This document shows positions 1-60,655 of a DNA stretch of 60,655 nt, piece after piece. Source of the DNA: an uncultured Myxococcales bacterium (GTDB taxonomy: Bacteria; Desulfobacterota; Binatia; UBA1149; CAYXZP01); assembly GCA_964469485.1 (NCBI GenBank), contig CAYXZP010000002.1:1-60655 (forward strand). Direction: 5' to 3'. The position numbers were made by a program, and so were the translations under genes. The number at the start of each line of letters is the position of its first letter. Position 1 is the first letter of the stretch. Below the pieces are notes generated by a model. That model did no database searches and had not been told where the DNA came from. It saw only the letters and a list, made by a program, of their open reading frames with translations.

Positions 1-1983
1 GCCGGCGACGAGCTCGACGTTTCCGAGTTCGTCGATGAGATCCCCGTTGCCGGAGTCGCGCTCGCTCCATTGACGGCCAGGCTTGTGTCCGATCCGGTGG
101 TTTCCGGTGGTTTAATTTCGCCGGACGGCCGGACCACCGTGATCATCGGGCGTATGACGGACTGGGCCGCCGACCCCGAGATCAGGGAGGTCTATTTCGG
201 GCAGGTCGCAGACATCCTGGCAGACGAGGAAGGCGTCGATTTCTACCTGGCCGGCATTCCCTACATCGACAATGTGCTGATGGGGAACATAGGGCGCGAC
301 ACTAACCGCATGATGCCGCTCTCGGTCGCGGTGTTGGGAGTGCTGGTATGGGTGGCCTTTGGCCGAATGAGGGCGACGTGGATGACGCTGGCCCCTTGCT
401 TCATCGCCGGCACGCTGACGCTCGGTGCCATGGCGGTCCTCGGTGTGCCGATGACACTTCTCACCGGCGAACCGGTCCTGATGCTGCTCATCATGGTCAT
501 AGGCATGTCGGACGGAGTGCACATCCTCAACCGCTACGAGGAGGACCTGGGGCAGGGTGGGGAGGGCGGATGGCGCGGCGCTCTGGTGAGCACCATGCGT
601 AACATGGGACGGGCCTGTCTACTGACCAGTGTGACAACGGCCGTGGGTTTTGCGGCCTTGGCGACCTCGAACGTGCCGACGATACGGGAGTTCGGGATCT
701 TCGGCGCCCTCGGCATTATGCTGGCATTCGTGGGTGCGGTCGTCTTCTTGCCGGCGGCAGTCGCGGCGACCGAGCGCCGCAAGCCCTGGCGTGTGCCGCC
801 AACCCGCGGCAGCGATCCGCTCGACCGTCTCCTCATCGCATCGGCCACACCCGCCATACGGCACCCCAAGACGATCATCGCGGCAGGCCTCCTGGTGGTC
901 GTCGCCAGCGTGGTGGCCATGGGCGCGATCCGGGTCGACAACCGCTACTCGCGTGACCTCAAGCCCGACAACCCAGCCCTGGTCTCCATGGACTTCCTCG
1001 AGAAGGCCTTTGGCGGCGCTTTTGTCCTGGAATTGGTCGTCGATGCCGGCGAACCGGACGGCATCAAGAACCCGGCACTGCTCAACGCCATGGACGAGGT
1101 TCGGGCCGGCATGGAGGGACACGAACTGGTGTCGAAGGTGTTCAGTCCGGTGACCTTCATCAAGAAGATGAACCGCGCCATGAATGCGGGAAGCGCGGAG
1201 TTCTTCTCGGTCCCGTCCTCACCCGAGGCCGTCGCTCAATACCTGCTTCTGTTTGAGATGGCGGGCGGCGATTCAGAGTACGACCGAATGATCAGCTATG
1301 ACTATTCCAAGGCGCGTATGGCCGCCTATACCAGTGAACTGGCGCCCGAGGAATACGAAGACGTCATAGCGCGGCTCCGTGCGCTGGTCGCCGAGCGGTT
1401 CGGGAGCTTCGGGGACTCGGTCGAAATGTACGAGGCCGGGGGCACACCGCTTTTCTACACCGTGAGCTCGAGTCTCATCTCCACGCTCATGCGCAGCCTC
1501 TATTTGGCCATGCCGGTTATCGTCGTGATCACCGCCTTTGCCTTTCGCTCGGTGCGACTGGGCTTGCTCAGCGTCCTGCCGAACGTGATACCGATAACCG
1601 TCGGTCTGGGGCTTCTCGGGCTGACGGGCATCAGCCTGCGTTTTTCGACGATAGTCGCCTTTCCCATCGCCTTCGGGCTGGCAATAGACGACACCATCCA
1701 TTTTCTTAACCGCTACCGCCTGGAGATGAGGGCCGGCGCCGGCCACGAGGAGGCCGTGCGAGCGGCGCTGAGGACCGCCGGGCGTGCGATGGTGCTTACG
1801 ACGGTGTTCCTTATAGCGGGCTTCGGGATCATGCTGGCCAGCAACTTCCTGGCCATGGTCCATATGTCAATCACCCTTTGCGTGATCCTTGTGGCGGCCC
1901 TGTTCGGCGATCTTCTGGTCCTGCCCGCTTTGTTGCAGGTGTTCGGGGGGCCTTCTTCGGCACGCCTGTCGCGCAAAGCCTGA
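1..1983 (+). CDS. RND-superfamily MMPL/HpnN-like exporter, 5' end cut by the window edge
   Basis: Frame 1 is open from nt 1 (no stop before the listed TTG at 70), so the gene begins upstream. Two polytopic blocks ('MLLIMVIGMSDGVHILNRY', 'FPIAFGLAIDDTIHFLNRY') are separated by a large soluble loop. Paralogue of 32891-35299. Confidence 0.85.
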   Translation, partial: AGDELDVSEFVDEIPVAGVALAPLTARLVSDPVVSGGLISPDGRTTVIIGRMTDWAADPEIREVYFGQVADILADEEGVDFYLAGIPYIDNVLMGNIGRDTNRMMPLSVAVLGVLVWVAFGRMRATWMTLAPCFIAGTLTLGAMAVLGVPMTLLTGEPVLMLLIMVIGMSDGVHILNRYEEDLGQGGEGGWRGALVSTMRNMGRACLLTSVTTAVGFAALATSNVPTIREFGIFGALGIMLAFVGAVVFLPAAVAATERRKPWRVPPTRGSDPLDRLLIASATPAIRHPKTIIAAGLLVVVASVVAMGAIRVDNRYSRDLKPDNPALVSMDFLEKAFGGAFVLELVVDAGEPDGIKNPALLNAMDEVRAGMEGHELVSKVFSPVTFIKKMNRAMNAGSAEFFSVPSSPEAVAQYLLLFEMAGGDSEYDRMISYDYSKARMAAYTSELAPEEYEDVIARLRALVAERFGSFGDSVEMYEAGGTPLFYTVSSSLISTLMRSLYLAMPVIVVITAFAFRSVRLGLLSVLPNVIPITVGLGLLGLTGISLRFSTIVAFPIAFGLAIDDTIHFLNRYRLEMRAGAGHEEAVRAALRTAGRAMVLTTVFLIAGFGIMLASNFLAMVHMSITLCVILVAALFGDLLVLPALLQVFGGPSSARLSRKA

Positions 1984-2062
1984 AGGTGTCCCCGCCCGCG
2001 CTTGGCTTGTTAGGGGAGAGCCGTGAGAATCGTGCCGCGCGCGGCGCTCGTGCCACCCTGTT

Positions 2063-4009
2063 ATGCCTCTAGTCGAGCTGGTAATACTCCTGGCCTTGGC
2101 CTGTACCGGGCTCCTGCTCGGACGCTCTCTGTCCCTGCCCGCCGTCGTCTGCTATCTGCTCACCGGCATAGTGGCCGGGCCCGGCCTGCTCGGCCTGCTC
2201 GAGCCTTCGGCCGAGATTTCGGAGCTGGCCGAGATCGGGGTGGCCCTGCTGCTCTTCGGTGTCGGCGTTGAGTTCTCACTGTTCGAACTCGGGCGCGGCG
2301 CGCTGCGCGGCCTGCTGACCGGTCTGGCCCAGGTTCTCCTCAGCGTTGCGGCCACGGCCTGGCTGCTCACCAGTCTCGGCTTGGAGTCGATGACAGCGCT
2401 GGCCGTCGGTTTCCTGGTGGCGCTTTCGAGTACGGCCGTGGTCTTCAAGCTCTACGACGACCACGGACAGTTCCGCGCGCCGCAAGGGCAGGCGGCTGTC
2501 GGCATTTTGCTGTTCCAAGACCTTGCCTTGGTGCCGATGATGTTGGTCTTGCCCTTGCTGGCCGCACCGGCGGCCGCTGGCGGCGCCGAGGCGGCCGTGT
2601 CGCTACTAAAGGCAGTGGCCGCCGTGGTGGCGTTGCTCGTGACGGCCCGTGCCCTGCTCCCGCGCGCCCTGGCGCTGGCCGCCCGTGCCGGCACGCCCGA
2701 GCTTTTTCCCCCGCTGGCCCTGTTGATAGCGCTCGGGACCGCCCTTGGTGCCACGCACATGGGGCTGAGCCTGCCCATCGGCGCCTTCCTGGCCGGCCTG
2801 GCGTTGTCGGGCAGCCCTTATGCCCACCAGGTCTTTGCCGAGCTGTTGCCTCTTCGCGACGCCTTCATGGCCGTCTTCTTTACCAGCGTCGGCTTGATGC
2901 TCGATCCCTCGGTGGCTTTCAAGGTCCCCGTTCTCATAGCGGTCGTGGCGCTTGCGGTCGTTATAAAAGGCGCCCTGGCCGGTATTGCCGTAGGCCTGGC
3001 CTGGCGCTCGGCCCGCCTCGGTATGCTGGCCGGGCTCTCGCTCGCGCAGATCGGCGAGTTCTCTTTCGTGCTCGGCAACGAGGCTGCGCGCCTCGGCCTC
3101 ATCGGCCAGGACCTGGAACAGGCCTTCATCACCGTGGCCGTCCTGTCGATGGCGGCCACGCCCTGGATGTTCTCGGCCGGAACAAAACTAGCCGACAGAA
3201 CCGGCGAGCCGGGGCAGGCCGCCACTGCCCATGGTCACGGCCAGGGGGTCCTCATAGTCGGCTACGGCGAGACCGGCCAAGCGGTGGCACGGGTGCTGTC
3301 GGAGACCAGCATTCCCTTCGTGGCCATAGACATGAAGGCCGAACGTGTGCGCGCAGGTGCAGCCGAGGGCATGTCGGTTCGCTTCGGTGATGCGGGCCGC
3401 CGCGCGGTGCTGGAATCCTGCGGAGCAGCCGGCGTACGTGCCGTGCTGATCGCGATAAGCGATCCGGCCGCGACCAAGCGGATCGTCCGGCTGGTTCGCT
3501 CCCTGAACCCCGCCGCCAGCATTCTTGCCCGTTCCCAGGGGGTCGAGGATATCGCCGAACTGGAAACCCTCGGCGTCAACGAGGTGGTGCCGGCCAAGCT
3601 GGAAGCCTCGGTGGAGCTGTTCGCCCGCTTGCTGGTGTTGATGGGGGTGCCCCGGCACGTGGCCCGGCTCCAGGAATCGATCATACGGCTGGGCCGCTAC
3701 GGGGCCATGCGCGGAGTTTCCAGTTCCGGCGAGCTGCTGCCGGAGATAGAGCGGCTTATCCGCGGGGGCATCATCGAGACGCTCGAGGTGATGGAGGGCA
3801 GCGAGGCCGACGGCGCGACCCTCGGCGGTCTCGATCTGAGAAAGCGCTGCGGGGCCACCGCGCTAATCCTGCTGCGCGGCGAGGAGCCGGTGACCAACCC
3901 CGTGCTCGACACCCGGCTCGAGGCCGGAGACCTGTTGGTTCTCTATGGCCCGCACCAAGCCATAGCCTCGGCCATGGCCTTGCTCGAACCTACGCCGTCT
4001 GTTTCGTGA
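2063..4009 (+). CDS. CPA2-family cation:proton antiporter with C-terminal RCK (TrkA-N/TrkA-C) domains, KefB/YbaL-like
   Basis: 648-aa ATG ORF. A long polytopic membrane part is followed by a Rossmann-type 'VLIVGYGETGQAVARVL' and a TrkA-C-like tail. Its TGA abuts the stop of the convergent gene (TGATCA, 4007-4012). Confidence 0.85.
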   Translation: MPLVELVILLALACTGLLLGRSLSLPAVVCYLLTGIVAGPGLLGLLEPSAEISELAEIGVALLLFGVGVEFSLFELGRGALRGLLTGLAQVLLSVAATAWLLTSLGLESMTALAVGFLVALSSTAVVFKLYDDHGQFRAPQGQAAVGILLFQDLALVPMMLVLPLLAAPAAAGGAEAAVSLLKAVAAVVALLVTARALLPRALALAARAGTPELFPPLALLIALGTALGATHMGLSLPIGAFLAGLALSGSPYAHQVFAELLPLRDAFMAVFFTSVGLMLDPSVAFKVPVLIAVVALAVVIKGALAGIAVGLAWRSARLGMLAGLSLAQIGEFSFVLGNEAARLGLIGQDLEQAFITVAVLSMAATPWMFSAGTKLADRTGEPGQAATAHGHGQGVLIVGYGETGQAVARVLSETSIPFVAIDMKAERVRAGAAEGMSVRFGDAGRRAVLESCGAAGVRAVLIAISDPAATKRIVRLVRSLNPAASILARSQGVEDIAELETLGVNEVVPAKLEASVELFARLLVLMGVPRHVARLQESIIRLGRYGAMRGVSSSGELLPEIERLIRGGIIETLEVMEGSEADGATLGGLDLRKRCGATALILLRGEEPVTNPVLDTRLEAGDLLVLYGPHQAIASAMALLEPTPSVS

Positions 4010-7000
4010 TCAGTCTACGATGACCGGACCGGCCACGGCCGGGGTCTTGCCGCACCAGTCCACGCCCTGCGCCATGATGGGCGGACCGCTGTACTGGTTG
4101 TCGACCTGGAGGTCCTTGGGATCGTTGGTGTGGTTGCGGTTGTCGCAGAGCCTGTTCTTGAGGTCGCTCGAAGCCTCGTACTCCTTGCCCGGAATGTTCG
4201 GCACGTTCTCGCTGGGGAAGGCGGGCAGCATGATCGAGGCCCCGCCCAGCGCCGTTACCGGGTTATAGGAGCCGCTGGTGGGGTTGACGGCAATACCGCC
4301 GTAGCCCTGCTTGCTGCTCGGCGGGTTCTGTCCGCCGTTGAAGATGATCTTGTTGCCGCTTCTCAATACCAATTGGGAGTCCTTTCGCAGCAGGATACCG
4401 ACCTGTTCGTTGCTCGATATCGTTGTGTCCCTTAGGACCGCGTTGACGGCACCACCCAGTTGCAGGCCTATCGTGCAACCGGCGATCTTGGTGTTCTCGA
4501 AATAGATCGCGAAGGGACCCGAGGACAGGCCTTGCTCGAACTCGCTCGACCCACCGGACAGGGCTGACACGAGGCAGCCGCCGTGGTCGCTCTCGCCGCT
4601 GGTGGTGACGACGCTGTTCTTCACCATCACGCGTCCGCCTGCCGTGGCGCGCATCGGCTTGGCGCAATCGACCCACTGCACGCCGTCGTACTCGGCGCTC
4701 CACTCGATCGGGGCCGGGCAGGTGATCGAGCCGGCGCCGGTGGGTGACAAGGAAGCCAGGTCGCCTCCGTAGAACTGCGTGCATTTGTCGCACCCGTTCT
4801 TGAACACGGAGCTTATGACCCTGTTGCCGATGCCGCGGCCGGCGTCGGTCTTGAAACCGCTGGTCAGCGCATCGTCGCAGAGCCCGTCGAAGGTCATGTC
4901 CTCGATCGTGTTGAAGGAGCCGGTGATCTGTACGCCCTCAAAGAAATGCTTGACGGTGAGGTTGCGAATCGTGTTGTTGTTGCCCTTTAGCCGCAGGAAA
5001 CCGGCGCCGTCCTCGACCTCGGTGCAGCCGTGGCTGGTCACGTAGCTGCCGCCTAGTGACTCGGCGAAAGCCTTGCAGGCGCCTTCTTCGTGCTCGTGGA
5101 GAAGCTGCGTGTCGGAGTCGGACATCTCGATGGTGATGCCGCGGTTGGTGCCGTCGATCAGCATGCCGTTGCACAGCGTTTTGCGGACATTCTCGCTGCC
5201 CCACATCTGCGACGGATTGACGCCCGTGGTGTCGATAGGGGGGTCGTATAGATAAATGGTCTGCGGCAGGCAGTCGTTGTCCTCGTTTGCCAGGTCGGGG
5301 TCGCAGTGGAAGGTGATCGCCTGGTCGCCGTAGAAGTTCTGGTAGCCGCAGCTTGGCAGCGCGCCCTCGAAACCGCCCTCGTCGCTGTCTACGGCACAAG
5401 AGTAGGAACCGGTCAGGTTGACGCACTCGCCGCCGCTGCCCGAGCCGTCCCTCCAGCTAGGCGGGTTGTCGTCACCGCAGGTATAGCAGGTCTTGGTGCC
5501 GTTGCCGTCGTAGTCGCGGCACTCGCCCACGCATTCGCCGTTGCCCTCGCAGCGGTCGCCCTGCAGGCCCAGCGAGCAGGCATCGGCCGCGCCGTCGTTA
5601 TTGGTGTCTATGCAACGTCCGTCGGGGCTGCCGTCCCTCATGGTGCAGTCGGGGCTCGTACAGTCGGCCTCGCCTTCGATGCAGGGGCCGCAGGCGTTGG
5701 TCTGTGAGGCCAGCGTGGCCACGCACTCGTCCACGTCGATACAGTTCCGGCATTTGCCGCTCACGCACTCGCCTTGCGGACACTGGGCGTTAGACTGGCA
5801 GTTACGGTCGTTCGCATAGGCGTAATTGCGGTCGGCGGCCAGGTCGGCGTTGGCATCACCTTCGCCGCATCTGCAATCGCCTATACCGACGGCCTCTTGG
5901 TTGATGGGGCAGGCCTGGTAGACGGCGCATTCGCCGGTTCCGTCACCCTGGTTGACGCAGGGGTAGGGCACGCCGAAGGCCTGGCCGGTCGACGGCGAGG
6001 TCTCGTCCATGCAGCCATTGGCATTGTTCGGGTTGCAGGCGACAGCGCTCTCGATGCAGGTCTCTTTCTGGAGGCAGTTGAAGGAGCAGCCGTCGTAATC
6101 TTTCTCGTTGCCGTCGTCGCAGGCCTCGAGCCTGGTGCCGGGCACCGTCCCGCAGCTCACGGTATCGGCGCAGACGACGCCGTCACCGCAGCGGTTGACG
6201 GTGCACATGTTGGTGCAGGAGTCGGTGTTGACGAGGTTGCCGTCGTCGCACTCCTCTAGGGGGCTCAGCACGCCGTTTCCGCAGCCGGCCGGCTTGCAGT
6301 TGTTGTTGCAGTCATCCTCGTTGTTGCGGTTTCCGTCGTCGCAAATCTCGTTGAACTTGCTATCGACGATGCCGTCGCCGCAGTAAGGTAGCAGGCAGTT
6401 GTCGCGGCACATGTTGGGTTCGTTGCTATTGTACAGGTCGCTGGTGTCGCACTCTTCGCAAGCCACATCGACGGTGACGTCTTCGCAGCTTCCGCCCCCG
6501 GCGCAATCGATGCTGGTGTCGCAGGCCTCGGTGTTGTGCGCGCCGTTCTTGCAGGTGCCTGTGCCATCAGCGCCGACGTTGTCGCACTCGCCGTGGCCGA
6601 TGACCATAATCCCGTTGTCGTCGGGAACCTTATGCAGCTTGCAGCGGCCGTGCCTGTCGGTCTCGCAGCAATCGCGGTCGGGGTTGCAGACGTAGCCCGG
6701 GCAGTCGTCGTCGGTTTCACAGATATGCCCGTTGTTGAGACCGCCGGTGCAGGTTCTGCCGGCGTCACCGGCCGAGCCGTCGCAACGGCCGTCGTACACT
6801 CCGCCGTCACACAGACTGACCGTGGCATTGTCGTCGTCCCATAGGCAGTAGCGGGTCACATCGACGCCATCGACGAAGAGTCCGCAGCTGCCGTGGTCGC
6901 CTGTGCAGTCGTTGTCGTCGGTGCAGGCCGCGCCGGCCTGGTCGCCGCCCACGCAGAAGTTCTCATTGCCCGAGGGTTGGCATGAACCGTTGCTGCCCTG

Positions 7001-9037
7001 GCAGATGTCATCGTCGTTGCAGTAGGAGCCGGCGTTTGTACCGCCGTCACAGGTGCCGGCCTTGCAGGAGCCGCCTTCGCCGCAGTCCGTGCTGCTGCGG
7101 CATTCCTCGTTGAGCTTGTCGGCGTCGCCGACGACACAGAGCTTCACCTTGTCCGAGAAGCTCTTGTATCCAATCCAGTAACTGCCGCAGCCGCCGGCGG
7201 CCGACGCCTTTTCGCATTTACCCTTGCGCGGGCAGCTCGGGTCGTAGCAGTAGCCGCAAACATAGTCCTCGCGCTTGCCGTCCTTGAAGCAATCCTTGTC
7301 GGCATCGTTGCTGCAGTGGGAGCACTCGCGGTCGACGGTCGAGTATCCGTCGCCACAGCGCGAAGCGGCGCAACGGCGGTTGCAGCCGTCCGTGTTGTCG
7401 ATGTTGTAGGGGCCGTCGTCGCATTCCTCGCCCTCCTGGGCGTTGCCGTCTCCACAGGCGATGGGCAGGTAGAAGTCCGTGAACAGTCCGTCACCGCGGG
7501 CCGTTGCCGCAGACAGCACGCAGTCAACCAGGTCGTCGACGTACGCGCCCTGATCGTCCCAGTTGGCGGCATTACAGGAGTCTAGGCTGGCGAGCGCGGC
7601 CGCGTCGAGTTTCTTCGCGGCGCAGTTGGTCCGGATCTTCGCCGCGCTCTTGTCATAGACACCCTGGATGCGGTCGGCGCGTACGGCCGAGTTGTCCACG
7701 CAGGTCTCGCCGGTCTGGCAAGGGTTGTCGTCGTCGCATAGCGTCCGGCAGGCGCCCTTGATGCAGGTCCCGTCCCCGCAGTCCGAATCGCGCTTGCAAG
7801 CTGGATAGCAACGCCGTTCCGTGCAGTTCCAAGAGGTCTCCTTGTCGGCATCACCGTCTATGGTCAGGGCGCATTCCGCGGCGTAGTTCGGCGGGCCGCA
7901 CTTCTGCGAGTGGTCGACGCAGTGGCCCGTCTGGCACCATGGTGTCGGGTTGACGCCGCCAGCCTCTTCGTCGGCCTTGCGGCACATGCCCCGCTGCTTC
8001 ATCAAGGTCCGTATATAGCTCGACTGCGCCTTGGCGATGGCGTGATGGCATTTGCCCTCGGAACGCTTGTCGAAGACAGGTTCGCAGCTTCCCTCGGCAC
8101 CGGTCATGGGGTCGGCCTGGCAGTCGCTCGAGTTGGTGCAGGTCGAGCCGTCGTCGGCGCCGCCTACACAGAGGTCAGAGGCGCAACTGCCGTCCGCGCC
8201 GCAAGGCACCTCGCAGACCCCGCGCCGGCAGCTGCCGCCGCTGCAATCGGCGTCGGCGGTACAGGCGTTGCCATCGGCACCCCCGGCCGTGCAGCTGCCG
8301 CCGCCGTCGCAGTCGGAGTCATCGTTGCAAGGGCTGCCCGCTTCGCTGCCGCCTACGCACGAGTAACAGGCCAGCCCGTCATGTGCGCCGCCCTGGCATA
8401 TGCCGATGGCAGGGTCACCGAGCGAGGCCTGCATCATCGTCGGAACCGCGTCGAGGACCATGCAGATGAAGCACTTGTAGAGATCGTCGGTGGTGACGAT
8501 GTCCAAATTGTCGTAACGGTCCTCGAGGACCGGGCAGTGCTGTGGGATGTTGACCGGGCAGCTCTCCATGCCGAGCTGGTCGGGGAAGACGCCGCCGCAT
8601 TTGCGACCCGGTATGCCGCGCAGCAGGGACTCGCCCTTTTCTATACGGCGGACAACGTCGATGTAGACCACGTCCTGGCCGTCCTGGTCCATGTCGGTGC
8701 AATCGACCGAGGCGGGTATCTTTCCCTCGCGGCGTGCCTGGTGGCATTTGTAGATGATCTTCTCGAGGGTCTTGGCGAAACGTTCGGCGCGTTTGCCGAA
8801 GCCGGTACGGCAGCGGATCGCGTCCTGTGTGAAAGCGGCCTCAGAGGTGTCGGGCAAGGCCGCCACCGTAAACAGGGCCGCCACCGTAACCAGGGCCGCC
8901 AGGCCCATGGCCAGTAGCGCCAGGGCGGGCCGGCGGGCCGGTGCCGCGGCACTGGATCCCAGCGGGGCTCGTCGAACTGGCAGCAGGCTCTTCACGATAT
9001 GGGCACACCCCAGGACACTCGGGACCCCAGGGAACAA
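4010..9037 (-). CDS. Giant secreted cysteine-rich modular protein A (1675 aa)
   Basis: Uninterrupted ORF with signal/anchor 'RRPALALLAMGLAALVTVAALFTVAAL'. Contains Cys-bracketed helical modules, 'CGDG..E.CDDGN...D.C...C' repeats, a 'NCIDVDEC' cbEGF-like start and a C-terminal beta-helix. The start is uncertain: TTG 9037 as listed, with GTG 8995 and ATG 8908 in frame. Confidence 0.9.
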   Translation of the reverse strand: MFPGVPSVLGCAHIVKSLLPVRRAPLGSSAAAPARRPALALLAMGLAALVTVAALFTVAALPDTSEAAFTQDAIRCRTGFGKRAERFAKTLEKIIYKCHQARREGKIPASVDCTDMDQDGQDVVYIDVVRRIEKGESLLRGIPGRKCGGVFPDQLGMESCPVNIPQHCPVLEDRYDNLDIVTTDDLYKCFICMVLDAVPTMMQASLGDPAIGICQGGAHDGLACYSCVGGSEAGSPCNDDSDCDGGGSCTAGGADGNACTADADCSGGSCRRGVCEVPCGADGSCASDLCVGGADDGSTCTNSSDCQADPMTGAEGSCEPVFDKRSEGKCHHAIAKAQSSYIRTLMKQRGMCRKADEEAGGVNPTPWCQTGHCVDHSQKCGPPNYAAECALTIDGDADKETSWNCTERRCYPACKRDSDCGDGTCIKGACRTLCDDDNPCQTGETCVDNSAVRADRIQGVYDKSAAKIRTNCAAKKLDAAALASLDSCNAANWDDQGAYVDDLVDCVLSAATARGDGLFTDFYLPIACGDGNAQEGEECDDGPYNIDNTDGCNRRCAASRCGDGYSTVDRECSHCSNDADKDCFKDGKREDYVCGYCYDPSCPRKGKCEKASAAGGCGSYWIGYKSFSDKVKLCVVGDADKLNEECRSSTDCGEGGSCKAGTCDGGTNAGSYCNDDDICQGSNGSCQPSGNENFCVGGDQAGAACTDDNDCTGDHGSCGLFVDGVDVTRYCLWDDDNATVSLCDGGVYDGRCDGSAGDAGRTCTGGLNNGHICETDDDCPGYVCNPDRDCCETDRHGRCKLHKVPDDNGIMVIGHGECDNVGADGTGTCKNGAHNTEACDTSIDCAGGGSCEDVTVDVACEECDTSDLYNSNEPNMCRDNCLLPYCGDGIVDSKFNEICDDGNRNNEDDCNNNCKPAGCGNGVLSPLEECDDGNLVNTDSCTNMCTVNRCGDGVVCADTVSCGTVPGTRLEACDDGNEKDYDGCSFNCLQKETCIESAVACNPNNANGCMDETSPSTGQAFGVPYPCVNQGDGTGECAVYQACPINQEAVGIGDCRCGEGDANADLAADRNYAYANDRNCQSNAQCPQGECVSGKCRNCIDVDECVATLASQTNACGPCIEGEADCTSPDCTMRDGSPDGRCIDTNNDGAADACSLGLQGDRCEGNGECVGECRDYDGNGTKTCYTCGDDNPPSWRDGSGSGGECVNLTGSYSCAVDSDEGGFEGALPSCGYQNFYGDQAITFHCDPDLANEDNDCLPQTIYLYDPPIDTTGVNPSQMWGSENVRKTLCNGMLIDGTNRGITIEMSDSDTQLLHEHEEGACKAFAESLGGSYVTSHGCTEVEDGAGFLRLKGNNNTIRNLTVKHFFEGVQITGSFNTIEDMTFDGLCDDALTSGFKTDAGRGIGNRVISSVFKNGCDKCTQFYGGDLASLSPTGAGSITCPAPIEWSAEYDGVQWVDCAKPMRATAGGRVMVKNSVVTTSGESDHGGCLVSALSGGSSEFEQGLSSGPFAIYFENTKIAGCTIGLQLGGAVNAVLRDTTISSNEQVGILLRKDSQLVLRSGNKIIFNGGQNPPSSKQGYGGIAVNPTSGSYNPVTALGGASIMLPAFPSENVPNIPGKEYEASSDLKNRLCDNRNHTNDPKDLQVDNQYSGPPIMAQGVDWCGKTPAVAGPVIVD
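4013..5230 (-). other. C-terminal right-handed parallel beta-helix (pectin-lyase-fold-like) region of protein A
   Basis: Turn-like periodic segments such as 'NNNTIRNLTVKHFFEGVQITGSFNTIEDMTFDG', 'GNRVISSVFKNG', 'RVMVKNSVVTTSG', 'IYFENTKIAGC', 'AVLRDTTISSNEQVGILL'. Boundaries are approximate. Confidence 0.5.
6074..6382 (-). repeat. Three tandem Myxococcus-type cysteine-rich repeats in protein A
   Basis: 'CGDGIVDSKFNEICDDGNRNNEDDCNNNC', 'CGNGVLSPLEECDDGNLVNTDSCTNMC', 'CGDGVV...LEACDDGNEKDYDGCSFNC'. Confidence 0.8.
7322..7456 (-). repeat. Myxococcus-type cysteine-rich repeat(s) in protein A
   Basis: 'CGDGNAQEGEECDDGPYNIDNTDGCNRRCAASRCGDGYSTVDREC'. Confidence 0.7.
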
Positions 9038-9119
9038 CGGCCGCCTAATTGGAATAGCAATGCCTTGACAGTCCCGTCAAGCCTGGGGCCAACCTTTTAA
9101 AGGCGTTTTGCGCAGCGTT

Positions 9120-9138
9120 CACCCCCTTTTGGGGGGTG
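9120..9138. promoter_or_regulatory. GC hairpin CACCCCC-TTTTG-GGGGGTG in the A/B divergent intergenic region
   Basis: 7-bp perfect stem read directly. It lies between two divergent start codons, so it is not a terminator. A similar C-run/TTTT/G-run element sits at 39231-39248 upstream of protein D. Confidence 0.4.
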
Positions 9139-9210
9139 GCCCAGTCTCTCAGACCCCCTGATACCGAAAAGCCGTGTTTTCGGGTCTCCAGACCCACCCA
9201 TGCGCGCCTT

Positions 9211-9298
9211 CATCGGGGGTGTCGGCCGGCAAGCAAGAAGCCGGACCCTGCGTCTGCGCCAGGCCGGGCTGCCACCCCATCGGGGGAGTCCGGGCCGC
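9211..9298 (+). repeat. Imperfect ~20-nt direct repeat pair in the A/B intergenic region
   Basis: CATCGGGGGTGTCGGCCGGC (9211-9230) and CATCGGGGGAGTCCGGGCCGC (9278-9298), start-to-start spacing 67 nt, 60-140 nt upstream of the 9354 ATG. Confidence 0.4.
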
Positions 9299-9353
9299 AG
9301 GCCCCGGCTTTCACCCTTGCCAAGCTTCATTCGTTCTGCCTAACTGAACTCAC

Positions 9354-11201
9354 ATGCTGCGAGCGGCCCTCATAGGAGCCCTCGTCTGGGCCGTGACGAT
9401 TGTTGCGGCGGCAAGCGCGCACGCGACCTTCAGTCGCGAACAGGTGATCTGCCGGGCGGCGGTCGCGCGTTCGGCCGCGAAGTTTGCCCAGCGAGCGGCC
9501 AATCACACGGCCAAGTGCCACAGCAGGCGCGACCGGCACAGATCCAAGGCCAGCGACCGGGCGGATTGTAACACCCTGGCCTACGGCGCGACAGAGCGGC
9601 TCGGCAAGGTCGAAGCGAAGCTGCGCTCCACCATAGCTACCCGTTGCAGCGCCAGGGCCGGCAACCAATGCGATCCTACGGCCATGAACTATCGGGAATG
9701 CCCGGGGATCTGCGGTGCGACGATCGCGACCATCGGGGATCTTACCGACTGTGTCGTCTGTCTGGTCACGGACTCGGTCGAGGAGATGTCCGATCTTACC
9801 CAGGGCAGTCCGGTCATAGGCCGCTGTAATGGCGGCGAGTACGACGGGCTCCCTTGTTATTCCTGCACGGGTGGCGCGGAGCCGGGCACCGCTTGCAACA
9901 CGGCGGCTGATTGCGAACTCGACGTTTGCGTCGAGGACCTTGGCGCAGGCGACGGCAATGGCGATGGTCTTTGCAACCTCGACGAGACCTGCCACTGCGA
10001 ACAGGATCCCTTGCTTCTGTGTAGCGCCACAAGCGCCACGCTATGCGAAAATGTGGAATGCACGGCCGGAGGCAAAGACGGCCTGGCGTGCAGTAAGGAC
10101 GACGATTGCCAGGCCCCCGGCAGCAGTCCGCCCCCGAGCGGGAGTTGCCACGACAGTGTGTGCAGGCTGCCTTGCGCTTCGAACAACGCTCAGACCGCCA
10201 AGTGCCACTACACTTTCTGTGAGGGCGGTAGCAACGATGGCGGTTTCTGCTCTGCTTATGGCAGATGCCCGGACCCAGGCGTTTGCACGCCGATCTTGGA
10301 GCGAACCTTGCGTAGCTGTCGTGCGGTGGTCGGCAAGAAACAGGCGCAGCACCTTGGCGTGCTGCTCAAGGAGCGTGTCAAGTGCCAGGCCGCCGAGGAG
10401 TTTGCCGGCGCCACCGACACCGACTGGTGTGCGTTGGTCAATCCGCAGAACAAGGTCGGCAAGATACGCGCCAAGGGTGAGCGCAGCGTGAGGAGGCGCT
10501 GTGGGTCGGGGCAGGCGCCGGAAACGCCCGCGAACTGTGCTTGCGAGACCGGTTCGCTCGATGGTTACAGTGGCATCGACGACGCGGACTGTCTCGCTTA
10601 CTGCGTCTTCGAGGAGTCGGATGCCGCCGGTTCCGGCCTCTTCGAGACCTTCTACTCCTTGGTGGTCACTTGCGGGGATGGTTACCAGGCCCCGGACGAG
10701 GAATGTGACGACGGCAACCTCATCGACGGCGACGGCTGCGACTCGAACTGCACCCCGACGGCCTGCGGCAATGCGGTCGTTACCGCCGGCGAGGCATGTG
10801 ACGACGGTAACCTCAGTGACGGTGACGGCTGCGACTCGAATTGCACCCTGCCCGCCACCACGACCACCACCACCCTGCCGGCCTCATGGACGCAGGTCCG
10901 GCAGATCCTCGAGCCGAGTTGCAGCGGCTGCCACGGTGCTGTGGCAATAGGGCCGGACAACAACTTGACCGGACTGCACGGGGCCGACGGCGGTTATCAG
11001 ATCTTGGTCGATGGCCTCTCGACCTGCGCCGGCGATCCCATGCTGGTCACGCCGGGCGATCCCGCAGCCAGCTTCCTGTACAACAAGGTGGCGGGGGCGG
11101 CACCGGCCTGTGGTGTGCAGATGCCGATGGGCCTCTCACTCGGCAGCGGGCAGGTCGAGACGATCCGTTCCTGGATCGCCGGCGGCGCGCTCGATGACTG
11201 A
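9354..11201 (+). CDS. Secreted cysteine-rich modular protein B (615 aa) ending in a PSCyt1-like CxxCH domain
   Basis: Signal peptide 'MLRAALIGALVWAVTIVAAASAHA'. Two helical Cys modules, two Myxococcus-type repeats, a Thr linker 'PATTTTTTLPA', then a C-terminal CSGCH domain. Divergent from paralogue A. Confidence 0.9.
   Translation: MLRAALIGALVWAVTIVAAASAHATFSREQVICRAAVARSAAKFAQRAANHTAKCHSRRDRHRSKASDRADCNTLAYGATERLGKVEAKLRSTIATRCSARAGNQCDPTAMNYRECPGICGATIATIGDLTDCVVCLVTDSVEEMSDLTQGSPVIGRCNGGEYDGLPCYSCTGGAEPGTACNTAADCELDVCVEDLGAGDGNGDGLCNLDETCHCEQDPLLLCSATSATLCENVECTAGGKDGLACSKDDDCQAPGSSPPPSGSCHDSVCRLPCASNNAQTAKCHYTFCEGGSNDGGFCSAYGRCPDPGVCTPILERTLRSCRAVVGKKQAQHLGVLLKERVKCQAAEEFAGATDTDWCALVNPQNKVGKIRAKGERSVRRRCGSGQAPETPANCACETGSLDGYSGIDDADCLAYCVFEESDAAGSGLFETFYSLVVTCGDGYQAPDEECDDGNLIDGDGCDSNCTPTACGNAVVTAGEACDDGNLSDGDGCDSNCTLPATTTTTTLPASWTQVRQILEPSCSGCHGAVAIGPDNNLTGLHGADGGYQILVDGLSTCAGDPMLVTPGDPAASFLYNKVAGAAPACGVQMPMGLSLGSGQVETIRSWIAGGALDD
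10671..10844 (+). repeat. Two tandem Myxococcus-type cysteine-rich repeats in protein B
   Basis: 'CGDGYQAPDEECDDGNLIDGDGCDSNC' and 'CGNAVVTAGEACDDGNLSDGDGCDSNC'. The DNA copies 10704-10755 and 10797-10848 differ at about 5 of 52 positions (period 93 nt). Confidence 0.85.
10887..11198 (+). other. Planctomycete-cytochrome-c-like (PSCyt1-type) domain with heme motif CSGCH
   Basis: 'WTQVRQILEPSCSGCHG...LVTPGDPAASFLYNKV...MPMG..LSLGSGQVETIRSWIAGGA' follows the PSCyt1 pattern (CxxCH ... pG.p..S.L ... MP ... WI..GA). CSGCH is at 10920-10934. Confidence 0.65.
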
Positions 11202-11204
11202 GCT

Positions 11205-11435
11205 TCAGCTTCCGCAGAGTTTCTTGTTGCGGCAGTAGCCGCGCACCAACTGATCGAGGTCGTAGGCGATGCCGGCCGTGTCCTTGGCGACCGCACCCAT
11301 CGTGCTTGCCAGTGCGGCCAGGTGTGCACCGCTCCCGTCAGCCGTCGCTCCGGCCGCCACGGGTCTGAGCGCCAGCGCCGCCGTTGCCAGCGCGATGATC
11401 GTGAGAACTGCCTTCGTATAAAGGTCGATTCGCAT
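11205..11435 (-). CDS. Small secreted protein (76 aa) with a C-terminal Cys-x5-Cys loop
   Basis: ATG preceded by GGGAGG with a 5-nt spacer (minus-strand reading 'cagGGAGGctcatATG'). Signal-like 'KAVLTIIALATAALALRPVAAGA'. Ends 'YCRNKKLCGS'. Confidence 0.65.
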   Translation of the reverse strand: MRIDLYTKAVLTIIALATAALALRPVAAGATADGSGAHLAALASTMGAVAKDTAGIAYDLDQLVRGYCRNKKLCGS

Positions 11436-11509
11436 ATGAGCCTCCCTGTATCTTTCCTATCTGCCTCATAGCTGATACGGAGCCGATTCTCCCGCGCCCG
11501 AGCGCCCGA

Positions 11510-12793
11510 GTGCCAATGGTGTCCTTCATCAGCAGCCGCCCACGCTTGCCGGTGGCCCTGCTGAACCGCCTTGGGCCGGCGCTCGGCATGCGGAACCGCC
11601 GCGGCGCTTCGCTCGACGCCGACGATCTGCTCGCGACCGCCACACGCAGCACGGGCCTCGACGACTTCGGCGGCGACGCTTTCCGCGAGCCTTTCGAGCG
11701 CCTCCTCGATTCTTACCGCCGCGATGCCCGTCTCACGCTGTTCGGGCGCATGGGCGTGCGCGGCGACCTGTCGCGTTTATTGGCCAACCGCCTGTTGATC
11801 GCCGACGAGTTGGCGCGCCGGCCCGAGACGGCTTCCACGAAGACGGCGCGTCCCTTGTTCGTGGTCGGGCTGCCGCGTACCGGCACCACGCTGCTTTACA
11901 ACCTGCTCGCGCTCGACCCGGCGCACCGACCCTTGCGGTTGTGGGAGGCCATGGAGCCCGTCACGCACGACAGGGCGGGCGCGACCGCCGGTGGCCGCGA
12001 CGGCAGGCCGGCCAGGGCCAGGCGTAATATCCGAACCTTCCACTACCTGGCGCCGGCGGCGCGCGCGATGCATCCGGTCGACCCCGACGGTCCGGAAGAA
12101 TGCGTTCCGTTGCTGCAGAACTCGTTCATGAGCCTCCAGTTCGAGGCCATGCACAACGTGTCCTCTTACGCCGGCTGGCTCGAAGGCCGCGACCTGTCGC
12201 AGACCTATGGCTATTACCGAAACCAGTTGCAGATCCTCCAGTCGCAACGCTCCGGCGAGCGCTGGCTTCTCAAATCACCGGCACACCTGTTCGCGCTCGA
12301 CTGCCTGCTGCGGTTCTTTCCCGATGCGTGCATAGTCATGACACACCGTGACCCCTTGCGGGTCATGGCCTCGTGTTGCAGCCTCATCGCGACCTTGCGG
12401 CGGATCGCCAGCGATGATGTGGACCCGCTCGAGATAGGACGGCAGTGGCCCGCCAAATGGGCGCTAGCCCTGGAAAAAGCCATGGGCGTACGTGAGAAAG
12501 CCGCGCAAGAGCACTTTGCCGATGTCCACTACGGCCACTTGCTGTCCGACCCGGTGGCCGCCGTGAACGGGATCTATAGCCGTTTCGGTTTCGAGGTGCC
12601 GGCCGGGATGGAGGATCGCATGCGTGCATGGCTCGCCGGTAACGCGCAGCACAAATACGGCAAGCACCGCTACTCGCCGTCGGACTTCGGGCTCGACGCC
12701 ACGCGCGAGCGTAGTCGCTTCGCCGCCTACAGCCGGACCTTCGGGGTCGCCGAGGAAGGCCGCGATGGGCCCTTGTTGCGTCCGCATCCATAG
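11510..12793 (+). CDS. Sulfotransferase-family protein (PAPS-binding P-loop type)
   Basis: 'PLFVVGLPRTGTTLLYNLLA' 5'-PSB loop and 'WLLKSPAHL' are typical of the bacterial Sulfotransfer_3-like family. First gene of a tightly spaced 4-gene operon. Confidence 0.8.
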   Translation: MPMVSFISSRPRLPVALLNRLGPALGMRNRRGASLDADDLLATATRSTGLDDFGGDAFREPFERLLDSYRRDARLTLFGRMGVRGDLSRLLANRLLIADELARRPETASTKTARPLFVVGLPRTGTTLLYNLLALDPAHRPLRLWEAMEPVTHDRAGATAGGRDGRPARARRNIRTFHYLAPAARAMHPVDPDGPEECVPLLQNSFMSLQFEAMHNVSSYAGWLEGRDLSQTYGYYRNQLQILQSQRSGERWLLKSPAHLFALDCLLRFFPDACIVMTHRDPLRVMASCCSLIATLRRIASDDVDPLEIGRQWPAKWALALEKAMGVREKAAQEHFADVHYGHLLSDPVAAVNGIYSRFGFEVPAGMEDRMRAWLAGNAQHKYGKHRYSPSDFGLDATRERSRFAAYSRTFGVAEEGRDGPLLRPHP

Positions 12794-12799
12794 GCCCTT

Positions 12800-13615
12800 A
12801 TGTCAGCGGGCGCGATGACCATGAACGATAGATCCAGAACGGCGGCCACGGCTCTTGTGACCGGGGCCTCTTCGGGTATCGGCGCCGAACTGTGCGAACT
12901 GCTGGCCGCCGACGGCCATGATCTGGTCGTGGTCGCGCGCCGGCGCGAGCGGCTCGAGTCGCTGGCTGCCCGCCTGGCCTCCGACCACGGGATAACTACG
13001 ACGGTGCTGGCCAAGGACCTTGCGGCGGCAGGTGCTGCGCGCGAGATCTGTGCGTCGCTGGAGGCGCGCGGCCTGACGATAGACGTGCTCGTCAACAACG
13101 CGGGCTTTGGCGACTTCGCCGATGTCGCACGCGCGGACCAGACCAAGCTGCTCGATATGTTGCAGGTCAACGTGGTCGCGCTTACCGAGCTGACCAGGCT
13201 GCTGCTGCCCGGAATGTGCCAGAGAGGGCGCGGCCGCGTTCTCAACATCGGCTCGACGGCCGGCTTCTTCCCGGGGCCGGGCATGGCCGCCTACTATGCG
13301 AGCAAGGCCTACGTGAACTCTTTCACGGAAGCCCTGGCCACGGAACTCGCAGACACGGGCGTGACGGCCACGGTGCTGTGTCCGGGGCCGGTGGCCACCG
13401 AGTTCCAGTCCGCAGCCAATCTCGAGGGTTCGCGGTTCCTAAAACTGGCGCCCATGCAGACGACCGAGATGGTGGCGCGGGCCGGCTACAGCGCCATGAA
13501 AAAGGGACGGGTCATGGAGATCCCCGGCATCCAGTACAAGCTCCTTCCCCAGCTCACACGTTTCTCGCCGCGAGCGGCCATCCGTTCGGTGGTGCGCTTT
13601 CTGCAGACCCCCTGA
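12800..13615 (+). CDS. SDR-family oxidoreductase
   Basis: 'ALVTGASSGIGAE' cofactor motif, 'NNAG', catalytic 'YYASKAY'. 6 nt after the sulfotransferase stop. Confidence 0.85.
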   Translation: MSAGAMTMNDRSRTAATALVTGASSGIGAELCELLAADGHDLVVVARRRERLESLAARLASDHGITTTVLAKDLAAAGAAREICASLEARGLTIDVLVNNAGFGDFADVARADQTKLLDMLQVNVVALTELTRLLLPGMCQRGRGRVLNIGSTAGFFPGPGMAAYYASKAYVNSFTEALATELADTGVTATVLCPGPVATEFQSAANLEGSRFLKLAPMQTTEMVARAGYSAMKKGRVMEIPGIQYKLLPQLTRFSPRAAIRSVVRFLQTP

Positions 13616-13627
13616 CCCCGCGCGTCC

Positions 13628-14863
13628 GTGGACCTCAGCTACAGCGCCGAGTACGAGTCCTTCCGGGGGGAGGTCCGCGCCTTCCTGGCGGCCAACTGGA
13701 CCGACGAGGACCGCGCCCGACACGACACCGACGACGTTATCGTCGGCAGCATCAGCAAGCCGGGCTCTCGTGTGACCGAGCTAAGGCTGGCCGCCATCGA
13801 GGCCGGCCTCTTTTACCGGGGCGTGCCGCGCCGTTGGGGCGGCGGCGAGCAGCCGTTCGACCCGCTCAGGTCCAAGATCATACGCGAAGAGTTCAAGGCC
13901 GCCGGCGCGCCGCGTGAGATGGTCGGCCAGGGGCCCTCGATGCTCGTGCCCACCCTGCTCGAACACGGCACCGATGAGCAGAAGGAAAAGTTGGTGCGCG
14001 CCACATTGCTCGGCGAGATCCTCTGGTGCCAGGGATACAGCGAGCCCGGCGCCGGTAGTGACCTCGCATCGCTCAGAACAAGGGCGGAGCTCGACGGGGA
14101 GCACTGGGTGGTCAACGGGCAAAAGATATGGACCTCGAACGCCGACCAGGCCGAATGGATGTTCTGCCTGGTACGCACCGAACCGGACAGGCCGCGCCAC
14201 GACGGCATCAGTTATCTGCTCATCGAGATGAACAGCCCAGGCATCGACGTGCGCCCGCTGCGCCAGATCACGGGGGAGGCCGACTTCAACGAGGTTTTTT
14301 TCGACAACGTGCGCGTGCCCGCGGGCCCCATTGTCGGCGAGCGCGGCCAGGGCTCGATCGTCAGCCGTTCCACCCTCAAGCACGTTCGCGAGGATACCGC
14401 CGCCACCGAGATCAACCGTCGCTCGATGGACGGCCTCGTGTTCATTGCCTCCGCGCTGGAGCGCAACGGCAAGCCGGCCATCAAGGATCCTGTGATACGC
14501 GACCGTCTCGTCGAGCTCGAATCGCGACTGCTCGCCCACGAGTACCATTCGATGCGTCTGCTGACGATGCAGTCCAAAGGGCAGGAGCCCGGTCTGGCCG
14601 CGATTGTTCCCAAACTTGCCGGGACCCAACTGACCTACGACATGGGAAAGACCGCCATGGACATCATGGCCTCGGCCGGCACTCTGGCGCCCGGGGAAGA
14701 GAGCGCACCGGCGGGTGGGATGTTCGTCACCGCCTACTACTGGGCTCTCGGGGTGCTCATTGCCGGCGGTACCGCCAACATACAGCGCAACATCATCGCC
14801 GAGCGCGGACTCGGCATGCCGCGGGACCCCGCCCAGGCCCGTCCGGGTTCCGCAAAGCCGTGA
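13628..14863 (+). CDS. Acyl-CoA dehydrogenase family protein (FadE-like)
   Basis: 'CQGYSEPGAGSDLASLRTRA', 'WVVNGQKIWTSNA' and the C-terminal 'GGTANIQRNIIAERGLGMP' ACAD signatures. GTG start. Confidence 0.85.
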   Translation: MDLSYSAEYESFRGEVRAFLAANWTDEDRARHDTDDVIVGSISKPGSRVTELRLAAIEAGLFYRGVPRRWGGGEQPFDPLRSKIIREEFKAAGAPREMVGQGPSMLVPTLLEHGTDEQKEKLVRATLLGEILWCQGYSEPGAGSDLASLRTRAELDGEHWVVNGQKIWTSNADQAEWMFCLVRTEPDRPRHDGISYLLIEMNSPGIDVRPLRQITGEADFNEVFFDNVRVPAGPIVGERGQGSIVSRSTLKHVREDTAATEINRRSMDGLVFIASALERNGKPAIKDPVIRDRLVELESRLLAHEYHSMRLLTMQSKGQEPGLAAIVPKLAGTQLTYDMGKTAMDIMASAGTLAPGEESAPAGGMFVTAYYWALGVLIAGGTANIQRNIIAERGLGMPRDPAQARPGSAKP

Positions 14864-14872
14864 GGTTCGAAG

Positions 14873-15958
14873 GTGGATTTCGGGCTTAGCGAAGAACAGA
14901 CGCTGCTGGCCGACACCATCGGCCGCTATCTGGCCGACACCTGCCCGACCACCCGTGTGCGCGAGATAATGGAGGGTGAGAGCGGCCACGACGGCGACCT
15001 TTGGGCCGGCCTGGTCGAGATCGGGCTTGCCGGCCCCATCGTTCCGGTCGTCCACGGCGGCATGGGCGGCGAGATGCTCGATCTTGCCGTGGCCGCCGAG
15101 GAACTCGGCTATGCGGCCACGCCCGGGCCGTTCCTGGCGGTGTCGATGGCGGCGGCGGCCCTTGGTGCGGCCGATGACGAGCAAGCGGCCGCCCGTTTGT
15201 TGCCCCGCATAGCTGACGGCAGCGCGATCGTAACGGTCGCCATCGCCGAGGACGGCGAACGTTGGGATGCCGGCGAGATGCGGGCCACGGTCGAGGACGG
15301 GCGGCTCAGCGGCGGCAAAACCCTCGTGCCCTATGCTTCGATCGCCGATCATATGCTCGTGGCCGCAAACGGCACGGACGGGCCGGGACTGTACCTGGTC
15401 GAACGCGAGGCGGCCGGCGTGAGCTGCCGGTCGCTCAAGGTCAACGACCTGACGCGCCGGCTCGATGCCGTCAAGTTCGACGCTGTTCCCGCGCTGCGCA
15501 TCGCCGGGGCGGCTGCTTTCGAGCGCATGCGCGATACCGGGTTGGTGCTGCTGGCCGCCGACGCTTACGGAGGCGCGCGCCGTTGTCTCGAGATGGCGCG
15601 CGATTACGCCCTCGAGCGCGAACAGTTCGGGCAGGTTATAGGCGCCTTTCAGGCCGTAAAACACCAACTGGCCAACCTGGTCTCCGAGGTCGAACCATCG
15701 CTGTCGCTGTACTGGCACGCCGCGCACGCGCTCGACCGCGGTGCCGGTGACGCCTCACGCCAGGCGGCCTTGGCCAAGGCCAGGCTAACGGACGTGTTCG
15801 ACCGCGCCGCGCGCGATTCCACCGAACTCCACGGCGGTATCGGTTTCACCTGGGAGTACGATCTTCAGTTGTGGTTCCGCCGGTCGATGTTCGACCGCAG
15901 CTTCCTCGGCGATGCCGGCCGCCACCGCCAGCGGGCCGCCGACATGGCCGGCTGGTAA
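14873..15958 (+). CDS. Acyl-CoA dehydrogenase family protein (second, shorter subunit-like)
   Basis: 'ELHGGIGFTWEYDLQLWFRR' ACAD C-terminal signature. 9 nt after the preceding ACAD, so a heteromeric pair is likely. Confidence 0.8.
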   Translation: MDFGLSEEQTLLADTIGRYLADTCPTTRVREIMEGESGHDGDLWAGLVEIGLAGPIVPVVHGGMGGEMLDLAVAAEELGYAATPGPFLAVSMAAAALGAADDEQAAARLLPRIADGSAIVTVAIAEDGERWDAGEMRATVEDGRLSGGKTLVPYASIADHMLVAANGTDGPGLYLVEREAAGVSCRSLKVNDLTRRLDAVKFDAVPALRIAGAAAFERMRDTGLVLLAADAYGGARRCLEMARDYALEREQFGQVIGAFQAVKHQLANLVSEVEPSLSLYWHAAHALDRGAGDASRQAALAKARLTDVFDRAARDSTELHGGIGFTWEYDLQLWFRRSMFDRSFLGDAGRHRQRAADMAGW

Positions 15959-15972
15959 GCTCGACCGGCCTT

Positions 15973-17976
15973 CTAGATCTCGCGCCCGGCCATGTGGCCG
16001 TCGAAGATGGCACGGTCGACGAAGCGCGCGGCCACGGCGTCGCCCACGCGTACGACCTCGGGCACGCGTTCGCGGAGTCCGAAATAAAGATCGTCTGCGG
16101 GAAGCCCGTGCGTGCGGACCACCACTGTGTCGACGCCGCTTATGATCTCGGGCCGACCCGAGAGCAGGTCGACCACGGTGGCCTCGTGTTCCCCGATGGC
16201 CGCCAACGCGCTTGTCGGCCGCCACGCGACACCGGCCGACACCGCGCGCGGCAGGGCGTTGGCCATAGTCTCGGCGTCGAGCAGCATTGGGCTGGCAAGC
16301 GGCATGACCAGGGTTACCTCGCGTCCCTGAGCGGCCAGCAGTTCGCCGAGGCCGAGCCCCTCGATGTGACCGACCACATCGAGAATGACGATACGGTGGC
16401 CGAGCTCGAAGGGGTCGTCGCTTTCCGTTGCCAGCGCTGCGAGCAGCGCGCGTTCGTGGTCGATCACGAAGGCGCGCTCCGACCCCGGCACCGGCATCTG
16501 GTGCCACTTGGCCCGTCCCTCGACCGTTGCCCGTGCGCCAGTGGCCACCACCACCGCATCGGGCGACATGGCCAGGACCGCATCGGCGCCGGCCCGCGTC
16601 GACAAGCGCATGTCGACGCCCCGTCTCTCGCACTCGGCTGTGCGCCAGTCGGCGAAGTCGCTCAGTTCGCCGCGACCGGGAAGACGCTCGGCCAAGCGGA
16701 CCTTGCCGCCGGTCTTGTCGCTCTGTTCGAGAAGGATCACCTCATGCCCGCGCGCGGCGGCCACCCAGGCGGCTTCGAGGCCGGCGGGTCCGGCGCCGAC
16801 CACCACGACGCGTTTCTTCGTGGAAGCGGGTTCGAGTTCGCCGAGTTCCCGCTCGCGTCCGACCGACGGGTTCTGGACGCAGGTGACCGGCAGGCCCTGC
16901 AATAGGTTGCCGTAGCAACCCTGGTTGGAACCGGTGCAAAGCCGGATCTCCTCGTTGTGGCCGGCTTTGGCCTTGGCCGCCCAGTCGGGATCGGCGATGA
17001 GCGCCCTGACGAGGGTTACCGCATCGGCCTTGCCTGCGGACAGTATCCCTTCGGCCTCGGCCGGTGTGAGTATGCGGTGCACCGCGAAGACCGGCGTATC
17101 CGAGAGCGCGGCGCGCACACGCGCCGTGGCCGGTACTCCGAAGAGGTGGGGCGCGTACAGCGGCCTGACCATTCCTATGCCCGAGAGGCCCACGCTGACA
17201 TCGACAAAATCAACGAGTCCGAGTTCCTCGAAGCGGGCGGCGATCTCGGCGGCCTCCTCCGGTCCTATGCCCGCCTTGCCCCGTTCCTCGTCGCCCACCA
17301 ACCGGACACCCACCGCCTTGGCGGTGCCGACGGCCTCGCGCACGGCCTCGAGCACCTCCACGGCGAATCGCATGCGGCCGGTGAGATCGCCGCCGTAAGC
17401 GTCGGTTCTCAGGTTACTTTTTGGCGAGAGGAACTCGTGGATGAGGTAGCCGTGGGCCGCATGTATCTCGACGCCGTCGAAGCCGCCGGCAACCGCGTTG
17501 CGCGCCGAGGTGGCGAAATGTTCCACGAGTTCGCGTATCTCGCCGGTCTCGAGCGGTTTCGGTGCTTCGTTGTAATTGGCCACGTGGGAAGGCGCCCACA
17601 CGGGCAGCTTGGACCAGTCGCCGCGATTGACCCCGCCGTTGTGCGCCAGTTGCAGGAAGACCGCGGCGCCCTCGGCGTGGACCTGCCGCGTGAGCCGCTC
17701 GAAGTGCGGCACGGCCGCGTCCTTCCAGGCCGCCGCGTTGTTGCTCATCTGGTAGGCCGTGGTCGGGTGGACCTGGGCCTGGCCGGCGATGACCAGGCCG
17801 GCCCCGCCACGGGCGCGGCGAGCCAGGTAGCGGCCTAGCCTGGCGCCGTAGTAACCCGGTTCACCGGTCTGCCCGGCCGGTTCGGTGAACATGGTGAAGT
17901 GGGCGCCGAAAACGACGCGGTTGGCTATGCGCACAGGCCCGATGTCCAGCGGTGAGAAGAGCTTGGGGTAGTTCAA
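15973..17976 (-). CDS. Old-yellow-enzyme/2,4-dienoyl-CoA-reductase (FadH)-like NADH:flavin oxidoreductase with a C-terminal FAD/NAD(P) domain
   Basis: OYE TIM-barrel N-half ('GFDGVEIHAAHGYLIHEFLSP'), linker 'CTGSNQGC...VTCVQNP', then 'VVVVGAGPAGLEAAWVAAARGHEVILLEQ'. Confidence 0.85.
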   Translation of the reverse strand: MNYPKLFSPLDIGPVRIANRVVFGAHFTMFTEPAGQTGEPGYYGARLGRYLARRARGGAGLVIAGQAQVHPTTAYQMSNNAAAWKDAAVPHFERLTRQVHAEGAAVFLQLAHNGGVNRGDWSKLPVWAPSHVANYNEAPKPLETGEIRELVEHFATSARNAVAGGFDGVEIHAAHGYLIHEFLSPKSNLRTDAYGGDLTGRMRFAVEVLEAVREAVGTAKAVGVRLVGDEERGKAGIGPEEAAEIAARFEELGLVDFVDVSVGLSGIGMVRPLYAPHLFGVPATARVRAALSDTPVFAVHRILTPAEAEGILSAGKADAVTLVRALIADPDWAAKAKAGHNEEIRLCTGSNQGCYGNLLQGLPVTCVQNPSVGRERELGELEPASTKKRVVVVGAGPAGLEAAWVAAARGHEVILLEQSDKTGGKVRLAERLPGRGELSDFADWRTAECERRGVDMRLSTRAGADAVLAMSPDAVVVATGARATVEGRAKWHQMPVPGSERAFVIDHERALLAALATESDDPFELGHRIVILDVVGHIEGLGLGELLAAQGREVTLVMPLASPMLLDAETMANALPRAVSAGVAWRPTSALAAIGEHEATVVDLLSGRPEIISGVDTVVVRTHGLPADDLYFGLRERVPEVVRVGDAVAARFVDRAIFDGHMAGREI

Positions 17977-18039
17977 GGCGCTCCCTGTTTGTCGCCCGCC
18001 GTTGTAGCAAGCGGCCGGCGGAAATACGATACTGGCCCC

Positions 18040-18966
18040 ATGACGGAGCCAGGCTCTGCCGGTTCGCCGCTACGCACGCTGTTCGAGTGGACCGTTTTCC
18101 CGGTCATAGCCGGTGGCGGGACGCTGCTTGCCATCGAGGCCATCAAGGCCGGCCGCGGACCGCTGGCGGTCTACGTCGTCGTACAGGGCGTGGCCGTGAT
18201 AAGCGTGGCCGTTCTCGAGCGCTTCATTCCGTACTCCCGCAAGTGGCTCGAGCACCACGGCGACATACCGGCCGACGCCGGTCATTCCGTGGTATCGGCG
18301 GTCCTGTTCCCCGAGCTGCTCAAGCCTTTCATCTACGCTGCTGGCATTGCCACCGCTGCGTGGCTGGCCGCCCGTCTAGGCACAGGGGTCTGGCCGCAGT
18401 CCTGGCCGCTCTCAGCCCAGCTCGCGCTGGCCTTGGTGGCCGGCGAGTTCGGCCAGTACTGGGTGCACCGCCTCGAACACGAGCAAGCATGGCTGTGGCG
18501 CTTCCACGCAACTCACCACAGCGCGCCGCGGCTTTACTGGCTCAACGCTGGCCGCTTTCACCCGGTCGATTACCTGTTGTTGTTCGTGGCCTGGTACTGG
18601 GTGCTGATAGCGCTGGGCGCAGGCATAGAGGTGATCGCGCTATTTTCCTGGTTCACGGCCATCCATGGCATCTTCCAGCACTGTAACCTGCCTATAAAGC
18701 TGGGGCCGCTCAATTGGGTCTTTTCCATGACCGAACTGCACCGCTGGCATCACTCGCGTACGGTCGAGGAATCCAACGCCAACTACGGCGCAACCATTAT
18801 CGTGTGGGACATCGTCTTCGGCACGCGCTACCTGCCGCGCGACCGTAAACCGCCCGAAGAGATAGGCATTGCCGACCTTCCTGACTTCCCCGGGGGCTAC
18901 TTCGCCCAGCTGTTGTCGCCCTTCCGCTGGGCGCGCGTTGTGCGCGAGTCGCGCGGCCCGGCCTAG
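18040..18966 (+). CDS. Fatty-acid hydroxylase/sterol desaturase-family membrane di-iron enzyme
   Basis: His boxes 'HRLEHE', 'FHATHHS' and 'HRWHHS'. ATG 18040 is preferred over the listed 17989 start, which lies 12 nt from the divergent gene. Confidence 0.75.
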   Translation: MTEPGSAGSPLRTLFEWTVFPVIAGGGTLLAIEAIKAGRGPLAVYVVVQGVAVISVAVLERFIPYSRKWLEHHGDIPADAGHSVVSAVLFPELLKPFIYAAGIATAAWLAARLGTGVWPQSWPLSAQLALALVAGEFGQYWVHRLEHEQAWLWRFHATHHSAPRLYWLNAGRFHPVDYLLLFVAWYWVLIALGAGIEVIALFSWFTAIHGIFQHCNLPIKLGPLNWVFSMTELHRWHHSRTVEESNANYGATIIVWDIVFGTRYLPRDRKPPEEIGIADLPDFPGGYFAQLLSPFRWARVVRESRGPA

Positions 18967-19496
18967 GCCGCCCGCCGGTGCCAGGGGTGCGCGCGCGGGA
19001 GCCAGCGCGGCACGTTCTGCTTGTAGGCCAGGTAGTCGCGCCCGAAGCGGCGCATCAGGCCCGGTTCTTCGAGCAGCGGGATATAGACGGCGTTCATGGC
19101 GACGAACAGGCCCAGCCAGACGAACAGGGCGGCTGAACCGAACAGTACCGCCTCGCCTGTCAGTACCGCGAACACGCCCGAGATCATCGGGTTGCGTACC
19201 CGGCGGTAGGGGCCGCGTATGACGAGTTTGGTGGCCGGGTCCCAGGGCGCAAGTGTTCCGTGCCCCGTGGCGCGCATCAGCGATATGGTGCGGGCCATGA
19301 GTTGGACGCCGTAGCCGAGCAGCCCGAGGCCTAGGAACAGGGGTGCGAGCGCGGCCGCGCCCGGCAGCGTCCAGCCCGGGGTCGAGTCGAAGGAGCGCAG
19401 TAGTAGCGCGGGAACGGCAACGGTGACGGTGCCGGGCAGGATAAGGACCGCGAGCAGGGCGCGCCAGACCGGCGGCGAGGGGGCTCGGTCGGCCAT
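18963..19496 (-). CDS. ICMT/PEMT-family membrane methyltransferase
   Basis: 'RGPYRRVRNPMISGVFAVLTGEAVLF...EEPGLMRRFGRDYLAYKQNVPRWLP'. ATG 19496 ('MADRAPSPP') sits 8 nt after the upstream GH84 stop. The longer listed ORF overlaps that gene. Confidence 0.75.
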   Translation of the reverse strand: MADRAPSPPVWRALLAVLILPGTVTVAVPALLLRSFDSTPGWTLPGAAALAPLFLGLGLLGYGVQLMARTISLMRATGHGTLAPWDPATKLVIRGPYRRVRNPMISGVFAVLTGEAVLFGSAALFVWLGLFVAMNAVYIPLLEEPGLMRRFGRDYLAYKQNVPRWLPRAHPWHRRAA

Positions 19497-19503
19497 GGGG
19501 TGA

Positions 19504-20544
19504 TTATAATGGTCGGGTGCCGCTCGTGGCCAACCAGTCGGCGACCTCGCGGGCCGTTTCGTCCGGCAGGCCGGCGTAGGCGGCCGCCAGACGCTCCCTG
19601 GCGCCGGCGTCCATCGCGCAGCGGCCCCGTTCCTGGAAGGACCTGGCGTCCTCGGCCAGGCGTTCGGCCAACCCCGCCGAGCACAAGCGGGCCAGGGCCG
19701 CGCGAAAGGAAACTTGCGGGTCATAGGCCCGGCCCTGGCGGTAGCGGTCGGCCAGCGTTGCCAGCGGGATACGCGATAGTCGAGCTTGCAGCATCGGGTT
19801 AACCGCGTGGCCGGCCACGAGGTCGGCGAGGCCGGCGTCCGCTTTGCCGAAGCCGCGCAGGTGTAGGAAGTCTGCGCGCGCTACGTCGTTGACGGGGTAA
19901 TTGTCCCAGAGAAAGGGACGCCGCCCGATGCGACCGGCGACCTCGCGCAGGTGCCCGGGGGGATAGTCGGCCGACATGACCGACTGCCCTGTCCAAAAGA
20001 TGTCCGTGTCGGGGTCGAGCAGCCGGCCGAGTTCCTCGAGGTAGCCGTCGGGCCGGCGGCCGAAGACCTCATCGAGCAGCGGGTCGTCGCTGTAGTAGGT
20101 CGGGCAGACCAGCAGGCGCGCTGGTGCCGCGGCCTCGGCAAGGCGAGCTACGATCTCGACCTGTTTGTCGACCAGGTCCTCCACGTCGCCCCGCATGTCG
20201 TCGAAGAGTATCGCCAGCAGGTCGAGGCCCATGTCGCGCAGTCTCCCGGCCTTGGCTGCGAGCGCGGGACCGACCAGGCTGATGTCTTCCTGCCAGGCCC
20301 CGGCGGGGCTCAGCCCCATCCCCCAGGCCAGTCCCGCGTCGCGGTAGCTCTGGGCTGTCCGTAGCAATTGCCGAAGCTCGTTGCCGGTCCAGTCCGAGCG
20401 CCAGTCATCTCGCAGGAAGGGGTCGTTCTTGGGGGCGTAGATGTAGAACCGGTAGCCCTGTTCGGCCAAGAATGGCGCCAGGCTACGGCGGGCTTCCCAG
20501 CGCCAGGGAGGTCCGTAAAACCCCTCTATCAATCCGTAGTTCAA
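19504..20544 (-). CDS. GH84-family beta-N-acetylglucosaminidase (O-GlcNAcase-like), no signal peptide
   Basis: 'LIEGFYGPPW', 'IYAPKNDP', catalytic 'LFDDM' (DD at 20197-20202), 'CPTYY', 'WTGQ', 'WDNYPVND' and 'NPM' match conserved GH84 blocks in order. Confidence 0.85.
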   Translation of the reverse strand: MNYGLIEGFYGPPWRWEARRSLAPFLAEQGYRFYIYAPKNDPFLRDDWRSDWTGNELRQLLRTAQSYRDAGLAWGMGLSPAGAWQEDISLVGPALAAKAGRLRDMGLDLLAILFDDMRGDVEDLVDKQVEIVARLAEAAAPARLLVCPTYYSDDPLLDEVFGRRPDGYLEELGRLLDPDTDIFWTGQSVMSADYPPGHLREVAGRIGRRPFLWDNYPVNDVARADFLHLRGFGKADAGLADLVAGHAVNPMLQARLSRIPLATLADRYRQGRAYDPQVSFRAALARLCSAGLAERLAEDARSFQERGRCAMDAGARERLAAAYAGLPDETAREVADWLATSGTRPL

Positions 20545-20648
20545 AGGTGACGCTCCGCTGCTATCCTAGGCTTGCTGTCCTCGGCCGGCTACTGGACCAA
20601 GGTCCGAGTTGTACAGCCGGTGCCTGCAAGGTTAGCCTCGAAACTGAC

Positions 20649-22538
20649 ATGAAGGCCCTCACCACGCTGCTGCTCTTACTTGTCTGCCTGGGCTCGCCCG
20701 TGGCCGTCGCGGCCGGCTCGACCGACGTGGCCGCGGCCGATGATCTCTGCCTCTCCACCGACGACCCCTGTATCGTCAACGACACCTATACGGTCTTGGA
20801 CGGCAGTACCCTCGACTTCGGCAGCAGGCAGCTGCGCATCTCCAGCGGCGGTCAACTCGACATAGGCGCGGGCACGGTGACCATACTGTGCGGGGGCTTG
20901 CTCGTCGACAGTACCAATGGTGTGGCCATCAAGGCCAGCGGCGATGATTTCAGCGGCGGCGAGCTTACCGTGCGGGCCAGCCGCACCTGCGAAAACGACG
21001 ACACTCAGACCTGTCTCGAGCACGTCGAATGCACCGGCGACTGCACCGGCGGGGACGGCACCATATCCCTGGGGGCCAAGATCACGGGCAGCAACGAGGA
21101 GATGCCGGCCACAATCACGCTATATGCTGCCGGCGACATCACCATCGACAAGAAGATCACACTTGCCGGGACCACATCCGATTCGGACGGAGGCGAGCTC
21201 GACATCGAATCCTATCTCGGCTCCGTCACCATCAGCGCCGTCATCGACGTGACCTCGGGCGGGGATTCCACCGGCGGCGAGGTCACCATAACCGCCAGCG
21301 ACGATGTCACGGTTGGCAGTGAGATCGACGCGTCGGGGGGGGATTTCGGCGGCGGCGAGGTCACCATAACGGCGGATGATGATGTGAACATCAGCGCCGA
21401 CATCAACGTCAGTTCGAGCACCGGTGGAGGCGATGGGGGCAGCTTGACGGTGACCGCGGGCGGCGACATATCCATGAGTTCGTCGGGCTCCGGCAACATC
21501 GTTGTCCAGGCCAACGGCAATACATCGAGTGACAATTTTTCCGGAGACGGCGGCTGGCTTACCTTCACGGCAAGCGGCGACATGGCGATTGCGTCGACCG
21601 CTCGCTTGCGTACCAACGGTCCGGCGCCCGACGGGGGCGGGGGCATGGTCGAGCTCACGGCATCGGGCGACATCTCCGTGGCCGGAAGGGTCACTGCGCT
21701 CGGCAAAGGGAATAGCGGTTATGGCGGAGACGTCGACATCGCCGCGCAAGGGTCGATAAGCGTCTTGAGTACCGGCGAGATAGACGCCACGGGCAAGGGT
21801 AGTGCCGGGACCATCGGGCTGCTGGCAACGGGGGCCATAGATTTTGCCGGTGAGGCCGATGCGTCCTCGTCGAGCACCGGGTTGGGCGGCGCCATCAGTC
21901 TGACGGCCGGTACCAGCATAGAGCTTTCCGGCGACCTCCTCGTCGACGGCAGTCCCTCGGGAACCACCAATGGCACCACCGACCTGTCGGCCTGCGATGT
22001 CACGCTGGCTTCGGGTGCGTTGATCGATAACGAGGGCTCCTACGGCAAGAACAGTATAACCGCCGCCGATTCGATCACGGCAGCCTCGGGCTCGGAGGTG
22101 TTCGCAGACAGCAGCAGCGGCACGAACCTGTTCACATACGGTGCCCCCGGCAACACGCCTTCGCTGCTCGGCACCGTAAGCCCCGCCGCTTCGCTGGTGC
22201 TGAGCGACACTCTGATCAGCTGCAGCACCGAGGCGCCCGCCACCACCACAACCACCACAACGACCAGCGAGTCTACGACGACGACTATCAGTTCGGGCGG
22301 GGAGTGCGGGGATGTGACGGGCGATAGCCAAGTAATGGTCGGGGATGCACTCGCCATCCTCAAGGCGGCCGTCGGCATCACGGTAACCATAGTCTGTGAT
22401 GAAGACCAGGTGGGTTATTGCGGGGATGTGACCGGCGACTGCGATATAACGGTCTCCGATGCGCTGGCCATCCTCAAGACGGCGGTCGGCATCACGGTAA
22501 CCATGGACTGCACCGTGACCTGCCCCGCTGGCACCTAA
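20649..22538 (+). CDS. Secreted beta-helix-repeat protein F with a Thr linker and C-terminal dockerin-like pair
   Basis: ATG 20649 gives signal peptide 'MKALTTLLLLLVCLGSPVAVAAG'. About 20 degenerate repeats of the type 'GGEVTITASDDVTVGSEIDASGG'. The N-terminal head is homologous to that of 22947-27059. Confidence 0.85.
   Translation: MKALTTLLLLLVCLGSPVAVAAGSTDVAAADDLCLSTDDPCIVNDTYTVLDGSTLDFGSRQLRISSGGQLDIGAGTVTILCGGLLVDSTNGVAIKASGDDFSGGELTVRASRTCENDDTQTCLEHVECTGDCTGGDGTISLGAKITGSNEEMPATITLYAAGDITIDKKITLAGTTSDSDGGELDIESYLGSVTISAVIDVTSGGDSTGGEVTITASDDVTVGSEIDASGGDFGGGEVTITADDDVNISADINVSSSTGGGDGGSLTVTAGGDISMSSSGSGNIVVQANGNTSSDNFSGDGGWLTFTASGDMAIASTARLRTNGPAPDGGGGMVELTASGDISVAGRVTALGKGNSGYGGDVDIAAQGSISVLSTGEIDATGKGSAGTIGLLATGAIDFAGEADASSSSTGLGGAISLTAGTSIELSGDLLVDGSPSGTTNGTTDLSACDVTLASGALIDNEGSYGKNSITAADSITAASGSEVFADSSSGTNLFTYGAPGNTPSLLGTVSPAASLVLSDTLISCSTEAPATTTTTTTTSESTTTTISSGGECGDVTGDSQVMVGDALAILKAAVGITVTIVCDEDQVGYCGDVTGDCDITVSDALAILKTAVGITVTMDCTVTCPAGT
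22305..22511 (+). other. Two Cys-bracketed dockerin-like repeats (protein F)
   Basis: 'CGDVTGDSQVMVGDALAILKAAVGITVTIVC' (22305-22397) and 'CGDVTGDCDITVSDALAILKTAVGITVTMDC' (22419-22511). Each has an EF-hand-like loop plus a helix, as in dockerin type I. Confidence 0.6.
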
Positions 22539-22541
22539 CGG

Positions 22542-22547
22542 TATAAT
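22542..22547 (+). promoter_or_regulatory. Perfect TATAAT hexamer 9 nt upstream of the 22557 ATG
   Basis: Read directly ('cggTATAATcggtatccgATG'). No convincing -35 and no SD between the hexamer and the ATG, so a leaderless or near-leaderless transcript is possible. Confidence 0.35.
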
Positions 22548-22556
22548 CGGTATCCG

Positions 22557-22847
22557 ATGTCACGGGCTTGGGGCTATATATTCGTGTTCGTGGTCATTGC
22601 CGTAGGGGCCGGGTCGCTGTTGTTGCCCATGCCCGAAACAGTGATCTCCCCGACACCCGCGGCCAAAAAGAGCACGCCCTCGGCCTCGCGCAAGGCTCCC
22701 CCCCTGTCTGCTTCCCGCGCCAAACCCGGCGTTTTGCCCAAGGCGTCGAAGGCGGCGAAACCGGCCACCCCCGCCTTGCCCAAGACCTTTCCGATGGACG
22801 ACACCACTCGCTCGCGCCAGCTGGTCAAGCCCAAACCCAAGGGCTGA
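22557..22847 (+). CDS. Small membrane-anchored Pro/Ala/Lys-rich protein (96 aa)
   Basis: N-terminal TM 'YIFVFVVIAVGAGSLLL' followed by a basic PAK-rich tail. Third-codon positions are mostly G/C by hand count, consistent with coding in this frame. Followed by hairpin 22850-22866. Confidence 0.55.
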   Translation: MSRAWGYIFVFVVIAVGAGSLLLPMPETVISPTPAAKKSTPSASRKAPPLSASRAKPGVLPKASKAAKPATPALPKTFPMDDTTRSRQLVKPKPKG

Positions 22848-22946
22848 CATCGGGGCTTGTCCCCGACCCCTCTCTCTAGCTAGGCTATAGGGATAGGCTG
22901 GCCCTGTTGCCCCCCGGCCACACGGGCCCTGTCCGCCCGCAGCCCT

Positions 22947-25900
22947 ATGGTAGAACACGTTCGCAGATCGCCGAGCCTGTTGCTCTCGGCGCTGATGTTG
23001 CTGGCCTGGGCGGCGCCCGCGGCGGCAGCCGAGGTCAGCTCAGCCGACGACATATGTGCGGCCAACGCCGACCCCTGCGTCATCGACTCCAACCTGACGG
23101 TTGCGAGCGGCTCGACCCTGGATTTCGGGGCCCGTGACGTCGAGATAACAGGGGCGGGGCGTCTGAGCCCCGACGGAGGTTTGGTCACTCTCCTGTGTGG
23201 GAACCTTTCGGCGACAGGCGGCAGCAAGAAGGTAGCGATCAAGCTCCTGGACGGAGCCTCTCTCACCATTAAGGCCCGGCGCAGCTGTTCGTTCGATGCT
23301 ACCGCCGCCTGTCTGACAGATGACGATTGTGCCGGCTGGACCGTGTGCAACGTCGGAACCGGAAGCATCGACCTCAACGCCAAGGTCGTGGGGCAGCAGG
23401 AATATCCCGGGAGTCTGAGAATGGACGCCGCGGACGACATCACGGTTGGCCAGACCATCAACCTTTCGGGCACCGAACCCGACTCGGACGGTGGCGACCT
23501 GGACCTCACGGCCAAGGCGGGGAACGTGACGGTCAGCGGCGACATAGACCTCACCTCGGGGGGTAACGGGATGGGGGGCGTCATCACCGTTAACGCGGGG
23601 GGCGATTTCGCGGTCTACGACGAGATCGATGCGCGCGGCGGGGACGGCGATGGCGGGTCGATCTACGTGACCGTCGGCGGGGATGTGTTGATAGACGCCG
23701 ATCTCAAGATGAACTCGCGCGCGGGGGCCGGCGACGGCGGCGACATCGACATCACTGCCGACGGCAACGTCGTCGTCGGTGCCGACGACAGCACCGCGGT
23801 GGTCATCGATGGCGACGGGATGGGCCCCACCGATTTTGGCGGCGGTTCGGGCAGCGACGTGGCCCTGCTCGCCGACGGCAACATCGTGGTCGGCAAGAGC
23901 GCGCTCATTCAAACAAACGGAGCCACTCCGGACGGGGATGGCGGCTATATCGATCTGACGGCCGGCGGCGACATCACTCTGGGCGGTACCATCGAGGCCC
24001 GCGCCCGGGGTAGCGAAGGGAGCGGGGGCGAGGTGTGGATGGATGCCGGTGGCGATATCACGATCGAGAGCACCGGCGAGCTTACGACCACAGCCAAGGA
24101 CGACGGAGGCGATATCTGGCTGGAATCAGATGGCGCTCTCGTGCTCGCCGGCGCGGCCACATCCACAGGCGGAAGCGATAGCATGGGCGGCGACATGATG
24201 CTCGACGCCGGCACCGATGCGTCCATAAGCGGGACACTCAAGACCAATGTGGGCGGCAGTATATCTATCGACGTTGGTACCGATGTCTCCATAAGCGGTT
24301 CGCTCGCGAGCAAGAGTTCCGAGCCCGGCGACATCGAGGTCTCGGCCTGCCGGGTCTCCCTGTCGAGCGGCGCGAGCATCGAGGCCAAAGGCGGTGCCGC
24401 CACCAACTTGTTCACGATCGGCGAGAGCATGACGGTCGCAAGCGGAGCCACGGTCAAGGCCAACCAGAACTCGGGCGTGAACAGCATCGTCTATCGTGAC
24501 CAGTACAAGCCGCCTGTCATCGAAGGGAGCGTGACCCCGGCGGCCACCCTCACGGTCAACCCCAGCCTTGCCGGATGCCCGGTATGCGGGAACTCGGAGG
24601 TCGATTACGGCGAGACTTGCGACGATGGCGGTACTGTGGGCGGCGACGGGTGCGCTTCGACCTGCCAGCATGATGCATGCGTCGCCGCTACGTCCGGATA
24701 TCCGACCGTTCCTGTCTGTGATGATGGCGACCCCTGTACCAATGACTCTTGCGGCCGTAGCAGCGGGCAATGCTCCAATCTGATCGACTGCACGATAAGC
24801 GGGTGTTCGTCGCACAGCGACTGTATGGTCCCCACGACGACAACGACAACGACCACGACGACGACCACCACCACCACGGTTGACCCTGGGGGCACTACCA
24901 CCAGCACGACCTCCAGTTCGACGAGCAGTTCGTCGACCACTACAAGCACGACCACCACGACGACCACGACCAGCTCGACCAGCACGACCACCCTACCGCC
25001 CGCCGCGGACGACGAATGTCCGGGCGTGGCGATGGTCGAGTTCTTTGCTGCAAGCGGCGGGGCATGCACGGACGATGACGATTGCGGTCCGGGTAGCTGT
25101 CAGGGCGGGTATTGTCAGACCCAGACACGGCTCGACGCCGGCAGCACAGGCGTCCAGCACGGTGGCGACGTCAACGACCGGAGCACCTTGCATGTCGCCC
25201 TCGACTGCGCCGGGAACTTCCCTTGCGGCGTCTGCGACATAGACGGGATAGACGGCGGGACCGGCGCGAGTTGCCGTTGTGCGGCCGACAACCGCAAGGT
25301 CTGTGACCGTGCGCTCAAGAACGACTACAACGATTGCGGGAACTATAGCGACCGTGCCTGCAACTGCTATCTGGGACCGCCGTTGCCGCTGTCCGCGGGA
25401 AACACACCGGTTTGTGTCGTAAACCGTTTGGCCCGGGACATCTCGGGCACGGTCGATGTCGATCTTGGGCGGGCCGAGGTCGAACTGTCGCTACGGAGCC
25501 GGGTGTTTCTCGGCGCCTCGGTGATCCAGCCATGTGCGTACTGTTCGGGTGACCCGACGGCGGGCGACGGTCTTCGCCAGGGCCTTTGTGTGGGCGGCGA
25601 CAACGACGGGCAGAGTTGCGACGGCGGCGCCGACAACAGCAGCTTCCCTGCTCCCGGGGGAGGGTTCCACAGTCTTGATTGCATGCCGACCGCTGGAAAG
25701 AATGTATCGGGTGAGGGTCTGCGCATAGACCTCACGCACACGACCGGTTCCAGCGAGCTCGGTCACGGTCTCAACTGCGGCTTCCCCTTTATCGGCCACA
25801 CCTGCGCGTGCCGCACCTGCAGCTACGATACGAGCATACCGTGTTCGAGCACGGCCGATTGCAGCGCCGCGTATGCCGGCAGCTGCACCTCGCTCGGAAC

Positions 25901-27059
25901 GGGCATCAACACGGGTCGCAACTCTTGCAGCGGTTCGCAATGCGAGGCCATCGATAGCGGCGGGGTCCTGGCACAGTGCGCGACCGGACCGGATGACAAG
26001 TTCTGCAACGGCATATTGCGCGCCGACGGCGAGGGGTTCCTTGCCTGCACTTCGGCTACGGACTGTTCGGCGGCGACCATCGGCATCGATGCCGGGGACT
26101 GCACCCTCTCGCGCCGCAGACCCTGCTTCCTCGCCACCATCGTGGCCGGCGGCCAAGCGGACCCGTATTTCCCCCTCTTTGGCGCCGCCTTTTGCGTACC
26201 CCCCACTACGAACGCGGGGATCAACGGTGTTGCCGGTCTTCCCGGCCCCGTCCGCACGCTCACCCAGGCGGAACTCGAGCTTCGCTGCGCCAACAGTCCG
26301 AACACGGTCTACCTGCCGGCCCGCGGCGGATGTGCAGGCAGCCTTGTTTCGACCACGACCATACCGGTGACCCCCGTCTCGACCACCATGACGACCCCCG
26401 TCTCGACCACCATGACGACCACCGTCTCGACCACCACGACGCCGGCGACCACCGTGCCCGCAACCACTGCCACCGTGCCGGCTGGCAGCTACGAGCTGAC
26501 CTTCCAGCTTGATGACCCCGTGACCGTCGGGGCGCTCAGTTTCACTATTGGCTACAGCGATGCCGCCGGTGGTTTCGACGGCGAGGGCGACGCGGTCGAG
26601 TGTGCTGTTGCCGACGCGCTGTTGCCGCCCGCGATCGTCGCGTTCAACGACCTCGAGAGCAGCTCAACGCTGACAGTGGGAATTCTCAACACGTCGGGCC
26701 TCGAAGGTCCGGGCGAGCTGGTAACCTGCAGCTTCACGAGCGCAAACGAATCTGTCCTGCAAATCACGGTGACCGATGCTTCGACTCCCGCGGGAGTTGC
26801 GCTGTCGCCCGCACCAACGGTGAGCATGGTCGAGCTATCTGCCGGTCTCTGCGGCGATGTCACGGGCGACAGTTCGATCTCGGTGACCGACGCGCTGATG
26901 ATACTGAAAACCGCCGTTGGGATCAGCGTCGACCTGATCTGTGCTTCCACCAGCGCTCTTTGCGGTGACGTTAACGACGACGGTTCGGTCTCGGTGACCG
27001 ATGCGTTGTTGGTACTGAAAGCCGCCGTTGGTATTTCCGTGACCCTCATTTGCAGTTGA
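22947..27059 (+). CDS. Giant secreted modular protein C (1370 aa): beta-helix repeats, Cys-rich repeat, Thr/Ser linker, module X, cohesin-like domain, dockerin-like pair
   Basis: Signal peptide 'RRSPSLLLSALMLLAWAAPAAAA'. Uninterrupted ORF. Modules are described in separate features. Confidence 0.9.
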   Translation: MVEHVRRSPSLLLSALMLLAWAAPAAAAEVSSADDICAANADPCVIDSNLTVASGSTLDFGARDVEITGAGRLSPDGGLVTLLCGNLSATGGSKKVAIKLLDGASLTIKARRSCSFDATAACLTDDDCAGWTVCNVGTGSIDLNAKVVGQQEYPGSLRMDAADDITVGQTINLSGTEPDSDGGDLDLTAKAGNVTVSGDIDLTSGGNGMGGVITVNAGGDFAVYDEIDARGGDGDGGSIYVTVGGDVLIDADLKMNSRAGAGDGGDIDITADGNVVVGADDSTAVVIDGDGMGPTDFGGGSGSDVALLADGNIVVGKSALIQTNGATPDGDGGYIDLTAGGDITLGGTIEARARGSEGSGGEVWMDAGGDITIESTGELTTTAKDDGGDIWLESDGALVLAGAATSTGGSDSMGGDMMLDAGTDASISGTLKTNVGGSISIDVGTDVSISGSLASKSSEPGDIEVSACRVSLSSGASIEAKGGAATNLFTIGESMTVASGATVKANQNSGVNSIVYRDQYKPPVIEGSVTPAATLTVNPSLAGCPVCGNSEVDYGETCDDGGTVGGDGCASTCQHDACVAATSGYPTVPVCDDGDPCTNDSCGRSSGQCSNLIDCTISGCSSHSDCMVPTTTTTTTTTTTTTTTVDPGGTTTSTTSSSTSSSSTTTSTTTTTTTTSSTSTTTLPPAADDECPGVAMVEFFAASGGACTDDDDCGPGSCQGGYCQTQTRLDAGSTGVQHGGDVNDRSTLHVALDCAGNFPCGVCDIDGIDGGTGASCRCAADNRKVCDRALKNDYNDCGNYSDRACNCYLGPPLPLSAGNTPVCVVNRLARDISGTVDVDLGRAEVELSLRSRVFLGASVIQPCAYCSGDPTAGDGLRQGLCVGGDNDGQSCDGGADNSSFPAPGGGFHSLDCMPTAGKNVSGEGLRIDLTHTTGSSELGHGLNCGFPFIGHTCACRTCSYDTSIPCSSTADCSAAYAGSCTSLGTGINTGRNSCSGSQCEAIDSGGVLAQCATGPDDKFCNGILRADGEGFLACTSATDCSAATIGIDAGDCTLSRRRPCFLATIVAGGQADPYFPLFGAAFCVPPTTNAGINGVAGLPGPVRTLTQAELELRCANSPNTVYLPARGGCAGSLVSTTTIPVTPVSTTMTTPVSTTMTTTVSTTTTPATTVPATTATVPAGSYELTFQLDDPVTVGALSFTIGYSDAAGGFDGEGDAVECAVADALLPPAIVAFNDLESSSTLTVGILNTSGLEGPGELVTCSFTSANESVLQITVTDASTPAGVALSPAPTVSMVELSAGLCGDVTGDSSISVTDALMILKTAVGISVDLICASTSALCGDVNDDGSVSVTDALLVLKAAVGISVTLICS
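24834..24993 (+). repeat. Low-complexity Thr/Ser linker coding tract (ACS/AGC/TCG codon runs)
   Basis: Encodes 'TTTTTTTTTTTTTTTVDPGGTTTSTTSSSTSSSSTTTSTTTTTTTTSSTSTTT'. Confidence 0.9.
25014..26335 (+). other. Unassigned large Cys-dense module X, copy in protein C
   Basis: Aligns block by block with 30681-31934 and 41927-43408, e.g. 'CNCYLGPPLPLSAGNTPVCVVNRLARDISGT', 'LDCMPTAGKNVSGEGLRIDL', 'FCVPPTTNAGINGVAGLPGP'. Confidence 0.75.
26373..26444 (+). repeat. 24-nt tandem repeat x3 (PVSTTMTT units) in the second linker of protein C
   Basis: cccgtctcgaccaccatgacgacc occurs at 26373-26396 and is identical at 26397-26420. A diverged third copy is at 26421-26444. Confidence 0.9.
26478..26846 (+). 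other. Cohesin-like beta-sandwich module (tentative), protein C
   Basis: 'YELTFQLDDPVTVGALSFTIGYSDAAGGFDG...ELVTCSFTS...VSMVEL'. Resembles the module at 41107-41500 ('LVLFTCLTVVG...VSMEVL'). Confidence 0.4.
26850..27053 (+). other. Two Cys-bracketed dockerin-like repeats (protein C)
   Basis: 'CGDVTGDSSISVTDALMILKTAVGISVDLIC' (26850-26942) and 'CGDVNDDGSVSVTDALLVLKAAVGISVTLIC' (26961-27053). The second has the full D-x-N-x-D-G...D calcium loop. Confidence 0.65.
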
Positions 27060-27073
27060 GGGTTCGCCAGCCG

Positions 27074-27499
27074 ATGGCCGAGGCCCTGAGGCAGGCCCGC
27101 TTGGCGGCCGAAGCGGGCGAGGTGCCGGTCGGGGCCGTCCTCGTCGTCGACGGCAAGGAGCTTGCAGCCGGCTTCAACCGCACACTTGCCGATAGTGACC
27201 CTACCGCGCACGCCGAGATCGTCGTGCTTCGCGAAGCGGCCCGGCGTCTCGGCAACCACAGGACCGGCGGCAGGCTCTACGTGACCCTCGAGCCCTGCAT
27301 CATGTGTATGGGTGCCATGGTGCAGGCGCGCATCGAAGGGCTGGTATTCGCCGTCCGCGACCCCAAGGCCGGCGCGGCAGTGTCGTTATACACGGTCGCC
27401 GGTGACGGGCGCCTCAACCATCGTTTCGACGTGGCCGAAGGACCGGGGGCGGAGGATTCGGCCGCCCTGTTGCGTGAGTTCTTCGAGCAGCGCCGCTGA
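27074..27499 (+). CDS. tadA: tRNA-specific adenosine deaminase
   Basis: 'PVGAVLV', 'HAEIVVLREA' and 'LYVTLEPCIMCMGA' form the CDA zinc motif H-A-E...P-C-x-x-C. ATG 27074 is 14 nt after the protein C stop. Confidence 0.9.
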   Translation: MAEALRQARLAAEAGEVPVGAVLVVDGKELAAGFNRTLADSDPTAHAEIVVLREAARRLGNHRTGGRLYVTLEPCIMCMGAMVQARIEGLVFAVRDPKAGAAVSLYTVAGDGRLNHRFDVAEGPGAEDSAALLREFFEQRR

Positions 27500-27555
27500 C
27501 CGGCTGGCTTGCCTCCGTCCCTGGGCGCCGCTTAAATCCGCTGGCTGTTTGTTAC

Positions 27556-27645
27556 GGAGAGGTGTCCGAGTCCGGTTGAAGGAGCACGACTCGAAATCGT
27601 GTGACCCTTCGGGGTCCGTGGGTTCGAATCCCACCCTCTCCGCCA
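27556..27645 (+). tRNA. tRNA-Ser (anticodon CGA), long variable arm, genomically encoded CCA
   Basis: Hand-folded cloverleaf. Acceptor GGAGAGG/CCTCTCC, D stem TCC/GGA, anticodon stem CACGA/TCGTG with loop CT-CGA-AA (anticodon 27592-27594), variable stem GACCC/GGGTC, T arm GTGGG-TTCGAAT-CCCAC, discriminator G, CCA. Confidence 0.95.
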
Positions 27646-27648
27646 CAG

Positions 27649-28692
27649 CTAGCGCTGCCGGTACTGCGAGGCGGTCACGCCGGTCCAGCGTTTAAAGGCC
27701 CGCCGGAAACTGGCCGGGTTCTCGTAGCCGCACAGGTAGGCTGCGTCCTCGATAGTGATCTCCGGCCGCCTGAACAGGTCGCGGGCCAACTCCAGGCGGG
27801 TCTCATCTACGAGCTGTTGGTAACTGCTGCCGGCGGCGGCCAGCCTCCGTTTCATGCCGCTTGCACTCATGGCGAGCCGGCGGGCGACCTCGTTGAGGCT
27901 GAGCGGTTTGCCGGGCCGCCGGACTATCACGGCGCGCACCTTGTCGAGGAAGTTTTCCTCGTCGTAGCGGCGCGCGGCCACGATCTCCTCGCATTGTTCG
28001 GCCAGGAGCCGCTCGGCCGCCGGGTCTGCGCCGGGGGGGCGGAAGCTGAGGAGTTCGGCCGAGACCAGCAGGGCATTCTCCACGCAGCCGAAGACCACAG
28101 GACAACCGTAGGCTTTCTCGTAGGCCGTGACGTTGGCGGGTCGGTCGATAGCGAAACGGGTCTCCGAGAGGGGGAATCTGCCGTGGGTCGTCGTGCGCAT
28201 GATGCTCACTATCGCCGCCATGGTGAAGTCAACGACGTAACGGTAGACGGCAGGGGAGAACTCGTATGGCGTCGTGGGCAGGAGCTTCACGTCAGTGCCC
28301 TCCCCGGCGTAGTCGAGTTTCATCATCGTTCCCGTCATGGAAAAGTAGCGCACGGCGAAGTCCCTCGAGTTTTGAAGCTGGCTGTTGGTAAGAAGCGCGT
28401 AGCCGAACAGGCCGTACTCGGGAGGGCGCACGGTACGGCCGATCCGGAGGCCGAGATCGGGTTCACCGCTGAGTTCTAGGCAGTTATGGATGAGGCGCAC
28501 ATAGTCGCTCACATACCCCCGGCCCTGGTCGAGTTCCGCGAACTGAAAGTTCACGTCTTTGCATATGTCGTGACAGTCGAAGCCGCGTTCACGCATGCGG
28601 CCGAACAGAATCTTCGCGCTCTCGGGCGCTACCGTATCATCGGTTCGTGCGGCCGGGGTGGCCGGAGTCGAGCGCTGGACGGCGCTGCTCAC
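27649..28692 (-). CDS. AraC-family transcriptional regulator (paralogue 1)
   Basis: C-terminal double HTH ('LNEVARRLAMSASGMKRRL...IEDAAYLCGYENPASFRRAFKRWTGVTASQYR'). GTG 28692 overlaps the upstream paralogue's TGA as GTGA. The listed ATG 28746 would overlap it by 58 nt. Its stop is 3 nt from the tRNA 3' end. Confidence 0.8.
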   Translation of the reverse strand: MSSAVQRSTPATPAARTDDTVAPESAKILFGRMRERGFDCHDICKDVNFQFAELDQGRGYVSDYVRLIHNCLELSGEPDLGLRIGRTVRPPEYGLFGYALLTNSQLQNSRDFAVRYFSMTGTMMKLDYAGEGTDVKLLPTTPYEFSPAVYRYVVDFTMAAIVSIMRTTTHGRFPLSETRFAIDRPANVTAYEKAYGCPVVFGCVENALLVSAELLSFRPPGADPAAERLLAEQCEEIVAARRYDEENFLDKVRAVIVRRPGKPLSLNEVARRLAMSASGMKRRLAAAGSSYQQLVDETRLELARDLFRRPEITIEDAAYLCGYENPASFRRAFKRWTGVTASQYRQR

Positions 28693-29720
28693 GCGGCAGC
28701 CTCCGCGTGCCGCCTGCGCAGTTCGCGCGGCGACATCCCGGTCCAACGCCGGCAGGCCTTTCGGAAGTTGGCGGTTTCAGCGTAGCCGAGTACGCGGCTG
28801 ATTGCGGCCACGCTCTGGTCGGTCTGTTCCAGATACTCCATGGCCAGTCCCTGGAGGGCTTCATCGACGATCTCACGGACCGAGGTGCCGCGGGCGTTGA
28901 GATAGCGCCTGAGCTGTCTCTCGCCGATTCCGATCAGGTCCGTAATACGGTCCGCGCTCGAGTAAACGCGCGGGTCCGCGATAACCGCCTGACAGATCGT
29001 GCTGCGTATGTCGGTGTCAAGGCCGCCACCGTCCTGGCCGCTGGCGGCCAAGGGGTCATAACCGATGACCGCCATTTCCAGGATGGGCCGCGGGACGAGA
29101 AACTCGGCCCGGTCGTGGTCGAAACTGACCGAGCAGCCGCAGAAGTCTTCGTAGGCGCGCGCGTCCTCGGGCCGCTGGTACGGCAAGCGTAGGTGCAGCG
29201 GTGCGGCGTCCATGTTGCCCGACACCAGTCGCACCTGGGCTATGATCTCGGCAACCCAGGCATCGCTGCAGTAACGCGTGGCCGTTCCGAGCCGGAACCG
29301 GGGGTAGCCGCGCAGCGTGAGCGTGTGCTCCTCGAAGCGGAATACGGCGCGTATGAGCGTCTGGGCCAGAAACTCGTAGTTCTGGCTCATTGCCAGGATC
29401 TCTCCGACACTACGGCAGGACGAGGCCATCAGCAGGCCCGCCACCCCGTAGTCGGCGATGCTGTCGCGCTGGCCCACCACCAGGCCGAGAGAGCCGCGGC
29501 CGGACAGCTCAAGGGCGCGACGCACTATGTGCCGGAAACGCGGGACGGTTACCGAGGCGTAGGGTCCGTGGAGACGCTCGGGCGTGAGGCCATAGAGCCC
29601 GAGTAGCTCGGTACTGTCGACGCCCGTGGCCTCGAGGCCGGTGACCAGGTTGCGCAGGTGTCTCATCGGCACGAAAGACCAGGGCTCCTGCTCGCTTGCT
29701 ACTCTATCCTCTGTGACCAC
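28689..29720 (-). CDS. AraC-family transcriptional regulator (paralogue 2)
   Basis: Same architecture ('ISRVLGYAETANFRKACRRWTGMSPRELRR'). GTG start at 29720, divergent from protein E across 111 nt. Confidence 0.85.
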   Translation of the reverse strand: MVTEDRVASEQEPWSFVPMRHLRNLVTGLEATGVDSTELLGLYGLTPERLHGPYASVTVPRFRHIVRRALELSGRGSLGLVVGQRDSIADYGVAGLLMASSCRSVGEILAMSQNYEFLAQTLIRAVFRFEEHTLTLRGYPRFRLGTATRYCSDAWVAEIIAQVRLVSGNMDAAPLHLRLPYQRPEDARAYEDFCGCSVSFDHDRAEFLVPRPILEMAVIGYDPLAASGQDGGGLDTDIRSTICQAVIADPRVYSSADRITDLIGIGERQLRRYLNARGTSVREIVDEALQGLAMEYLEQTDQSVAAISRVLGYAETANFRKACRRWTGMSPRELRRRHAEAAA

Positions 29721-29747
29721 TATGATACATCCTTGACGCTACGGGTA

Positions 29748-29756
29748 CCCCCCCCC
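29748..29756. repeat. C9 homopolymer in the AraC/protein E divergent intergenic region
   Basis: Nine consecutive C residues counted directly (ggtaCCCCCCCCCtcag). Confidence 0.9.
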
Positions 29757-29831
29757 TCAGGACCGAAAATGCCCCCTTTTTGGCCTCTCTAGCAAGCGTC
29801 CTAGGCTCTTAGTCGCGGTAGACTAGGGCTT

Positions 29832-31937
29832 GTGCGAAGGATTGCACGCAGTTGTGCGCTACTGGGGTTTCTTTCGATGGTCTCGCTGGCCGCTGCGGCC
29901 CCGGCCGCGGCCTGGACCTTTTACGAGGGCAAGTGCCGCGCCGAGATCTCCAAGACCCTGGCCAAGTACAGCTCCACCCAGTTCAAGAACATCGGAAAAT
30001 GTCACCGCCTGCGTAACAGGCGCCAGCTTCCGGAGGCGTGGGACTGCAACGACCCAGCAACCGCCGACCGTGAAGGTAAGGGCGAGCGAGCTGCTATAAG
30101 ACTCCGCAGGGCTATAGGGGGCACTGCCGACCGCTGCCATCACAAGATCAGCGGGGAGTCCTTCGACACCGTCCTGGCCAACTTCACGCGTTGCCCCTCA
30201 CCGGCTGCCGAGACCGATGATGGCGGCGCGACCACGGGCATCGACAGCTTCGCCGAGCTGGCCGACTGCCTACTTGCACTCGGCGACGGTCTAGTCTCGC
30301 AGCTTGGCGGGAGCCTGCTCGGTACGCCAGTGCCGACGGAGGCTCGTCCGGGGGCCCGGCGCTGTCATTGGATGATCGCCAAGATGACAGGGAAATACCT
30401 CAACACCGTGCAGCACGTACGCGGCCGAGCGCAAGCGAAGGCGGATCGCTCGGGGGTGCACGAGGTGTACGGTCAGGTCGGGGCCGACCTTAACCGGAAG
30501 ATCAACAAGGCCGAAGCAAAGCTCGCCGGTGCCATATACAAGAAATGCGGGCGCTTCCCGCTGGAGGACCTCGACGACATCCAGTCCTGCGCCGACGACA
30601 GCGAGGGGCTTGCCGAGTGCGTGGTCGAGATAGCCCGGCGCAGCGGCCGCGGTCTGGCCGCGCTCGGGTTCGAGCTGCCCGAGCACTGCCCTAGCCGGGC
30701 CCTCCTGACGGCGCGGGCCGGAATCGGCGATGAGATCACGGCCACCCGCCTCGACGTCGGCTTCACGGGCCTGGCCCACGGCATGGACATCATGGACGGC
30801 ATTGTAAGCGCGGTTAGCCTCGACTGTGACCCCGACTGCGGCGATTGTGAGGTGAGCCAGGACCCACTCCGAAACCTTCCGACCGGTTTCTGTCGTTGCG
30901 AAGCGAACCCCACGGTTAAGTGCGACGTGATAGCCGGCCCCGACGCCGACGATTGCGGGGGCGGGATGTGCCGCTGCATGTTCGGGCCACCGCTGGCCAT
31001 CGCTGCCGGGGGTGTTCCTGTCTGTGTGGTCAACGAGCTTCAGGGCGACCTGGAGGGAACGGCCGATGCCGGGACCGGGGAGGCCACGGTCTCGGTGGGC
31101 CTGCGCTCGAAGGTGCACCTCGGCATCGCTGGGCTGCAGCCATGTCCCATCTGCGAGGGGGATGGTGTCATCAACGACGGCATGGACGGCGGTGTCTGCA
31201 ATGGAGGGCCGCGCGACGGGCTCCCCTGTGACGCGAACGCCACCGATCTGACCTTCGGCGCCGTCAGCTACGAGTGCCTGCCCGAACCCGGCAGCGGGGT
31301 CACCGGCAGCGGACTGGTGCTGTCGATGACGATGACCAGTGACGTTTCATCATTGCCCTTCGGCACGACCTGCGATGCGCCGGCCGACACGATGCAGTGT
31401 GCCTGCGCGGTATGCTCGGGCGACAGTTCGCTTGCCTGCAACGACGACGAGACATGCAAGGAGGTCGAGGCCGGCGACTGCACGAGCAGCGGGGGCGGCG
31501 CCGTTCGCTTTCCCAACCAGTGCGGTGACGGGGTCTGTCTCGATCAGGGCAACGGCAATGGTGAGTGTGGTGCTGCCGGTCCGGTCGAGAACTACTGCGA
31601 CAACATGCTGCGCGCTAACGGTCGGGGCCTTCTCGCTTGCCAGACCGACGAGGATTGCCTGACTTACGCCTCCCAGTGTCCCGATGGCGACTGCGGGGTC
31701 TGCAGCATCGCCGAACCGCGCGCCTGCTTCCTCGATCCCATTACGGCAAGTGGCGGGGCAACCCCCGATCGCGCCGACATGGTTACGACCTTTTGCGTGC
31801 CGCCGACAGCTAGTGCCGCTGTCAACAGCGTGTTGGGACTTCCGGGCGCGGCTCGCTTCAAGGTGAGTTTCGACGTCGAGGGACAGTGCGCCAACGGCGC
31901 GCCCTTCGATAAGCCCGGCGGCTCCAACTGCATGTAG
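29832..31937 (+). CDS. Secreted cysteine-rich protein E (701 aa): two helical Cys modules plus module X
   Basis: GTG start. Signal peptide 'MRRIARSCALLGFLSMVSLAAAAPAAA'. The N-half has 'CRAEISKTLAKYSSTQFKNIGKC'-type modules and the C-half is module X. Confidence 0.9.
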   Translation: MRRIARSCALLGFLSMVSLAAAAPAAAWTFYEGKCRAEISKTLAKYSSTQFKNIGKCHRLRNRRQLPEAWDCNDPATADREGKGERAAIRLRRAIGGTADRCHHKISGESFDTVLANFTRCPSPAAETDDGGATTGIDSFAELADCLLALGDGLVSQLGGSLLGTPVPTEARPGARRCHWMIAKMTGKYLNTVQHVRGRAQAKADRSGVHEVYGQVGADLNRKINKAEAKLAGAIYKKCGRFPLEDLDDIQSCADDSEGLAECVVEIARRSGRGLAALGFELPEHCPSRALLTARAGIGDEITATRLDVGFTGLAHGMDIMDGIVSAVSLDCDPDCGDCEVSQDPLRNLPTGFCRCEANPTVKCDVIAGPDADDCGGGMCRCMFGPPLAIAAGGVPVCVVNELQGDLEGTADAGTGEATVSVGLRSKVHLGIAGLQPCPICEGDGVINDGMDGGVCNGGPRDGLPCDANATDLTFGAVSYECLPEPGSGVTGSGLVLSMTMTSDVSSLPFGTTCDAPADTMQCACAVCSGDSSLACNDDETCKEVEAGDCTSSGGGAVRFPNQCGDGVCLDQGNGNGECGAAGPVENYCDNMLRANGRGLLACQTDEDCLTYASQCPDGDCGVCSIAEPRACFLDPITASGGATPDRADMVTTFCVPPTASAAVNSVLGLPGAARFKVSFDVEGQCANGAPFDKPGGSNCM
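30681..31934 (+). other. Module X, copy in protein E (36 Cys in about 418 aa by my count)
   Basis: 'CRCMFGPPLAIAAGGVPVCVVNELQGDLEGT', 'QPCPICEGDG', 'FCVPPTASAAVNSVLGLPGA'. Confidence 0.75.
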
Positions 31938-32012
31938 AAAGCCGCTCCGCGGCTTCATCACGCCACCGTTCTACTGCTATGCTCGGCCGGCTATTTCTTG
32001 GACCACTCGAGC

Positions 32013-32894
32013 ATGGGCGTAGTTTCGATCTCGGTCGCCGCGTTCTTCTTCGGTCTCGTTCTGGCCGCAGGTCCGGCGCGGGCGGCCGGGCCCGTCCATC
32101 TGGAGACGCCGAGTGAGCGTGAGGTCGAACGCTGGCTGCCCGAGGGTGGGGCCCTCGACGGCCGCGCGCTCTACGACCGCTTTCTAAAGAACCGCCGCCG
32201 CCTGCGCACCGCCTATCAACAGGGCCGGATAGTATCGAGCGACCCCGGCGGCAACCCCCAGGAGGTGCGCTTCTGGATGCACTGGAAGGATTACCGGGAT
32301 GCGGCTGACGACCCCGTCAACGGGCTCTACTCGAAGGCCCTGGTCAAACTCTCCGGACCCCACGAGGTGCGCCACAGCGGCTACCTGTACGTCCATCGCT
32401 CCGACCGTAGCGACGATCAGTTCATGTACTCCCCCAACCGCGGCCGTACCGCACGCGTACGTGTGCACGGACAGAGCGTGGCGGGCACCGATTTTACCTT
32501 CGACGATTTTCTTCTCACCCTCGACGACGTCGAGGACGCCGACTACCGCCGTTTCTCGGACGAGGAGATAGGCGGTGTGCCCGTCTACGTCGTCGAAGCC
32601 ACGATGAAGCCTTCGAGCGAGTCGCGCTACACGCGCAGCATCAGCTATCTCGAGCAGGAACACTATGTGCCCCTGCGCACGCGCTATTGGGACGAGATCG
32701 GCGTCGAGTCAAAACTGCTGGTCTCACCGCACACGGGCATACGGGAGTTCGACGGCGTCTGGGTCGCCACCGTCTCTACGATGACCGATATCCTCGAGGA
32801 CACCGACTCGACCATGTACGTCGACCTGCTGACCCCCAACCCGGGCTTGGGGGACGGGGTCTTCTCGATCGCCGCCCTCGAGGCAAAGCCCTAG
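32013..32894 (+). CDS. LolA-like outer-membrane lipoprotein-sorting family protein
   Basis: Signal peptide 'MGVVSISVAAFFFGLVLAAGPARA'. 'VAGTDFTFDDF' and the overall pattern are typical of the LolA_like family that accompanies MMPL/RND exporters. TTG 31998 is an alternative start. Confidence 0.7.
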   Translation: MGVVSISVAAFFFGLVLAAGPARAAGPVHLETPSEREVERWLPEGGALDGRALYDRFLKNRRRLRTAYQQGRIVSSDPGGNPQEVRFWMHWKDYRDAADDPVNGLYSKALVKLSGPHEVRHSGYLYVHRSDRSDDQFMYSPNRGRTARVRVHGQSVAGTDFTFDDFLLTLDDVEDADYRRFSDEEIGGVPVYVVEATMKPSSESRYTRSISYLEQEHYVPLRTRYWDEIGVESKLLVSPHTGIREFDGVWVATVSTMTDILEDTDSTMYVDLLTPNPGLGDGVFSIAALEAKP

Positions 32895-35299
32895 ACGCGC
32901 GCTTTTACCAATATCGCCGGCAGCAGCGTGAGATCGGCGGCAAGACACACGAGCATGACGATGGCCGACAGGGCCCCAAACTCGCGAATGGTCGCGAAAC
33001 CGGAGAGCGTGAGCACGAGAAACCCGGCCACCAACATGAACGAGGTTGAGACGATGGGCCGCCCTATCCGGACCGTGCAGGCGGTGGCGGCCTCTTCGGG
33101 GGAAAGCCCGCGGCCCCGTTCATGGCGGTAGGCCACGAGGAAGTGCGCCGTGTCGTCTATGGCGATGCCGAGCGCGGCACAGCCGATGAGGCTGGTCGGC
33201 AGCGACAGCGTGGCCGCTCCCGCCCCGAGCAGGCCGAAGAACATCAGGACGGGCACGAGGTTGGGCGCCATGGCCAGCGCACCGACCTTGACCGAACCGA
33301 AGAAGCGCCACACCAGCACGAAGATCGCCACCGTGGCCAGCCCAACGGCCCGCGTTTGGCTGTCGGCGATGATGTCGGCACCGTGGTTGACGAGCAGCGT
33401 ATTGCCCGTGACCGTGGCCCGGATCCCCTCTGGGAGCGCTGTGCGCTCGAGGATCCCGTGGATGTCACGCTCGAGCTGGCGAACCGTCGCCGAGCCGCTC
33501 GCCGGTGTTCTGACGACCAGGTTGGCGCGGCTATGGTTGGAATTGGCCAGTTGCCGCAATTCAGCCTTGGGGATGAAGAACATCAGGTCGGCCACCTCGC
33601 CGCGGCTCGCAGGTATGCGTTCGGCGGCCGCATCGTCGTTCTCGAAGGCACGGTTGAGCGGTTCGATGAGATCTACGGCCGAGATGGTGTTCGTCACCAT
33701 GGGTAGCGCTCCCACCGACCGTTGCAGTTGGGCCAGGGCCCGGAGCTTGGCCGGTTCGCGAAAGGCCCCTTCCGTGCCCCCGTCGAGGCTGACGTAAACC
33801 GGCACCGAACCCCCCATCGCCTTGTTGATCGCATCGAAATCACGCCGTACCGGCGAGTCGCGGTCGAAGAAGTTGAGGTAGTCGGTGTCAACGACGATGG
33901 CCGGCACCAGCAGGGCGGCGGTCACGGCGGCCAGCCCCCACAGGGCCAGCATGCGGCCCGGCCTGCGGGTCGAGTTGCGGGCCAGCGCCACCAGGCTCCG
34001 TTCCAGGACGACGGGCATGCGGGTGCCCGTACCCGCCCGGTCTCCGGACCCGCCCGCCATCAGCGCCGGGATCCCGGCCAGACTGATCATGGTGACCGAG
34101 ACTATGCCGAGCACCGTGAAGGCGCCGAGTTCGTCGATGGCCGGCACCGGCGAGGTCAGCAGCGCCCCGAAACCGACCACCGTCGTGGTTGCGGCCATGC
34201 CGACCGGTGCGCGGCAGTATTCGAGACAGTCCAGGGCCGCCCGGCGCCGGTCGGGCTGCCCGGCGCTCATCTCCTCGAAGCGGGCCAGGACGTGAACGCC
34301 GTAGACGCTCCCCACGCATATGAGCATGGGGCCCAGCACCACGGTTATGAGGTTTAGCGGTCTACCGAGCCAGGCCAGCGTGGCGTACACCCACAGGGTC
34401 GCCAGTACGCTTGCCCCGACCGGCAAGACGGTGGCCGCAAGCGAGCGCGACAGAGCCCAGGCCACGGCCGAGCCGACGACGACGGCCAACGGTATGAGCC
34501 GGACAAGGTCGTGGACCATTATCCGGTGCGTGTGAGCCTTGACGTGCTGGCGGCCGGTCACGTGGAAGGCGAAGCCCGGCACGGTCTCGGCGGCGAGTAT
34601 CGCCATCACCCGCTCGTCGATGCCGGCGGCGACGAAGTCACCGTCGCTCATCTTCCTGAACGACACGTTGATGGCCGCGGTGTTGGCGTCGGCCGACACC
34701 AGGATCTTCGGATATATTCGGTCGGACAGGGCCCTCTGCCGGAGTTCGGCCAGAGAGTGTTCGTCTGTGGGGATGTCGTCGATGAGGTCGGCAAGTTCGA
34801 CGAGGTCTTCGTCGCTGCGGTAACGGTACGCGACCGTGTTGGTAAGGCTCTTGACCGACCGCACGCCCGGAATACGGCGGATGGCGTTGCTTATACGGCG
34901 CAATCGTTCGAGAGCCTCGCGAGTGAATACGCCCCCGGTCGTGTTCATCGCGATCACGAACAGGTCGTCCTCGCCGAAGTTGGCGATGGCCTCGTGGTAG
35001 GCCTCGATCGCCGGGTCACGGCTGTCGAGAAGCGGCTCCTCGGAGGGATCGAGGGTCATGTTGACCCCCAGGGGGGCGGTTCCAAGGAGCGCGGCGAGCG
35101 CGGCGATACTGAGCGCGCCGATCGTCGTCAGTACCAGGACGCGCGCGCGCAGGAGGGTCCGGGGGGCCGCGAAAGCGGCGATTAGCGGAAGCAGGAGCGC
35201 GGCTGCGACCGCGACGGCAATGGCCATGTCGGCGTCCAAGGGCATATTGTCATATATATCCGTGACCGCGCCGCCCGGCGCCAGCCCCGAGGGCGGCAT
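32891..35299 (-). CDS. RND-superfamily MMPL/HpnN-like exporter
   Basis: 802-aa ORF with two 6-TM-type blocks and two periplasmic loops. 'GIAIDDTAHFLVAYRHE' parallels the 1-1983 paralogue. In-frame ATGs at 35245 and 35227 are alternative starts. Confidence 0.85.
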   Translation of the reverse strand: MPPSGLAPGGAVTDIYDNMPLDADMAIAVAVAAALLLPLIAAFAAPRTLLRARVLVLTTIGALSIAALAALLGTAPLGVNMTLDPSEEPLLDSRDPAIEAYHEAIANFGEDDLFVIAMNTTGGVFTREALERLRRISNAIRRIPGVRSVKSLTNTVAYRYRSDEDLVELADLIDDIPTDEHSLAELRQRALSDRIYPKILVSADANTAAINVSFRKMSDGDFVAAGIDERVMAILAAETVPGFAFHVTGRQHVKAHTHRIMVHDLVRLIPLAVVVGSAVAWALSRSLAATVLPVGASVLATLWVYATLAWLGRPLNLITVVLGPMLICVGSVYGVHVLARFEEMSAGQPDRRRAALDCLEYCRAPVGMAATTTVVGFGALLTSPVPAIDELGAFTVLGIVSVTMISLAGIPALMAGGSGDRAGTGTRMPVVLERSLVALARNSTRRPGRMLALWGLAAVTAALLVPAIVVDTDYLNFFDRDSPVRRDFDAINKAMGGSVPVYVSLDGGTEGAFREPAKLRALAQLQRSVGALPMVTNTISAVDLIEPLNRAFENDDAAAERIPASRGEVADLMFFIPKAELRQLANSNHSRANLVVRTPASGSATVRQLERDIHGILERTALPEGIRATVTGNTLLVNHGADIIADSQTRAVGLATVAIFVLVWRFFGSVKVGALAMAPNLVPVLMFFGLLGAGAATLSLPTSLIGCAALGIAIDDTAHFLVAYRHERGRGLSPEEAATACTVRIGRPIVSTSFMLVAGFLVLTLSGFATIREFGALSAIVMLVCLAADLTLLPAILVKARV

Positions 35300-35338
35300 T
35301 TTGACGACGTGCCCCCCTTGGGGTTACACATCAGCGGT

Positions 35339-36004
35339 ATGAGTTCCGTGGGCACGCTTCCGGAAATACTCAGGTTATTCCCCTTGGGCGAGGTCGTGCT
35401 CTTCCCCGACACGCTCTTGCCCCTGCATATCTTCGAACCCCGCTATCGAGAGATGCTTGCCGATGCGCTCGCCGGCGACCGCACCATTGCCATGGCCCTG
35501 GTGAAGGGGGCCCGCCGTGCCGTGGCCGAGCAGGAAAACCCCGAGGTGTATCCCGTCGGCTGCGCCGGTCACGTGGTGGAGCACAAACCGCTCGACGACG
35601 GCCGTTCGATGATAGTGCTCAAAGGGGGCGTGAAGTTTCGCATCACCGGCGAACTCGTCGATGACAAGCCCTACCGCAATGTCCAAGCGCAAGCCCTCCA
35701 TGAAGCGCCGGCGCCGATCGAGTCCTTGCGGCTATGGCGCGTGGAGTTGAAGGGGATCATGGCTGATTATGCGGCGGCCAGTTCGGGCTCGTCCGAAGAG
35801 GTGGCGGTCGTGTTCGACCAGCTCGAACTTCGCAGCCTGGTCAACTATCTTTGCGCTTCGATGCCTTTCGACATCGTCGAGAAACAGAGCCTGCTCGAAT
35901 GCGCGACCCCTGAGGCCCGCTATGGCCGCCTTTGTGAGTTGGTTGCCTACAAGACCGCCGAGGCCCGTCTCGGTTTGGGCGCCGACCGTGGGGTCGATTC
36001 ATGA
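35339..36004 (+). CDS. LON substrate-binding (Lon N-terminal) domain protein
   Basis: 'LRLFPLGEVVLFPDTLLPLHIFEPRYREML' is the canonical Lon-N start. Its stop overlaps the next start (ATGA at 36001-36004). Confidence 0.8.
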   Translation: MSSVGTLPEILRLFPLGEVVLFPDTLLPLHIFEPRYREMLADALAGDRTIAMALVKGARRAVAEQENPEVYPVGCAGHVVEHKPLDDGRSMIVLKGGVKFRITGELVDDKPYRNVQAQALHEAPAPIESLRLWRVELKGIMADYAAASSGSSEEVAVVFDQLELRSLVNYLCASMPFDIVEKQSLLECATPEARYGRLCELVAYKTAEARLGLGADRGVDS

Positions 36005-37338
36005 GACCCGCCGTCCGTGTCCTGGCCCTGTCGGCCCTGCTCGTCTCCCTCCTGTGGGCGGGACGCGCGGCGCTGTCGCCGGAGCCGCTTTGCCGTGGCT
36101 GCAACATCGTCCTGATCTCGGTCGATACGCTGCGTGCCGACCGCACCGGTGCCTACAACCCCGGCCTGCGGACAACTCCAGCACTCGACCGCCTGGCGGC
36201 CTCCTCGGTCGTCTTCGAGCGGGCGATCAGCCAGTCGGCCTGGACCCGGCCCGCGCACGCTTCGATGCTGACGGGGCTTTACCCATCCGAACACGGCATC
36301 ATCGCGATGTCCGAGCGCAGGCGCCTGCATCCCGGCTTGCCCACCTTGGCGGGCGCCCTCGGGCGGGCGGGCTACCGCACGGCCGCCTTTACGGGTGGCG
36401 CCAACATGGCGGCCGAGTTCGGTTTCGACGGCGGCTTCGATGTCTACCGTTCCCACGGGCGGCGCTTGGGGGACAACCTCGGCGCTGCGCTCGAGTGGAT
36501 GGCCGCTGCGGGCGACAAGCCGTTCTTCTTGTTCCTTCACGGCTTTGACCCCCACCGCCCCTATCGCTCCGAGCCCGAGGACCGCCGGGCCCTCGGCTTG
36601 CCACGGCAAAGGGCGGCGGGACTGAAGAAGGCCTGTGAGAGCGGGCGTGCGCCCGAGGACCTAGCCGGCCATCTGGCCGAATACGATGCGGCCGTACATC
36701 GCGGCGACCGCTCCTTTGGTCGTTTTCTCGGGGGGCTGTCCGATCTCGGACACGGCTCCGACACGGTCGTTATCTTTACCTCGGACCATGGCGAGGAGTT
36801 CTTCGAGCACGGCCGCTGTTTTCATATCCGTACCCTCTACCGCGAAGTGGTCGAGGTTCCCTTGGTCGTCCACGTGCCGGGTCTCGAGCCGCGGCGCTTC
36901 GGCACTCCGGTGCCGGCCTCGGTCGCGGTTGCGCCGACCTTGCTGGCGATCGTAGGGGCCCCGCGCCATGGCGTGAGTGGGCCGAGCCTGGTGGATGCCT
37001 TGCGGGGGAGGCCGTGGCGGTCTGATTTTGTCGTAAGTGAGACATCGAGCCGCTTGGTGCGTTCGACAGTGGGCCGTGGCAGCGGGCATGTGCGCGCGGC
37101 AACGCGCGAGCACGACAAGTTCGTGAACTGGATATCGGCCGGCCGCACCGAATACTTCGATCTCGACAAAGACCGTTATGAGACACGGGCCATCGACCCG
37201 GGCCACCGGGGCAGGGCGCTCGAGAGCGCCCTTGCCGGGTGGGTACGCAGCCACGGGCCGCGCTTGCCGGCACCGGCCCACGGGCCTTTGCCGGCCAGGC
37301 TGGCACGCAGGCTGCGGGCGCTCGGCTACGTAGAGTGA
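36001..37338 (+). CDS. Sulfatase-fold (alkaline-phosphatase superfamily) enzyme, Thr-variant nucleophile motif, secreted
   Basis: Signal peptide 'VRVLALSALLVSLLWAG'. 'NIVLISVDTLRADR' metal-site start. 'WTRPAHASMLTG' aligns to the sulfatase 'C-x-P-x-R-x4-TG' as T-x-P-x-H (36244-36258). Confidence 0.8.
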   Translation: MRPAVRVLALSALLVSLLWAGRAALSPEPLCRGCNIVLISVDTLRADRTGAYNPGLRTTPALDRLAASSVVFERAISQSAWTRPAHASMLTGLYPSEHGIIAMSERRRLHPGLPTLAGALGRAGYRTAAFTGGANMAAEFGFDGGFDVYRSHGRRLGDNLGAALEWMAAAGDKPFFLFLHGFDPHRPYRSEPEDRRALGLPRQRAAGLKKACESGRAPEDLAGHLAEYDAAVHRGDRSFGRFLGGLSDLGHGSDTVVIFTSDHGEEFFEHGRCFHIRTLYREVVEVPLVVHVPGLEPRRFGTPVPASVAVAPTLLAIVGAPRHGVSGPSLVDALRGRPWRSDFVVSETSSRLVRSTVGRGSGHVRAATREHDKFVNWISAGRTEYFDLDKDRYETRAIDPGHRGRALESALAGWVRSHGPRLPAPAHGPLPARLARRLRALGYVE

Positions 37339-38006
37339 CCGTGAACCCAGCGCTCAGAACAAAGGCGGCCATCTACGATCTCGACGGCGTCCTTCTCGAC
37401 ACGGAGCCTTTGTACACCAGGGTGACCCAGGCCATCGTCGGCGAGTACGGCAAGGTGTTCGACTGGTCGATCAAGCGGCACATGATAGGCCGGCCTTCGC
37501 GGGAATCGGCGCGCTATCTGGTCGAAACCCTGTCGCTGCCGATCGGTCCGGACGAGTATCTCGAGCGCAGACGCGACGGCTTGGCCCGCCTGTTCCGCGA
37601 ATCCCCCGCGATGCCGGGGGCGCGCGAGTTCACCCGGCTTCTCGATTCGCGGGGGCTGGTCCAGGCCATAGCGACCAGCAGCGAACGGTCGCTCTACGAG
37701 ATAAAGGCCTTTGCGCACCGGGAGTGGTTCTCGGTGTTCAAGTCGGTCGTCAGTGGCGACCACGACGAGGTCGCCGAGGGAAAGCCGGCGCCGGACATCT
37801 TCCTGGTTGCAGCCCGCGAGCTCGGCGTCGAGCCCGAGGCCTGCATCGTGTTCGAAGATTCGCCCGCCGGTGTGGAAGCGGCAAGCCGCGCCGGCATGCG
37901 CGTGGTCGCGATCCCGGATCCGGCCATGGAACGCGAGCCCTACGCAAAGGCCGACCTCGTCGTCGAGGGTTTCGCCGACCTGGAGCCTGACCGGCTAGGC
38001 CTCTAG
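37335..38006 (+). CDS. HAD-IA family hydrolase (beta-phosphoglucomutase / phosphatase-like)
   Basis: 'AIYDLDGVLLDTE' motif I, 'GKPAPDIF' and 'VFEDSPAGVEAASRAGMRVVAI'. GTG 37335 overlaps the upstream TGA (GTGA). GTG 37341 is an alternative start. Confidence 0.8.
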   Translation: MTVNPALRTKAAIYDLDGVLLDTEPLYTRVTQAIVGEYGKVFDWSIKRHMIGRPSRESARYLVETLSLPIGPDEYLERRRDGLARLFRESPAMPGAREFTRLLDSRGLVQAIATSSERSLYEIKAFAHREWFSVFKSVVSGDHDEVAEGKPAPDIFLVAARELGVEPEACIVFEDSPAGVEAASRAGMRVVAIPDPAMEREPYAKADLVVEGFADLEPDRLGL

Positions 38007-38007
38007 C

Positions 38008-39168
38008 TCAACCGACGATGCCGTCGGCCAGTAACGCCTCGACCTCATCCTGGTCGAGGCCGAGTTCGCTGAGAACCTCACGGTTGTGCTGGCCGGGTAG
38101 CGCCGCTTGCGGCGCCGCCCGGCCGGGGGTTCGCGAGAGCCGCGGCGCGGGCGCCGGAGCGAAGCTCTCGCCGGCACTCGCAACGAAGGTTTCCCTGTCG
38201 CTGTTGTGCTGGTGGAGCCGGGCCTCGTCGAGTTCGAGTACCGGCGCTACGCAGGCGTCGGTGCCGTCGAAGATCTCACACCACTCGTCCCTCGTCTTGG
38301 TCGCGATGATCTCGCTGAAGCGACGGCGAAGCAGTGGCCAACCCTGACGGTCCATTTGCGGCGGAAGTTCCTCGGAGCCGAGACCGAGCCCTTCGATAAA
38401 GGCCGTGTAAAATTGCGGCTCGAGAGCCCCGACCGCCACGAAGCCGCCGGCGGCGGTTTCGTAGACCTCGTAGAACGGCGCACCGCTGTCGAGAAGGTTC
38501 TCGCCGCGCGCGTGTTCCCACACACCGCCCTGGCGCATACCGAAGATGAAGCTTGCCAGGTTGGCGGCGCCATCGACCATCGCAGAGTCGATCACCTGGC
38601 CCTTGCCCGACCGTTCGCGTTCGAAGAGGGCCAGCACGATCCCCATTGCGCACAGCATTCCGCCCCCGGCGAAATCTCCGAGCAGGTTAAGCGGGGCCAG
38701 GGGCCTGTCTCCGGCACGTCCGATAGCGGACAGGACACCCGACAGTGCGATGTAATCGATGTCGTGACCGGCCATGGAGGCGTAGGGACCGTCCTGGCCC
38801 CAACCGGTAAGGCGCGCGTATACCAGAGCGGGGTTGCGCGCCAGCAGTTCAGCTGGTCCCAGGCCCAGCCTTTCCATGACGCCTGGACGGAAAGGTTCCA
38901 GCACCACGTCGGCGTCCTCGAGCAGGCGCAGGAGGATATCGAGTCCCCGTTCGCTCTTGATGTCGAGGCCCAGAGCGCGTTTTCCCCGGGCGAGGCAATC
39001 GCGGGCCGGATTGAAGCTGGGGCCCGACCCCCCGGCTGCGGGGCCTGGCCGGTCTATCCTGAGCACAGATGCGCCGAAATCGGCCAGGATCATGCCGGCA
39101 TACGGGGCCGGCGCGAGTCCGGCCATCTCTATGACCCGGATCCCGTCGAGGGGTGTTTTTACAGGCAT
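38008..39168 (-). CDS. Family III CoA-transferase, alpha-methylacyl-CoA racemase-like
   Basis: 'LDGIRVIEMAGLAPAPYAGMILADFGASVLRIDRPG' closely follows the CaiB/BaiF/AMACR N-terminal signature. Confidence 0.85.
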   Translation of the reverse strand: MPVKTPLDGIRVIEMAGLAPAPYAGMILADFGASVLRIDRPGPAAGGSGPSFNPARDCLARGKRALGLDIKSERGLDILLRLLEDADVVLEPFRPGVMERLGLGPAELLARNPALVYARLTGWGQDGPYASMAGHDIDYIALSGVLSAIGRAGDRPLAPLNLLGDFAGGGMLCAMGIVLALFERERSGKGQVIDSAMVDGAANLASFIFGMRQGGVWEHARGENLLDSGAPFYEVYETAAGGFVAVGALEPQFYTAFIEGLGLGSEELPPQMDRQGWPLLRRRFSEIIATKTRDEWCEIFDGTDACVAPVLELDEARLHQHNSDRETFVASAGESFAPAPAPRLSRTPGRAAPQAALPGQHNREVLSELGLDQDEVEALLADGIVG

Positions 39169-39279
39169 TTCAAGGGTTTGCCTGGCTACCCGCTGTGGGG
39201 GCCGCAGTCAAAGGGCCCGGGGCTCACCGCACCCCCCATTTTGGGGGTCTAAGTACCGGTTTTTCCTAGGAATCTTTCG

Positions 39280-39309
39280 TTGACAGCTCTTTAACGCACG
39301 GTGCATACT
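39280..39309 (+). promoter_or_regulatory. Candidate sigma70-type promoter upstream of protein D
   Basis: TTGACA (39280-39285), an 18-nt spacer, then CATACT (39304-39309). It lies 10 nt downstream of TCCTAGG (39264-39270). Weak -10 and unverified. Confidence 0.3.
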
Positions 39310-39376
39310 CCAGAAGTCGGGTCAGGTTTGCTCTCGACCTCAGACTAAAGGCGGACCACGGCCGCCTTTGGCGAGG

Positions 39377-42300
39377 ATGGAACGCGTGCGTTTCGCGGTA
39401 GGTACAATATCGCTCACGCTACTTTTGTCGGCGGTCCCGTACGGCCTGCCGACCGCTGCCGTCGCTCAGGCCACAGAGGAACCCGACGCCCCGCTCTCGG
39501 AGTCGGCGTACAGCTGCCAACAGGCCCTCATGCGCGTGTCGCACCGCTACCTGACGCGCAACCTCAAGATCCGTCATAGGTGCCGTGCCAGGGCGTCCGC
39601 GGCGGCCGCCTGCCTGACCGGGCTCGGCGACGACAAGACGGCCAAGGCCATCGCCAAGCTGCGCGAGCGCGTAGATACCGCCGTGCTCCGCAAGTGCCGC
39701 AACGTCAACCTGAACGACCTTTATTTCCCCGGCCCCTGTGACCTGATCACGACCGGCACCTGTCATATCGACCAGTGCACCGACAGCTACCGAGAATGCC
39801 GGGACACGCTCGAGTCCGGAGATGCGGTCGCTCCGCCGGATTGTGCGGCCGGCCAGTGCATCGAGCGCAACATGTACGTGGGGTGCACGACCCACGCCGA
39901 CTGCCGCGGCGAGGCGGGGACCTGCAAGACCCCCGGCCAGGTTTGTGAAGGCGGTCCCTTTGCCGGGCGGACCTGCCAGGCCGACGCCGACTGCGCCAGC
40001 AGCGCCGAGTGTAAAGACAAGACGGTCGGGGTTTTCGATGTTACGGACCTGAGCACCTGTTTCAAAAGCCTGCTCGACACCAACAGCGAGATCCTTCTCG
40101 ACCAAGAGTATCCCGCCGATTCGTCGACCGGGGCCACGGCGAGAGCGCGCCAGGGCAGAAAAGGCAAGACGAAAAAGAAGGGTTGTGTCGAACGCGCGGC
40201 CACGGCCGCTTCCAGGATGGTGTTGCGCGAACTGCGCACGCGTCAACGCTGCCTGTCCGACGAACGCGCACCCGACACCGGTGAAGAGGCTGCCGATGCC
40301 GGTGAGGATACAGCAGAAGAAGCAACCGGCTGTCGCAAGAACGTGGTCCCCTACGGTCCGGGAACGGGCAACACCCGCGCCGATGCTATCATCGTGCAGG
40401 CCTATGTTCGGCTGTTGTTGCTCGTGCCCTCGGTCTGCGAAGATTCGGACCTTGCCGGCAAGACCTACACCAGTTTCGATCCCACGGGAGCCCCCTTCGA
40501 TGTTTACGACCTGCGCCAGTTCCTGTTCGACACCCACCGTTCCCTCAACCGTGACCTATTGAGCGTTGCCTTTCCCCCGAAGCCGGTATGCGGCGACGGC
40601 GAGCTGCAAGGCTGGGTCGAGGAATGCGACGACGGCAACATATTCAGCGACGACACTTGTCTCCCGAACTGCGCGGCCGCGCGTTGCGGTGACGACCAGG
40701 TCTGCTCGCACACGAGTTGCGAGAGCGGGCCTTCGAGCGGGGCCGAAGAATGCGACGACGGCGCATTGAACTCAGACACGGTCTCTGATGCCTGCCGGAC
40801 CGATTGCGCGAGCCCATTTTGTGGCGACGGGGTGGTTGACTCCGGCGCGGGCGAGGCCTGTGACAGCGGGGCCGCCAACTCGGATACGGCTGCGGATGCC
40901 TGTCGTACGACCTGCGCGCTGGCGACCTGCGGAGACGGGGTCGTCGATAGCAGCGAAGCCTGCGACATTGGCCGCCAGTGCCGGGATGCCGACGGGGTGC
41001 CCGGCTCGCTGTGTACGACCGACGACGACTGCGCGGCCGGCCAGACCTGCGAACCCGGCGGCGAGTCCGCGACATGCGATAGCGACTGCACGCTTGCCCT
41101 CGACCGGGCCCCCGCCGAGGTCAGCGTGACGGGCAGCGGCGTATTCAACTCCATTACTCTGACTTGGGACCTCTCCGTGGTCGGCAAGGCGGCGGCCGTT
41201 GTGGCCGAAGATAAGGACGGGAATCCTGTCTGTGCCGTGTCGACCCAACTGGCAGCGCAAGGCTGCTTGTACAGCCTGGGGAACTACCTGTCGGGAAGCG
41301 AGCTTACGGCCACCGTGGACGGCTGTGATATTGCCCTCGATGAGGCGGCGCCCTTAGTTCTGTTCACCTGTCTTACCGTGGTCGGCGAGGCCGGCGCGGA
41401 GCCCGGTGGCGATGTCACCGTGGACGATGTGGTGTGCAGCGAAGACGGCTGTGGCGAGACCGCCGCCGACATCACCGTGAGCATGGAGGTGTTGGAGGCG
41501 GACTCCTGTGGTGACGGCACCGTCAACTACGCACGTGGCGAAGCATGCGACGATGGCAACCTGTCCGACAATGACGCTTGCCTGAGCGATTGCGCGCTCG
41601 CCCATTGCGGCGACGGCCATGTGTGTAGTGACGGTGCCTGTTCACCCGCAGAGGGCGGACCGGGGGAGGAACTCTGCGATGACGGCAACGACGACGAGGA
41701 GGACGGTTGCCTGAGCACCTGCCGTACGGTCGCGTGCGGGAACGGGACGGTGGACCCGGGGGAAGACTGCGATGACGGCAACACGGTCGAAAGCGATGCT
41801 TGCCTCAACAACTGCATGGAGGCCGCTTGCGGTGACGGGATCATTTACGCGGGCGTGGAGGAGTGCGACGGTGAGAGCGTAGGTGACTGTGAGTTCTGTT
41901 CGGACCAATGCCGTTGTTTCATCGGCAGGGGCTGTCCCGGCTCCGGCGAACTGACGCTGTATGCGGGCACCGGTGTTTCCTGCGCCGGCGACCAGGACTG
42001 CTTTGACTTCTATGGCGAGCAGTACCCCGGCTCTTGCAACCCCGAGCTCAGCCGTTGTACGACCAAGACGCTGCTCACCACGGGTTCCACCGGTATCGCC
42101 CACGGTGCCGATCTGACCGACAACATTTCCTTGAAGGGGCGGCTACAGTGCCCGGACGCGGCCCCCTGCGGTGATTGCGCCGTAATCGGGCTGATGGCCG
42201 ATAATCCGGACGAAGGCGAGCAGGGCGGCCGGTATTGTCGCTGCGCCGCCGACAACCGCCAATACTGCGATGTGCCGCTGGACTCCGACCCCGATGCTTG

Positions 42301-43411
42301 CGGAGGCTATGAGGACGATTTCTGCAACTGCTACCTAGGCCCGCCCTTGTCTTTCTCGGCCGGCAACACGCCGGCCTGCGTGGTCAACCGCATTGCCCAA
42401 GACACCAAGGGTACGGCGTGGGTGGACGAGGGCAGGGGCGAGGTCGAGGCGCACCTCCGTTCGGTCGCGCATCTTGGCGAGGGTCTTACCGAACCCTGCC
42501 CGTATTGCGTCGGAGATGTGACGCCTTCTGACGGACTGCGTGACGGTGTCTGCAGGAAGGGGGCCAACCAGGGAGAGACATGCGACGGTTGGGGCGTGAA
42601 CACATCCTTCCCCGGCCCCTATGGCATAGCGACTTCCTGCATCGGGGGTCCCAAGGACGGGGACGGTTGCATGATAGACAGCAATTGCGACGAAGAAGGT
42701 GGCGATGGCCTCGGCGTCTGCGGCAACCCCGTGCCCGCTTACCCGAGTCTCGACTGCATGCCTTCAGCCGGCAAGAACGTCAGCGGAGAGGGTCTGCAGA
42801 TCGATCTCATCCAACGCACCGAACGCGTAGAACTGGCTGCCTCGCTAGCGTGCGGGTTCCCGTTCTTCGGGCATAACTGCCACTGCCGTCAATGCACGGG
42901 AGACAGCACCGTACCCTGCAGCGATGATTCGATGTGTGAGGAGGTCGGAGGGACCTGCAGCAGCCTCGGGAGCGGCACGAACGTCGGACCAAATGGGTGC
43001 GACGGCTACCTGTGCTCGGACGTCGATGGCCAAGGAACAGTAGGTGAGTGCACCACCGGCCCCGACTCTAGGTTCTGTGACGGTATGCTGAAGTCCAGCG
43101 GCGATCCGTTCGTAGCCTGTCAGGCCGATGCCGATTGCTCCATAAGCGTGATCGGCTTCGATGCCGGTTCCTGCACCATGGTCAAGAGGCGCTCATGTTT
43201 TCTCGACCCGATAGTGGCGGTCGGCGAAGCGTCGACCACGGCGCCGCTCGGTGCGGCCATCTTCTGCATACCGCCGACCGGCAATGCCGGCATCAACGGT
43301 GTGGCCGGACTCCCGGGCGTGGGGCGGGCGATGAACCACGCCTCCGGCAAACTGTTTTGCGCCAGCGACCCGGGCAAACGCTATGAGCCGGGCCTGGGCG
43401 GCTGCGACTGA
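39377..43411 (+). CDS. Giant secreted cysteine-rich modular protein D (~1344 aa)
   Basis: Possible starts are TTG 39368 (listed), ATG 39377 and GTG 39386; the GTG has GAGGA 8 nt upstream. Signal 'RFAVGTISLTLLLSAVPYGLPTAAVAQA'. Modules in order: helical Cys modules, 4 Cys-rich repeats, cohesin-like module, 4 Cys-rich repeats, module X. Confidence 0.9.
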   Translation: MERVRFAVGTISLTLLLSAVPYGLPTAAVAQATEEPDAPLSESAYSCQQALMRVSHRYLTRNLKIRHRCRARASAAAACLTGLGDDKTAKAIAKLRERVDTAVLRKCRNVNLNDLYFPGPCDLITTGTCHIDQCTDSYRECRDTLESGDAVAPPDCAAGQCIERNMYVGCTTHADCRGEAGTCKTPGQVCEGGPFAGRTCQADADCASSAECKDKTVGVFDVTDLSTCFKSLLDTNSEILLDQEYPADSSTGATARARQGRKGKTKKKGCVERAATAASRMVLRELRTRQRCLSDERAPDTGEEAADAGEDTAEEATGCRKNVVPYGPGTGNTRADAIIVQAYVRLLLLVPSVCEDSDLAGKTYTSFDPTGAPFDVYDLRQFLFDTHRSLNRDLLSVAFPPKPVCGDGELQGWVEECDDGNIFSDDTCLPNCAAARCGDDQVCSHTSCESGPSSGAEECDDGALNSDTVSDACRTDCASPFCGDGVVDSGAGEACDSGAANSDTAADACRTTCALATCGDGVVDSSEACDIGRQCRDADGVPGSLCTTDDDCAAGQTCEPGGESATCDSDCTLALDRAPAEVSVTGSGVFNSITLTWDLSVVGKAAAVVAEDKDGNPVCAVSTQLAAQGCLYSLGNYLSGSELTATVDGCDIALDEAAPLVLFTCLTVVGEAGAEPGGDVTVDDVVCSEDGCGETAADITVSMEVLEADSCGDGTVNYARGEACDDGNLSDNDACLSDCALAHCGDGHVCSDGACSPAEGGPGEELCDDGNDDEEDGCLSTCRTVACGNGTVDPGEDCDDGNTVESDACLNNCMEAACGDGIIYAGVEECDGESVGDCEFCSDQCRCFIGRGCPGSGELTLYAGTGVSCAGDQDCFDFYGEQYPGSCNPELSRCTTKTLLTTGSTGIAHGADLTDNISLKGRLQCPDAAPCGDCAVIGLMADNPDEGEQGGRYCRCAADNRQYCDVPLDSDPDACGGYEDDFCNCYLGPPLSFSAGNTPACVVNRIAQDTKGTAWVDEGRGEVEAHLRSVAHLGEGLTEPCPYCVGDVTPSDGLRDGVCRKGANQGETCDGWGVNTSFPGPYGIATSCIGGPKDGDGCMIDSNCDEEGGDGLGVCGNPVPAYPSLDCMPSAGKNVSGEGLQIDLIQRTERVELAASLACGFPFFGHNCHCRQCTGDSTVPCSDDSMCEEVGGTCSSLGSGTNVGPNGCDGYLCSDVDGQGTVGECTTGPDSRFCDGMLKSSGDPFVACQADADCSISVIGFDAGSCTMVKRRSCFLDPIVAVGEASTTAPLGAAIFCIPPTGNAGINGVAGLPGVGRAMNHASGKLFCASDPGKRYEPGLGGCD
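40589..40981 (+). repeat. First block of about 4 Myxococcus-type cysteine-rich repeats in protein D
   Basis: 'CGDGELQGWVEECDDGNIFSDDTCLPNC', 'CGDDQV...AEECDDGALNSDTVSDACRTDC', 'CGDGVVDSGAGEACDSGAANSDTAADACRTTC', 'CGDGVVDSSEACD'. Confidence 0.8.
41107..41500 (+). other. Cohesin-like beta-sandwich module (tentative), protein D
   Basis: 'VSVTGSGVFNSITLTWDL...LVLFTCLTVVGEAG...ITVSMEVLE'. Alignable in outline with 26478-26846. Confidence 0.35.
41506..41915 (+). repeat. Second block of about 4 Myxococcus-type cysteine-rich repeats in protein D
   Basis: 'CGDGTVNYARGEACDDGNLSDNDACLSDC', 'CGDGHV...ELCDDGNDDEEDGCLSTC', 'CGNGTVDPGEDCDDGNTVESDACLNNC', 'CGDGIIYAGVEECDG'. Confidence 0.8.
41927..43408 (+). 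other. Module X, copy in protein D (with an internal insertion)
   Basis: 'CNCYLGPPLSFSAGNTPACVVNRIAQDTKGT', 'EPCPYCVGDV', 'LDCMPSAGKNVSGEGLQIDL', 'FCIPPTGNAGINGVAGLPGV'. Extra segment 'IATSCIGGPKDGDGCMIDSNCDEEGGDGLGVCG'. Confidence 0.75.
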
Positions 43412-43417
43412 GCGCGG

Positions 43418-44275
43418 CTACTCGGCCTTCTCGAGGATACGCAGGAACTCGCCCTTGGGGCTCAGCAGTATCCGGGTGCGCTCGGGGAGTGCGACCCGGT
43501 AAGCCTCGAGCGTGCGCATGAACTCGTAAAAGGACGGGTCCCGGCCGTAGGCCTTGGCATAGATGGTGGTGGCGCGGCCGTCGGCGTCGCCGCGGATGAC
43601 CTCGGCTTTGCGGTTGGCCTCGGCCAGGATGACCTCGCGCTCCTTCTCGGCCTGCGAGCGGATAGTGCGGGCCTGCTCCTCGCCTTCGGCACGGAACTTC
43701 TTGGCCTGCCGCTCGCGCTCGGTGCGCATACGGCTGAAAACGTTCTGTTCGTTCTTTTCGGGTAGGTCGGCCCGCTTAATCCTCACATCGATGACCTCGA
43801 CGCCGTAGGCCACGGCCCTTTCGTTGGAATCCTTGGTGACCCCGCGCATGAGCGCGTCACGGTCGCCGGAAACTAGGTTGCGCAGTGTCGACTTCCCGAT
43901 GGCCTCGCGCAGGTTGGAGTAGATTATATCGTCGAGCCTGGACTGGGCGCCGGCCAGCGTGCCCACGGTCTGGTAGAACTTGAGAGGGTCGGTGATCCTC
44001 CAGCGCGAATAGTTATCGACCACCAGTTGCTGTTTGTCCTGGGTGATCAGCTCCTTTGACGCAGCGTCGTATTCGAGCAGCCGTTTTTCGAAGAGCATCA
44101 CGTTCTGGACCAGGGGCGTCTTGAAGTAGAGCCCGGGCTCGGAGATCGTTCTGACGGGTTTTCCGAACTGTAGGACAAGCGCCTGCTGCCATTCGGTCAC
44201 CTGGAAGCAGGCCATCCCGTAACCGACGGCGACGAGCACGAACAGGGAGATCAGTATGGCGGCAAGACGGTTCAT
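43418..44275 (-). CDS. hflC: Protease modulator HflC (SPFH/band-7)
   Basis: N-terminal TM followed by 'FQVTEWQQALVLQFGKPVRTISEPGLYFKTPLVQNV', the typical HflC start. 4-nt overlap with upstream hflK. Confidence 0.85.
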   Translation of the reverse strand: MNRLAAILISLFVLVAVGYGMACFQVTEWQQALVLQFGKPVRTISEPGLYFKTPLVQNVMLFEKRLLEYDAASKELITQDKQQLVVDNYSRWRITDPLKFYQTVGTLAGAQSRLDDIIYSNLREAIGKSTLRNLVSGDRDALMRGVTKDSNERAVAYGVEVIDVRIKRADLPEKNEQNVFSRMRTERERQAKKFRAEGEEQARTIRSQAEKEREVILAEANRKAEVIRGDADGRATTIYAKAYGRDPSFYEFMRTLEAYRVALPERTRILLSPKGEFLRILEKAE

Positions 44276-45324
44276 TCGACTTTGCCCTTCGCGGCCCCAC
44301 CGCCCATCTCCCCGAGCGGCAGCATGGGCAGGACACCGTCGGCGATGTGGGAGTCGACGATGACCTTGTCCATCGTGGGGAGCACGGCCTCCATTGTTTC
44401 CAGGTACATACGCCGGCGTGTCACCTCAGGTGCTTTGGCGTAGGCCTCGTAGAGCAGTTCGAAGCGCGCAGCCTCTCCTTCGGCCGCCTTCACGCGTCCC
44501 GCTGAATAGCCCTCGGACCGGTTGACGATCTGTGCCGCCATGCCACGGGCCTTTGGGAGTATGTCGTTGGCGAAGCCCTGGGCCTCGTTGACCATCCGCT
44601 CTCGGTCCTGCTCGGCGTTGATCACGTCTTTGAACGCGTCTTGCACTGGACCCGGTGGCGCTACGTCCTGGAGCTTGACGGTGGCTATGTGAAGGCCGGC
44701 GGCATAGCCGTCGAGTATGCCCTGGAGTAACTGCTCGGCCTGCGTCTGGATCTGGAACCGCCCCTCGGTAAGCGCCATGTTGATGCTCGTGTGTCCTATG
44801 ACATCCCGCATAGCCGATTCCGCCGAGTCGCGCAGGGTTTCGGTGGGATCGCGTACGTTGAAAAGGAACGCTACGGGATCCTTTATGCGGTATTGGACGA
44901 TGAAGTTCAGCTCGACGATGTTGCCGTCCTCCGTGAGCATGCGCGCCTCTTCCAGCACCGGGCGGTAGCGTGCGGGCGGACCGACATCGAGGGTGCGGAA
45001 ACCTATCTCCTCCTTGTGTACGACGGTGACCGGTGGTTTGAGGACCCGTTCCACCGGCCAGGGCAGGTGCCAGTGCAGGCCTGGCGATGTCGTGGTGACG
45101 GCACGCCCGAAACGAAGAACCACGCCGACCTCGCTCGGGTTGACCTGGTAAAGGCCCGTCGCCGCCCAAAGCAGCAGGGCTACGAGGAGGCCCGCGATGG
45201 CCCCGCCACCACTGGGCAGGCCGGCCGGCAGGCCCGCGCGGACCCGGTTGAAGATGTCCTTGATCATCTCCTCGGGGTCCGGGGGAAGCTGGCTCGAACC
45301 GTTTCCACCGAATCGCTCTGGCAC
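44272..45324 (-). CDS. hflK: Protease modulator HflK (SPFH/band-7)
   Basis: 'PPDPEEMIKDIFNRV' (compare 'PPDLDDIFRKL' of HflK), then a TM and 'YQVNPSEVGVVLRFGR'. GTG 45324 keeps the PPD motif. ATG 45267 is an alternative. The listed 45504 start overlaps the kinase gene. Confidence 0.8.
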   Translation of the reverse strand: MPERFGGNGSSQLPPDPEEMIKDIFNRVRAGLPAGLPSGGGAIAGLLVALLLWAATGLYQVNPSEVGVVLRFGRAVTTTSPGLHWHLPWPVERVLKPPVTVVHKEEIGFRTLDVGPPARYRPVLEEARMLTEDGNIVELNFIVQYRIKDPVAFLFNVRDPTETLRDSAESAMRDVIGHTSINMALTEGRFQIQTQAEQLLQGILDGYAAGLHIATVKLQDVAPPGPVQDAFKDVINAEQDRERMVNEAQGFANDILPKARGMAAQIVNRSEGYSAGRVKAAEGEAARFELLYEAYAKAPEVTRRRMYLETMEAVLPTMDKVIVDSHIADGVLPMLPLGEMGGGAAKGKVE

Positions 45325-45370
45325 AGGGCGGAATCGGTACCAGCGGGCCGGCAGGCTGTCAACCGGCCGT

Positions 45371-47065
45371 CTAGTGAATCTGCGAAGAGCCGCCGGCCAG
45401 GGTTGCGTGTTCACCGCCGACCGGGATGACAAAGGTGATGCGCGTACCCCCCTTCGACGGACGTTCGGCCCAGATGGTGCCGCCGTGATAGTTGACCACC
45501 TCACGGCAGATCGCCAGACCGAGCCCGGTGCCTCCCATGGGCCTGTCCTCGCCCTCCTCCCGCCGGACCTGGTGGAAGCGGTCGAAGACGATGTCGAGCT
45601 GTTCGTCGGGTATGCCGGGCCCGGTGTCGGTCACGCGCACGCGTATCACACGGGTCCCCGCGTGTGTCGTTTCGTCGGCGAGCAACTGGATACGGCCGCC
45701 CTTGGGCGTGTATTTGACGGCGTTGTCCATCAGGTTGGTGACCACCTGTATGAGGCGGTCGCCGTCGCCGTTGATGGCCGGCAGCGGACGCGCCGTCTTG
45801 GCGCTGAGCTTGATGTCGTGCTCGGTGACCAGCGGCTTGAAGGTCTGCACGACGTGGTCGATGAGTTCGGCGGGGTCCTCGATGGGCTCGAGTTCCCAAT
45901 CTATCCTCCCGGCCTCGATCTTGGCCAGGTCGAGGAGGTCGTCGATCAGGCGGGCCAGCCGGCCGGTCTCGGCCGTTATGACCGCGCTGAACTTGCGCTC
46001 GTTGCGACCGTCGGCATCACCGTAGCGGTTGATGATCTTGGCTGCGGCTGAGATGGCGGCGAGCGGGCTGCGGAGCTCGTGAGAAACGTTGTTCAGGAAC
46101 TCGGTCTTGAGCCGGTCGTACTCGGTAAGTCTCTCGTTGGTGGTTTGCAGCTCGGCCGTGCGTTCGCGCACCTTTCCCTCGAGGTTCTTGGAATAGTCCT
46201 CGAGCTGCGTGCGCAGGTTCTGTTCCTCCCGTGTCGCGTCCTCGGCCTCTTGTTTGGCGACCACGAGTTCGCCGACGTACGACTTGATGGAACTTCGCAT
46301 GCGGTCGAACTGTCTGGCCAACTGGCCTAGTTCGTCGCGCGAGGTAACCTCCAAAATGGGTTGCTCGAGGTTGCCTTGGGCGATCGCTTCGGTCTCGCGC
46401 GCGAGCTCGCCGATGGGACGCAACAGGCGCCTGTTGAAAAATGCCGCGCCGGCCAGCCCGAGTAGCGCGGTTGCAAAGCCTGCGGCAAGCGCCACCAGAA
46501 CGCCTCGTGTGGCAAGTCCGCCGCCCCTCGCAAGCGCGGCTTCCTGGCGCGTTTCGATCCTGGCCAGGTCGAAGGCGAGCACGAGACTCCCCCACAGTTC
46601 GCCTCCCACGTGGATGGGATGAGTGATCTCGACGTGGCTCGAGCCGCGAGTACCCTGTCTGAACACCGGGCGCCCGCGAGACGGGATATACGGCGCGGGT
46701 TGTCCGACCATGGAAGGGTCGGTGTGTACGAGGATACTTCCGGCCGTGTTGGCGACATAGGCGTGGTCGAGTTCGTCGTTGCTCAACGCCAGCGACCCTA
46801 GGCTCTCGCCGACGAAGGTCAGGTTGTAGCCTGCTATGGCGCTTTCCATGCTGGCCGCCATGCTCTCGGCCAGCAGCCTTCCGCGGTCGACCATGCTCTT
46901 GCGGAGGGCGATGCTGGTGTGGCCGATCTCGGCGCTCAACAGCCGGGACTGCCAGTAGGTCGTAATCGATACGACTATGGCTATGCAGACGAAGGTCGTC
47001 GCGGCCCCTGCGACCACGAGCTTGAGGTGTAGCCCCATCGCCGGGGCTTTCGTCGATCTAGCCAT
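45371..47065 (-). CDS. Sensor histidine kinase (periplasmic sensor loop, HAMP, HisKA, HATPase_c)
   Basis: Two TMs flank a loop of about 170 aa. HAMP 'RRLLRPIGELARETEAIAQGNL', H-box 'VSHELRSPLAAI', and N/G boxes 'NLMDNAVKYTPKGG' and 'DTGPGIP..GTGLGLAI'. No response regulator nearby. Confidence 0.9.
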   Translation of the reverse strand: MARSTKAPAMGLHLKLVVAGAATTFVCIAIVVSITTYWQSRLLSAEIGHTSIALRKSMVDRGRLLAESMAASMESAIAGYNLTFVGESLGSLALSNDELDHAYVANTAGSILVHTDPSMVGQPAPYIPSRGRPVFRQGTRGSSHVEITHPIHVGGELWGSLVLAFDLARIETRQEAALARGGGLATRGVLVALAAGFATALLGLAGAAFFNRRLLRPIGELARETEAIAQGNLEQPILEVTSRDELGQLARQFDRMRSSIKSYVGELVVAKQEAEDATREEQNLRTQLEDYSKNLEGKVRERTAELQTTNERLTEYDRLKTEFLNNVSHELRSPLAAISAAAKIINRYGDADGRNERKFSAVITAETGRLARLIDDLLDLAKIEAGRIDWELEPIEDPAELIDHVVQTFKPLVTEHDIKLSAKTARPLPAINGDGDRLIQVVTNLMDNAVKYTPKGGRIQLLADETTHAGTRVIRVRVTDTGPGIPDEQLDIVFDRFHQVRREEGEDRPMGGTGLGLAICREVVNYHGGTIWAERPSKGGTRITFVIPVGGEHATLAGGSSQIH

Positions 47066-47102
47066 TGCTCTTGCCTACCTACTCCGTACATCCTTGCACG
47101 GC

Positions 47103-49187
47103 CTAGAAGTCCCGGGCAAGCCGGATCATCCAGCCCCTCGTTACGGGGCTTACCGGCCTCAGGAGCTCCGAAAAGAACTCTTCGTGGGAGCGTTCGAGCA
47201 GGTTCTTTCCGATCACGCTCACGGTGGTGCCGCCGTCGAGCCGGTAGTTGGCGGTCAGGTCGAGGCGCAGGTAGGAATCGATGGTCGTGTCCGCCCCCGT
47301 GAGCGGAGCTGTTATCACCGCACGATCGACCCAATGGAGCGAGGGGACCAGTTCGAGCCTGGGGGAGGCCTCTATCCATTGACGGAGGTTGAACTTCCAC
47401 TGCGGCGTGTCGGGGTTTGTGTCGCCGTCGGCGCGGTTGTGGATGAAGGATGCGTTGAACTCGGCGCGCCAGCGGTCGTTGAGGGTGAGGTCGGCCGCCA
47501 CCTCGCCCCCGTAGCCGTAGGCCGCCGTCGCGTTGTCGATATAGGTGTCGTAGTACATGACCCCCGATTGCGGGAAGGACTGGTTGATGCTTGCGCCGCT
47601 GAACGAGGCTACGTTGTCGTAGTCGTGGTAGAAGGCCGTTAGGTCGTACGAGAAACTGTCGTTTATACGGTCGCGGTAACCGATCTCGTAGGATTCCATC
47701 TCAGTGTCGTCGGCACGGCCACCGGCAATGAAACGGGGGATCACCGTGGTGGGCTCGCTGTTGATGATGCTCGAGGTCGGCGTTCCCAGGATGACCACGT
47801 ACATGTCGCCGAAAGAAGGGGTGTTGACGGCACGCGAGGCCGCCGCCCACACGGTCCGGTCCTCGTCGAGGCGGCGGGCCGCGCGCACCGAGGGTTGGAG
47901 GTTGGTGCCCGTGAAGGAGTTGTTCTCGACCTTGGTGCCGAAGGTTATCTTCGTGGCCGCGTCGAGTTCGTAGCCGTACTGGAGGTAAGCGCCGAGCACG
48001 TTGAGCGTGTCACGCGGAAGGGTGATGCTGCCGTCGTTACCGACCAACCCCATGGAGGCGACGCCGTTGGTGAAGTCGAACTCGCTACGTCTCAGGTTCA
48101 CGCCGCAGCTCATGAACAGGCGGTCACGCCGGCCCAAACGCCGTCCGTAATCCAATTCCACCTCGACCGTGCGTCTGATGTTGTTGAAGGAACCCAGGAA
48201 GGGCGTGCGCCGGTCGACGTAGTCGGTCGCCGCCTGCAAATGTCCTTGGGCGCCGTCGGCAAAGTCCTTCTCGAGCCGCCACAAGGTCGTGTATAGCTCG
48301 GTCTCGAATTTGTCGGGCGGCACCTGCGCGCTGCCGTCGTTCTCGAGCGCGGTGATGGCCAGCCGGTTGTCGTATAGCTCGCCGGTTCCGATGAAGCGCA
48401 GCCCCCGGCCGAGATCCCAGTCGAAGCGGTAGCCGAGACCGTGTTCGTCGTTCTCGTCCTCTATGGCGGCTCCCGAGTTGCCACCGTAGCCCTTCGAGCT
48501 TGCCCCTTTCAGAAACACACGAAAGTCGAGCGTGCCGTCGCTGCCGCCCAACCGGAGCCCGGCCGTGGCCGTCGAATTGTCACCTGCCGCGAGTCTGATG
48601 TGCCCGCCGGGGGTGTCGCCGGCCGCCTTGGTGATGATGTTGATGACGCCGTTGACGGCGTTGGAACCCCACAGCGTGCCGCCGGGTCCACGAATGACCT
48701 CGATACGTTCGATGTCGGGCAGGAAGCCGTTCCACTGTTTCCACAGGGTTCCCCCGAAGGTCGGCGTGTAGATCGGCCGGCCATCGAGCAGAACGAGCAT
48801 CTTGTCTGCGAAGATTCCGTTGGACCCGCGCGCCGAGACGGCGGTGAAGTTGCTGTCGACGTCGGCAACATCGACGCCCGGCGCCATGCGCAGGGCCTCG
48901 GTGAGGCTGTCGGCGCCGGAGGCCGCGATATCGCGGCCGCTTATCACGTAGACGGCGGCCGCCGAACCCCACAGGGCTTCCGGGTGGCGCGAAACCGAGG
49001 TGACGATGTCCGTTTCGACCTTGAAGAAGCTCAGCTCGGGGCTGTGGTCGAGTGAGGGCTCCGGGCTCTCAAATGGGTCCGCGCCGGACTCGGCCGCTCT
49101 TGTCTCCAGGACCAGCACCAGGGACATGATCGTTGCGGTGATCCAGACTGCGATCTTCGCCGGTGACGTGCGTGTGTATCGATGCAT
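47103..49187 (-). CDS. TonB-dependent outer-membrane receptor
   Basis: Signal peptide, plug ('AAAVYVISGRDIAASGADSLTEALRMAPGVDV'), a long beta-barrel and a terminal aromatic residue ('RLARDF'). Confidence 0.9.
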   Translation of the reverse strand: MHRYTRTSPAKIAVWITATIMSLVLVLETRAAESGADPFESPEPSLDHSPELSFFKVETDIVTSVSRHPEALWGSAAAVYVISGRDIAASGADSLTEALRMAPGVDVADVDSNFTAVSARGSNGIFADKMLVLLDGRPIYTPTFGGTLWKQWNGFLPDIERIEVIRGPGGTLWGSNAVNGVINIITKAAGDTPGGHIRLAAGDNSTATAGLRLGGSDGTLDFRVFLKGASSKGYGGNSGAAIEDENDEHGLGYRFDWDLGRGLRFIGTGELYDNRLAITALENDGSAQVPPDKFETELYTTLWRLEKDFADGAQGHLQAATDYVDRRTPFLGSFNNIRRTVEVELDYGRRLGRRDRLFMSCGVNLRRSEFDFTNGVASMGLVGNDGSITLPRDTLNVLGAYLQYGYELDAATKITFGTKVENNSFTGTNLQPSVRAARRLDEDRTVWAAASRAVNTPSFGDMYVVILGTPTSSIINSEPTTVIPRFIAGGRADDTEMESYEIGYRDRINDSFSYDLTAFYHDYDNVASFSGASINQSFPQSGVMYYDTYIDNATAAYGYGGEVAADLTLNDRWRAEFNASFIHNRADGDTNPDTPQWKFNLRQWIEASPRLELVPSLHWVDRAVITAPLTGADTTIDSYLRLDLTANYRLDGGTTVSVIGKNLLERSHEEFFSELLRPVSPVTRGWMIRLARDF

Positions 49188-49210
49188 CGGTCAGCTCCCC
49201 CTACGCTTGC

Positions 49211-50149
49211 TCATTCACCGCCGGGGCCTATGACGGTGTCGGCCATCTTGATGGTGTCGGAATCGATCGCCAGCCCCAAGATCTCGAGCGTGTCCGCGTT
49301 GATCACCAAACGGCTTCCCAGCGGCGTCTGTACGGTCGGCGGGCGCCCGGTGTCTTCCAACAATCGGGCCAGAAGTGTGGCTGCCTGCGACCCCATTGTT
49401 TTGTAACTCGGGGAGACCGAGACGAGCGCGCCGGCGCGCACGAAGTTCTCGGAAAAGGCCAAGAAGGCCACGCCGTCGTGCTTGCTGCGTTCTTCGAGGT
49501 AAGCGAAGTTGTCGCGGGTGACCACTACCGGGTCGGGCAACATCCACAGGGCGTCGATGTCGGTGCGCATGCGGCGGTAGGCGCCAGGCACGTCGTCGGA
49601 ATGTCTGACGCGTTCCTCGACCATGTCGAGAGCGAGTTCCCCGGCCGCCCGCCTTATGGCCTCGGTTCGTTGCGCGAGCGTGTGGCCGCTCGTTATCAGG
49701 CCGACCTTCTTGACGTGCGGAAAGACCAGCTTGAGCCGGGTCAGAACGTCGCGGGCCGGTATCTCGACGGCGACCCCCGTCACCGGCCCATCGCCGAGGC
49801 CGTATCTTTCCCATCCCAGCACCATTGCAAAGACCAGGGGGGTATCGGGCAGCACGCGGCGGCTGAGCCAAGCGGCCTGTCCCCCCAGGGCCAGTATCGC
49901 GTCGGGCCTGTCGGCCTCCAGTGCCTTTCGTACGGCGGTTTCCCCCGCGCTGCGCGAGCCTCGCATCTCGACGACCTTCGTATCGGCTCCCGCCGCGAGC
50001 CTGAAGGCGTCGATCGGGGCTTGGTACTGCGGGATATCGTGGCTCTTGACGATGAGCACCGTGGCTCGGTCGGCGCCGGCACCCGCGGGCGGCGCAAGAG
50101 CCAGCAACAGCACACATGCCGCCGTCAAGTATCGTCTAGTGAGGTGCAT
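49211..50149 (-). CDS. Periplasmic binding protein of the 'ABC_sub_bind' (PF04392-like) type
   Basis: ATG 50149 gives signal 'MHLTRRYLTAACVLLLALAPPAGA'. 'PDAILALGGQAA', 'TPLVFAMV' and 'VTGVAVEIP' follow that family's pattern. 14-nt overlap with the upstream gene. Confidence 0.7.
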   Translation of the reverse strand: MHLTRRYLTAACVLLLALAPPAGAGADRATVLIVKSHDIPQYQAPIDAFRLAAGADTKVVEMRGSRSAGETAVRKALEADRPDAILALGGQAAWLSRRVLPDTPLVFAMVLGWERYGLGDGPVTGVAVEIPARDVLTRLKLVFPHVKKVGLITSGHTLAQRTEAIRRAAGELALDMVEERVRHSDDVPGAYRRMRTDIDALWMLPDPVVVTRDNFAYLEERSKHDGVAFLAFSENFVRAGALVSVSPSYKTMGSQAATLLARLLEDTGRPPTVQTPLGSRLVINADTLEILGLAIDSDTIKMADTVIGPGGE

Positions 50150-50978
50150 GGGGGTCTCCGTTGGCCGGGAAAAGCCGGATACCATCGTAGCCGAACAAGG
50201 CCAGGATGGTTCTTCCGCTCGTCGTCGTTCCGAGATTCGATAGAAGTGCGCGTGCTTGCTCCACCATGTCGGGACTGGCCCATTCGGTGGCGTAGTAGCG
50301 CGGGAAGGGGATGTCTTTGGTGTAGGCCACGGTTATCAGCCCTCGGGTGATGGCCGGGTTGACGGACAACAGTTTTTTGTACTCGGTCTCGGTTACGAGA
50401 GCCGCATCTACCTGGCCGAAACAAAGCGCCAGTAGCGCGTCGATGTCCTTTGGCACCGGGATCACCCCGACGCGTCCGCTCGACACCGGCAGGCCGGGTA
50501 GCATTGCTTCGAGGCTGGCCAGACCCGGGCCCGGTACGGTGGCCGCCAGCGAGCGGTCGGCCATTGCCGCAAGCCCGGTGATGCCGCTCTTGGCCATCAG
50601 CGCCTTACGGTAGGATGGCCGGCCCTTGAGCAGGGGGGTGGAAAGGGGGGTCAGCTTGGCCGGGAAATCAGGGTCCTCGGCCACCCAGACCGGCAGCGTA
50701 AGAAAGGGCGGCTGGCGCGCTTCAACCTCGCGCACGAGGTCTCCGTATCTGTCGAAGGCCTGGAAGCGGAGGCCGGCGCCCTCTTCGGCGAAGTACCGTT
50801 TGAGCGCCGTCGCGACGACATTGATGTTGCCCGGCCGCCAGTCCGGGCTGAAGAAGAACATGTCGTGTGCCGGCCGGGCCGCGGCCGCCGGCGGCCCCGT
50901 AGCCTCCTCGGCGCCGGCCGGAGCTCCGGCGAGCAATAGAATAGCGCAGACAAAGAATATGACGCGTCGCGCCAACAT
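50136..50978 (-). CDS. PhnD-like (phosphonate-bd type) periplasmic binding protein
   Basis: Signal peptide 'RRVIFFVCAILLLAGAPAGA'. A type-2 PBP-like pattern with 'VDAALVTETEYKKL'. Confidence 0.6.
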   Translation of the reverse strand: MLARRVIFFVCAILLLAGAPAGAEEATGPPAAAARPAHDMFFFSPDWRPGNINVVATALKRYFAEEGAGLRFQAFDRYGDLVREVEARQPPFLTLPVWVAEDPDFPAKLTPLSTPLLKGRPSYRKALMAKSGITGLAAMADRSLAATVPGPGLASLEAMLPGLPVSSGRVGVIPVPKDIDALLALCFGQVDAALVTETEYKKLLSVNPAITRGLITVAYTKDIPFPRYYATEWASPDMVEQARALLSNLGTTTSGRTILALFGYDGIRLFPANGDPHAPH

Positions 50979-51035
50979 GGGCTAGTAGCCGGTCGCGGTT
51001 TGCACCACGCCCTGTCGGCTATTACAAGGCCCGCG

Positions 51036-51962
51036 ATGCTGGCGGCGGCCGACGAGGGACTCCACGACTGGCCGCGCGAGCCGGGCAGCACCTGGAAAGA
51101 GAACTACTACTGGAACCTTGCCGACCGGCGGGCCGGTGTCTGGGGCTTCGCCCACATATCGCTGGTGCGCACGGCCGGCCAGGCGGTCTTCTCGACCGCC
51201 TACATGATCGACGGCCGTGTGAGGTTTCACCGCAACGAGGTCGCGATTGGCGCTAGGGATGTCCACCTCGACGACGGCACGCTGTCGGTGGAGGTCGTGG
51301 AACCCTTCGAGCATCACCGTGTGCGGGTTACCTCGGACGATTACCGCCTCGAGCTTGATTACAAGGCCCGTTTCGAGGCTTTCAGTTACTCCGGTCGGCG
51401 CATTGCCGCCAACCGCGCTCGTATCCCGCACTTGCGGCAGCGCCGTTATGAACAAGGGATGGAGGTCAGCGGCACCTGTACGCTCGGTGACAAGGATGGC
51501 AAGGGTGGCCGGCGGATCTCCATCGACTGCCTCGGACACAGGGACCACTCTTGGGGCAGGCGCGAGGAGAGCAAGATCGACGGTTGGAACTGGGCCGCGG
51601 TACAGTTGCCCGAGAAGACCATCAACATCACCCGTTCCTTCAGCGGTGACGCATACAACATGAACGGCTTCATATCGTCCGCGGCGGGCAACGTGGGTGT
51701 GAACGAGGTCGAATTCGAGACCCTCGAGACCGAGGACGACGGCCGTACCCCGGTGGCGACCCGTTACCGCTTCCGTGACGATTCCGGTCGAGCCTGGACC
51801 TTGGTGTCCAGGAGATTCTCCGATCTCTTCGAGACCGTGCGCGCCGAACGTGATCGGCAGTCGACGGTGATATACGAGAACTTCGCCGACTATGTGCTGG
51901 AAGAGACCGGTGAGATCGGTTGGGGCATAGACGAATACCAGCGGCACCGGACAACGGCGTGA
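51036..51962 (+). CDS. Conserved hypothetical protein, possibly CrtC/AttH-like hydratase fold
   Basis: Balanced composition, unlike the Arg-rich antisense ORF 50982-51947. The 'LGHRDHSWGRR' motif is reminiscent of the D-H-x-W-G of CrtC/AttH-like proteins. Its stop overlaps the next start (GTGA). Confidence 0.6.
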   Translation: MLAAADEGLHDWPREPGSTWKENYYWNLADRRAGVWGFAHISLVRTAGQAVFSTAYMIDGRVRFHRNEVAIGARDVHLDDGTLSVEVVEPFEHHRVRVTSDDYRLELDYKARFEAFSYSGRRIAANRARIPHLRQRRYEQGMEVSGTCTLGDKDGKGGRRISIDCLGHRDHSWGRREESKIDGWNWAAVQLPEKTINITRSFSGDAYNMNGFISSAAGNVGVNEVEFETLETEDDGRTPVATRYRFRDDSGRAWTLVSRRFSDLFETVRAERDRQSTVIYENFADYVLEETGEIGWGIDEYQRHRTTA

Positions 51963-52807
51963 ACTACCAAGAGATCGAGTACGATGTCGCTGGCGGGGTT
52001 GCCACCGTCACCTTCAACCGTCCCGGCCGGCTAAACGCACTGACCCTGAGAACGACGGCGGAACTGCGCGACGCCGTACTGGCGGCAGAGGCCGACGAAG
52101 AGGCTCGCGTGATCGTGATAACCGGTGCCGGGCGCGGCTTCTCGGCCGGCGCCGACATTGCCTCGCTCGGGGCCCTGGCCGACGGCGAGCCTCACCGGCT
52201 CGCCGGGGAAGCCGGGGAATACGGTCGATCGGCCGCCGACCGTGACCTCCATGGCCGCGACGGCGCACGAGAGGACTTCCGCCGCGAGCACAGCTTCCTG
52301 CCGGGAGTGGCCAAGCCCGTCGTTGCCGGGATCAACGGACCGGCCGCCGGTTTGGGCCTGGTGATAGCCCTGTATGCCGATATACGCATCGCCTCCGAGC
52401 ACGCGCGCTTCACGACGGCTTTTGCCAAGCGCGGCCTGGTCGCCGAATATGGGTTGGCCTGGATACTGCCACGCTTGGTCGGTCTCGGGCAGGCCATCGA
52501 TCTGACCTTCAGCAGCCGTATCATAGACGCTGAAGAGGCCCTGCGCATCGGCCTGGTCAGCCGCGTCATTTCTCACGACAACTTCTCGGCCGCATTACAC
52601 GACATCGCCTCGGACCTTGCGCACCGGTCCTCGCCGCGCTCGCTGCGCGTGATGAAGAAGCAATTCTACGATGCCCAGTTCGAGCCTTTGGCCGAGGCCT
52701 ACGACAAGGCGATCGCCGAGATGTTGGAGAGCTTCGGGTCCGAGGACTTCCGTGAGGGCGTCGCCCACTGGCAGCAAAAGCGCGAGCCGTCCTTCACCGG
52801 CAAGTAG
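51959..52807 (+). CDS. Enoyl-CoA hydratase/isomerase (crotonase) family protein
   Basis: 'VATVTFNRPGRLNALT', 'VIVITGAGRGFSAGADI' and 'PVVAGINGPAAGLG'. GTG 51959. Confidence 0.85.
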   Translation: MNYQEIEYDVAGGVATVTFNRPGRLNALTLRTTAELRDAVLAAEADEEARVIVITGAGRGFSAGADIASLGALADGEPHRLAGEAGEYGRSAADRDLHGRDGAREDFRREHSFLPGVAKPVVAGINGPAAGLGLVIALYADIRIASEHARFTTAFAKRGLVAEYGLAWILPRLVGLGQAIDLTFSSRIIDAEEALRIGLVSRVISHDNFSAALHDIASDLAHRSSPRSLRVMKKQFYDAQFEPLAEAYDKAIAEMLESFGSEDFREGVAHWQQKREPSFTGK

Positions 52808-52808
52808 G

Positions 52809-53585
52809 GTGGAACTTGATGGGAAGCGCGCGATCGTCACCGGCGGCGGTACCGGTGTGGGCCGCGAGACCGCCCTCGAGCTGGCCCGCCGCGGTTGTTC
52901 GGTACTCATAAACTACAGCCGTTCCCGCGCCGAGGCCGAGGCCACGGCCTCCGAGATCGAGGCGCTCGGGGTCGGGGCGGTGGCCATGCTCGCCGACGTT
53001 GCCGATGACGCGGCCTGCCGGGCCATGGTCGGACGCGCCACGGACGGGTTCGGCGGTCTCGACGTGCTGGTCAACAATGCCGGCACCACCCGTTTCATCG
53101 AATGGAACGATCTCGAAGCGGTAAGGACCGAGGATTGGGAGCGCATCTTCGCCGTCAACCTGCGCGGTGTCTTCCAGTGCATACGCGCGGCCCGCACGGC
53201 GCTGGCCGGCCAGGGGGGCGGGGAGATCGTCAACGTGGCCAGTCTGGCCGGAATATCGGGGGGCGGCAGCTCGATACCCTATGCCACCTCGAAGGCGGCC
53301 GTGATCGCGCTTACCCAGGGCCTGGCGCCGACGCTCGGACCCGAGATCCGCATCAACGCGGTCGCGCCGGGCTTCATAACCGGACGCTGGTTGGGGCGTG
53401 GGCTCGGCGATGCCTACGAACCGGTAAAGGACCTCATGAGCCAGCGGGCGCCGGCCGGACGGGTCTGCGACCCTTCCGATGTCGCCGCGGCCATAGTCGC
53501 GCTCATTGCCGGTTCCGACATGGTAAGCGGCCAGACCGTCGTGGTCGACGGCGGTGTGCACGCGGTCGGGCCTCTCTCGCTCTGA
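52809..53585 (+). CDS. SDR-family oxidoreductase (FabG-like)
   Basis: GTG 52809, 1 nt after the upstream TAG. 'AIVTGGGTGVGRE', 'NNAG' and 'YATSKAAV'. Confidence 0.85.
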   Translation: MELDGKRAIVTGGGTGVGRETALELARRGCSVLINYSRSRAEAEATASEIEALGVGAVAMLADVADDAACRAMVGRATDGFGGLDVLVNNAGTTRFIEWNDLEAVRTEDWERIFAVNLRGVFQCIRAARTALAGQGGGEIVNVASLAGISGGGSSIPYATSKAAVIALTQGLAPTLGPEIRINAVAPGFITGRWLGRGLGDAYEPVKDLMSQRAPAGRVCDPSDVAAAIVALIAGSDMVSGQTVVVDGGVHAVGPLSL

Positions 53586-53604
53586 GCCAGCGCGCGCCGG
53601 ACGC

Positions 53605-54396
53605 TTACCCGAAGAACGAGGTGAGTTCCGTGATGAAGGTCTCTTCCTTCTCGAACGGCAACATGTGACCGCATTCCGGCACCACGACCAACTCGGCATC
53701 CGGTATCAGCTCGGCGAAGCGCCGGCCGTAGTCTGTGGCCACGACGCGGTCGTCGTCGCCCCACAGACATAGCGTCTTGGCGCTTACGCGACCCAGCAGG
53801 CTCTCGAGGGCCGGGTCGTGCAGCAGCGGGTTCCAGCCTATGCGAGCGGTCGCGGCCAGACCCTTCATGACCTCGGCGAGGACCTCGTCGGGAACCTCCT
53901 CGAAGGGCTGCGCCATCATCTGCGCCACGGGGTTGTCGGTGTCGTGGAACAGCAACTTTGGCAGCCGTTCGGGAAAACGGCTGTCGAGCGCGAAGATATC
54001 GGCGATCGGTCTGTCGGGCAGCCATATACCGACCGAGGATACCAGGGCCAGCTTACGGACCCGTTCGGGATAGCGGGCCGCGATCTCGGCCGCTATCCAA
54101 CCTCCGAGGGAAAGGCCCACTACATCGACGCTGTCCCACCCCAACTCGTCCATGTAGCTGAGGTAGTGATGGACGAGGTCGATGACACCCGTGATGCTGT
54201 CGAGACCGTCGGAGCCGAGGAAGCCGGGGTGGGCCGGAGCGTGAAGCTCGTAGCGTTCGGCCAGGCGGGTCAGGTGCGGCATCCAGGTCGCCTCTCCCAT
54301 CGCGCTGTGAAGATAGAGAAGCGGGCGGCCGCTGCCGCCGCGGATCTCTTCGACCCTGCGCCCGGCCACGGAAAGCGTCGTCTGTGTCGCTTCCAT
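53605..54396 (-). CDS. Alpha/beta-fold hydrolase
   Basis: ATG 54396 ('MEATQTTLSVAGRRVE'). Nucleophile elbow 'VVGLSLGGWIA'. 2 nt after the upstream gene's stop. Confidence 0.8.
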   Translation of the reverse strand: MEATQTTLSVAGRRVEEIRGGSGRPLLYLHSAMGEATWMPHLTRLAERYELHAPAHPGFLGSDGLDSITGVIDLVHHYLSYMDELGWDSVDVVGLSLGGWIAAEIAARYPERVRKLALVSSVGIWLPDRPIADIFALDSRFPERLPKLLFHDTDNPVAQMMAQPFEEVPDEVLAEVMKGLAATARIGWNPLLHDPALESLLGRVSAKTLCLWGDDDRVVATDYGRRFAELIPDAELVVVPECGHMLPFEKEETFITELTSFFG

Positions 54397-54398
54397 TC

Positions 54399-55595
54399 TC
54401 AGGCGGCGTCGGGGAAGGGGATCGGCGCCGGCATCGCCTCGCCGGCGTTCGGTATGGCGGCGTTCACCCTCGGCATGACCTCTTCGGCGTAGCGGCGGGC
54501 GTTCTCCATGGCCTTGGCGGCGGGCATGTTGCCGAGTTGGAAGAGGCCAAGCATGTTGCCGCAACCGATGTCCTTGGAGTGTTCTATGATCTTTTCGGCC
54601 ACGGTCTCCACGCTTCCGCAGAGCGCGTAGCATCCGGCTTCGACGTCGTCCCAGCTCTCGACGCTATTTACGAAGGTATGGCCGTCGGTCAAGGCCCGTC
54701 GGATGCGCAGGGCGGACTGCACCGAGGTATAGCCGGGCGGTGACAGCGTGAGGCCCGGAATAAGTTTCTTCTGGAAATACCAGAAGTGTTCCTCGAACTC
54801 CTCGCGTGCCTTTGCGTCGGTCTCGGCGACATAGATCGGCATGAGAAGTCCCATCTGTTCGGGGTGCGCCTTGTATCCTTCCTTCTCGCAGATATCGCGG
54901 AACATCGCGTAGTTCTTCTTGAAGAAGTCGATGTGGAAATACGGTATGCCCATGTAGGCGTAACGGTGGCGCGCCACGAACTCCATGGTCTCCACCGAAC
55001 CCGCCCCGGGTATCCACACTGGCGGGTGGGGTTTCTGTAACGGCTTTGGCCAGACGTTGACGTAGCGCAGTTTGTAGTACTCGCCGTAGTGTTCGAAGGG
55101 CCCCGGCTCGGTCCACGCCCGCATGATGAGCTCGTGGGCCTCGGCGAAGCGGGCGCGCGCCTCGGTGGGGTTTATCGAGAAGGAGAAATATTCCGGGCCG
55201 CCGCCTATGACCTGCCCGGAGATGATGCGGCCGCCCGAGATAACGTCGAGCATGGCGATCTCTTCGGCCACGCGTGTGGGCGGGTTGTAGAGGGGAAGGG
55301 CGTTGCCGACTATGGCGATCTTGATGCGCTCGGTGCGCTGCACGAGCATGGCCGCGATGATGTTGGGGGAGGGCATGAGCCCGTAGGCGTTCTGATGATG
55401 CTCGTTGACGCACACGCCGTCGAAGCCGAAGGTCTCGGAGGCGGCCAGTTGATCGATGTACTCGTTGTAGTAGACCGCGCCCTTGTCGGGCTCGAACAGC
55501 TCGTTGGGCACCCACACCCACGCCGAATCGTGTTTTTCCTCGAAGTCGGGCGGAAGATCGCGGTAGGGCATGAGGTGAAAGAGGAAATGTTTCAT
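54399..55595 (-). CDS. Luciferase-like (LLM-class) flavin/F420-dependent oxidoreductase
   Basis: ATG 55595 ('MKHFLFHLMPYRDLP'). 'FGFDGVCVNEHHQNAYGLMPSPN' is typical of LLM enzymes. Confidence 0.8.
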   Translation of the reverse strand: MKHFLFHLMPYRDLPPDFEEKHDSAWVWVPNELFEPDKGAVYYNEYIDQLAASETFGFDGVCVNEHHQNAYGLMPSPNIIAAMLVQRTERIKIAIVGNALPLYNPPTRVAEEIAMLDVISGGRIISGQVIGGGPEYFSFSINPTEARARFAEAHELIMRAWTEPGPFEHYGEYYKLRYVNVWPKPLQKPHPPVWIPGAGSVETMEFVARHRYAYMGIPYFHIDFFKKNYAMFRDICEKEGYKAHPEQMGLLMPIYVAETDAKAREEFEEHFWYFQKKLIPGLTLSPPGYTSVQSALRIRRALTDGHTFVNSVESWDDVEAGCYALCGSVETVAEKIIEHSKDIGCGNMLGLFQLGNMPAAKAMENARRYAEEVMPRVNAAIPNAGEAMPAPIPFPDAA

Positions 55596-55731
55596 GCCGC
55601 GAGGATGAATACGCGAGCGGCCCGTCTGAGTCGAGCCGTTAGGGCCGTTCGTTGTTACGCGTAGGCGGGGTCTGTATTGTTGCGGCACTCGGGGCCGGCC
55701 GCCTCGCTTCGAAAGGGGGAAACAAATAGCG

Positions 55732-56931
55732 ATGTTCTTCGAAATGTCCGAGCGTGCCACCGAGATCCTCGACCACGTGAAGTCCTTCATGGACGAGCAC
55801 GTTTACCCCAACGAACAACGTATCCACGACCAGCTCGAAGAGGGCGATCGCTGGCAGGTCCCGGCCCTTGTCGAAGAACTCAAGACAAAGGCGCGAGCCG
55901 AGGGTCTGTGGAACCTTTTCCTGCCCGAGAGCGAGCATGGCGCCGGTCTGAACAACCTCGAGTACGCGCCCATGGCCGAACAGATGGGACGTTCCTACTG
56001 GGCTTCCGAGATATTCAACTGCTCGGCGCCCGACACCGGCAACATGGAGGTGCTGGCCAGGTACGGGAGCGAAGAACAGAAAAAGCAGTGGCTCGAACCC
56101 TTGCTCGACGGTGAGATCCGGTCCTGCTTCGCGATGACCGAACCCGCGGTGGCCTCATCGGACGCGACCAACATCCGCTCGACGATCACGCGCGATGGCG
56201 ACGAGTACGTCATCAACGGGCGCAAGTGGTGGACCTCGGGTGCGGGCGACCCGCGCTGCAAGGTGGCGATCTTCATGGGCCAGACCGACGCCGAAGCCGG
56301 TCCCTACGAGAGGCAGTCGATGGTCCTGGTGCCGATGGACACGGCGGGCCTCAACATCGAGCGCATGCTGACGGTCTTCGGTTACGACGACGCGCCGCAC
56401 GGTCATGCGGAGGTCGAGTTCAAGGACGTGCGCGTGCCCGCGTCCAGCATCATTCTCGGCGAGGGCCGCGGTTTCGAGATCGCCCAAGGCCGTCTCGGTC
56501 CCGGCCGTATCCACCACTGTATGCGTTGCGTCGGCGTTGCCGAGCGTGCGCTCGAGGCGATGTGCCGGCGTGCCAAGGAACGGGTGGCCTTCGGGCGGCC
56601 TCTGGCCGAGATGGGGGTGGTCCGCGAGCAGATCGCGCGATCGCGGATGGATATAGAACAGGCCCGGCTGCTGACACTCAAAGCCGCTTACATGATGGAC
56701 AGCGTCGGCAACAAGGCCGCGCGCTCCGAAATTGCCCAGATAAAGGTCGTTGCCCCCGCCGCGGCGCTCCGTGTTGTCGACCGCGCCATACAGGTGCACG
56801 GCGGCGGAGGCGTGAGCGGTGACTTCGGATTGGCCCGCTCCTGGGCCGGGCTGAGGACCCTGCGTCTTGCCGATGGCCCCGACGAGGTGCACACGGCCCA
56901 GATCGGCCGTCTCGAACTAAAGCGACACTGA
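55732..56931 (+). CDS. Acyl-CoA dehydrogenase, ACAD10/11 (FadE2)-like
   Basis: '[30 protein letters not shown]', '[17 protein letters not shown]' and '[11 protein letters not shown]'. AGGGGGA lies 11 nt upstream of the ATG. Confidence 0.9.
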
Positions 56932-56998
56932 GGACCCGGTCGTCGGTCCGCATCTGGCCATAGTCGCCGCCGCCCTGCTGTTCTCGACGGGCGGGGCC

Positions 56999-57811
56999 GT
57001 GATCAAGCTCGCTTCGCTCGATGCCTGGCAGATAGCCGGCTTCCGTTCGGTGCTGGCGGCACTTGTGCTGTCGGGCCTCATGCCCGGCGGTCCGTTACGC
57101 TGGCGCCCGCGCGAGCTGGCCGTGGCGCTGGCATACGCGGGGGCGATGATCTTCTATGTCGCGGCCAACAGGCTTACCACGGCCGCCAACACTATATTCC
57201 TGCAGTCGACCGCACCGCTTTACGTCCTGCTCATCGGCCCGTTCTTGTTACGCGAGCGGCTGGGGCCCAAGGACATACCCTTCATTGCCGTCGTGGTGGC
57301 CGGCATGCTCGGCTTCTTTCTCGGAACCCCTCGGGTCTATGCGACCGCGCCCGATCCTTCCACCGGCAACATCCTTGCGGCCACGAGCGGCTTGTTGTGG
57401 GCCTTTACGATCTCGGGGATCCGCTGGCTGGCCAGAAGCGAGGGCGACCTGGGTCGGGCCGGTCTGAGAACGGCGCTGGTGGCCGGCAACGTCATGACAG
57501 CCGTCCTGTGCCTCCCCTTCGCGTTCCCGGTACGCGGGGCCGCTTTCGGGGATTTTGCGATCGTGACTTATCTGGGGCTCTTCCAGGTCGGGCTGGCCTA
57601 TGTCTTCCTGGCGCACGGCGTGCGCAAGGTCACCGCGCTGGAGGTATCGCTGCTGCTGCTCATCGAGCCGGTGGCCAACTCGTTGTGGGCCTGGCTCGTA
57701 CACGGCGAACTGTTGAGCGCGTGGGGCATGGCCGGGGCCCTGCTCATCCTCGGAGCGACGGCCGCTCGCGCCCTGGGTCCTGCACAAAAAAGTGGGGCGG
57801 CTCCCTTTTAA
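56999..57811 (+). CDS. EamA/DMT-family transporter (start codon unclear)
   Basis: Polytopic protein with two EamA-like halves. The first helix ('LAIVAAALLFSTGGAVIKL') begins upstream of the first canonical start (GTG 56999). Confidence 0.7.
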   Translation: MIKLASLDAWQIAGFRSVLAALVLSGLMPGGPLRWRPRELAVALAYAGAMIFYVAANRLTTAANTIFLQSTAPLYVLLIGPFLLRERLGPKDIPFIAVVVAGMLGFFLGTPRVYATAPDPSTGNILAATSGLLWAFTISGIRWLARSEGDLGRAGLRTALVAGNVMTAVLCLPFAFPVRGAAFGDFAIVTYLGLFQVGLAYVFLAHGVRKVTALEVSLLLLIEPVANSLWAWLVHGELLSAWGMAGALLILGATAARALGPAQKSGAAPF

Positions 57812-57826
57812 AGGATACCGCCCCAC
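57792..57826 (+). terminator. Long imperfect hairpin spanning the EamA stop codon
   Basis: GTGGGGCGG (57792-57800) pairs with CCGCCCCAC (57818-57826), with an inner CCTT-TTA-AAGG. No U-tract follows. Confidence 0.35.
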
Positions 57827-58009
57827 CAGGCTGGAGGAAGATGCGACGAGTGTGTCTCGCCGATCTCGTTCGTCCCCGGACAGCTATAGCATCGGCCGGG
57901 CTGGAAAAGATACTGGGAATTTCCCAGGGGTTGCTACGGGAAAACCCTTAGCTGCTCCTCGGTGCGGCGGCGCTTGCATCTCGTTTGCTGCGTCGAACAT
58001 ATAAGAAGG

Positions 58010-58813
58010 ATGAGCAAGCTCGTCATGGTGACCGGTGCCGCTAGCGGCATAGGCGCGGCTATTGCCGAGGCCGCGGGCCGGGCCGGTTATCGTGTTGTCC
58101 TGGCCGACATCGACGAGGCCGCCGCCGAGGCCCGGGCGGCCGCCTTGGCCGGGCCTTGCCGGGCCCTCGGCCTTGACGTTCGCCGGCCGGAGGCCTGGGC
58201 AAAGGCTCTGGAGGACCTGTCGGGACACGAGGGACTGCCCGACGTACTGGTCAACAACGCCGGCCTCGCCCACAGCGGGCGGGCCGAGCAGATGGGCGCT
58301 GACGCGCACCGCCACATGATCGAGGTCAACCTGCTCGGCGTCATCAACGGTACCACGGCCCTGCTGCCGGCCATGCTCGAGCGAGCAAGCGGCCACATCA
58401 TAAACATCGCCAGCCTGGCCTCCTTCGTTCCGATGCCGGGCCTTGCCACCTATTCGGCCACCAAGCATGCGGTGCGTGCCTTCACCAATGCCGTGGCCCT
58501 GGAGCAGGCTGGCTCAAAGGTCGCTTTTACCGTTGTGTGCCCAGGACCGGTGGACACGCCGATGCTCGCTCGGCAGATAGACGACGATATGGCGGCGCTG
58601 TCCTTTGCCGACTCCCCCATACCGGCGGTCGCGATAGCACAAGCGGTATTGCGGGCGATGGTAACGCGGCCCCGGGAGGTCCTGGTACCGGCCGCTCGCG
58701 GGCGGCTGCTCAGTATCGCGGGCCTCTTCCCCGGCCTTGTCGCTCGCATGTTGCCTTTGGCCTGGCGCCGCGGCCGCCGGCAACTGGACCGCCTGCGGGA
58801 TGGAGACCGTTGA
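58010..58813 (+). CDS. SDR-family oxidoreductase
   Basis: ATG 58010 ('MSKLVMVTGAASGIGAAIA'), 'NNAG' and 'YSATKHAV'. Confidence 0.85.
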   Translation: MSKLVMVTGAASGIGAAIAEAAGRAGYRVVLADIDEAAAEARAAALAGPCRALGLDVRRPEAWAKALEDLSGHEGLPDVLVNNAGLAHSGRAEQMGADAHRHMIEVNLLGVINGTTALLPAMLERASGHIINIASLASFVPMPGLATYSATKHAVRAFTNAVALEQAGSKVAFTVVCPGPVDTPMLARQIDDDMAALSFADSPIPAVAIAQAVLRAMVTRPREVLVPAARGRLLSIAGLFPGLVARMLPLAWRRGRRQLDRLRDGDR

Positions 58814-59400
58814 GTCCGGCCGGCCGCCTTGTTCTCCCCCTGGTGGTCGCCGGAGCGCTGACGTCACTGTCGTGTACGCCCGTGACCTCGGGCGCGCTCG
58901 AACTCGACAAGGGCTTTAGCGAAACCGGTGTCGAGGGCCGCATAGTCGTCATGAGGGTCGAGGATGCCCGGCGCGGGCGCTTCGAGTTGGTGGGCGTCGA
59001 ACAGGATGTCCACAAAGCGGCGATGAGATTGCTGCCGGCCAAGGGTTACCCCGTGCTGAGCTACCGGATCGAGGTCAGACCGCAGGAGCGCGAAAGCGCC
59101 CGCTCCGACCGCGCGGCCAGACTCTACATCTCTGTCGAGGAAGCGGCTGTCGAGGACAGCGAGCGTGGTCGCGTTTACCGTGTTCGTGTGTCGGCTCGTC
59201 TGGTCGGGCCGGACTCGGTGCTGTGGCGGGACTCTGCGGTGGGACGTTCGGGCTTCTCGGGGCTCTTGGTCGCGCTGTCACGGCCGTCGAGCCGTTACGA
59301 GGCCGCCCACGAGGCGGTTGCCGACCTGTTTGACACCCTGCCCCCCAAGCCTGCCGGCGCAGCGGGCGGTCCGGCGCTCAGCCCGGCAAGTAATCTATAG
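58810..59400 (+). CDS. Putative lipoprotein (about 196 aa)
   Basis: TTG 58810 overlaps the upstream TGA (TTGA). 'LVLPLVVAGALTSLSC' is a lipobox-like signal. High GC3 in this frame. The 3' end overlaps the convergent DUF1501 gene by 23 nt. Confidence 0.5.
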   Translation: MSPAGRLVLPLVVAGALTSLSCTPVTSGALELDKGFSETGVEGRIVVMRVEDARRGRFELVGVEQDVHKAAMRLLPAKGYPVLSYRIEVRPQERESARSDRAARLYISVEEAAVEDSERGRVYRVRVSARLVGPDSVLWRDSAVGRSGFSGLLVALSRPSSRYEAAHEAVADLFDTLPPKPAGAAGGPALSPASNL

Positions 59401-60655
59401 GTGTAAAGGCCGTATAGCTGCTGCCGTCGGCATCGGTGTAGGGCGTGGCCGGGAAGAGCTTGCCCGGCCCCGGGCCGAGGGCCGAGACCGGTATTTCGAG
59501 CCACCGGTTGAGCATGGTCCCGTAAAAGTCCCGGAAATCGTAGGTCATGCGCAGGTCGTCCTCGTTCTCGCTGCCCGGGTCAGCCAACTGTGGATATAGC
59601 CCGTGCTGGCCCCCGGCCACGGCCGCGCCGATGGCGAACTGACAGGAGCTGGTGCCGTGGTCGGTGCCGGCCGCACCCGCGTTGTAGGAGTTCTGCCGTA
59701 TCGTGCGCCCGAACTCCGAGATCGTGACCACCAACACACGGTCCGACAGATCGCCAGTTTGATAGCCCGTGTAGCCGCCGGGGAGCGCGGCCTCCTGTTT
59801 CATTTCCTGGTAGAAGGCCGCCACCGACGCGCCCACCTCGTAGAGCAGGTTGGAATGGAACAGGCCCTGCTCCTGGCTCGAGTGGGTGTCGAAGCCGCCG
59901 ACGGCGACGTGGAAGAAGCGCGCGCCGACGTCGGCGCGTATCGTGGCCGCCACATGCCGCAAGTCACGGGCCAGTTCGAGACCGGTAAGATAGCCGTCGT
60001 CCGACTCGTTCAGCGGCGATGGGGAGGCCAGGTCGTTTCGGCGCCGGTAACGGCCTTGGGAGTCGAGCAACAGTGCTTCGACCTTGCCGGCCTGAACCAG
60101 CCCGCTTCCGGGCACGTAGTAGAGCTGTGACGCATCGAGCGTGGCTACCCCGGTGTTGCCTATCTTGGCCAGCTCCGGCCACGCCGCAGGGTCGGCGGCA
60201 CCGCTTTGCTGGTACATCTGCCGGATGAGGGCCTGCTTGGCGGCTTTGCTGCCCTCGGCGGGGAATTGGATCTGGGCCAGGTGTTTGAAGGCGAAAAGGC
60301 TCGTCCCGGTCGGCGTGAACAGCGGGTTGAGCTGGTTGCCCATTATCACCGCCGGTACATCGGTGGCCCCGTAGCCGGCCTGGTCCAGATAGCGGCCGAA
60401 CCATCCGTTGCCGGTGTCGCCGAGCGGGTCGGCCGTGTACCAGATGTCCTCGCTGCGGAAGTGAGAATGGTCGGCGAAGGGGTAGTGGACCCCGTTTATA
60501 ATGGCGAGATCGCCGTCGAGCCAGGTCTGGTGCAAGCGCCAGAGCGCGGGGTGCAGGGCGTAGTCCTGGCCGTCCTCGTTCTGGCCGACCGAGAGGATGT
60601 CGCTTACCGGCGCGCCGCTGGTCTGCCAGGGCGAAAGCCCCGCGGTCGTTGCCGG
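59378..60655 (-). CDS. DUF1501-family (sulfatase-fold) protein, N-terminus beyond the window edge
   Basis: 'HYPFADHSHFRSEDIW' and 'VVTISEFGRTIRQN...GTDHGT' are DUF1501 hallmarks. The frame stays open upstream of the listed ATG 60535 to nt 60655. Confidence 0.8.
   Translation of the reverse strand, partial: PATTAGLSPWQTSGAPVSDILSVGQNEDGQDYALHPALWRLHQTWLDGDLAIINGVHYPFADHSHFRSEDIWYTADPLGDTGNGWFGRYLDQAGYGATDVPAVIMGNQLNPLFTPTGTSLFAFKHLAQIQFPAEGSKAAKQALIRQMYQQSGAADPAAWPELAKIGNTGVATLDASQLYYVPGSGLVQAGKVEALLLDSQGRYRRRNDLASPSPLNESDDGYLTGLELARDLRHVAATIRADVGARFFHVAVGGFDTHSSQEQGLFHSNLLYEVGASVAAFYQEMKQEAALPGGYTGYQTGDLSDRVLVVTISEFGRTIRQNSYNAGAAGTDHGTSSCQFAIGAAVAGGQHGLYPQLADPGSENEDDLRMTYDFRDFYGTMLNRWLEIPVSALGPGPGKLFPATPYTDADGSSYTAFTPIDYLPG

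Follow-up and report, generated by a model that had tools for sequence, protein, structure and literature searches.

We report that the stretch of DNA analysed here (60,655 nt; the window) encodes six module-shuffled, signal-peptide-bearing and disulfide-rich proteins, A to F, as recovered by BLAST, HMM and hhalign, and that they fall into two sub-families: an H-H class (A, B, D and E), sharing a pair of helical modules, and a BH class (F and C), sharing beta-helical repeats. Two of the modules, H-H and X, are undescribed domains. With slightly better than even confidence, we view the six as members of a superfamily that has expanded in the Binatota, i.e. acidic, disulfide-rich mosaics with signal peptides that would act as individual extracytoplasmic binding or adhesion proteins rather than as subunits of one apparatus.

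All six ORFs were found where an earlier note on this DNA had placed them (Table 1), and together they sum to 19,020 nt, or 31.4% of the window, in agreement with its estimate of about 31%. Their cysteine contents compare with a mean of 0.73% for the 31 other proteins of the window. The Sec-type signals claimed for them are predicted at all six N-termini (a basic n-region, a hydrophobic core and an A-x-A-type site), the six translations have no lipobox at the N-terminus, and none of the proteins matches a PEP-CTERM, T9SS, autotransporter or LPXTG model (NCBIfam and Pfam, E<=0.01). The AF2 models show these signal stretches either at low pLDDT or as an isolated helix. As also noted before, no catalytic domain is recognisable in the six, the beta-helix of A apart. 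The reuse of modules among them is far above chance (E-values for shared modules from 1e-126 to 1e-8), and the module boundaries were recovered by BLAST, HMM and hhalign. From the list of modules first proposed, H-H, the DUF4215/TIGR02232 repeat (M), X, the beta-solenoid and the dockerin-like pairs are confirmed, and the cohesin-like (Coh), EGF-like and PSCyt1 modules are not.

Table 1. Positions of the genes, modules and upstream elements discussed in the text (numbering of the window)
Feature	Position	Strand	Description
Gene A	4010-9037	-	1675 aa, 8.5% Cys
A, H1 + Cys-rich insert + H2	7463-8842	-	hhalign against E-family H profiles; BLASTP to B
A, C-terminal right-handed beta-helix (aa 1251-1675)	4013-5287	-	Pfam Beta_helix PF13229
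CCCCCTTTTGGGGGG element	9122-9136	+	A/B divergent intergenic region
Gene B	9354-11201	+	615 aa, 8.3% Cys
B, C-terminal mono-haem cytochrome-c-like module, predicted (aa 506-615)	10869-11198	+	CSGCH, conserved Q-M-P
Gene F	20649-22538	+	629 aa, 2.5% Cys
Small ORF	22557-22847	+	96 aa; between F and C
Gene C	22947-27059	+	1370 aa, 4.7% Cys
C, X domain (aa 690-1129)	25014-26333	+	X profile 3.2e-156; 40% identity to X of E
C, orphan module (aa 1178-1296)	26478-26834	+	previously 'cohesin-like'
C, dockerin-like pair (aa 1300-1370)	26844-27056	+	two Cys-bracketed Ca-loop plus helix segments
CCCCCTTTTTGG element	29772-29783	+	60 nt upstream of E
Gene E	29832-31937	+	701 aa, 6.7% Cys
LolA-like gene	31998-32894	+	PF17131, 111 bits; adjoins E
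MMPL/RND gene	32891-35299	-	MMPL, 100.9 bits; beside E and the LolA-like gene
CCCCCCATTTTGGGGG element	39232-39247	+	130 nt upstream of D
Gene D	39377-43411	+	1344 aa, 8.3% Cys
D, orphan module (aa 573-706)	41093-41494	+	previously 'cohesin-like'

The helical pair is indeed common to A, B, D and E. A and B align directly (BLASTP, A44-368 with B1-359, 8e-35), their H-H profile matches that of the E family with a probability of 98.5% in profile-profile comparison (E 1.6e-15), and the N-terminus of D matches the E-family profile over 247 columns (probability 94.9%, E 4.6e-8); no relative of H-H was found in Pfam, NCBIfam or the PDB. Gene E has the simplest layout, in which the signal peptide is followed by H1 (aa 28-168), H2 (aa 172-284) and X (aa 285-701), and this H-H-X order is the commonest architecture in the family, with full-length orthologues of E being 33-77% identical. 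Its AF2 model (pLDDT 82, pTM 0.74) is all helical over aa 30-278 and beta-rich over aa 289-685; the model has no PDB fold match at E<=0.001, and the E-family profile gave 0 PDB matches at E<=10.

In A, the signal peptide precedes H1 (aa 66-211; hhalign probability 93.8%), a Cys-rich insert, a split H2 (aa 326-362 plus 456-525, with a second Cys-rich insert between), one M repeat, a Cys-rich region, three M repeats, another Cys-rich region and the right-handed beta-helix. What had been bracketed as a third H module is the second half of H2, separated from the first by the insert, and the supposed EGF-like segment (aa 990-1250) matches 0 Pfam families at E<=10. This segment resembles EGF in a D-V-D-E-C motif only. 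The beta-helix itself is supported, with 31 bits for PF13229 (cut-off 25.9) when aa 1250-1675 is taken as an isolated segment, which also matches NosD with 20.2 bits and may be catalytic. A has orthologues with 83% and 75% identity (P0239 and P0240), and PF13229 is also present in one distant homologue (P0241). The start of A is ambiguous between TTG at 9037, GTG at about 8995 and ATG at 8908.

B is composed of a signal peptide, H1, a Cys-rich insert, H2, two M repeats, a Thr linker and a cytochrome-c-like CxxCH module, with HMM matches for H-H at aa 6-154 and 315-434. Its terminal module had been called PSCyt1; PF07635 does not match it, and Pfam yields only Cytochrome_CBB3 (E 0.094, searched at E<=10). 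The PDB matches of the module profile are c-type cytochromes only, and weak (E 0.017-0.7, the best being c-552), and the CSGCH and Q-M-P motifs are conserved in three homologues (alignment of B, the L001 ORF and P0005). One homologue of the haem module has C-x4-CH. In D, the order read previously held for H-H, the first four M repeats and X, the second M block comprises three to four copies, and the 'Coh' between the blocks is an orphan module; the protein thus reads signal peptide, H1 with a Cys-rich insert, H2, M x4, orphan module, M x3-4 and X (aa 853-1344; X profile 2.5e-153). It has an orthologue in L002 (50% identity), and D-like genes adjoin Band7-Band7-HK in L013 as well. With respect to the M repeats, A, B and D score above the TIGR02232 cut-off of 20.8 bits (42, 52.4 and 40.1 bits, respectively), and C, which had been included with them, falls just below it (20.2 bits).

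X, as had been seen, is common to C, D and E (BLASTP: C725-1116 with E303-688, 2e-69; D896-1317 with E303-675, 4e-60; C532-1129 with D696-1343, 1e-126). It spans roughly 420 aa, with 27 Cys positions that are at least 90% conserved, and has no Pfam, NCBIfam or PDB relative, by sequence or fold. The X profile matched 1,432 representative clusters at E<=1e-3, 905 at E<=1e-10 and 436 at E<=1e-30; those with names come mostly from Binatia MAGs, and 17 of 17 genome loci were from Binatia, UBP10 or MAGs labelled 'Deltaproteobacteria/Myxococcales'. About half of the best 150 X matches read H-H-X, and M(n)-X, BH-M-X, Doc2-X, X-Cyt and X-Doc2 also occur across the family. In relatives, X or BH is joined to domains of an extracellular adhesion or matrix type, namely DUF4215, Dicty_CTDC, disintegrin, dockerin, Lcl_C, Chlam_PMP and cohesin, with TPS in the weakest matches.

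Being the most conserved and most widespread module, X might itself be a new disulfide-stabilised catalytic domain, e.g. a hydrolase or lyase with an extracellular polymer as its substrate and with the other modules serving for targeting. Specifically, the non-structural residues H316, R355, S479 and D481 are 87-97% conserved in 119 divergent domains and could mark a putative active site, and the linkers rich in Thr and the dockerin-like tails are reminiscent of secreted enzymes that degrade polysaccharides. However, conservation in X is mostly of Cys, Gly and Pro, with 10 of the 62 columns conserved at 85% or more being anything else, and neither sequence nor fold comparison revealed similarity to an enzyme in Pfam, NCBIfam or the PDB; we consider a catalytic X very doubtful.

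For the BH class, F reads signal peptide, BH (aa 23-526), Thr linker and dockerin-like pair (aa 551-622), and C reads signal peptide, BH, M, Cys-rich region, Thr/Ser linker, X, Thr-rich linker, orphan module and dockerin-like pair. The repeats common to both (BLASTP, C22-544 with F19-525, 3e-87), recognised earlier as beta-helical, are predicted to form a beta-solenoid, since aa 30-525 in the AF2 model of F form regular coils of three strands with pLDDT above 95. The best Foldseek matches of this model are beta-helical adhesins and phage tailspikes, including MpIBP region IV (probability 1.0, TM 0.46), the TPS domains of HMW1 and EtpA, and the passengers of Ag43, TibA and EspP; none reached E<=0.001 (0.006 or worse), which speaks for a shared architecture and falls short of demonstrating homology. 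Neither F nor C matches PF05860 (TPS) or an autotransporter model, and the weakest sequence relatives of BH carry PF05860. The small ORF between the two genes, absent from the earlier note, is predicted to encode a single TM helix, a basic stretch rich in Pro, Lys and Ala, and a conserved C-terminal motif, LPKTFPMDDTTRSRQLVKPK. It has no Pfam match, and its orthologue holds the same position in L022 (75% identity, 2.6e-38), which also contains an orthologue of F (64% identity).

Of the dockerin-like pairs proposed for C and F, that of C passes the Dockerin_1 cut-off of 22.9 bits (35.4 bits for aa 1295-1370) and that of F stays under it (19.3 bits); the two are 55% identical (BLASTP, C1300-1370 with F551-622, 9e-16). 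D-x-[NT]-x-D...D loops can be read in the translation of the C pair, and its matches to PDB dockerins are weak (E about 0.1). The 'cohesin-like' modules of C and D fared differently. They are not related to each other (E 0.36), have no Pfam match (C aa 1178-1300, D aa 570-710) and no PDB cohesin match even at E<=10, and gave hhalign probabilities of 1.4% (C) and 0.3% (D) against the true cohesins of P0201, a metagenomic family member in which two copies of PF00963 (E 8e-17) are fused to H-H-X-M. The D module has a homologue in the orthologue of D only; that of C has none except a near-identical fragment, and is missing from the 68%-identical orthologue of C (P0024), which reads BH-M-X-Doc2. 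The C module has a faint cohesin-like motif of 16 residues (pairwise E 0.039). With no Pfam or PDB match, no mutual relationship and the absence of the C module from P0024, a cohesin-like identity is not supported for either module. PF00963 was not detected in any ORF of the window, and self-assembly through cohesins and dockerins is not supported here, real as the dockerin-like pairs are.

The idea that the six build one self-assembling extracellular apparatus, with cohesins in C and D, dockerins in C and F, AraC control and MMPL/LolA-like export, has no detectable cohesin in the window to rest on; what it keeps are the dockerin-like pairs, the faint motif in C, the genuine cohesin of P0201, showing that the superfamily uses cohesins somewhere, and an upstream element shared by A/B, E and D (see below). 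The gene neighbourhood adds to both sides. Four sub-loci (A/B, divergent; F-small ORF-C; E; D) contain the six genes, and between them are scattered 17 unrelated genes on both strands, encoding a sulfotransferase, an SDR, two ACADs, an OYE-type reductase, a fatty-acid hydroxylase, a PEMT, a GH84, a tadA-like deaminase, two AraC regulators, the LolA-like and MMPL proteins, a Lon N-domain protein, a sulfatase, a HAD and a CoA-transferase. Synteny bears out co-localisation in the closely related, collinear L002, L021, L022 and L023 only, and it is lost beyond them: three more distant Binatia genomes have a single H-H-X gene within a conserved housekeeping block, from dapF to a 3-hydroxyacyl-CoA dehydrogenase gene, and in other genomes the H-H-X genes form tandem arrays. 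The scattered context, and distant orthologues that stand alone or in same-type arrays, argue against one system as claimed in the earlier note.

Neighbours of the six genes had been regarded as exporters and dedicated regulators. The adjacency of E to the LolA-like and MMPL genes is kept only in the close relatives L002 and L021, and the order AraC-E-LolA-MMPL is retained in L021, L024 and L025, which is in favour of an apparatus. However, homologues of the MMPL, LolA-like and AraC genes were absent within 10 kb of family members at 18 other, non-collinear loci, and dedicated export of the six proteins is not supported. We know of no LolA-like/DUF1329 plus RND/MMPL set that exports large folded proteins. 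We saw no secretion system in the window, and the LolA-like/MMPL pair is judged to be a neighbour, not an exporter, of the giants. Such sets are described for small hydrophobic molecules, e.g. in monoterpene efflux and fatty-ester use (PMC6394551; bioRxiv 10.1101/2020.07.04.188060). Taken together, one apparatus appears quite improbable to us.

The same neighbours are consistent with H-H-X proteins being periplasmic or outer-membrane accessory factors by which hydrophobic substrates (lipids, hydrocarbons, esters) would be taken up or exported, together with DUF1302, DUF1329 and RND systems and the abundant beta-oxidation genes of Binatia. E adjoins the LolA-like and MMPL genes both here and in closely related genomes, a second MMPL gene lies 2 kb from A, and in L018-L020 ADH and 3-hydroxyacyl-CoA dehydrogenase genes adjoin H-H-X; moreover, L007, L008 and L011 have the conserved order Doc2-protein / FadB / PMT-like / DUF1302 / H-H-X, with H-H-X directly 3' of the DUF1302 outer-membrane protein gene. 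Yet the association is clade-specific with different components each time, the window has no DUF1302 gene, neither H-H nor X resembles a lipid-binding fold, and adjacency is weak evidence because lipid-metabolism genes are so common at these loci. We find this role unlikely.

A common regulator may act on the H-H genes through an upstream element that the earlier note had not listed. CCCCC-N0-1-TTTT-N0-1-GG occurs in exactly three copies in the window (0.07 expected), all in divergent intergenic regions 5' of the H-H genes A/B, E and D, and its strict hairpin form is present only in the A/B intergenic region and upstream of D. The E element is kept before the E orthologue in L021. The D element sits about 35 nt upstream of a conserved promoter-like site, TTGACA-N18-CATACT, and at the D orthologue in L002 its stem is kept with an altered loop (CCCCCCATATAGGGGG) and the -35/-10-like hexamers are conserved. 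This motif is a further point favouring the interpretation of the genes as one set, and six members in 40 kb together with the motif may reflect more coordination than 'independent paralogues' conveys. A more elaborate proposal is that H-H-X constitutes a Binatota-wide undescribed envelope or extracellular family with X as a new disulfide-knotted beta fold, that A, B, D and E form a regulon under CCCCC-TTTT-GG, and that these, with the BH proteins, the 96-aa membrane protein and P0201-like cohesin relatives, would make a Ca2+-dependent, non-cellulosomal surface scaffold; we regard it as a long shot.

Our preferred reading remains that of individual proteins, whose most likely role, going by the present analysis, is adhesion or binding outside the cytoplasm. 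A member of the H-H class would consist of two N-terminal Cys-stapled helical bundles, DUF4215 repeats as spacer and a 'head', i.e. the beta-rich X in D and E, the beta-helix in A and a haem-c-type domain in B. BH proteins would combine a beta-solenoid of roughly 500 aa with Thr-rich linkers, with or without X, and a C-terminal, putatively Ca2+-binding dockerin-like pair. Following Sec export by their predicted signal peptides, the proteins would fold oxidatively in the periplasm, as suggested by the conserved Cys of X and the even number of Cys in A, D and E, and would then presumably be released to, or retained at, the cell surface. There, the beta-solenoid, X and repeat modules might bind ligands or surfaces, and the dockerin-like pairs might be tethered in a Ca2+-dependent manner to a putative partner; both suggestions follow from the kinds of domain fused to these modules elsewhere. 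Diversity would arise by module shuffling and local duplication (A/B and F/C). The argument for adhesion is one of guilt by fusion. The single-copy H-H-X gene in the Binatia housekeeping block could equally indicate a core envelope or periplasmic role instead of adhesion, and the cytochrome-c-type fusions (B, the L001 ORF and P0005) do not fit a purely adhesive role. DUF4215 repeats are present in a diatom adhesive-trail protein (bioRxiv 10.1101/2023.03.06.531300).

Several known systems resemble parts of this set. As in cellulosomes, a segment of about 22 residues, in which a Ca-binding loop (D-x-N/T-x-D...D) precedes a helix, is duplicated at the C-termini of C and F, C's pair passes the PF00404 cut-off and the distant member P0201 has a genuine cohesin; unlike in cellulosomes, the window lacks a cohesin, a scaffoldin, an SLH anchor and glycoside hydrolase cargo, the dockerin segments of C and F are Cys-bracketed, and relatives also have the module at their N-termini. 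The LolA-like and MMPL proteins correspond to periplasmic and inner-membrane parts of AmeABCD (Castellaniella) and PP_0765/0766 (P. putida) (PMC6394551), but this is a likeness of E's neighbours and not of the six proteins, and the window has no DUF1302. With the beta-solenoid adhesins (TpsA/FHA-type proteins, autotransporter passengers and region IV of the Marinomonas ice-binding adhesin) F and C share a predicted beta-solenoid, but they lack a TPS domain, a beta-barrel translocator and an RTX or T1SS signal. The module of B has the CxxCH, the downstream Met-Pro and the length of class I c-type cytochromes, but is under the cut-off for every cytochrome model and differs from planctomycete PSCyt1 in having no match to it. 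Proteins with the DUF4215/TIGR02232 'Myxococcus cysteine-rich repeat' are secreted and acidic. A, B and D, with C as a borderline case, resemble them in their repeat scores, and relatives are named 'cysteine-rich repeat protein' by JGI; here, however, the repeats are spacers, and H-H and X make up most of the conserved sequence.

The Binatota are uncultured bacteria found widely in soil, in the deep sea and in sponges, and to our knowledge nothing is known about their cell surface. The family described here makes up roughly one third of a 60-kb stretch and is found again across the phylum, with H-H and X outside every public profile library and solved structure and X in at least 436 sequence clusters. 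As a correction, the MMPL/LolA-like neighbours and the 'cohesin' modules should not be taken for parts of a secretion and assembly machine. Finally, defining H-H and X would annotate many 'hypothetical' metagenome proteins, and the X domain of E and the haem module of B are targets for learning how these bacteria attach to particles or hosts.

The six large genes (A to F) delineated in the earlier note are all present as open reading frames (see the table) and sum to 19,020 nt, corresponding to 31.4% of the window. All six products are acidic and contain 2.5-8.5% Cys, compared to a mean of 0.73% for the 31 other window proteins. The Sec-type signals proposed for them were also recovered: all six N-termini combine a basic n-region with a hydrophobic core and a cleavage site of the A-x-A type, and a lipobox is absent from all of them. 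The start of gene A is ambiguous (TTG 9037, GTG about 8995 or ATG 8908), and its ≈24-residue hydrophobic stretch could be a signal anchor instead of a cleaved signal peptide. For gene E, public gene callers place the start 15 codons downstream (29832-29876), which would truncate the signal peptide; among the candidate starts only GTG 29832 gives a proper one. The GC3 values of the six genes (0.76-0.84) match those of neighbouring genes, and hence we consider them native to the source genome.

Modules were mapped using all-vs-all BLASTP, module HMMs and hhalign; H1 and H2 form a helical pair (H-H), M is the DUF4215/TIGR02232 repeat, BH a beta-solenoid, X a Cys-dense domain of ≈420 aa and Doc2 a dockerin-like pair. 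Most of the architectures suggested earlier were reproduced. The exceptions are a bracketed third H module in A, which according to hhalign is the second half of H2, an EGF-like region in A, which is without Pfam profile support, PSCyt1 in B, for which that Pfam model is unmatched, and a cohesin-like module in each of C and D (here referred to as orphan modules). H1 and H2 are mutually related (hhalign cross-matches, probability 79% and 60%), while the H-H pair of D was seen only with a deeper profile (hhalign probability 94.9%, E 4.6e-8), and the module HMM search revealed no further hidden H-H or X members in the window. Searches of Pfam/NCBIfam with whole proteins and ten excised segments gave no match to H-H, X, the orphan modules or the EGF-like region, and no meaningful match was obtained when PDB sequences were searched with A, B, C, D, the orphan module of C and the H-H-X profile (0 matches at E≤10 for the latter). 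The terminal module of B has CxxCH and a conserved Q-M-P, and its PDB profile matches, which are weak, are limited to c-type cytochromes. This cytochrome-c-like module also terminates two H-H-X proteins (one in locus L001, and the homologue P0005), in one of which C-x4-CH replaces CxxCH. Thr/Ser-rich linkers are located between modules of B, C and F and extend up to ≈58 residues in C; long linkers of this kind are characteristic of proteins that are extracellular and often O-glycosylated. In two related loci, L007 and L008, family members have PMT-family glycosyltransferases as neighbours.

Coordinates and composition of the six genes, associated features and related loci (positions refer to the window unless a locus is named)
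Feature	Position	Strand	Composition or location
Gene A	4010-9037	-	signal peptide, H1 (aa 66-211), Cys-rich insert, split H2 (aa 326-362 + 456-525), M, Cys-rich, M x3, Cys-rich, beta-helix
Gene B	9354-11201	+	signal peptide, H1, Cys-rich insert, H2, M x2, CxxCH module
Gene F	20649-22538	+	signal peptide, BH, Thr linker, dockerin-like pair
Gene C	22947-27059	+	signal peptide, BH, M, linker, X, linker, orphan module (aa 1178-1296), dockerin-like pair
Gene E	29832-31937	+	signal peptide, H1, H2, X
Gene D	39377-43411	+	signal peptide, H1 with insert, H2, M x4, orphan module (aa 573-706), M x3-4, X
CxxCH module	10869-11198		gene B
Thr/Ser-rich linkers	10854-10868; 22227-22298; 24831-25004; 26346-26477		genes B, F, C and C
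H316 to D481 of X	about 30777-31274		gene E
96-aa ORF	22557-22847	+	between F and C
tadA-like deaminase gene	27101-27499	+	directly 3' of C
DUF1501 gene	59378-60535	-	window edge
Motif copy	9122-9136	+	A/B divergent region
Motif copy	29772-29783	+	60 nt upstream of E
Motif copy	39232-39247 (pattern from 39233)	+	144 nt upstream of D
D and Band7-Band7-HK	39377-50978
L013	1-11367		two D-like genes and Band7-Band7-HK
L001	6461-8860		H-H-X protein ending in the CxxCH-type module
L002			E-LolA-MMPL-Lon N-domain protein-sulfatase-HAD-CoA-transferase-D
L021			AraC-E-LolA-MMPL
L022			PEMT-GH84-F-small ORF-C
L023			A-Na/H exchanger-MMPL
L007; L008; L011	938-11233; 604-14303; 3-13528		Doc2-protein / FadB / PMT-like / DUF1302 / H-H-X
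Housekeeping block			dapF, DHDPS, dapB, HPPK, transaldolase, histidine kinase, Cob_adeno_trans, Lactamase_B, H-H-X, ADH, 3HCDH

For E, AF2 (20-sequence MSA; pLDDT 82, pTM 0.74) predicts that aa 30-278 form two helical bundles and that X is beta-rich, with ≈25 strands. Foldseek searches with this model against PDB and BFVD gave nothing at E≤0.001, and the top matches are generic helical bundles aligning to the H part. Among 119 divergent X domains, conservation reaches ≥90% for 27 Cys and ≥85% for 62 columns, ten of which are other than Cys, Gly and Pro (H316, R355, D371, S479, D481, N562, D590, D608, F633 and N665; E numbering), where H316, R355, S479 and D481 are retained in 87-97% of the copies and might mark an active or binding site. 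We regard it as very doubtful that X represents a new enzyme. The F model (AF2, 42-sequence MSA) is a beta-solenoid with pLDDT above 95, and its best fold matches are beta-helical adhesins and tailspikes; this likeness is one of shared architecture only. The dockerin part of the same model is of low confidence (pLDDT 30-57), probably due to a misaligned MSA in this region.

The dockerin-like pairs of C and F have canonical Ca-binding loop positions, with the pair of C scoring above the Pfam cut-off and that of F just below. The orphan modules of C and D, previously read as cohesin-like, failed on every count. Neither has a Pfam match at E≤10, they are unrelated to each other (E 0.36), and jackhmmer against all collected proteins and loci returned self or orthologue only; a homology search with a chimeric query (the A beta-helix plus both modules) likewise returned orthologues only. 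No cohesin is present among the PDB matches of the C module at E≤10, and this module is missing from a 68%-identical orthologue of C (P0024). Two genuine Pfam Cohesin domains are present in P0201, a metagenomic protein of 1709 aa and a distant X-family member (H-H-X-M...Lcl_C...Cohesin x2, with Dicty_CTDC also present); against these, the orphan modules of C and D gave hhalign probabilities of 1.4% and 0.3%, respectively. P0201 therefore indicates that the superfamily includes real cohesins, none of which is in the window. Cohesin-dockerin pairing is conceivable somewhere in the superfamily and unsupported within this window, and the earlier reading of a single cohesin-dockerin apparatus appears quite unlikely to us.

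The six genes are distributed over four sub-loci with 17 unrelated genes on both strands between them. The tadA-like CMP/dCMP-type deaminase gene (MafB19-deam / dCMP_cyt_deam_1) next to C is another housekeeping gene amid the giants. DUF1501 proteins are usually paired with PSCyt/DUF1549/DUF1553 proteins, and a partner of the DUF1501 gene, if any, would fall outside the window. The 96-aa ORF, which has no Pfam match, begins 19 nt past the F stop and 100 nt ahead of C and encodes a TM helix at the N-terminus, a middle part that is basic and rich in Pro, Lys and Ala, and a conserved motif at the C-terminus, LPKTFPMDDTTRSRQLVKPK. Because of this spacing, and since an orthologue (75% identity) has the identical position in L022, our data suggest that F, the small ORF and C form one transcription unit.

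Close relatives show plain collinearity with the window (L002 and L021-L023), while three more distant Binatia genomes have a single H-H-X gene within one common housekeeping block, and tandem arrays of two or three H-H-X genes occur in marine MAGs. The conserved arrangement in L007, L008 and L011, three genomes of Binatia type, comprises a Doc2-protein with a signal peptide and an N-terminal dockerin pair, a FadB-like enzyme, a PMT-family glycosyltransferase, an outer-membrane protein (DUF1302) and one to three H-H-X genes; the PMT-family gene is absent in L011. Two D-like (M-X) genes adjoin Band7-Band7-HK in L013, a distant Binatia MAG, as D does in the window; the Band7 proteins are 58-60% identical and a substrate-binding protein gene is located next to both sets. 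The orientation is convergent and the D-like genes are thus not co-transcribed with Band7-Band7-HK.

The proposal that neighbouring MMPL/LolA-like proteins export the giants is not supported. Homologues of MMPL, LolA-like and AraC proteins are absent within 10 kb of family members in 18 other, non-collinear loci, and LolA-like/DUF1329 plus RND sets have been described in monoterpene efflux and fatty-ester use (PMC6394551; bioRxiv 10.1101/2020.07.04.188060). Given these roles, and by analogy with what is established for the RND superfamily, such sets are unlikely to export disulfide-rich proteins of 600-1,700 aa. An accessory role of the giants themselves in handling hydrophobic substrates we find improbable. 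GH84, sulfotransferase and sulfatase neighbours were also considered as modifiers of the giants and dropped; GH84 and the sulfotransferase are without signal peptides.

Just three copies of a pattern, CCCCC-N0-1-TTTT-N0-1-GG, are present in the window (both strands searched), where 0.07 would be expected; none of 100 shuffles contained three. The pattern is not present before F or C, and the strict C5-T4-G5 hairpin form is found at A/B and D only. In orthologous regions the motif is kept in L021, the stem is kept with a changed loop in L002, and similar C-run/G-run hairpins flank H-H-X genes of L001, L005 and L009. Folded as RNA, the C5-T4-G5 elements are predicted to form hairpins, but their z-scores of -0.05 to -2.0 are unremarkable and do not support structured RNA. 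A DNA site for protein binding and an RNA element are therefore equally likely, and the motif may represent a regulator site or a 5' hairpin. A promoter/terminator scan of 20.4-32.1 kb gave no more sites than shuffles. Of the evidence for coordinated control the shared motif is the strongest, and it covers only the H-H genes A, B, D and E, i.e. four of the six.

X was detected by an exhaustive profile search in 1,432 representative clusters at E≤1e-3, in 905 at E≤1e-10 and in 436 at E≤1e-30. Full-length H-H-X orthologues (33-77% identity) are present in many MAGs, and H-H-X at roughly 700 aa accounts for about half of the best 150 X matches; other combinations are M(n)-X, BH-M-X, Doc2-X, X-Cyt and X-Doc2. 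Among 39 long members, DUF4215 is fused to X in 16, and Cohesin, Lcl_C, Beta_helix, Chlam_PMP, Dicty_CTDC and NosD in one member each. BH-M proteins of 750-960 aa, often with dockerin-like pairs at the end, are common and have "cysteine-rich repeat protein" as their sole name. The word-indexed homology searches were of limited sensitivity; with seven query sequences, all loci recovered (17/17) came from MAGs labelled Binatia, UBP10 or "Deltaproteobacteria/Myxococcales", many of them deep-sea. Cluster members of ten X-family representatives have no informative names, and a literature search combining Binatia/Binatota with cysteine-rich or secreted proteins gave nothing relevant.

The sequences and searches provide signal peptides, homologous reshuffled modules, a beta-solenoid, a dockerin-type Ca loop in C and CxxCH in B. 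Export by such signals would be followed by oxidative folding in the periplasm, and the Thr-rich linkers, dockerin-like tails and adhesin-type fusion partners point to a surface or extracellular location, where BH, X and the repeats may function in binding or adhesion. We favour, with moderate confidence, that the giants are reshuffled secreted mosaics, oxidatively folded and acting in binding or adhesion at the surface or extracellularly. Secreted mosaic proteins rich in Cys are already a known kind, and so are DUF4215 repeats, non-cellulosomal dockerins and beta-solenoid adhesins. The novelty lies in H-H and X, which constitute large unannotated families that have expanded in Binatota.

What the first reader, a model, noticed from the sequence alone, without database searches (positions are those of the whole stretch)
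25014..26335. Unassigned Cys-dense module X of about 420-490 aa, conserved in three paralogues
Proteins C (25014-26335), E (30681-31934) and D (41927-43408) share a long colinear module with cysteines at alignable positions. I count 36 Cys in the ~418-aa E copy.

Conserved blocks, given as C / D / E:
- 'CRCAADNRKVCD' / 'CRCAADNRQYCD' / 'CRCEANPTVKCD'
- 'CNCYLGPPLPLSAGNTPVCVVNRLARDISGT' / 'CNCYLGPPLSFSAGNTPACVVNRIAQDTKGT' / 'CRCMFGPPLAIAAGGVPVCVVNELQGDLEGT'
- 'QPCAYCSGDP' / 'EPCPYCVGDV' / 'QPCPICEGDG'
- 'LDCMPTAGKNVSGEGLRIDL' / 'LDCMPSAGKNVSGEGLQIDL' / 'YECLPEPGSGVTGSGLVLSM'
- 'FCVPPTTNAGINGVAGLPGP' / 'FCIPPTGNAGINGVAGLPGV' / 'FCVPPTASAAVNSVLGLPGA'

I cannot match it to any domain family I know. 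It is not the short Myxococcus repeat, EGF, or a beta-helix. It is C-terminal in D and E but internal in C, so it behaves as an autonomous module. It is the best candidate here for a genuinely undescribed domain.
Basis: seen in the sequence. Interest (0 to 1): 0.85.

Follow-up and report, generated by a model that had tools for sequence, protein, structure and literature searches.

The report
Undescribed cysteine-rich exported protein domain
Three secreted proteins in this marine Binatia-like genome share a real 420-490-residue, disulfide-packed domain that matches no described protein family or solved structure, yet belongs to a family of over 1000 sequence clusters that elsewhere sits in a conserved gene cluster with anchoring lipoproteins and a disulfide-forming enzyme.

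Summary
Proteins C, D and E each carry one copy of a colinear module, here called X. It has 36-42 Cys, and pairwise BLASTP E-values run from 4e-61 to 2e-127. There are exactly three copies in the window.

X has no hit in Pfam-A or NCBIfam, and no PDB hit by sequence or by profile. An AlphaFold2 model is very confident (pLDDT 96, pTM 0.93) and mostly beta. It finds nothing in PDB or BFVD with Foldseek (best E 0.39, TM below 0.16).

X is not private to this window. An exhaustive HMM search finds 1003 clusters at 50% identity. All named sources are uncultured Binatia or "Deltaproteobacteria" MAGs, and all are annotated hypothetical. About 30 Cys are at least 95% conserved, and the Cys count is even in 84 of 92 copies.

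X behaves as an autonomous module. It is usually C-terminal but can be internal, N-terminal or tandem. It recurrently carries a dockerin-like module.

In 5 of 5 divergent Binatia loci, dockerin-X genes lie between lipoproteins built of two further unassigned domains (Y and Z). Next come a multi-pass TPR membrane protein, a VKOR-DsbA fusion and an S41 protease. Window proteins C and D carry Y and Z fused to X.

Best reading: X is a new exported, disulfide-locked head domain tethered to envelope lipoproteins. Its biochemical activity is unknown.

The parts
25014..26333 (+). Module X, copy in protein C. 440 aa, 38 Cys. Internal position. The conserved core starts at about 25119.
   Evidence: Translation and Cys count. 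Alignment A1. HMM hit of 771 bits. AF2 model with pLDDT 96.1 and pTM 0.93.
41927..43408 (+). Module X, copy in protein D. 494 aa, 42 Cys. C-terminal. It carries one extra 4-Cys insertion relative to C.
   Evidence: HMM hit of 772.7 bits.
30681..31934 (+). Module X, copy in protein E. 418 aa, 36 Cys. C-terminal. It lacks most of the optional N-terminal knob.
   Evidence: 637 bits. An independent AF2 model of full-length E gives the same strand pattern, with block-mean pLDDT mostly 85-95 over X.
22947..27059 (+). Gene C (1370 aa). Domain order: signal peptide, Gly-rich beta-helix-like region paralogous to ORF 20472-22538, one DUF4215-like repeat, Thr/Ser linker (24831-24992), X, Thr/Pro-rich linker, Y domain, double dockerin.
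26487..26834 (+). Domain Y in protein C. About 116 aa with 2 conserved Cys, unassigned. It is homologous to the repeats of lipoproteins that flank dockerin-X genes in other Binatia genomes.
   Evidence: BLASTP to the L045 lipoprotein, 37% identity, E 7e-19. Y-HMM 127 bits. No Pfam or PDB sequence match.
26853..27056 (+). Dockerin module of protein C: two Ca-loop/helix repeats, each bracketed by Cys.
   Evidence: Pfam Dockerin_1 scores 32.0 bits against a cut-off of 22.9 when the C-terminal part is scanned alone. It scores 21.9 bits in the whole protein.
39368..43411 (+). Gene D (1347 aa). Domain order: signal peptide, N-terminal Cys-containing helical domain, DUF4215 repeats, Z domain, DUF4215 repeats, X.
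41123..41455 (+). Domain Z in protein D. About 110 aa, unassigned. It is homologous to the N-terminal domain of the ~500-aa Y-lipoproteins of the conserved Binatia locus.
   Evidence: hhalign 97% probability, E 1e-10. BLASTP E 8e-6.
29832..31937 (+). Gene E (701 aa). Domain order: signal peptide, ~250-aa all-helical domain with 10 conserved Cys (aa 30-278, window 29919-30665), X. This is the commonest architecture in the family.
   Evidence: In one search, 102 of 238 N-terminal regions are 260-340 aa long.

Best explanation
Module X is a genuine, autonomous, previously undescribed protein domain. It has about 400 core residues and is mostly beta.

**Fold and chemistry (inferred).** X is exported by a Sec signal peptide. 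It is stabilised by about 15 core disulfides, or 18-27 when the optional 4-Cys knobs are counted.

**Role in the protein (inferred from architecture, gene order and domain fusions).** X is the conserved head or cargo of a family of modular envelope or secreted proteins of Binatia. The variable partner modules handle placement. These are a dockerin-like pair, a Cys-containing helical domain, DUF4215 spacers, and disintegrin-like repeats. X supplies the conserved activity.

**How it is placed (inferred).** The dockerin-like module tethers X to membrane-anchored lipoproteins built of Y and Z domains, in the manner of a cohesin-dockerin pair.

**How it matures (inferred).** Maturation uses a VKOR-DsbA disulfide oxidase. 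It probably also uses a TMTC-like membrane glycosyltransferase acting on the Thr-rich linkers, and an S41 protease.

**Activity (weakest step).** The molecular activity of X is most likely binding of an extracellular or envelope ligand, possibly Ca-dependent, rather than catalysis. No experiment or homology addresses this.

**Shown versus inferred.** Shown: X exists, is a large family, has no described relatives, has a confidently predicted fold, shows the architectures listed, and has the gene neighbourhood listed. Inferred: the disulfides, the tethering, the maturation roles and the binding function.
For: **Reality and family size**
- Three copies in the window, E 4e-61 to 2e-127.
- 1003 clusters at 50% identity with E <= 1e-3, of which 325 are at <= 1e-30.
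- A second subfamily with 323 hits.

**No described relative**
- Negative in Pfam, NCBIfam and PDB by sequence or profile.
- Foldseek finds nothing in PDB or BFVD.
- The X profile against a DUF4215 repeat profile gives 0.1% probability.

**A single defined fold**
- AF2 pLDDT 96.1, pTM 0.93.
- The same strand pattern appears in an independent model of E.
- There is no internal repeat.

**Export and disulfides**
- Signal peptides are present on C, D, E and nearly all relatives.
- 30 Cys columns are at least 95% conserved.
- The Cys count is even in 84 of 92 copies, in steps of 4: 38, 42, 46, 50, 54.
- Cys are lost together in pairs or blocks.
- A VKOR-DsbA fusion lies three to four genes downstream in 5 of 5 loci.

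**Autonomous head with variable carriers**
- X is C-terminal in 177 of 194 complete copies, otherwise internal, N-terminal or tandem.
- In the window, the same helical N-terminal domain carries a right-handed beta-helix instead of X in ORF 4010-9037.
- The beta-helix-like plus dockerin frame of C exists without X in ORF 20472-22538.

**Dockerin link**
- Pfam Dockerin_1 is above its cut-off in C.
- The N-terminal segments of 101 relatives match these dockerins at 99.7% probability, E 2e-25.

**Tethering partners**
- Lipobox lipoproteins made of Y and Z domains flank dockerin-X on both sides in 5 of 5 loci. The X proteins of these loci are only 39-61% identical to the reference.
- Y is fused to X plus dockerin in window protein C.

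**Companions are adhesion or anchoring modules, not enzymes**
- DUF4215, dockerin and disintegrin co-occur with X.
- DUF4215 repeats occur in a diatom adhesive-trail protein (bioRxiv 10.1101/2023.03.06.531300).
Against: - No experiment and no homology says what X binds or does.
- Several polar residues are almost invariant: Ser220 99%, Arg88 96%, His49 95%, Asp222 95%, Asp185 93%. This would fit a catalytic or metal site as well as a binding site.
- In cellulosomes, dockerins mostly carry enzymes.
- Y and Z are not recognisable as cohesins by sequence.
- No dockerin-Y/Z interaction was modelled.
- The conserved locus was found around the sister subfamily and around an E-type gene elsewhere, not in this window. 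C, D and E here have unrelated neighbours.
- Cell-surface and periplasmic location cannot be told apart.
- Three invariant CxxC motifs leave room for some metal-binding Cys.
- Synteny among members of one phylum can partly reflect shared ancestry rather than function.

Confidence: 0.5

Rival explanations
1. X is a catalytic domain, a new extracellular enzyme such as a hydrolase or lyase. It would be delivered to a lipoprotein scaffold by its dockerin, as cellulosomal enzymes are.
For: - Near-invariant Ser220, His49, Asp222, Asp52 and Arg88 across 233 copies.
- High overall conservation of loop motifs among deep paralogues.
- X occupies the same architectural slot as a right-handed beta-helix domain (PF13229) in ORF 4010-9037.
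- Dockerin-borne modules in cellulosomes are typically enzymes (established knowledge).
- Thr-rich linkers resemble those of secreted glycoside hydrolases.
Against: - No similarity to any enzyme family or fold.
- No nucleophile-type sequence motif around Ser220.
- No substrate-related genes (transporters or catabolic genes) are conserved next to X genes.
- All co-occurring domains are adhesion or anchoring modules.
Confidence: 0.2
2. X is a structural building block of an envelope layer or extracellular matrix (an S-layer-like or coat protein). It would have no specific ligand. Dockerin and Y/Z contacts would simply assemble the lattice.
For: - Several paralogues per genome: three in this window, and 5 loci in one MAG.
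- Three different X proteins are encoded side by side in the conserved locus.
- Heavy disulfide cross-linking and probable glycosylated linkers.
- Dedicated maturation genes lie nearby.
Against: - No repeat or lattice-type features.
- No evidence on abundance or expression.
- The invariant polar residues in loops are more than a scaffold would need.
Confidence: 0.15
3. Part of the cysteines are metal or redox ligands rather than disulfides. X would then be a metal-binding or electron/thiol-transfer domain.
For: - Three invariant CxxC motifs: C71xxC74, PC174PxC177 and C266xxC269, plus CxC pairs.
- An orthologous group lies beside a TusA gene.
- A neighbouring paralogous carrier protein (ORF 9354-11201) ends in a CxxCH heme-type motif.
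Against: - Sec signal peptides and co-located VKOR-DsbA point to oxidised Cys.
- Cys are lost in pairs and inserted four at a time.
- There is no His next to the CxxC motifs.
- TusA is a cytoplasmic protein, and the adjacency is limited to one orthologous group.
Confidence: 0.07
4. X is only a very divergent or composite form of an already described Cys-rich family (a DUF4215 array, EGF/furin-like, or ADAM cysteine-rich domain) that the searches here missed.
For: - X contains three short 'C-x4-D-C' knobs that weakly resemble each other and the small Myxococcus Cys repeats.
- X co-occurs with DUF4215 and disintegrin.
- HHpred and AFDB searches could not be run.
Against: - No Pfam or NCBIfam hit even at E <= 1 in 43 proteins.
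- The DUF4215 profile against the X profile gives 0.1% probability.
- There is no internal repeat structure.
- The confident single-domain model has long beta strands and no PDB neighbour.
Confidence: 0.05

Closest known systems
Dockerin-borne modules of cellulosome-type assemblies (Pfam Dockerin_1 PF00404 with cohesin PF00963 partners)
   Same: - X proteins carry a bona fide dockerin. It is above the Pfam cut-off in C and matches the N-terminal segments of 101 relatives at 99.7% probability.
- The genes lie next to lipoproteins made of repeated beta-rich ~115-aa domains joined by Thr-rich linkers, as a scaffoldin would be.
   Different: - The cargo (X) is unrelated to any known cellulosomal enzyme or CBM.
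- The putative partner domains (Y, Z) are not detectable as cohesins.
- The dockerin repeats are bracketed by Cys.
- The organisms are uncultured Binatia, not cellulolytic Firmicutes.
- No binding has been shown.
Myxococcus cysteine-rich repeat / DUF4215 (PF13948, TIGR02232) proteins
   Same: - Same proteins and same lineages: secreted, disulfide-rich, modular, function unknown.
- DUF4215 has been seen in an adhesive protein.
   Different: - DUF4215 is a ~45-aa tandem repeat. X is a single ~400-aa non-repetitive globular domain.
- There is no profile similarity.
ADAM / snake-venom metalloproteinase 'disintegrin + cysteine-rich domain' architecture (PF00200, PF08516)
   Same: Some X proteins combine X with several disintegrin domains that pass the Pfam cut-off. 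This is again a Cys-dense extracellular adhesion-type architecture.
   Different: - X lies N-terminal to the disintegrins, not after them, and is about three times larger than ADAM_CR.
- There is no Pfam hit to ADAM_CR and no metalloprotease domain.
'Choice-of-anchor' domains of bacterial surface proteins (for example PF20597)
   Same: This is a conceptual analogy only. Both are conserved globular domains of unknown activity found with interchangeable anchoring or sorting modules (for the concept).
   Different: - No sequence relationship.
- X uses dockerin-like and helical carrier domains, not LPXTG, PEP-CTERM or T9SS signals.

Membership tests
Any Pfam-A family (24,736 models, 2025 copy) | An HMM match over the module at or near the gathering score | tested here: not met
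   There is no hit at E <= 1 on the module in C, D or E. No family recurs in 40 relatives at E <= 1. Precomputed Pfam columns show nothing over X in the 240 relatives listed (120 per search).
Any NCBIfam family (release 20.0) | An HMM match over the module | tested here: not met
   Only myxo_disulf_rpt and Myxo_Cys_RPT hit, and both lie outside the module. The sister-subfamily protein has no hit.
DUF4215 / myxo_disulf_rpt (PF13948, TIGR02232) | Tandem ~45-aa 'CGNG...ECDDGN...C' repeats detectable by the family HMM | tested here: not met
   Hits lie at C aa 544-575 and at several places in D upstream of X, never inside X. A profile of 11 window repeats against the X profile gives probability 0.1%. 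X has no internal repeat.
Right-handed beta-helix (PF13229) | Periodic ~22-aa coils, HMM match | tested here: not met
   PF13229 hits only the C-terminus of ORF 4010-9037. The X model has irregular strands of 3-15 residues with no periodicity.
Disintegrin / ADAM cysteine-rich (PF00200, PF08516) | An HMM match inside the module | tested here: not met
   Disintegrin hits in P0359, P0360, P0367 and P0368 start at about residue 526, after X ends at about 540. There are none in the window proteins.
Any solved structure (PDB to April 2026) or BFVD viral model | Fold similarity: Foldseek E < 1e-3 or TM > 0.5 | tested here: not met
Dockerin type I (PF00404), for the accessory module and not for X | A duplicated Ca-binding loop-helix motif, with an HMM score above 22.9 bits | tested here: met
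   The C-terminus of C scores 32.0 bits. P0370 scores 26.7 bits. The N-terminal segments of 101 relatives align to these with 99.7% probability, although each alone is below the cut-off.
Cohesin (PF00963), for the putative partner domains Y and Z and not for X | A cohesin HMM match or a nine-stranded jelly-roll fold, plus dockerin binding | tested here: inconclusive
   There is no Pfam hit at E <= 10 and no PDB sequence hit beyond a chance-level Ig VH match.

The most novel reading that the evidence does not exclude
X has a new protein fold and a new biochemical activity. Together with the equally unassigned Y and Z lipoprotein domains, Cys-bracketed dockerins, a TMTC-like glycosyltransferase, a VKOR-DsbA fusion and an S41 protease, it forms a previously unrecognised, Binatia-wide cohesin-dockerin-like envelope assembly. 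That assembly would be a new kind of bacterial surface machinery in a globally distributed, uncultured phylum.
Probability: 0.25. Interest if true: 0.75.

Novelty: categorically new. Interest (0 to 1): 0.55.

Why it matters
Binatia are a globally distributed, uncultured phylum known only from genomes. The published genomic analysis checked here does not mention this family.

A ~400-residue domain with about 15-19 disulfides, a very confident predicted fold, no neighbour in the PDB and more than 1000 sequence clusters is a sizeable piece of uncharted protein space. It deserves a family entry and a structure.

The conserved locus and the domain fusions in this window turn "hypothetical protein" into a testable proposal. 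The proposal is dockerin-mediated tethering to Y/Z lipoproteins, with dedicated oxidative folding.

If confirmed, it would extend cohesin-dockerin-type assembly to a new phylum and to a new cargo.

The limit is that the function is still unknown, and many unannotated families exist in metagenomes. The finding is therefore solid and novel but not yet mechanistically surprising.

Tried and rejected
**1. Internal duplication of X.** hhalign of the profile against itself and of halves against each other gave only weak ~25-residue similarities among three 'CxxxxDC' knobs, with probability <= 7%. Rejected.

**2. X as a degenerate DUF4215 array.** Rejected.

**3. A universal conserved neighbour of window-type X genes.** Flanking ORFs of 44 loci plus the window were clustered. 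Only orthologue-group-specific synteny was found:
- GGT-BBP2-TusA-X in 6-8 loci
- D-type genes with SPFH genes in 3-4 loci

**4. LolA-like (PF17131) gene after E.** It is also found after P0007-type genes in L001 and L012. It is absent in L003, L010 and L018. In the window it pairs with a convergent MMPL gene. I judged it a weak or coincidental link.

**5. The N-terminal helical domain of E as a clue.** The AF2 model is good, but Foldseek gives only non-significant PhoU-like or designed-bundle matches.

**6. Informative enzyme domains in long relatives.** Pfam on seven proteins of 1100-1600 aa found only DUF4215.

**7. Y as a recognisable cohesin.** Not detected by sequence.

**8. The TPR protein of the conserved locus as a TMTC/PMT-type glycosyltransferase.** Support is only a sub-threshold DUF1736 hit (E 0.025), eight hydrophobic segments and an 'EFVSDD' loop. 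There is no PDB or NCBIfam support. I keep it as a lead only.

**9. Literature.** No paper combines Binatia with cysteine-rich proteins. DUF4215 appears in one preprint.

**10. Genome-collection scan with the 92-sequence alignment.** It failed for lack of a conserved word. It was repeated with the 3-sequence alignment.

Full report
**1. The observation**

The window (64-68% G+C) has three long + strand ORFs:
- C: 22947-27059, 1370 aa
- E: 29832-31937, 701 aa
- D: 39368-43411, 1347 aa

All quoted blocks are present and align in register.

BLASTP E-values are 2e-127 (C-D), 2e-70 (C-E) and 4e-61 (D-E). An HMM of the module finds exactly these three copies in the six-frame translation of the window.

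**2. Is it a described domain?**

- Pfam-A at E <= 1 hits only Dockerin_1 and DUF4215 in C and DUF4215 in D, all outside the module. It hits nothing in E.
- NCBIfam hits only the short Myxococcus-type Cys repeats, again outside the module.
- Forty full-length relatives scanned at E <= 1 share no Pfam family.
- The precomputed Pfam columns of the 240 relatives listed (120 per search) show nothing over the module.
- PDB sequences give no hit with a single sequence, a 3-sequence profile or a 92-sequence profile. The only matches to the last are chance-level ones to helical proteins, on N-terminal columns.
- A profile of eleven DUF4215 repeats from this window aligns to the X profile with 0.1% probability.
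- X has no internal repeat.

**3. Structure**

AlphaFold2 on a 92-sequence alignment gives mean pLDDT 96.1 and pTM 0.93, with no segment below 50. The model is mostly beta: about 30 strands, the longest at residues 57-65, 131-139, 154-166 and 411-425, with only short helices.

An independent model of full-length E, built on 40 other sequences, reproduces the same strand pattern in X at offsets of 261-264 residues. It also shows a separate all-helical N-terminal domain.

From the secondary structure I infer the following layout:
- a beta core built from the N-terminal third, a hairpin at 236-250 and the C-terminal 60 residues
- two Cys-rich, irregular excursions at 167-235 and 251-362

The coordinates could not be inspected.

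Foldseek finds nothing:
- PDB: best E 0.39, TM at most 0.15
- BFVD: best E 0.72
- full-length E against PDB: best E 0.05, on the helical part

No library of predicted cellular structures was available.

**4. The family**

An exhaustive HMMER search of 1.84 billion cluster representatives finds 1003 proteins at E <= 1e-3, 634 at <= 1e-10 and 325 at <= 1e-30. A divergent sister subfamily adds 323 word-indexed hits.

Wherever a source gives a name, it is "hypothetical protein" or "cysteine-rich repeat protein". The organisms named are:
- mostly Candidatus Binatia or "Deltaproteobacteria bacterium" MAGs
- a few labelled Limnocylindrales, Dadabacteria, Polyangiaceae or Thermodesulfobacteriota

No listed hit is attributed to UniRef.

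Genomes carry several copies, for example five loci in MAG SMAG_U12116. The window sequence itself recurs in marine metagenome assemblies.

**5. Conservation**

In 233 aligned copies, 30 Cys columns are at least 95% Cys. Near-invariant polar residues, in C-module numbering, are:
- Ser220 (99%), Arg88 (96%), His49 (95%), Asp222 (95%), Asp185 (93%)
- Asp52, Asp350 and Asn404 (92% each)
- Asp104 and Asp203 (91% each)

The Cys count per copy is even in 84 of 92. It clusters at 38, 42, 46, 50 and 54, which means insertions bring four Cys at a time.

The N-terminal knob (Cys 2, 18, 24, 29, 34) is lost as a block. Cys 87, 118, 425 and 440 tend to be lost together, as do Cys 65 and 255.

C, D, E and nearly all relatives have Sec-type signal peptides. 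Together these points argue for an exported, fully disulfide-bonded domain. That is an inference.

**6. Architecture**

X is within 15 residues of the C-terminus in 177 of 194 complete copies. It is followed by longer tails in 17 and tandemly duplicated in a few: P0122, P0124, P0233 and P0003.

The commonest partner is the ~280-aa helical domain seen in E and at the start of D.

A second large group has an N-terminal pair of 'GDCGQPxSxG...DAL.IL..AVG' motifs. As a profile of 101 sequences, these match the C-terminal dockerins of C, of ORF 20472-22538 and of five relatives with 99.7% probability, E 2e-25. The dockerin of C passes the Pfam cut-off at 32.0 versus 22.9 bits.

A third group has X directly after the signal peptide, followed by disintegrin repeats above the Pfam cut-off, a DUF4215 repeat and a C-terminal dockerin.

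No enzyme domain was found with X.

Within the window the modules are shuffled:
- ORF 20472-22538 is C without DUF4215, X and Y (39% identity over 527 aa, plus the dockerin).
- ORF 4010-9037 (minus strand) has the E-type helical domain, Cys knobs and DUF4215, but ends in a right-handed beta-helix (PF13229, 31.5 bits against a cut-off of 25.9).
- ORF 9354-11201 has the helical domain and DUF4215 and ends in a CxxCH-containing tail.

X therefore sits in the slot of a terminal functional domain on interchangeable carriers.

**7. Genomic context**

In the window, the three genes have unrelated neighbours:
- two AraC regulators upstream of E
- a LolA-like/MMPL pair downstream of E
- a sulfatase and a CoA-transferase upstream of D
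- SPFH genes, a histidine kinase and a TonB receptor downstream of D

Across 44 fetched loci there is no universal neighbour, only synteny within orthologous groups.

The dockerin-X subfamily is different. Five of five loci were examined, from assemblies whose X proteins are 39-61% identical to the reference. All share this order:
1. an E-type X protein (window-type X, 257-348 bits; cut off by the contig end in L050)
2. a ~1000-aa Cys-rich protein with a divergent X
3. a PDZ protein on the opposite strand
4. a ~500-aa lipoprotein
5. dockerin-X (duplicated once)
6. a ~400-aa lipoprotein
7. a 600-700-aa protein with eight hydrophobic segments, an 'EFVSDD' loop and C-terminal TPRs (sub-threshold TMTC_DUF1736 hit, E 0.025)
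8. a VKOR-DsbA fusion
9. a small GerE-type regulator
10. a PDZ-S41 protease

The lipoproteins have lipoboxes, Thr-rich linkers and repeats of a ~115-aa domain with two conserved Cys, here called Y. The larger lipoprotein also has an N-terminal Cys-containing domain, here called Z. Neither Y nor Z matches Pfam or PDB sequences.

**8. Link back to the window**

Protein C carries one Y domain (window 26487-26834) between X and its dockerin. BLASTP to the L045 lipoprotein gives 37% identity, E 7e-19, and the Y-HMM gives 127 bits.

Protein D carries one Z domain (41123-41455): hhalign 97% probability, E 1e-10.

So the domains that are separate neighbouring genes elsewhere are fused to X here. This is the classical domain-fusion argument for a functional link. 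It is an inference.

**9. Interpretation**

Shown:
- X is real and autonomous.
- X is a large family and is exported.
- X has no described sequence or structural relatives.
- X is recurrently combined with dockerin-like modules and encoded beside Y/Z lipoproteins and a VKOR-DsbA fusion.

Inferred:
- The Cys form about 15 core disulfides, made by the VKOR-DsbA system.
- Dockerin-like modules tether X proteins to Y/Z lipoproteins, as dockerins bind cohesins.
- Thr-rich linkers may be glycosylated by the TPR membrane protein.
- X is the conserved working end.

I favour ligand binding or adhesion for three reasons. All companion modules are adhesion or anchoring types. No catabolic or transport genes are conserved nearby. 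DUF4215-rich proteins have been found in adhesive material. This step is weak.

**10. Novelty and score**

As a domain family, and probably as a fold, X lies outside everything described in the libraries searched. The system logic (modular secreted proteins, dockerin tethering, Dsb-type oxidation) is familiar.

I rate the domain categorically new and set interest at 0.55. It is a well-supported, sizeable new family with a testable assembly hypothesis in an uncultured phylum. It has no known function, and unannotated metagenomic families are common.

Noticed in passing
L045-L050 (for example L045 2760-17875; L049 1-17974): A conserved ~18-kb Binatia locus. Its gene order is: E-type X protein, ~1000-aa divergent-X protein, PDZ protein, Y/Z lipoprotein, dockerin-X, Y lipoprotein, multi-pass TPR (TMTC-like?) protein, VKOR-DsbA fusion, GerE regulator, PDZ-S41 protease. 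It was found in 5 of 5 loci examined.
   Followed up: partly
window 26487-26834 (Y) and 41123-41455 (Z): Two further unassigned domains in C and D. They are homologous to lipoprotein domains of the conserved locus and have no Pfam or PDB sequence match. Y has two conserved Cys and a chance-level resemblance to Ig VH.
   Followed up: partly
window 4010-9037 (-): A 1675-aa secreted protein with 143 Cys. Domain order: E-type helical N-terminal domain, many small Cys knobs, DUF4215 repeats, and a C-terminal right-handed beta-helix (PF13229, 31.5 bits). It has no X.
   Followed up: partly
window 9354-11201 (+): A 615-aa, 51-Cys protein with the E-type helical domain (interrupted by Cys knobs) and DUF4215 repeats. 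Its C-terminal ~110 aa contain 'SCSGCHG' (a CxxCH heme-c type motif). From memory this tail resembles planctomycete PSCyt1 domains. Pfam did not report it at E <= 1e-3.
   Followed up: no
window 20472-22538 (+): A paralogue of the N-terminal 540 aa of C (39% identity): a Gly-rich beta-helix-like region, a Thr linker and a double dockerin. It lacks DUF4215, X and Y, so C looks like this frame with X and Y inserted. The beta-helix-like region has no Pfam hit.
   Followed up: partly
window 27649-29720 (-) and 31998-35299: Two tandem AraC-family regulator genes lie upstream of E. One is conserved next to the E orthologue in L027. A LolA-like (PF17131) gene lies just downstream and overlaps a convergent MMPL transporter gene by 4 bp. 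A LolA-like gene also follows X genes in L001 and L012 but not in other orthologues.
   Followed up: partly
window 25032 and 29877 (public gene calls P0001, P0002): Public gene calls differ from the ORFs read here. P0001 (675 aa) starts at an internal Met inside X of protein C, so the 1370-aa protein is truncated or split in that annotation. P0002 starts E at Met16, which would leave too short a signal peptide. The GTG at 29832 gives a normal one.
   Followed up: no
L001, L003, L010, L012, L018, L032: One orthologous group of E-type X genes keeps the order gamma-glutamyltranspeptidase, acetyltransferase, BBP2 porin, TusA (opposite strand), X gene across several Binatia genomes.
   Followed up: partly
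window 11510-12793 and 36001-37338: A sulfotransferase (PF13469) and a sulfatase (PF00884) are encoded among the Cys-rich protein genes. A possible link to sulfated glycans or linkers was not examined.
   Followed up: no

Follow-up and report, generated by a model that had tools for sequence, protein, structure and literature searches.

The window, by which we mean the whole 60,655-nucleotide stretch of DNA that was analyzed, carries two neighboring genes, F and C, whose products are, judging from their sequences, tandem paralogous secreted proteins of a Gram-negative bacterium with high GC content, probably one of the Binatia or 'Deltaproteobacteria MAG' kind (Table 1). BLASTP aligned F with C at 39% identity over 515 aa (E 5e-88). 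The mechanical ORF of F opens at 20472, and its extra 5' stretch overlaps a divergent GH84 gene; the N-terminus of F was found by inspection to be signal-peptide-like. In six-frame HMM and regex scans, the GH84 gene gave no dockerin-repeat or cohesin-like match. The N-terminal domain of F had no Pfam match, and its only match among PDB sequences was weak and unconvincing (E 0.2); no relatives of the F/C N-terminal domain came up when metagenomes were scanned with it. The single DUF4215-type repeat of C matched PF13948 (E 0.021) and TIGR02232 (20.2 bits), both under the cut-offs. DUF4215 repeats were also seen in a third gene of the window, D, and in two further large ORFs. With Pfam, no glycoside hydrolase, CE, PL, or CBM was detected in F or C; an earlier note on this DNA had said that no glycoside hydrolase or CBM is attached to these dockerin proteins, and the Pfam results agree. 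A cellulosome has dockerins borne on CAZymes and a scaffoldin with a CBM, and neither was found in F and C.

Table 1. Positions of the genes, domains, and modules discussed in the text.
Feature	Position	Strand	Remarks
GH84 gene	19507-20544	-	adjoins F
Gene F	20649-22538	+	629 aa from the likely start MKALTT; predicted to be secreted
F N-terminal domain	20739-22223	+	~495 aa, Gly/Asp-rich, repetitive; putative cargo; paralogue of the C N-terminal domain
F Thr-rich linker	22224-22301	+	
F dockerin (predicted)	22302-22520	+	two Cys-bracketed F-hand repeats, 22305-22397 and 22419-22511
Gene C	22947-27059	+	1370 aa, multidomain; predicted to be secreted
C N-terminal domain	23046-24578	+	Gly/Asp-rich, repetitive; paralogue of the F N-terminal domain
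C DUF4215/myxo-type Cys-rich acidic repeat	24576-24671	+	single; aa 544-575
C long Thr/Ser-rich linker	24828-24995	+	
C Cys-rich domain	25017-26333	+	~440 aa; true shared part of C and D
C Thr-rich linker	26334-26474	+	
C cohesin-like module (predicted)	26475-26846	+	nine-strand beta-sandwich, aa 1177-1300; family HMM E 2.7e-37
C dockerin (predicted)	26847-27056	+	two Cys-bracketed F-hand repeats, 26850-26942 and 26961-27053
D module	41108-41500	+	Cys-containing insert between DUF4215 repeats; unrelated to the C module by sequence
D C-terminal Cys-rich domain	41933-43408	+	homologue of C 25017-26333

At the C-termini of F and C, the earlier note had read four repeats bracketed by cysteines. 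The results showed that the four 31-residue peptides occur verbatim in the forward frame where it had placed them, and that every repeat starts with C-G-D and has Cys as its last residue. Asp occupies Ca-loop positions 1, 5, and 12 in all four repeats, and position 3, which is Asn or Asp in the typical 12-residue loop, is Thr in three of them and Asn in the other. Against the Pfam model PF00404 (Dockerin_1), whose gathering cut-off is 22.9 bits, the 70-aa tail of C alone scored 36.4 bits, above the cut-off, and the C dockerin scored 32.3 bits in a 219-aa fragment and 21.9 bits in the full-length protein. The F tail, which is 55% identical to the C dockerin, stayed under the cut-off at 19.9 bits. 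PF00404 matched 37 of 38 related dockerin units at E ≤ 0.01, and EF-hand Pfam models gave weak matches to some dockerin units. When a dockerin profile was compared with PDB sequences, the matches were mostly dockerins and the best ones all dockerins, such as 4uyq_B and 1ohz_B, with alignments covering both Ca loops of these solved structures. The dockerin type I identity proposed earlier is therefore upheld by the score of the C tail, the matches across the family, and the PDB profile, and the C-termini of F and C can be assigned from sequence as type-I-like dockerins with two predicted Ca-binding loop-helix repeats. Many of the 38 aligned units have Ser/Thr at position 11, as do three of the four repeats of the window, and within each window dockerin the recognition residues of the two repeats hardly differ; both features presumably fit the dual binding mode of type I dockerins.

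The four cysteines and the Asp12 of both loops were invariant in the 38 related dockerin units. Because of this invariance, the Cys brackets do not arise by chance, and the flanking cysteines are, as had been proposed, a constant feature of these dockerins. The four cysteines most likely form two disulfides. In published dockerins, an 'intramolecular clasp' connects a C-terminal residue with one located at -1 to -3 ahead of Ca loop 1, stabilizing the dockerin fold and cohesin binding, and the known clasps are non-covalent, involving aromatic stacking, hydrophobic contacts, or salt bridges (Slutzki et al. 2013, PMC3821032). The dockerins of F and C resemble them in carrying Cys at -1 (in C-G-D, before the loop G0-D1) and at the C-terminal end, and differ in that their version would be a disulfide. 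Two-Cys dockerin variants in other loci retain exactly the position -1 Cys and the C-terminal Cys. Because of these Cys variants of other organisms and the published clasp, we consider the pairing C1-C4 plus C2-C3 at least as well supported as C1-C2 plus C3-C4; the latter, per-repeat pairing may also apply, because Cys-bracketed single-repeat units occur in two other loci (L010 and L013). A metagenome scan with the dockerins returned 15 loci, four-Cys dockerins among them, and none had a cohesin-like module within the fetched flanks of at most 8 kb, several of the contigs being 1-3 kb long.

The beta-sandwich that had been noticed just upstream of the C dockerin is a discrete module, as delimited by the family HMM, and only 4 residues link it to the dockerin. 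AlphaFold2 gave a nine-strand model with a mean pLDDT of 94.6 and a pTM of 0.87. When this model was compared with the PDB by Foldseek, about 40 of the top 50 matches were cohesins (types I, II, and III, and non-cellulosomal), among them 2xdh, 2jh2, 5g5d, 1ohz, and 1anu with TM-scores of 0.55-0.68; the probability was 1.0, yet the E-value was 4e-3 at best. Homology to known cohesins at the sequence or profile level was not found for the C module. It had no Pfam match at E ≤ 10 and no NCBIfam match, hhalign against three CipA cohesins gave a probability of 0.3%, and the family profile matched no cohesin among PDB sequences, where only spurious PD-1 matches (E ~1) were returned. The C module is confidently predicted by the structural model to have a highly divergent cohesin-type fold. 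The Pfam comparison with PF00404 and PF00963 suggested in the earlier note bears out its reading for the C tail, the F tail scores under the cut-off, and the C module gave no PF00963 match. Across the module family, C43, C85, and Y27 vary little or not at all, and the C module has all three: besides the HMM match, it carries the Tyr of the G-x-L-x-F-x-V-x-Y strand and the invariant Cys pair (codons 26601-26603 and 26727-26729). In the model, this pair is placed on the adjacent strands 4 and 7 of the cohesin jelly-roll, and is predicted to be a conserved disulfide.

An exhaustive HMMER search found the C-module family in 555 representative proteins (50%-identity clusters) at E ≤ 1e-3. Word-index searches were nearly blind to it, returning 2 matches for the C module plus dockerin and none for a 60-sequence alignment. 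To judge from these sequences, the family is large and lacks annotation in Pfam and NCBIfam: the Pfam Cohesin model PF00963 was the commonest match among its members and a weak one (2 of 60, best E 1.1e-3), and the members are annotated only as DUF4215, cysteine-rich repeat, or hypothetical proteins. Examples of such labels are 'DUF4215 domain-containing protein [Candidatus Binatia bacterium]' for MFQ5478966.1 and 'cysteine-rich repeat protein' for a JGI record. Family proteins typically combine 1-4 copies of the module, often 2-4, with DUF4215 repeats and a four-Cys dockerin. A dockerin was present in the same polypeptide in 60 of 149 family representatives, and the commonest full architecture was two cohesin-like modules, DUF4215 repeats, a dockerin, and a further cohesin-like module. 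Although the module trails the dockerin by at most 11 residues in 31 of these 60 members, most family modules lie away from any dockerin, as N-terminal copies behind Thr linkers. In the 149-protein sample, lipoprotein signals were found in 32 of 89 dockerin-less members and in none of the 60 dockerin-bearing ones (Fisher p = 5e-9), and 55 aligned family modules belong to dockerin-less lipoproteins. By analogy, this split resembles that between anchoring and adaptor scaffoldins. A related contig carries a tandem pair of such genes. Comparison of the C module with the context subgroups of the family (anchor type and dockerin-adjacent type) did not discriminate between them.

The earlier note had also seen a second copy of the sandwich in D. 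Its range, 41107-41500, is out of frame, and the in-frame segment begins one nucleotide later (Table 1). BLASTP between the C and D modules gave E 0.33 over 18 residues, hhalign gave a probability of 0.3%, and the family HMM, built from 278 family domains and run at maximum sensitivity over the six frames of the window, matched C only (E 2.7e-37) and gave nothing for D at E ≤ 10. The D module was therefore rejected as a second cohesin-like copy on sequence grounds. Its single-sequence AlphaFold2 model was too poor to use (pLDDT 38.9), a homologue search with it as the query found none, and it is kept only in the D orthologue of one related locus (L003). The cohesin-like character proposed for both sandwiches thus holds for C, on its AlphaFold2 model and Foldseek cohesin matches, but not for D, on sequence likeness. 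C and D do share the Cys-rich domain (~440-490 aa), with 47% identity by BLASTP (E 8e-142). This domain matched neither Pfam nor PDB sequences, and its relatives were two deltaproteobacterial MAG loci, neither of which showed cohesin-like or dockerin modules in a genome scan. From these sequences, D appears to lie outside the plug-and-socket pair and to have only a cargo domain in common with C. In the whole window, the six-frame search with the family HMM found one cohesin-like module, that of C, and no anchor protein. Of the earlier proposal, in which C and D would receive the dockerins of F and C, what is left at best is docking to C or to cohesin-like proteins from other loci; D is unsupported as a receptor.

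By analogy with known systems, we think it probable that the dockerins of F and C, braced by disulfides, work together with a divergent cohesin-fold socket to assemble cargo on the cell surface. F and C would be exported into an oxidizing compartment, where their disulfide-braced, Ca-loaded dockerins would plug into cohesin-like modules. The candidate sockets would be the C module and, above all, cohesin-like products of other genes in the genome, which in related organisms include dockerin-less lipoproteins. As a result, large Cys-rich, non-enzymatic, adhesin-like cargo domains would be put together on, or tethered to, the cell surface, following the logic of the anchoring, adaptor, and cargo parts of a cellulosome without carbohydrate-active enzymes. 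In favor of this reading are the dockerin and cohesin matches, the frequent presence of module and dockerin in one chain across the family, and the lipoprotein/dockerin split, which anchors and docking parts would be expected to show. Against it are the absence of profile homology between the C module and known cohesins, the modest Foldseek E-values, the finding of one cohesin-like module and no anchor protein in the window, the four-Cys dockerins of metagenomic loci whose fetched flanks lack the module, the short gap between the C module and its dockerin, and Thr at position 3 of three of the four Ca loops.

The alternative that survives best, though we consider it unlikely, is that the module is a structural partner of the adjacent dockerin, as the X-module is in XDoc units of types II and III, or a spacer, and that the dockerins bind another receptor, a glycan, or the outer-membrane surface. 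It would suit the short gap between the C module and its dockerin, as well as the 31 relatives with closely trailing modules, which could mean a rigid intramolecular pair; four-Cys dockerin loci elsewhere without the module in the fetched flanks, and the lack of sequence homology between the module and functional cohesins, are also consistent with it. However, most family modules are not beside a dockerin, those of the dockerin-less lipoproteins included, the structural neighbors are cohesins rather than X-modules, and a purely intramolecular role would leave the strict lipoprotein/dockerin split unexplained. It seems quite improbable that the module and dockerin of one chain bind each other, so that C would be self-capped or auto-inhibited, blocking assembly, or would swap into a head-to-tail C polymer. 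C does have exactly one socket and one plug, and we have regarded both modules in one polypeptide as the rule (counted in 60 of 149). Cohesin geometry, however, suggests that so short a linker would probably keep the dockerin from reaching the canonical 8-3-6-5 face, and F is a plug without a socket. Cellulosomal scaffoldins bearing both modules, such as CipA and ScaA, avoid self-recognition, which also speaks against it. An equally doubtful reading, in which the repeats are generic Ca-binding, EF-hand-like stabilizers of Cys-rich proteins and the sandwich, an Ig-like or jelly-roll domain of other descent, has a convergent topology, could draw on the weak EF-hand matches, the modest Foldseek E-values, and the missing cohesin profile homology, but no other model fits the units nearly as well or as consistently as Dockerin_1, the PDB profile matches are almost all dockerins, the top structural matches are nearly all cohesins and not mixed sandwiches, and the two module types co-occur too systematically.

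Beyond surface assembly through dockerin and socket, a broader picture is offered tentatively: a new, disulfide-braced cohesin type and the four-Cys dockerins might form a hierarchical surface assembly in Binatota and related uncultured Gram-negatives, with lipoprotein anchors, two-module adaptors, dockerin-only cargo such as F, and a display of large Cys-rich, non-enzymatic, adhesin-like domains in place of glycoside hydrolases, and this could be the first scaffoldin-like system of its kind in the lineage. Few known protein-protein plugs are as strong as cohesin-dockerin pairs, which are much used in synthetic biology and whose biology outside cellulosomes is poorly understood. The locus points to a large family of predicted cohesin fold that Pfam and NCBIfam miss and that is systematically coupled to four-Cys dockerins in a candidate phylum that has seen very little study. 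If the binding is true, it would represent a new, redox-stabilized cohesin-dockerin type, one that may prove orthogonal to existing pairs in designer assemblies; it would also give a first functional handle on many giant Cys-rich secreted proteins of these bacteria, and would show the scaffoldin principle at work on Gram-negative surfaces via lipoprotein anchors.

Among known systems, the proteins annotated with DUF4215 or TIGR02232 ('myxo_disulf_rpt') bear the same annotation as our family members, and this annotation is silent on cohesin-like and dockerin modules. The scaffoldin hierarchies of C. thermocellum (CipA/SdbA), A. cellulolyticus (ScaA/B/C), and R. flavefaciens, with their type I, II, and III modules, are similar in that family proteins carry several cohesin-type modules on Thr-rich linkers, the dockerin-bearing members being adaptor-like, those with an anchor and no dockerin anchoring-like, and F a dockerin-only cargo. 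In contrast to these hierarchies, no GH, CE, PL, or CBM cargo was found in F or C, the anchor is a lipoprotein signal instead of SLH or sortase, and the modules are disulfide-rich, lack profile homology to CipA cohesins, and number one in the window. Non-cellulosomal cohesin-dockerin modules were reportedly surveyed by Peer et al. in 2009 (FEMS Microbiol Lett 291:1, as cited in PMC2930009). The C/F pair would be a variant of these already known non-cellulosomal systems, with which it shares a predicted cohesin-fold module and a type-I-like dockerin outside a cellulose context, sometimes in one polypeptide. The best matches of the C module include two of theirs, 2jh2 and 2xdh (TM 0.62-0.68). 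We take 2jh2, 2o4e, and 2vo8 to be modules of the Clostridium perfringens GH84/GH33 toxin complex, and 2xdh to come from Archaeoglobus fulgidus. Compared with these pairs, the C module is missed by the Pfam and NCBIfam cohesin models and has an invariant internal Cys pair, the dockerins of F and C carry four invariant cysteines, DUF4215 repeats and large Cys-rich domains take the place of glycosidases as partners, and the host belongs to a Gram-negative uncultured lineage.

ORF F and ORF C stand in tandem, both on the + strand, and are paralogous: the repetitive Gly/Asp-rich domains at their N-termini share 39% identity over 515 aa (E 5e-88), and their C-terminal tails share 55%. In the N-terminal domain a GGD...T/V...G pattern recurs, so that it looks like a beta-solenoid; it had no Pfam match, and no relatives came up when metagenome contigs were scanned by pattern. 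For F, the start at MKALTT, which gives a signal-peptide-like N-terminus, is preferred because the longer ORF would overlap the divergent GH84 gene. The product of this gene consists of the catalytic domain only, and its adjacency to F may therefore be coincidental; GH84 enzymes are the classic bearers of non-cellulosomal cohesin and dockerin modules in C. perfringens. The window (GC ~65%) also encodes MMPL transporters, a TonB-dependent receptor and a LolA-like protein, the latter two indicating a Gram-negative host, and giant cysteine-rich ORFs are enriched in the region. A protein near-identical to C in an ENA assembly (P0003) has VDLSC where C has VDLIC, at the residue preceding the second dockerin Cys (26940-26942). 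Because the gene call for P0003 starts at an internal Met, public records may wrongly list C as a protein of 675 aa.

Features of the window and of related loci (L002 and L003, MAG loci with the Cys-rich domain of C and D; other L numbers, metagenome loci)
Feature	Coordinates	Strand	Remarks
ORF F	20472-22538	+	mechanical ORF; likely true start 20649
ORF C	22947-27059	+	1370 aa
N-terminal Gly/Asp-rich domain, ~500 aa	20739-22223 (F); 23046-24578 (C)	+	cargo common to both dockerin-bearing proteins
Dockerin repeats	22305-22397, 22419-22511 (F); 26850-26942, 26961-27053 (C)	+	
Cohesin-like module of C	26475-26846	+	
C/D Cys-rich domain, ~440-490 aa	25017-26333 (C); 41933-43408 (D); L002:2894-4324; L003:8001-9382		
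D module, ~135 aa, Cys-containing	41075-41509; L003:7104-7544		inserted between DUF4215 repeats
GH84 beta-N-acetylglucosaminidase gene	19507-20544	-	PF07555, E 9e-58; overlaps start of mechanical ORF F
ORF, 1675 aa	4010-9037	-	DUF4215 repeats; weak NosD-like beta-helix match
ORF, 615 aa	9354-11201	+	DUF4215 repeats
ORF, 701 aa	29832-31937	+	zero Pfam matches
Single F-hand repeats bracketed by Cys (C-GDVTGDG ... V.LTC)	L010:403-1134; L013:524-1189; L018:142-705		small secreted proteins, otherwise unrelated
Four-Cys dockerin genes, three in tandem	L008:3-14385		~1000-2750 aa, each dockerin-terminated (CGDxTGD...C..C.CDFxG...C)

The four C-terminal repeats of F and C, which the earlier note had described as Cys-clamped and dockerin-like, were all located verbatim. 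Against Pfam Dockerin_1 (PF00404, cut-off 22.9 bits), the 70-aa tail of C alone scored 36.4 bits and the tail of F alone 19.9 bits; with the full-length proteins the scores dropped to 21.9 bits for C and 10.6 bits for F. Positions 1, 5 and 12 of the Ca loop are Asp in all four repeats, position 3 is Asn in one and Thr in three, and position 11 is Thr/Ser in three. Alignment of 38 dockerin units from related proteins showed four invariant Cys, at -1 of loop 1 (C1), past helix 1 (C2), at -1 of loop 2 (C3) and at the C-terminal end (C4), and Asp12 was likewise invariant in both loops. PF00404 matched 37 of these units, and their profile matched almost exclusively dockerins among PDB sequences (4uyq_B, 2ccl_B, 1ohz_B, 1daq_A), indicating that 'Cys-clamped dockerin variant' is a correct description. 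The solved dockerins 4uyq_B and 4uyp_B have non-Cys residues at C2 and C3, with C1 and C4 beyond the aligned range.

According to published work (PMC3821032), the C-terminus of a dockerin is held in an 'intramolecular clasp' by residues -1 to -3 ahead of the first loop, and both the fold and cohesin binding gain stability from it. Two-repeat dockerins of three metagenomic loci (L005, L014, L015) retain the first and last Cys only, which favours a C1-C4 pairing, with C2-C3 as the putative second bond. The clamp around each repeat proposed earlier is favoured by the single-repeat units with flanking Cys at L010 and L013. The L018 protein is a two-repeat version with a separate Cys bracket around each repeat, and at all three loci the repeats are located at the mature N-terminus; such half-dockerin units are relevant to the disulfide topology and might dimerise. 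The 16-kb locus L008, on a 680-kb contig of 68% GC, carries four-Cys dockerin genes, and a cohesin-like module is absent across it.

The beta-sandwich module four residues upstream of the dockerin in C had no match among Pfam or NCBIfam models. A word-index search turned up a single genuine relative, P0001 (235 aa: signal peptide, module, Thr linker, four-Cys dockerin). An exhaustive HMMER search with the two-sequence profile recovered 555 representative proteins at E<=1e-3, of which 177 reached E<=1e-10, and many carry 2-4 module copies each. Word-index homologue searches of the family gave 2 and then 0 matches; families this divergent effectively escape the faster method. Two Cys were invariant and one Tyr nearly invariant among 60 diverse aligned modules, and from this alignment AlphaFold2 predicted nine strands for the module of C (pLDDT 94.6, pTM 0.87). 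Foldseek searches of the PDB with this model showed that cohesins made up almost all of the best 50 matches, including type I (1ohz, 1anu, 2ccl, 4ums), type II (5g5d, 3kcp, 1tyj, 2y3n), R. flavefaciens and R. bromii cohesins, and non-cellulosomal cohesins of A. fulgidus (2xdh) and C. perfringens (2jh2, 2o4e, 2vo8), with query-normalised TM of 0.55-0.68 for well-superposed matches and E-values of 4e-3 at best. The invariant Cys pair is predicted on strands 4 and 7, which are neighbours in the 9-1-2-7-4 cohesin sheet, so it would fit a disulfide. Sequence-level homology to cohesins was not demonstrable: PF00963 matched 2 of the 60 members (E about 1e-3), a PDB profile search with the family returned zero cohesins, and hhalign against the CipA cohesins gave a probability of 0.3%. 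We therefore assign the module to a new, divergent family with a predicted cohesin fold, outside PF00963.

D had been thought to carry a second copy of this module at 41108-41500, and no such similarity was found: BLASTP gave E 0.33, the family HMM (278 domains, filters off) found nothing in D at E<=10, and hhalign gave a probability of 0.3%, so that, by sequence, the second copy in D is rejected. The D module is conserved only in the D orthologue of a deep-sea MAG (L003, 58% identity), beyond which a homologue search found no relatives; the L002 paralogue has extra DUF4215 repeats in its place, and a single-sequence AF2 model of the D segment was unusable. What C and D really have in common is a Cys-rich domain (47% identity, E 8e-142) with the strongly conserved motifs CRCAADNR, NCYLGPPL, AGNTPxCVVNR, SLDCMPxAGKNVSGEGL and NAGINGVAGLPG. 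It matched nothing in Pfam, NCBIfam or the PDB sequences, and of the 185,579 species genomes covered by a two-motif scan, only two 'Deltaproteobacteria' MAGs had confirmed relatives. The original observation was real, and its interpretation right for the dockerins and the module of C and wrong for D.

The dockerin pair is also present in 60 of 149 module-family representatives, and the commonest full architecture is two cohesin-like modules, DUF4215 repeats, a dockerin and a further cohesin-like module. By a crude lipobox test, lipoprotein signals occur in 32 of the 89 dockerin-less members versus none of the 60 dockerin-bearing ones (p = 5e-9), a split that, by analogy, corresponds to that between anchoring scaffoldins on the one hand and adaptor or cargo proteins on the other. 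Such genes form a tandem pair on a related 575-kb contig, and one lipoprotein-type member stands alone amid metabolic genes, suggesting that linkage of the partners is not required. Where sources name family members at all, they use 'DUF4215 domain-containing protein [Candidatus Binatia bacterium]', 'cysteine-rich repeat protein' or 'hypothetical protein', and among the papers searched none connected dockerins with Binatia or DUF4215. Ca-dependent docking, each binding step of which we infer, is the best-supported reading: F and C would plug their dockerins, braced by disulfides, into cohesin-like modules, either that of C itself or others encoded elsewhere in the genome, and large cysteine-rich, non-enzymatic cargo would be assembled at the cell surface. 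Of the 60 dockerin-bearing representatives, 31 have a module no more than 11 residues after the dockerin, and module and dockerin could form a rigid, XDoc-like didomain, which we consider unlikely. Self-capping or polymerisation, for which C carries both a module and a dockerin, is improbable. That the repeats are generic Ca-binding stabilisers and the sandwich convergent has equally little probability, with the dockerin and cohesin matches on one side and the lack of demonstrable sequence homology of the module on the other.

Non-cellulosomal cohesin-dockerin modules have reportedly been known at least since Peer et al. in 2009 (cited in PMC2930009), so the docking system proposed for F and C is not new in kind. 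It represents a separate variant, so far unannotated, from an uncultured Gram-negative lineage. Compared with the known non-cellulosomal systems, its cohesin fold escapes current domain libraries and bears a putative internal disulfide, its dockerin has four Cys, its cargo is of the DUF4215 and Cys-rich kinds, and its putative anchors are lipoproteins.
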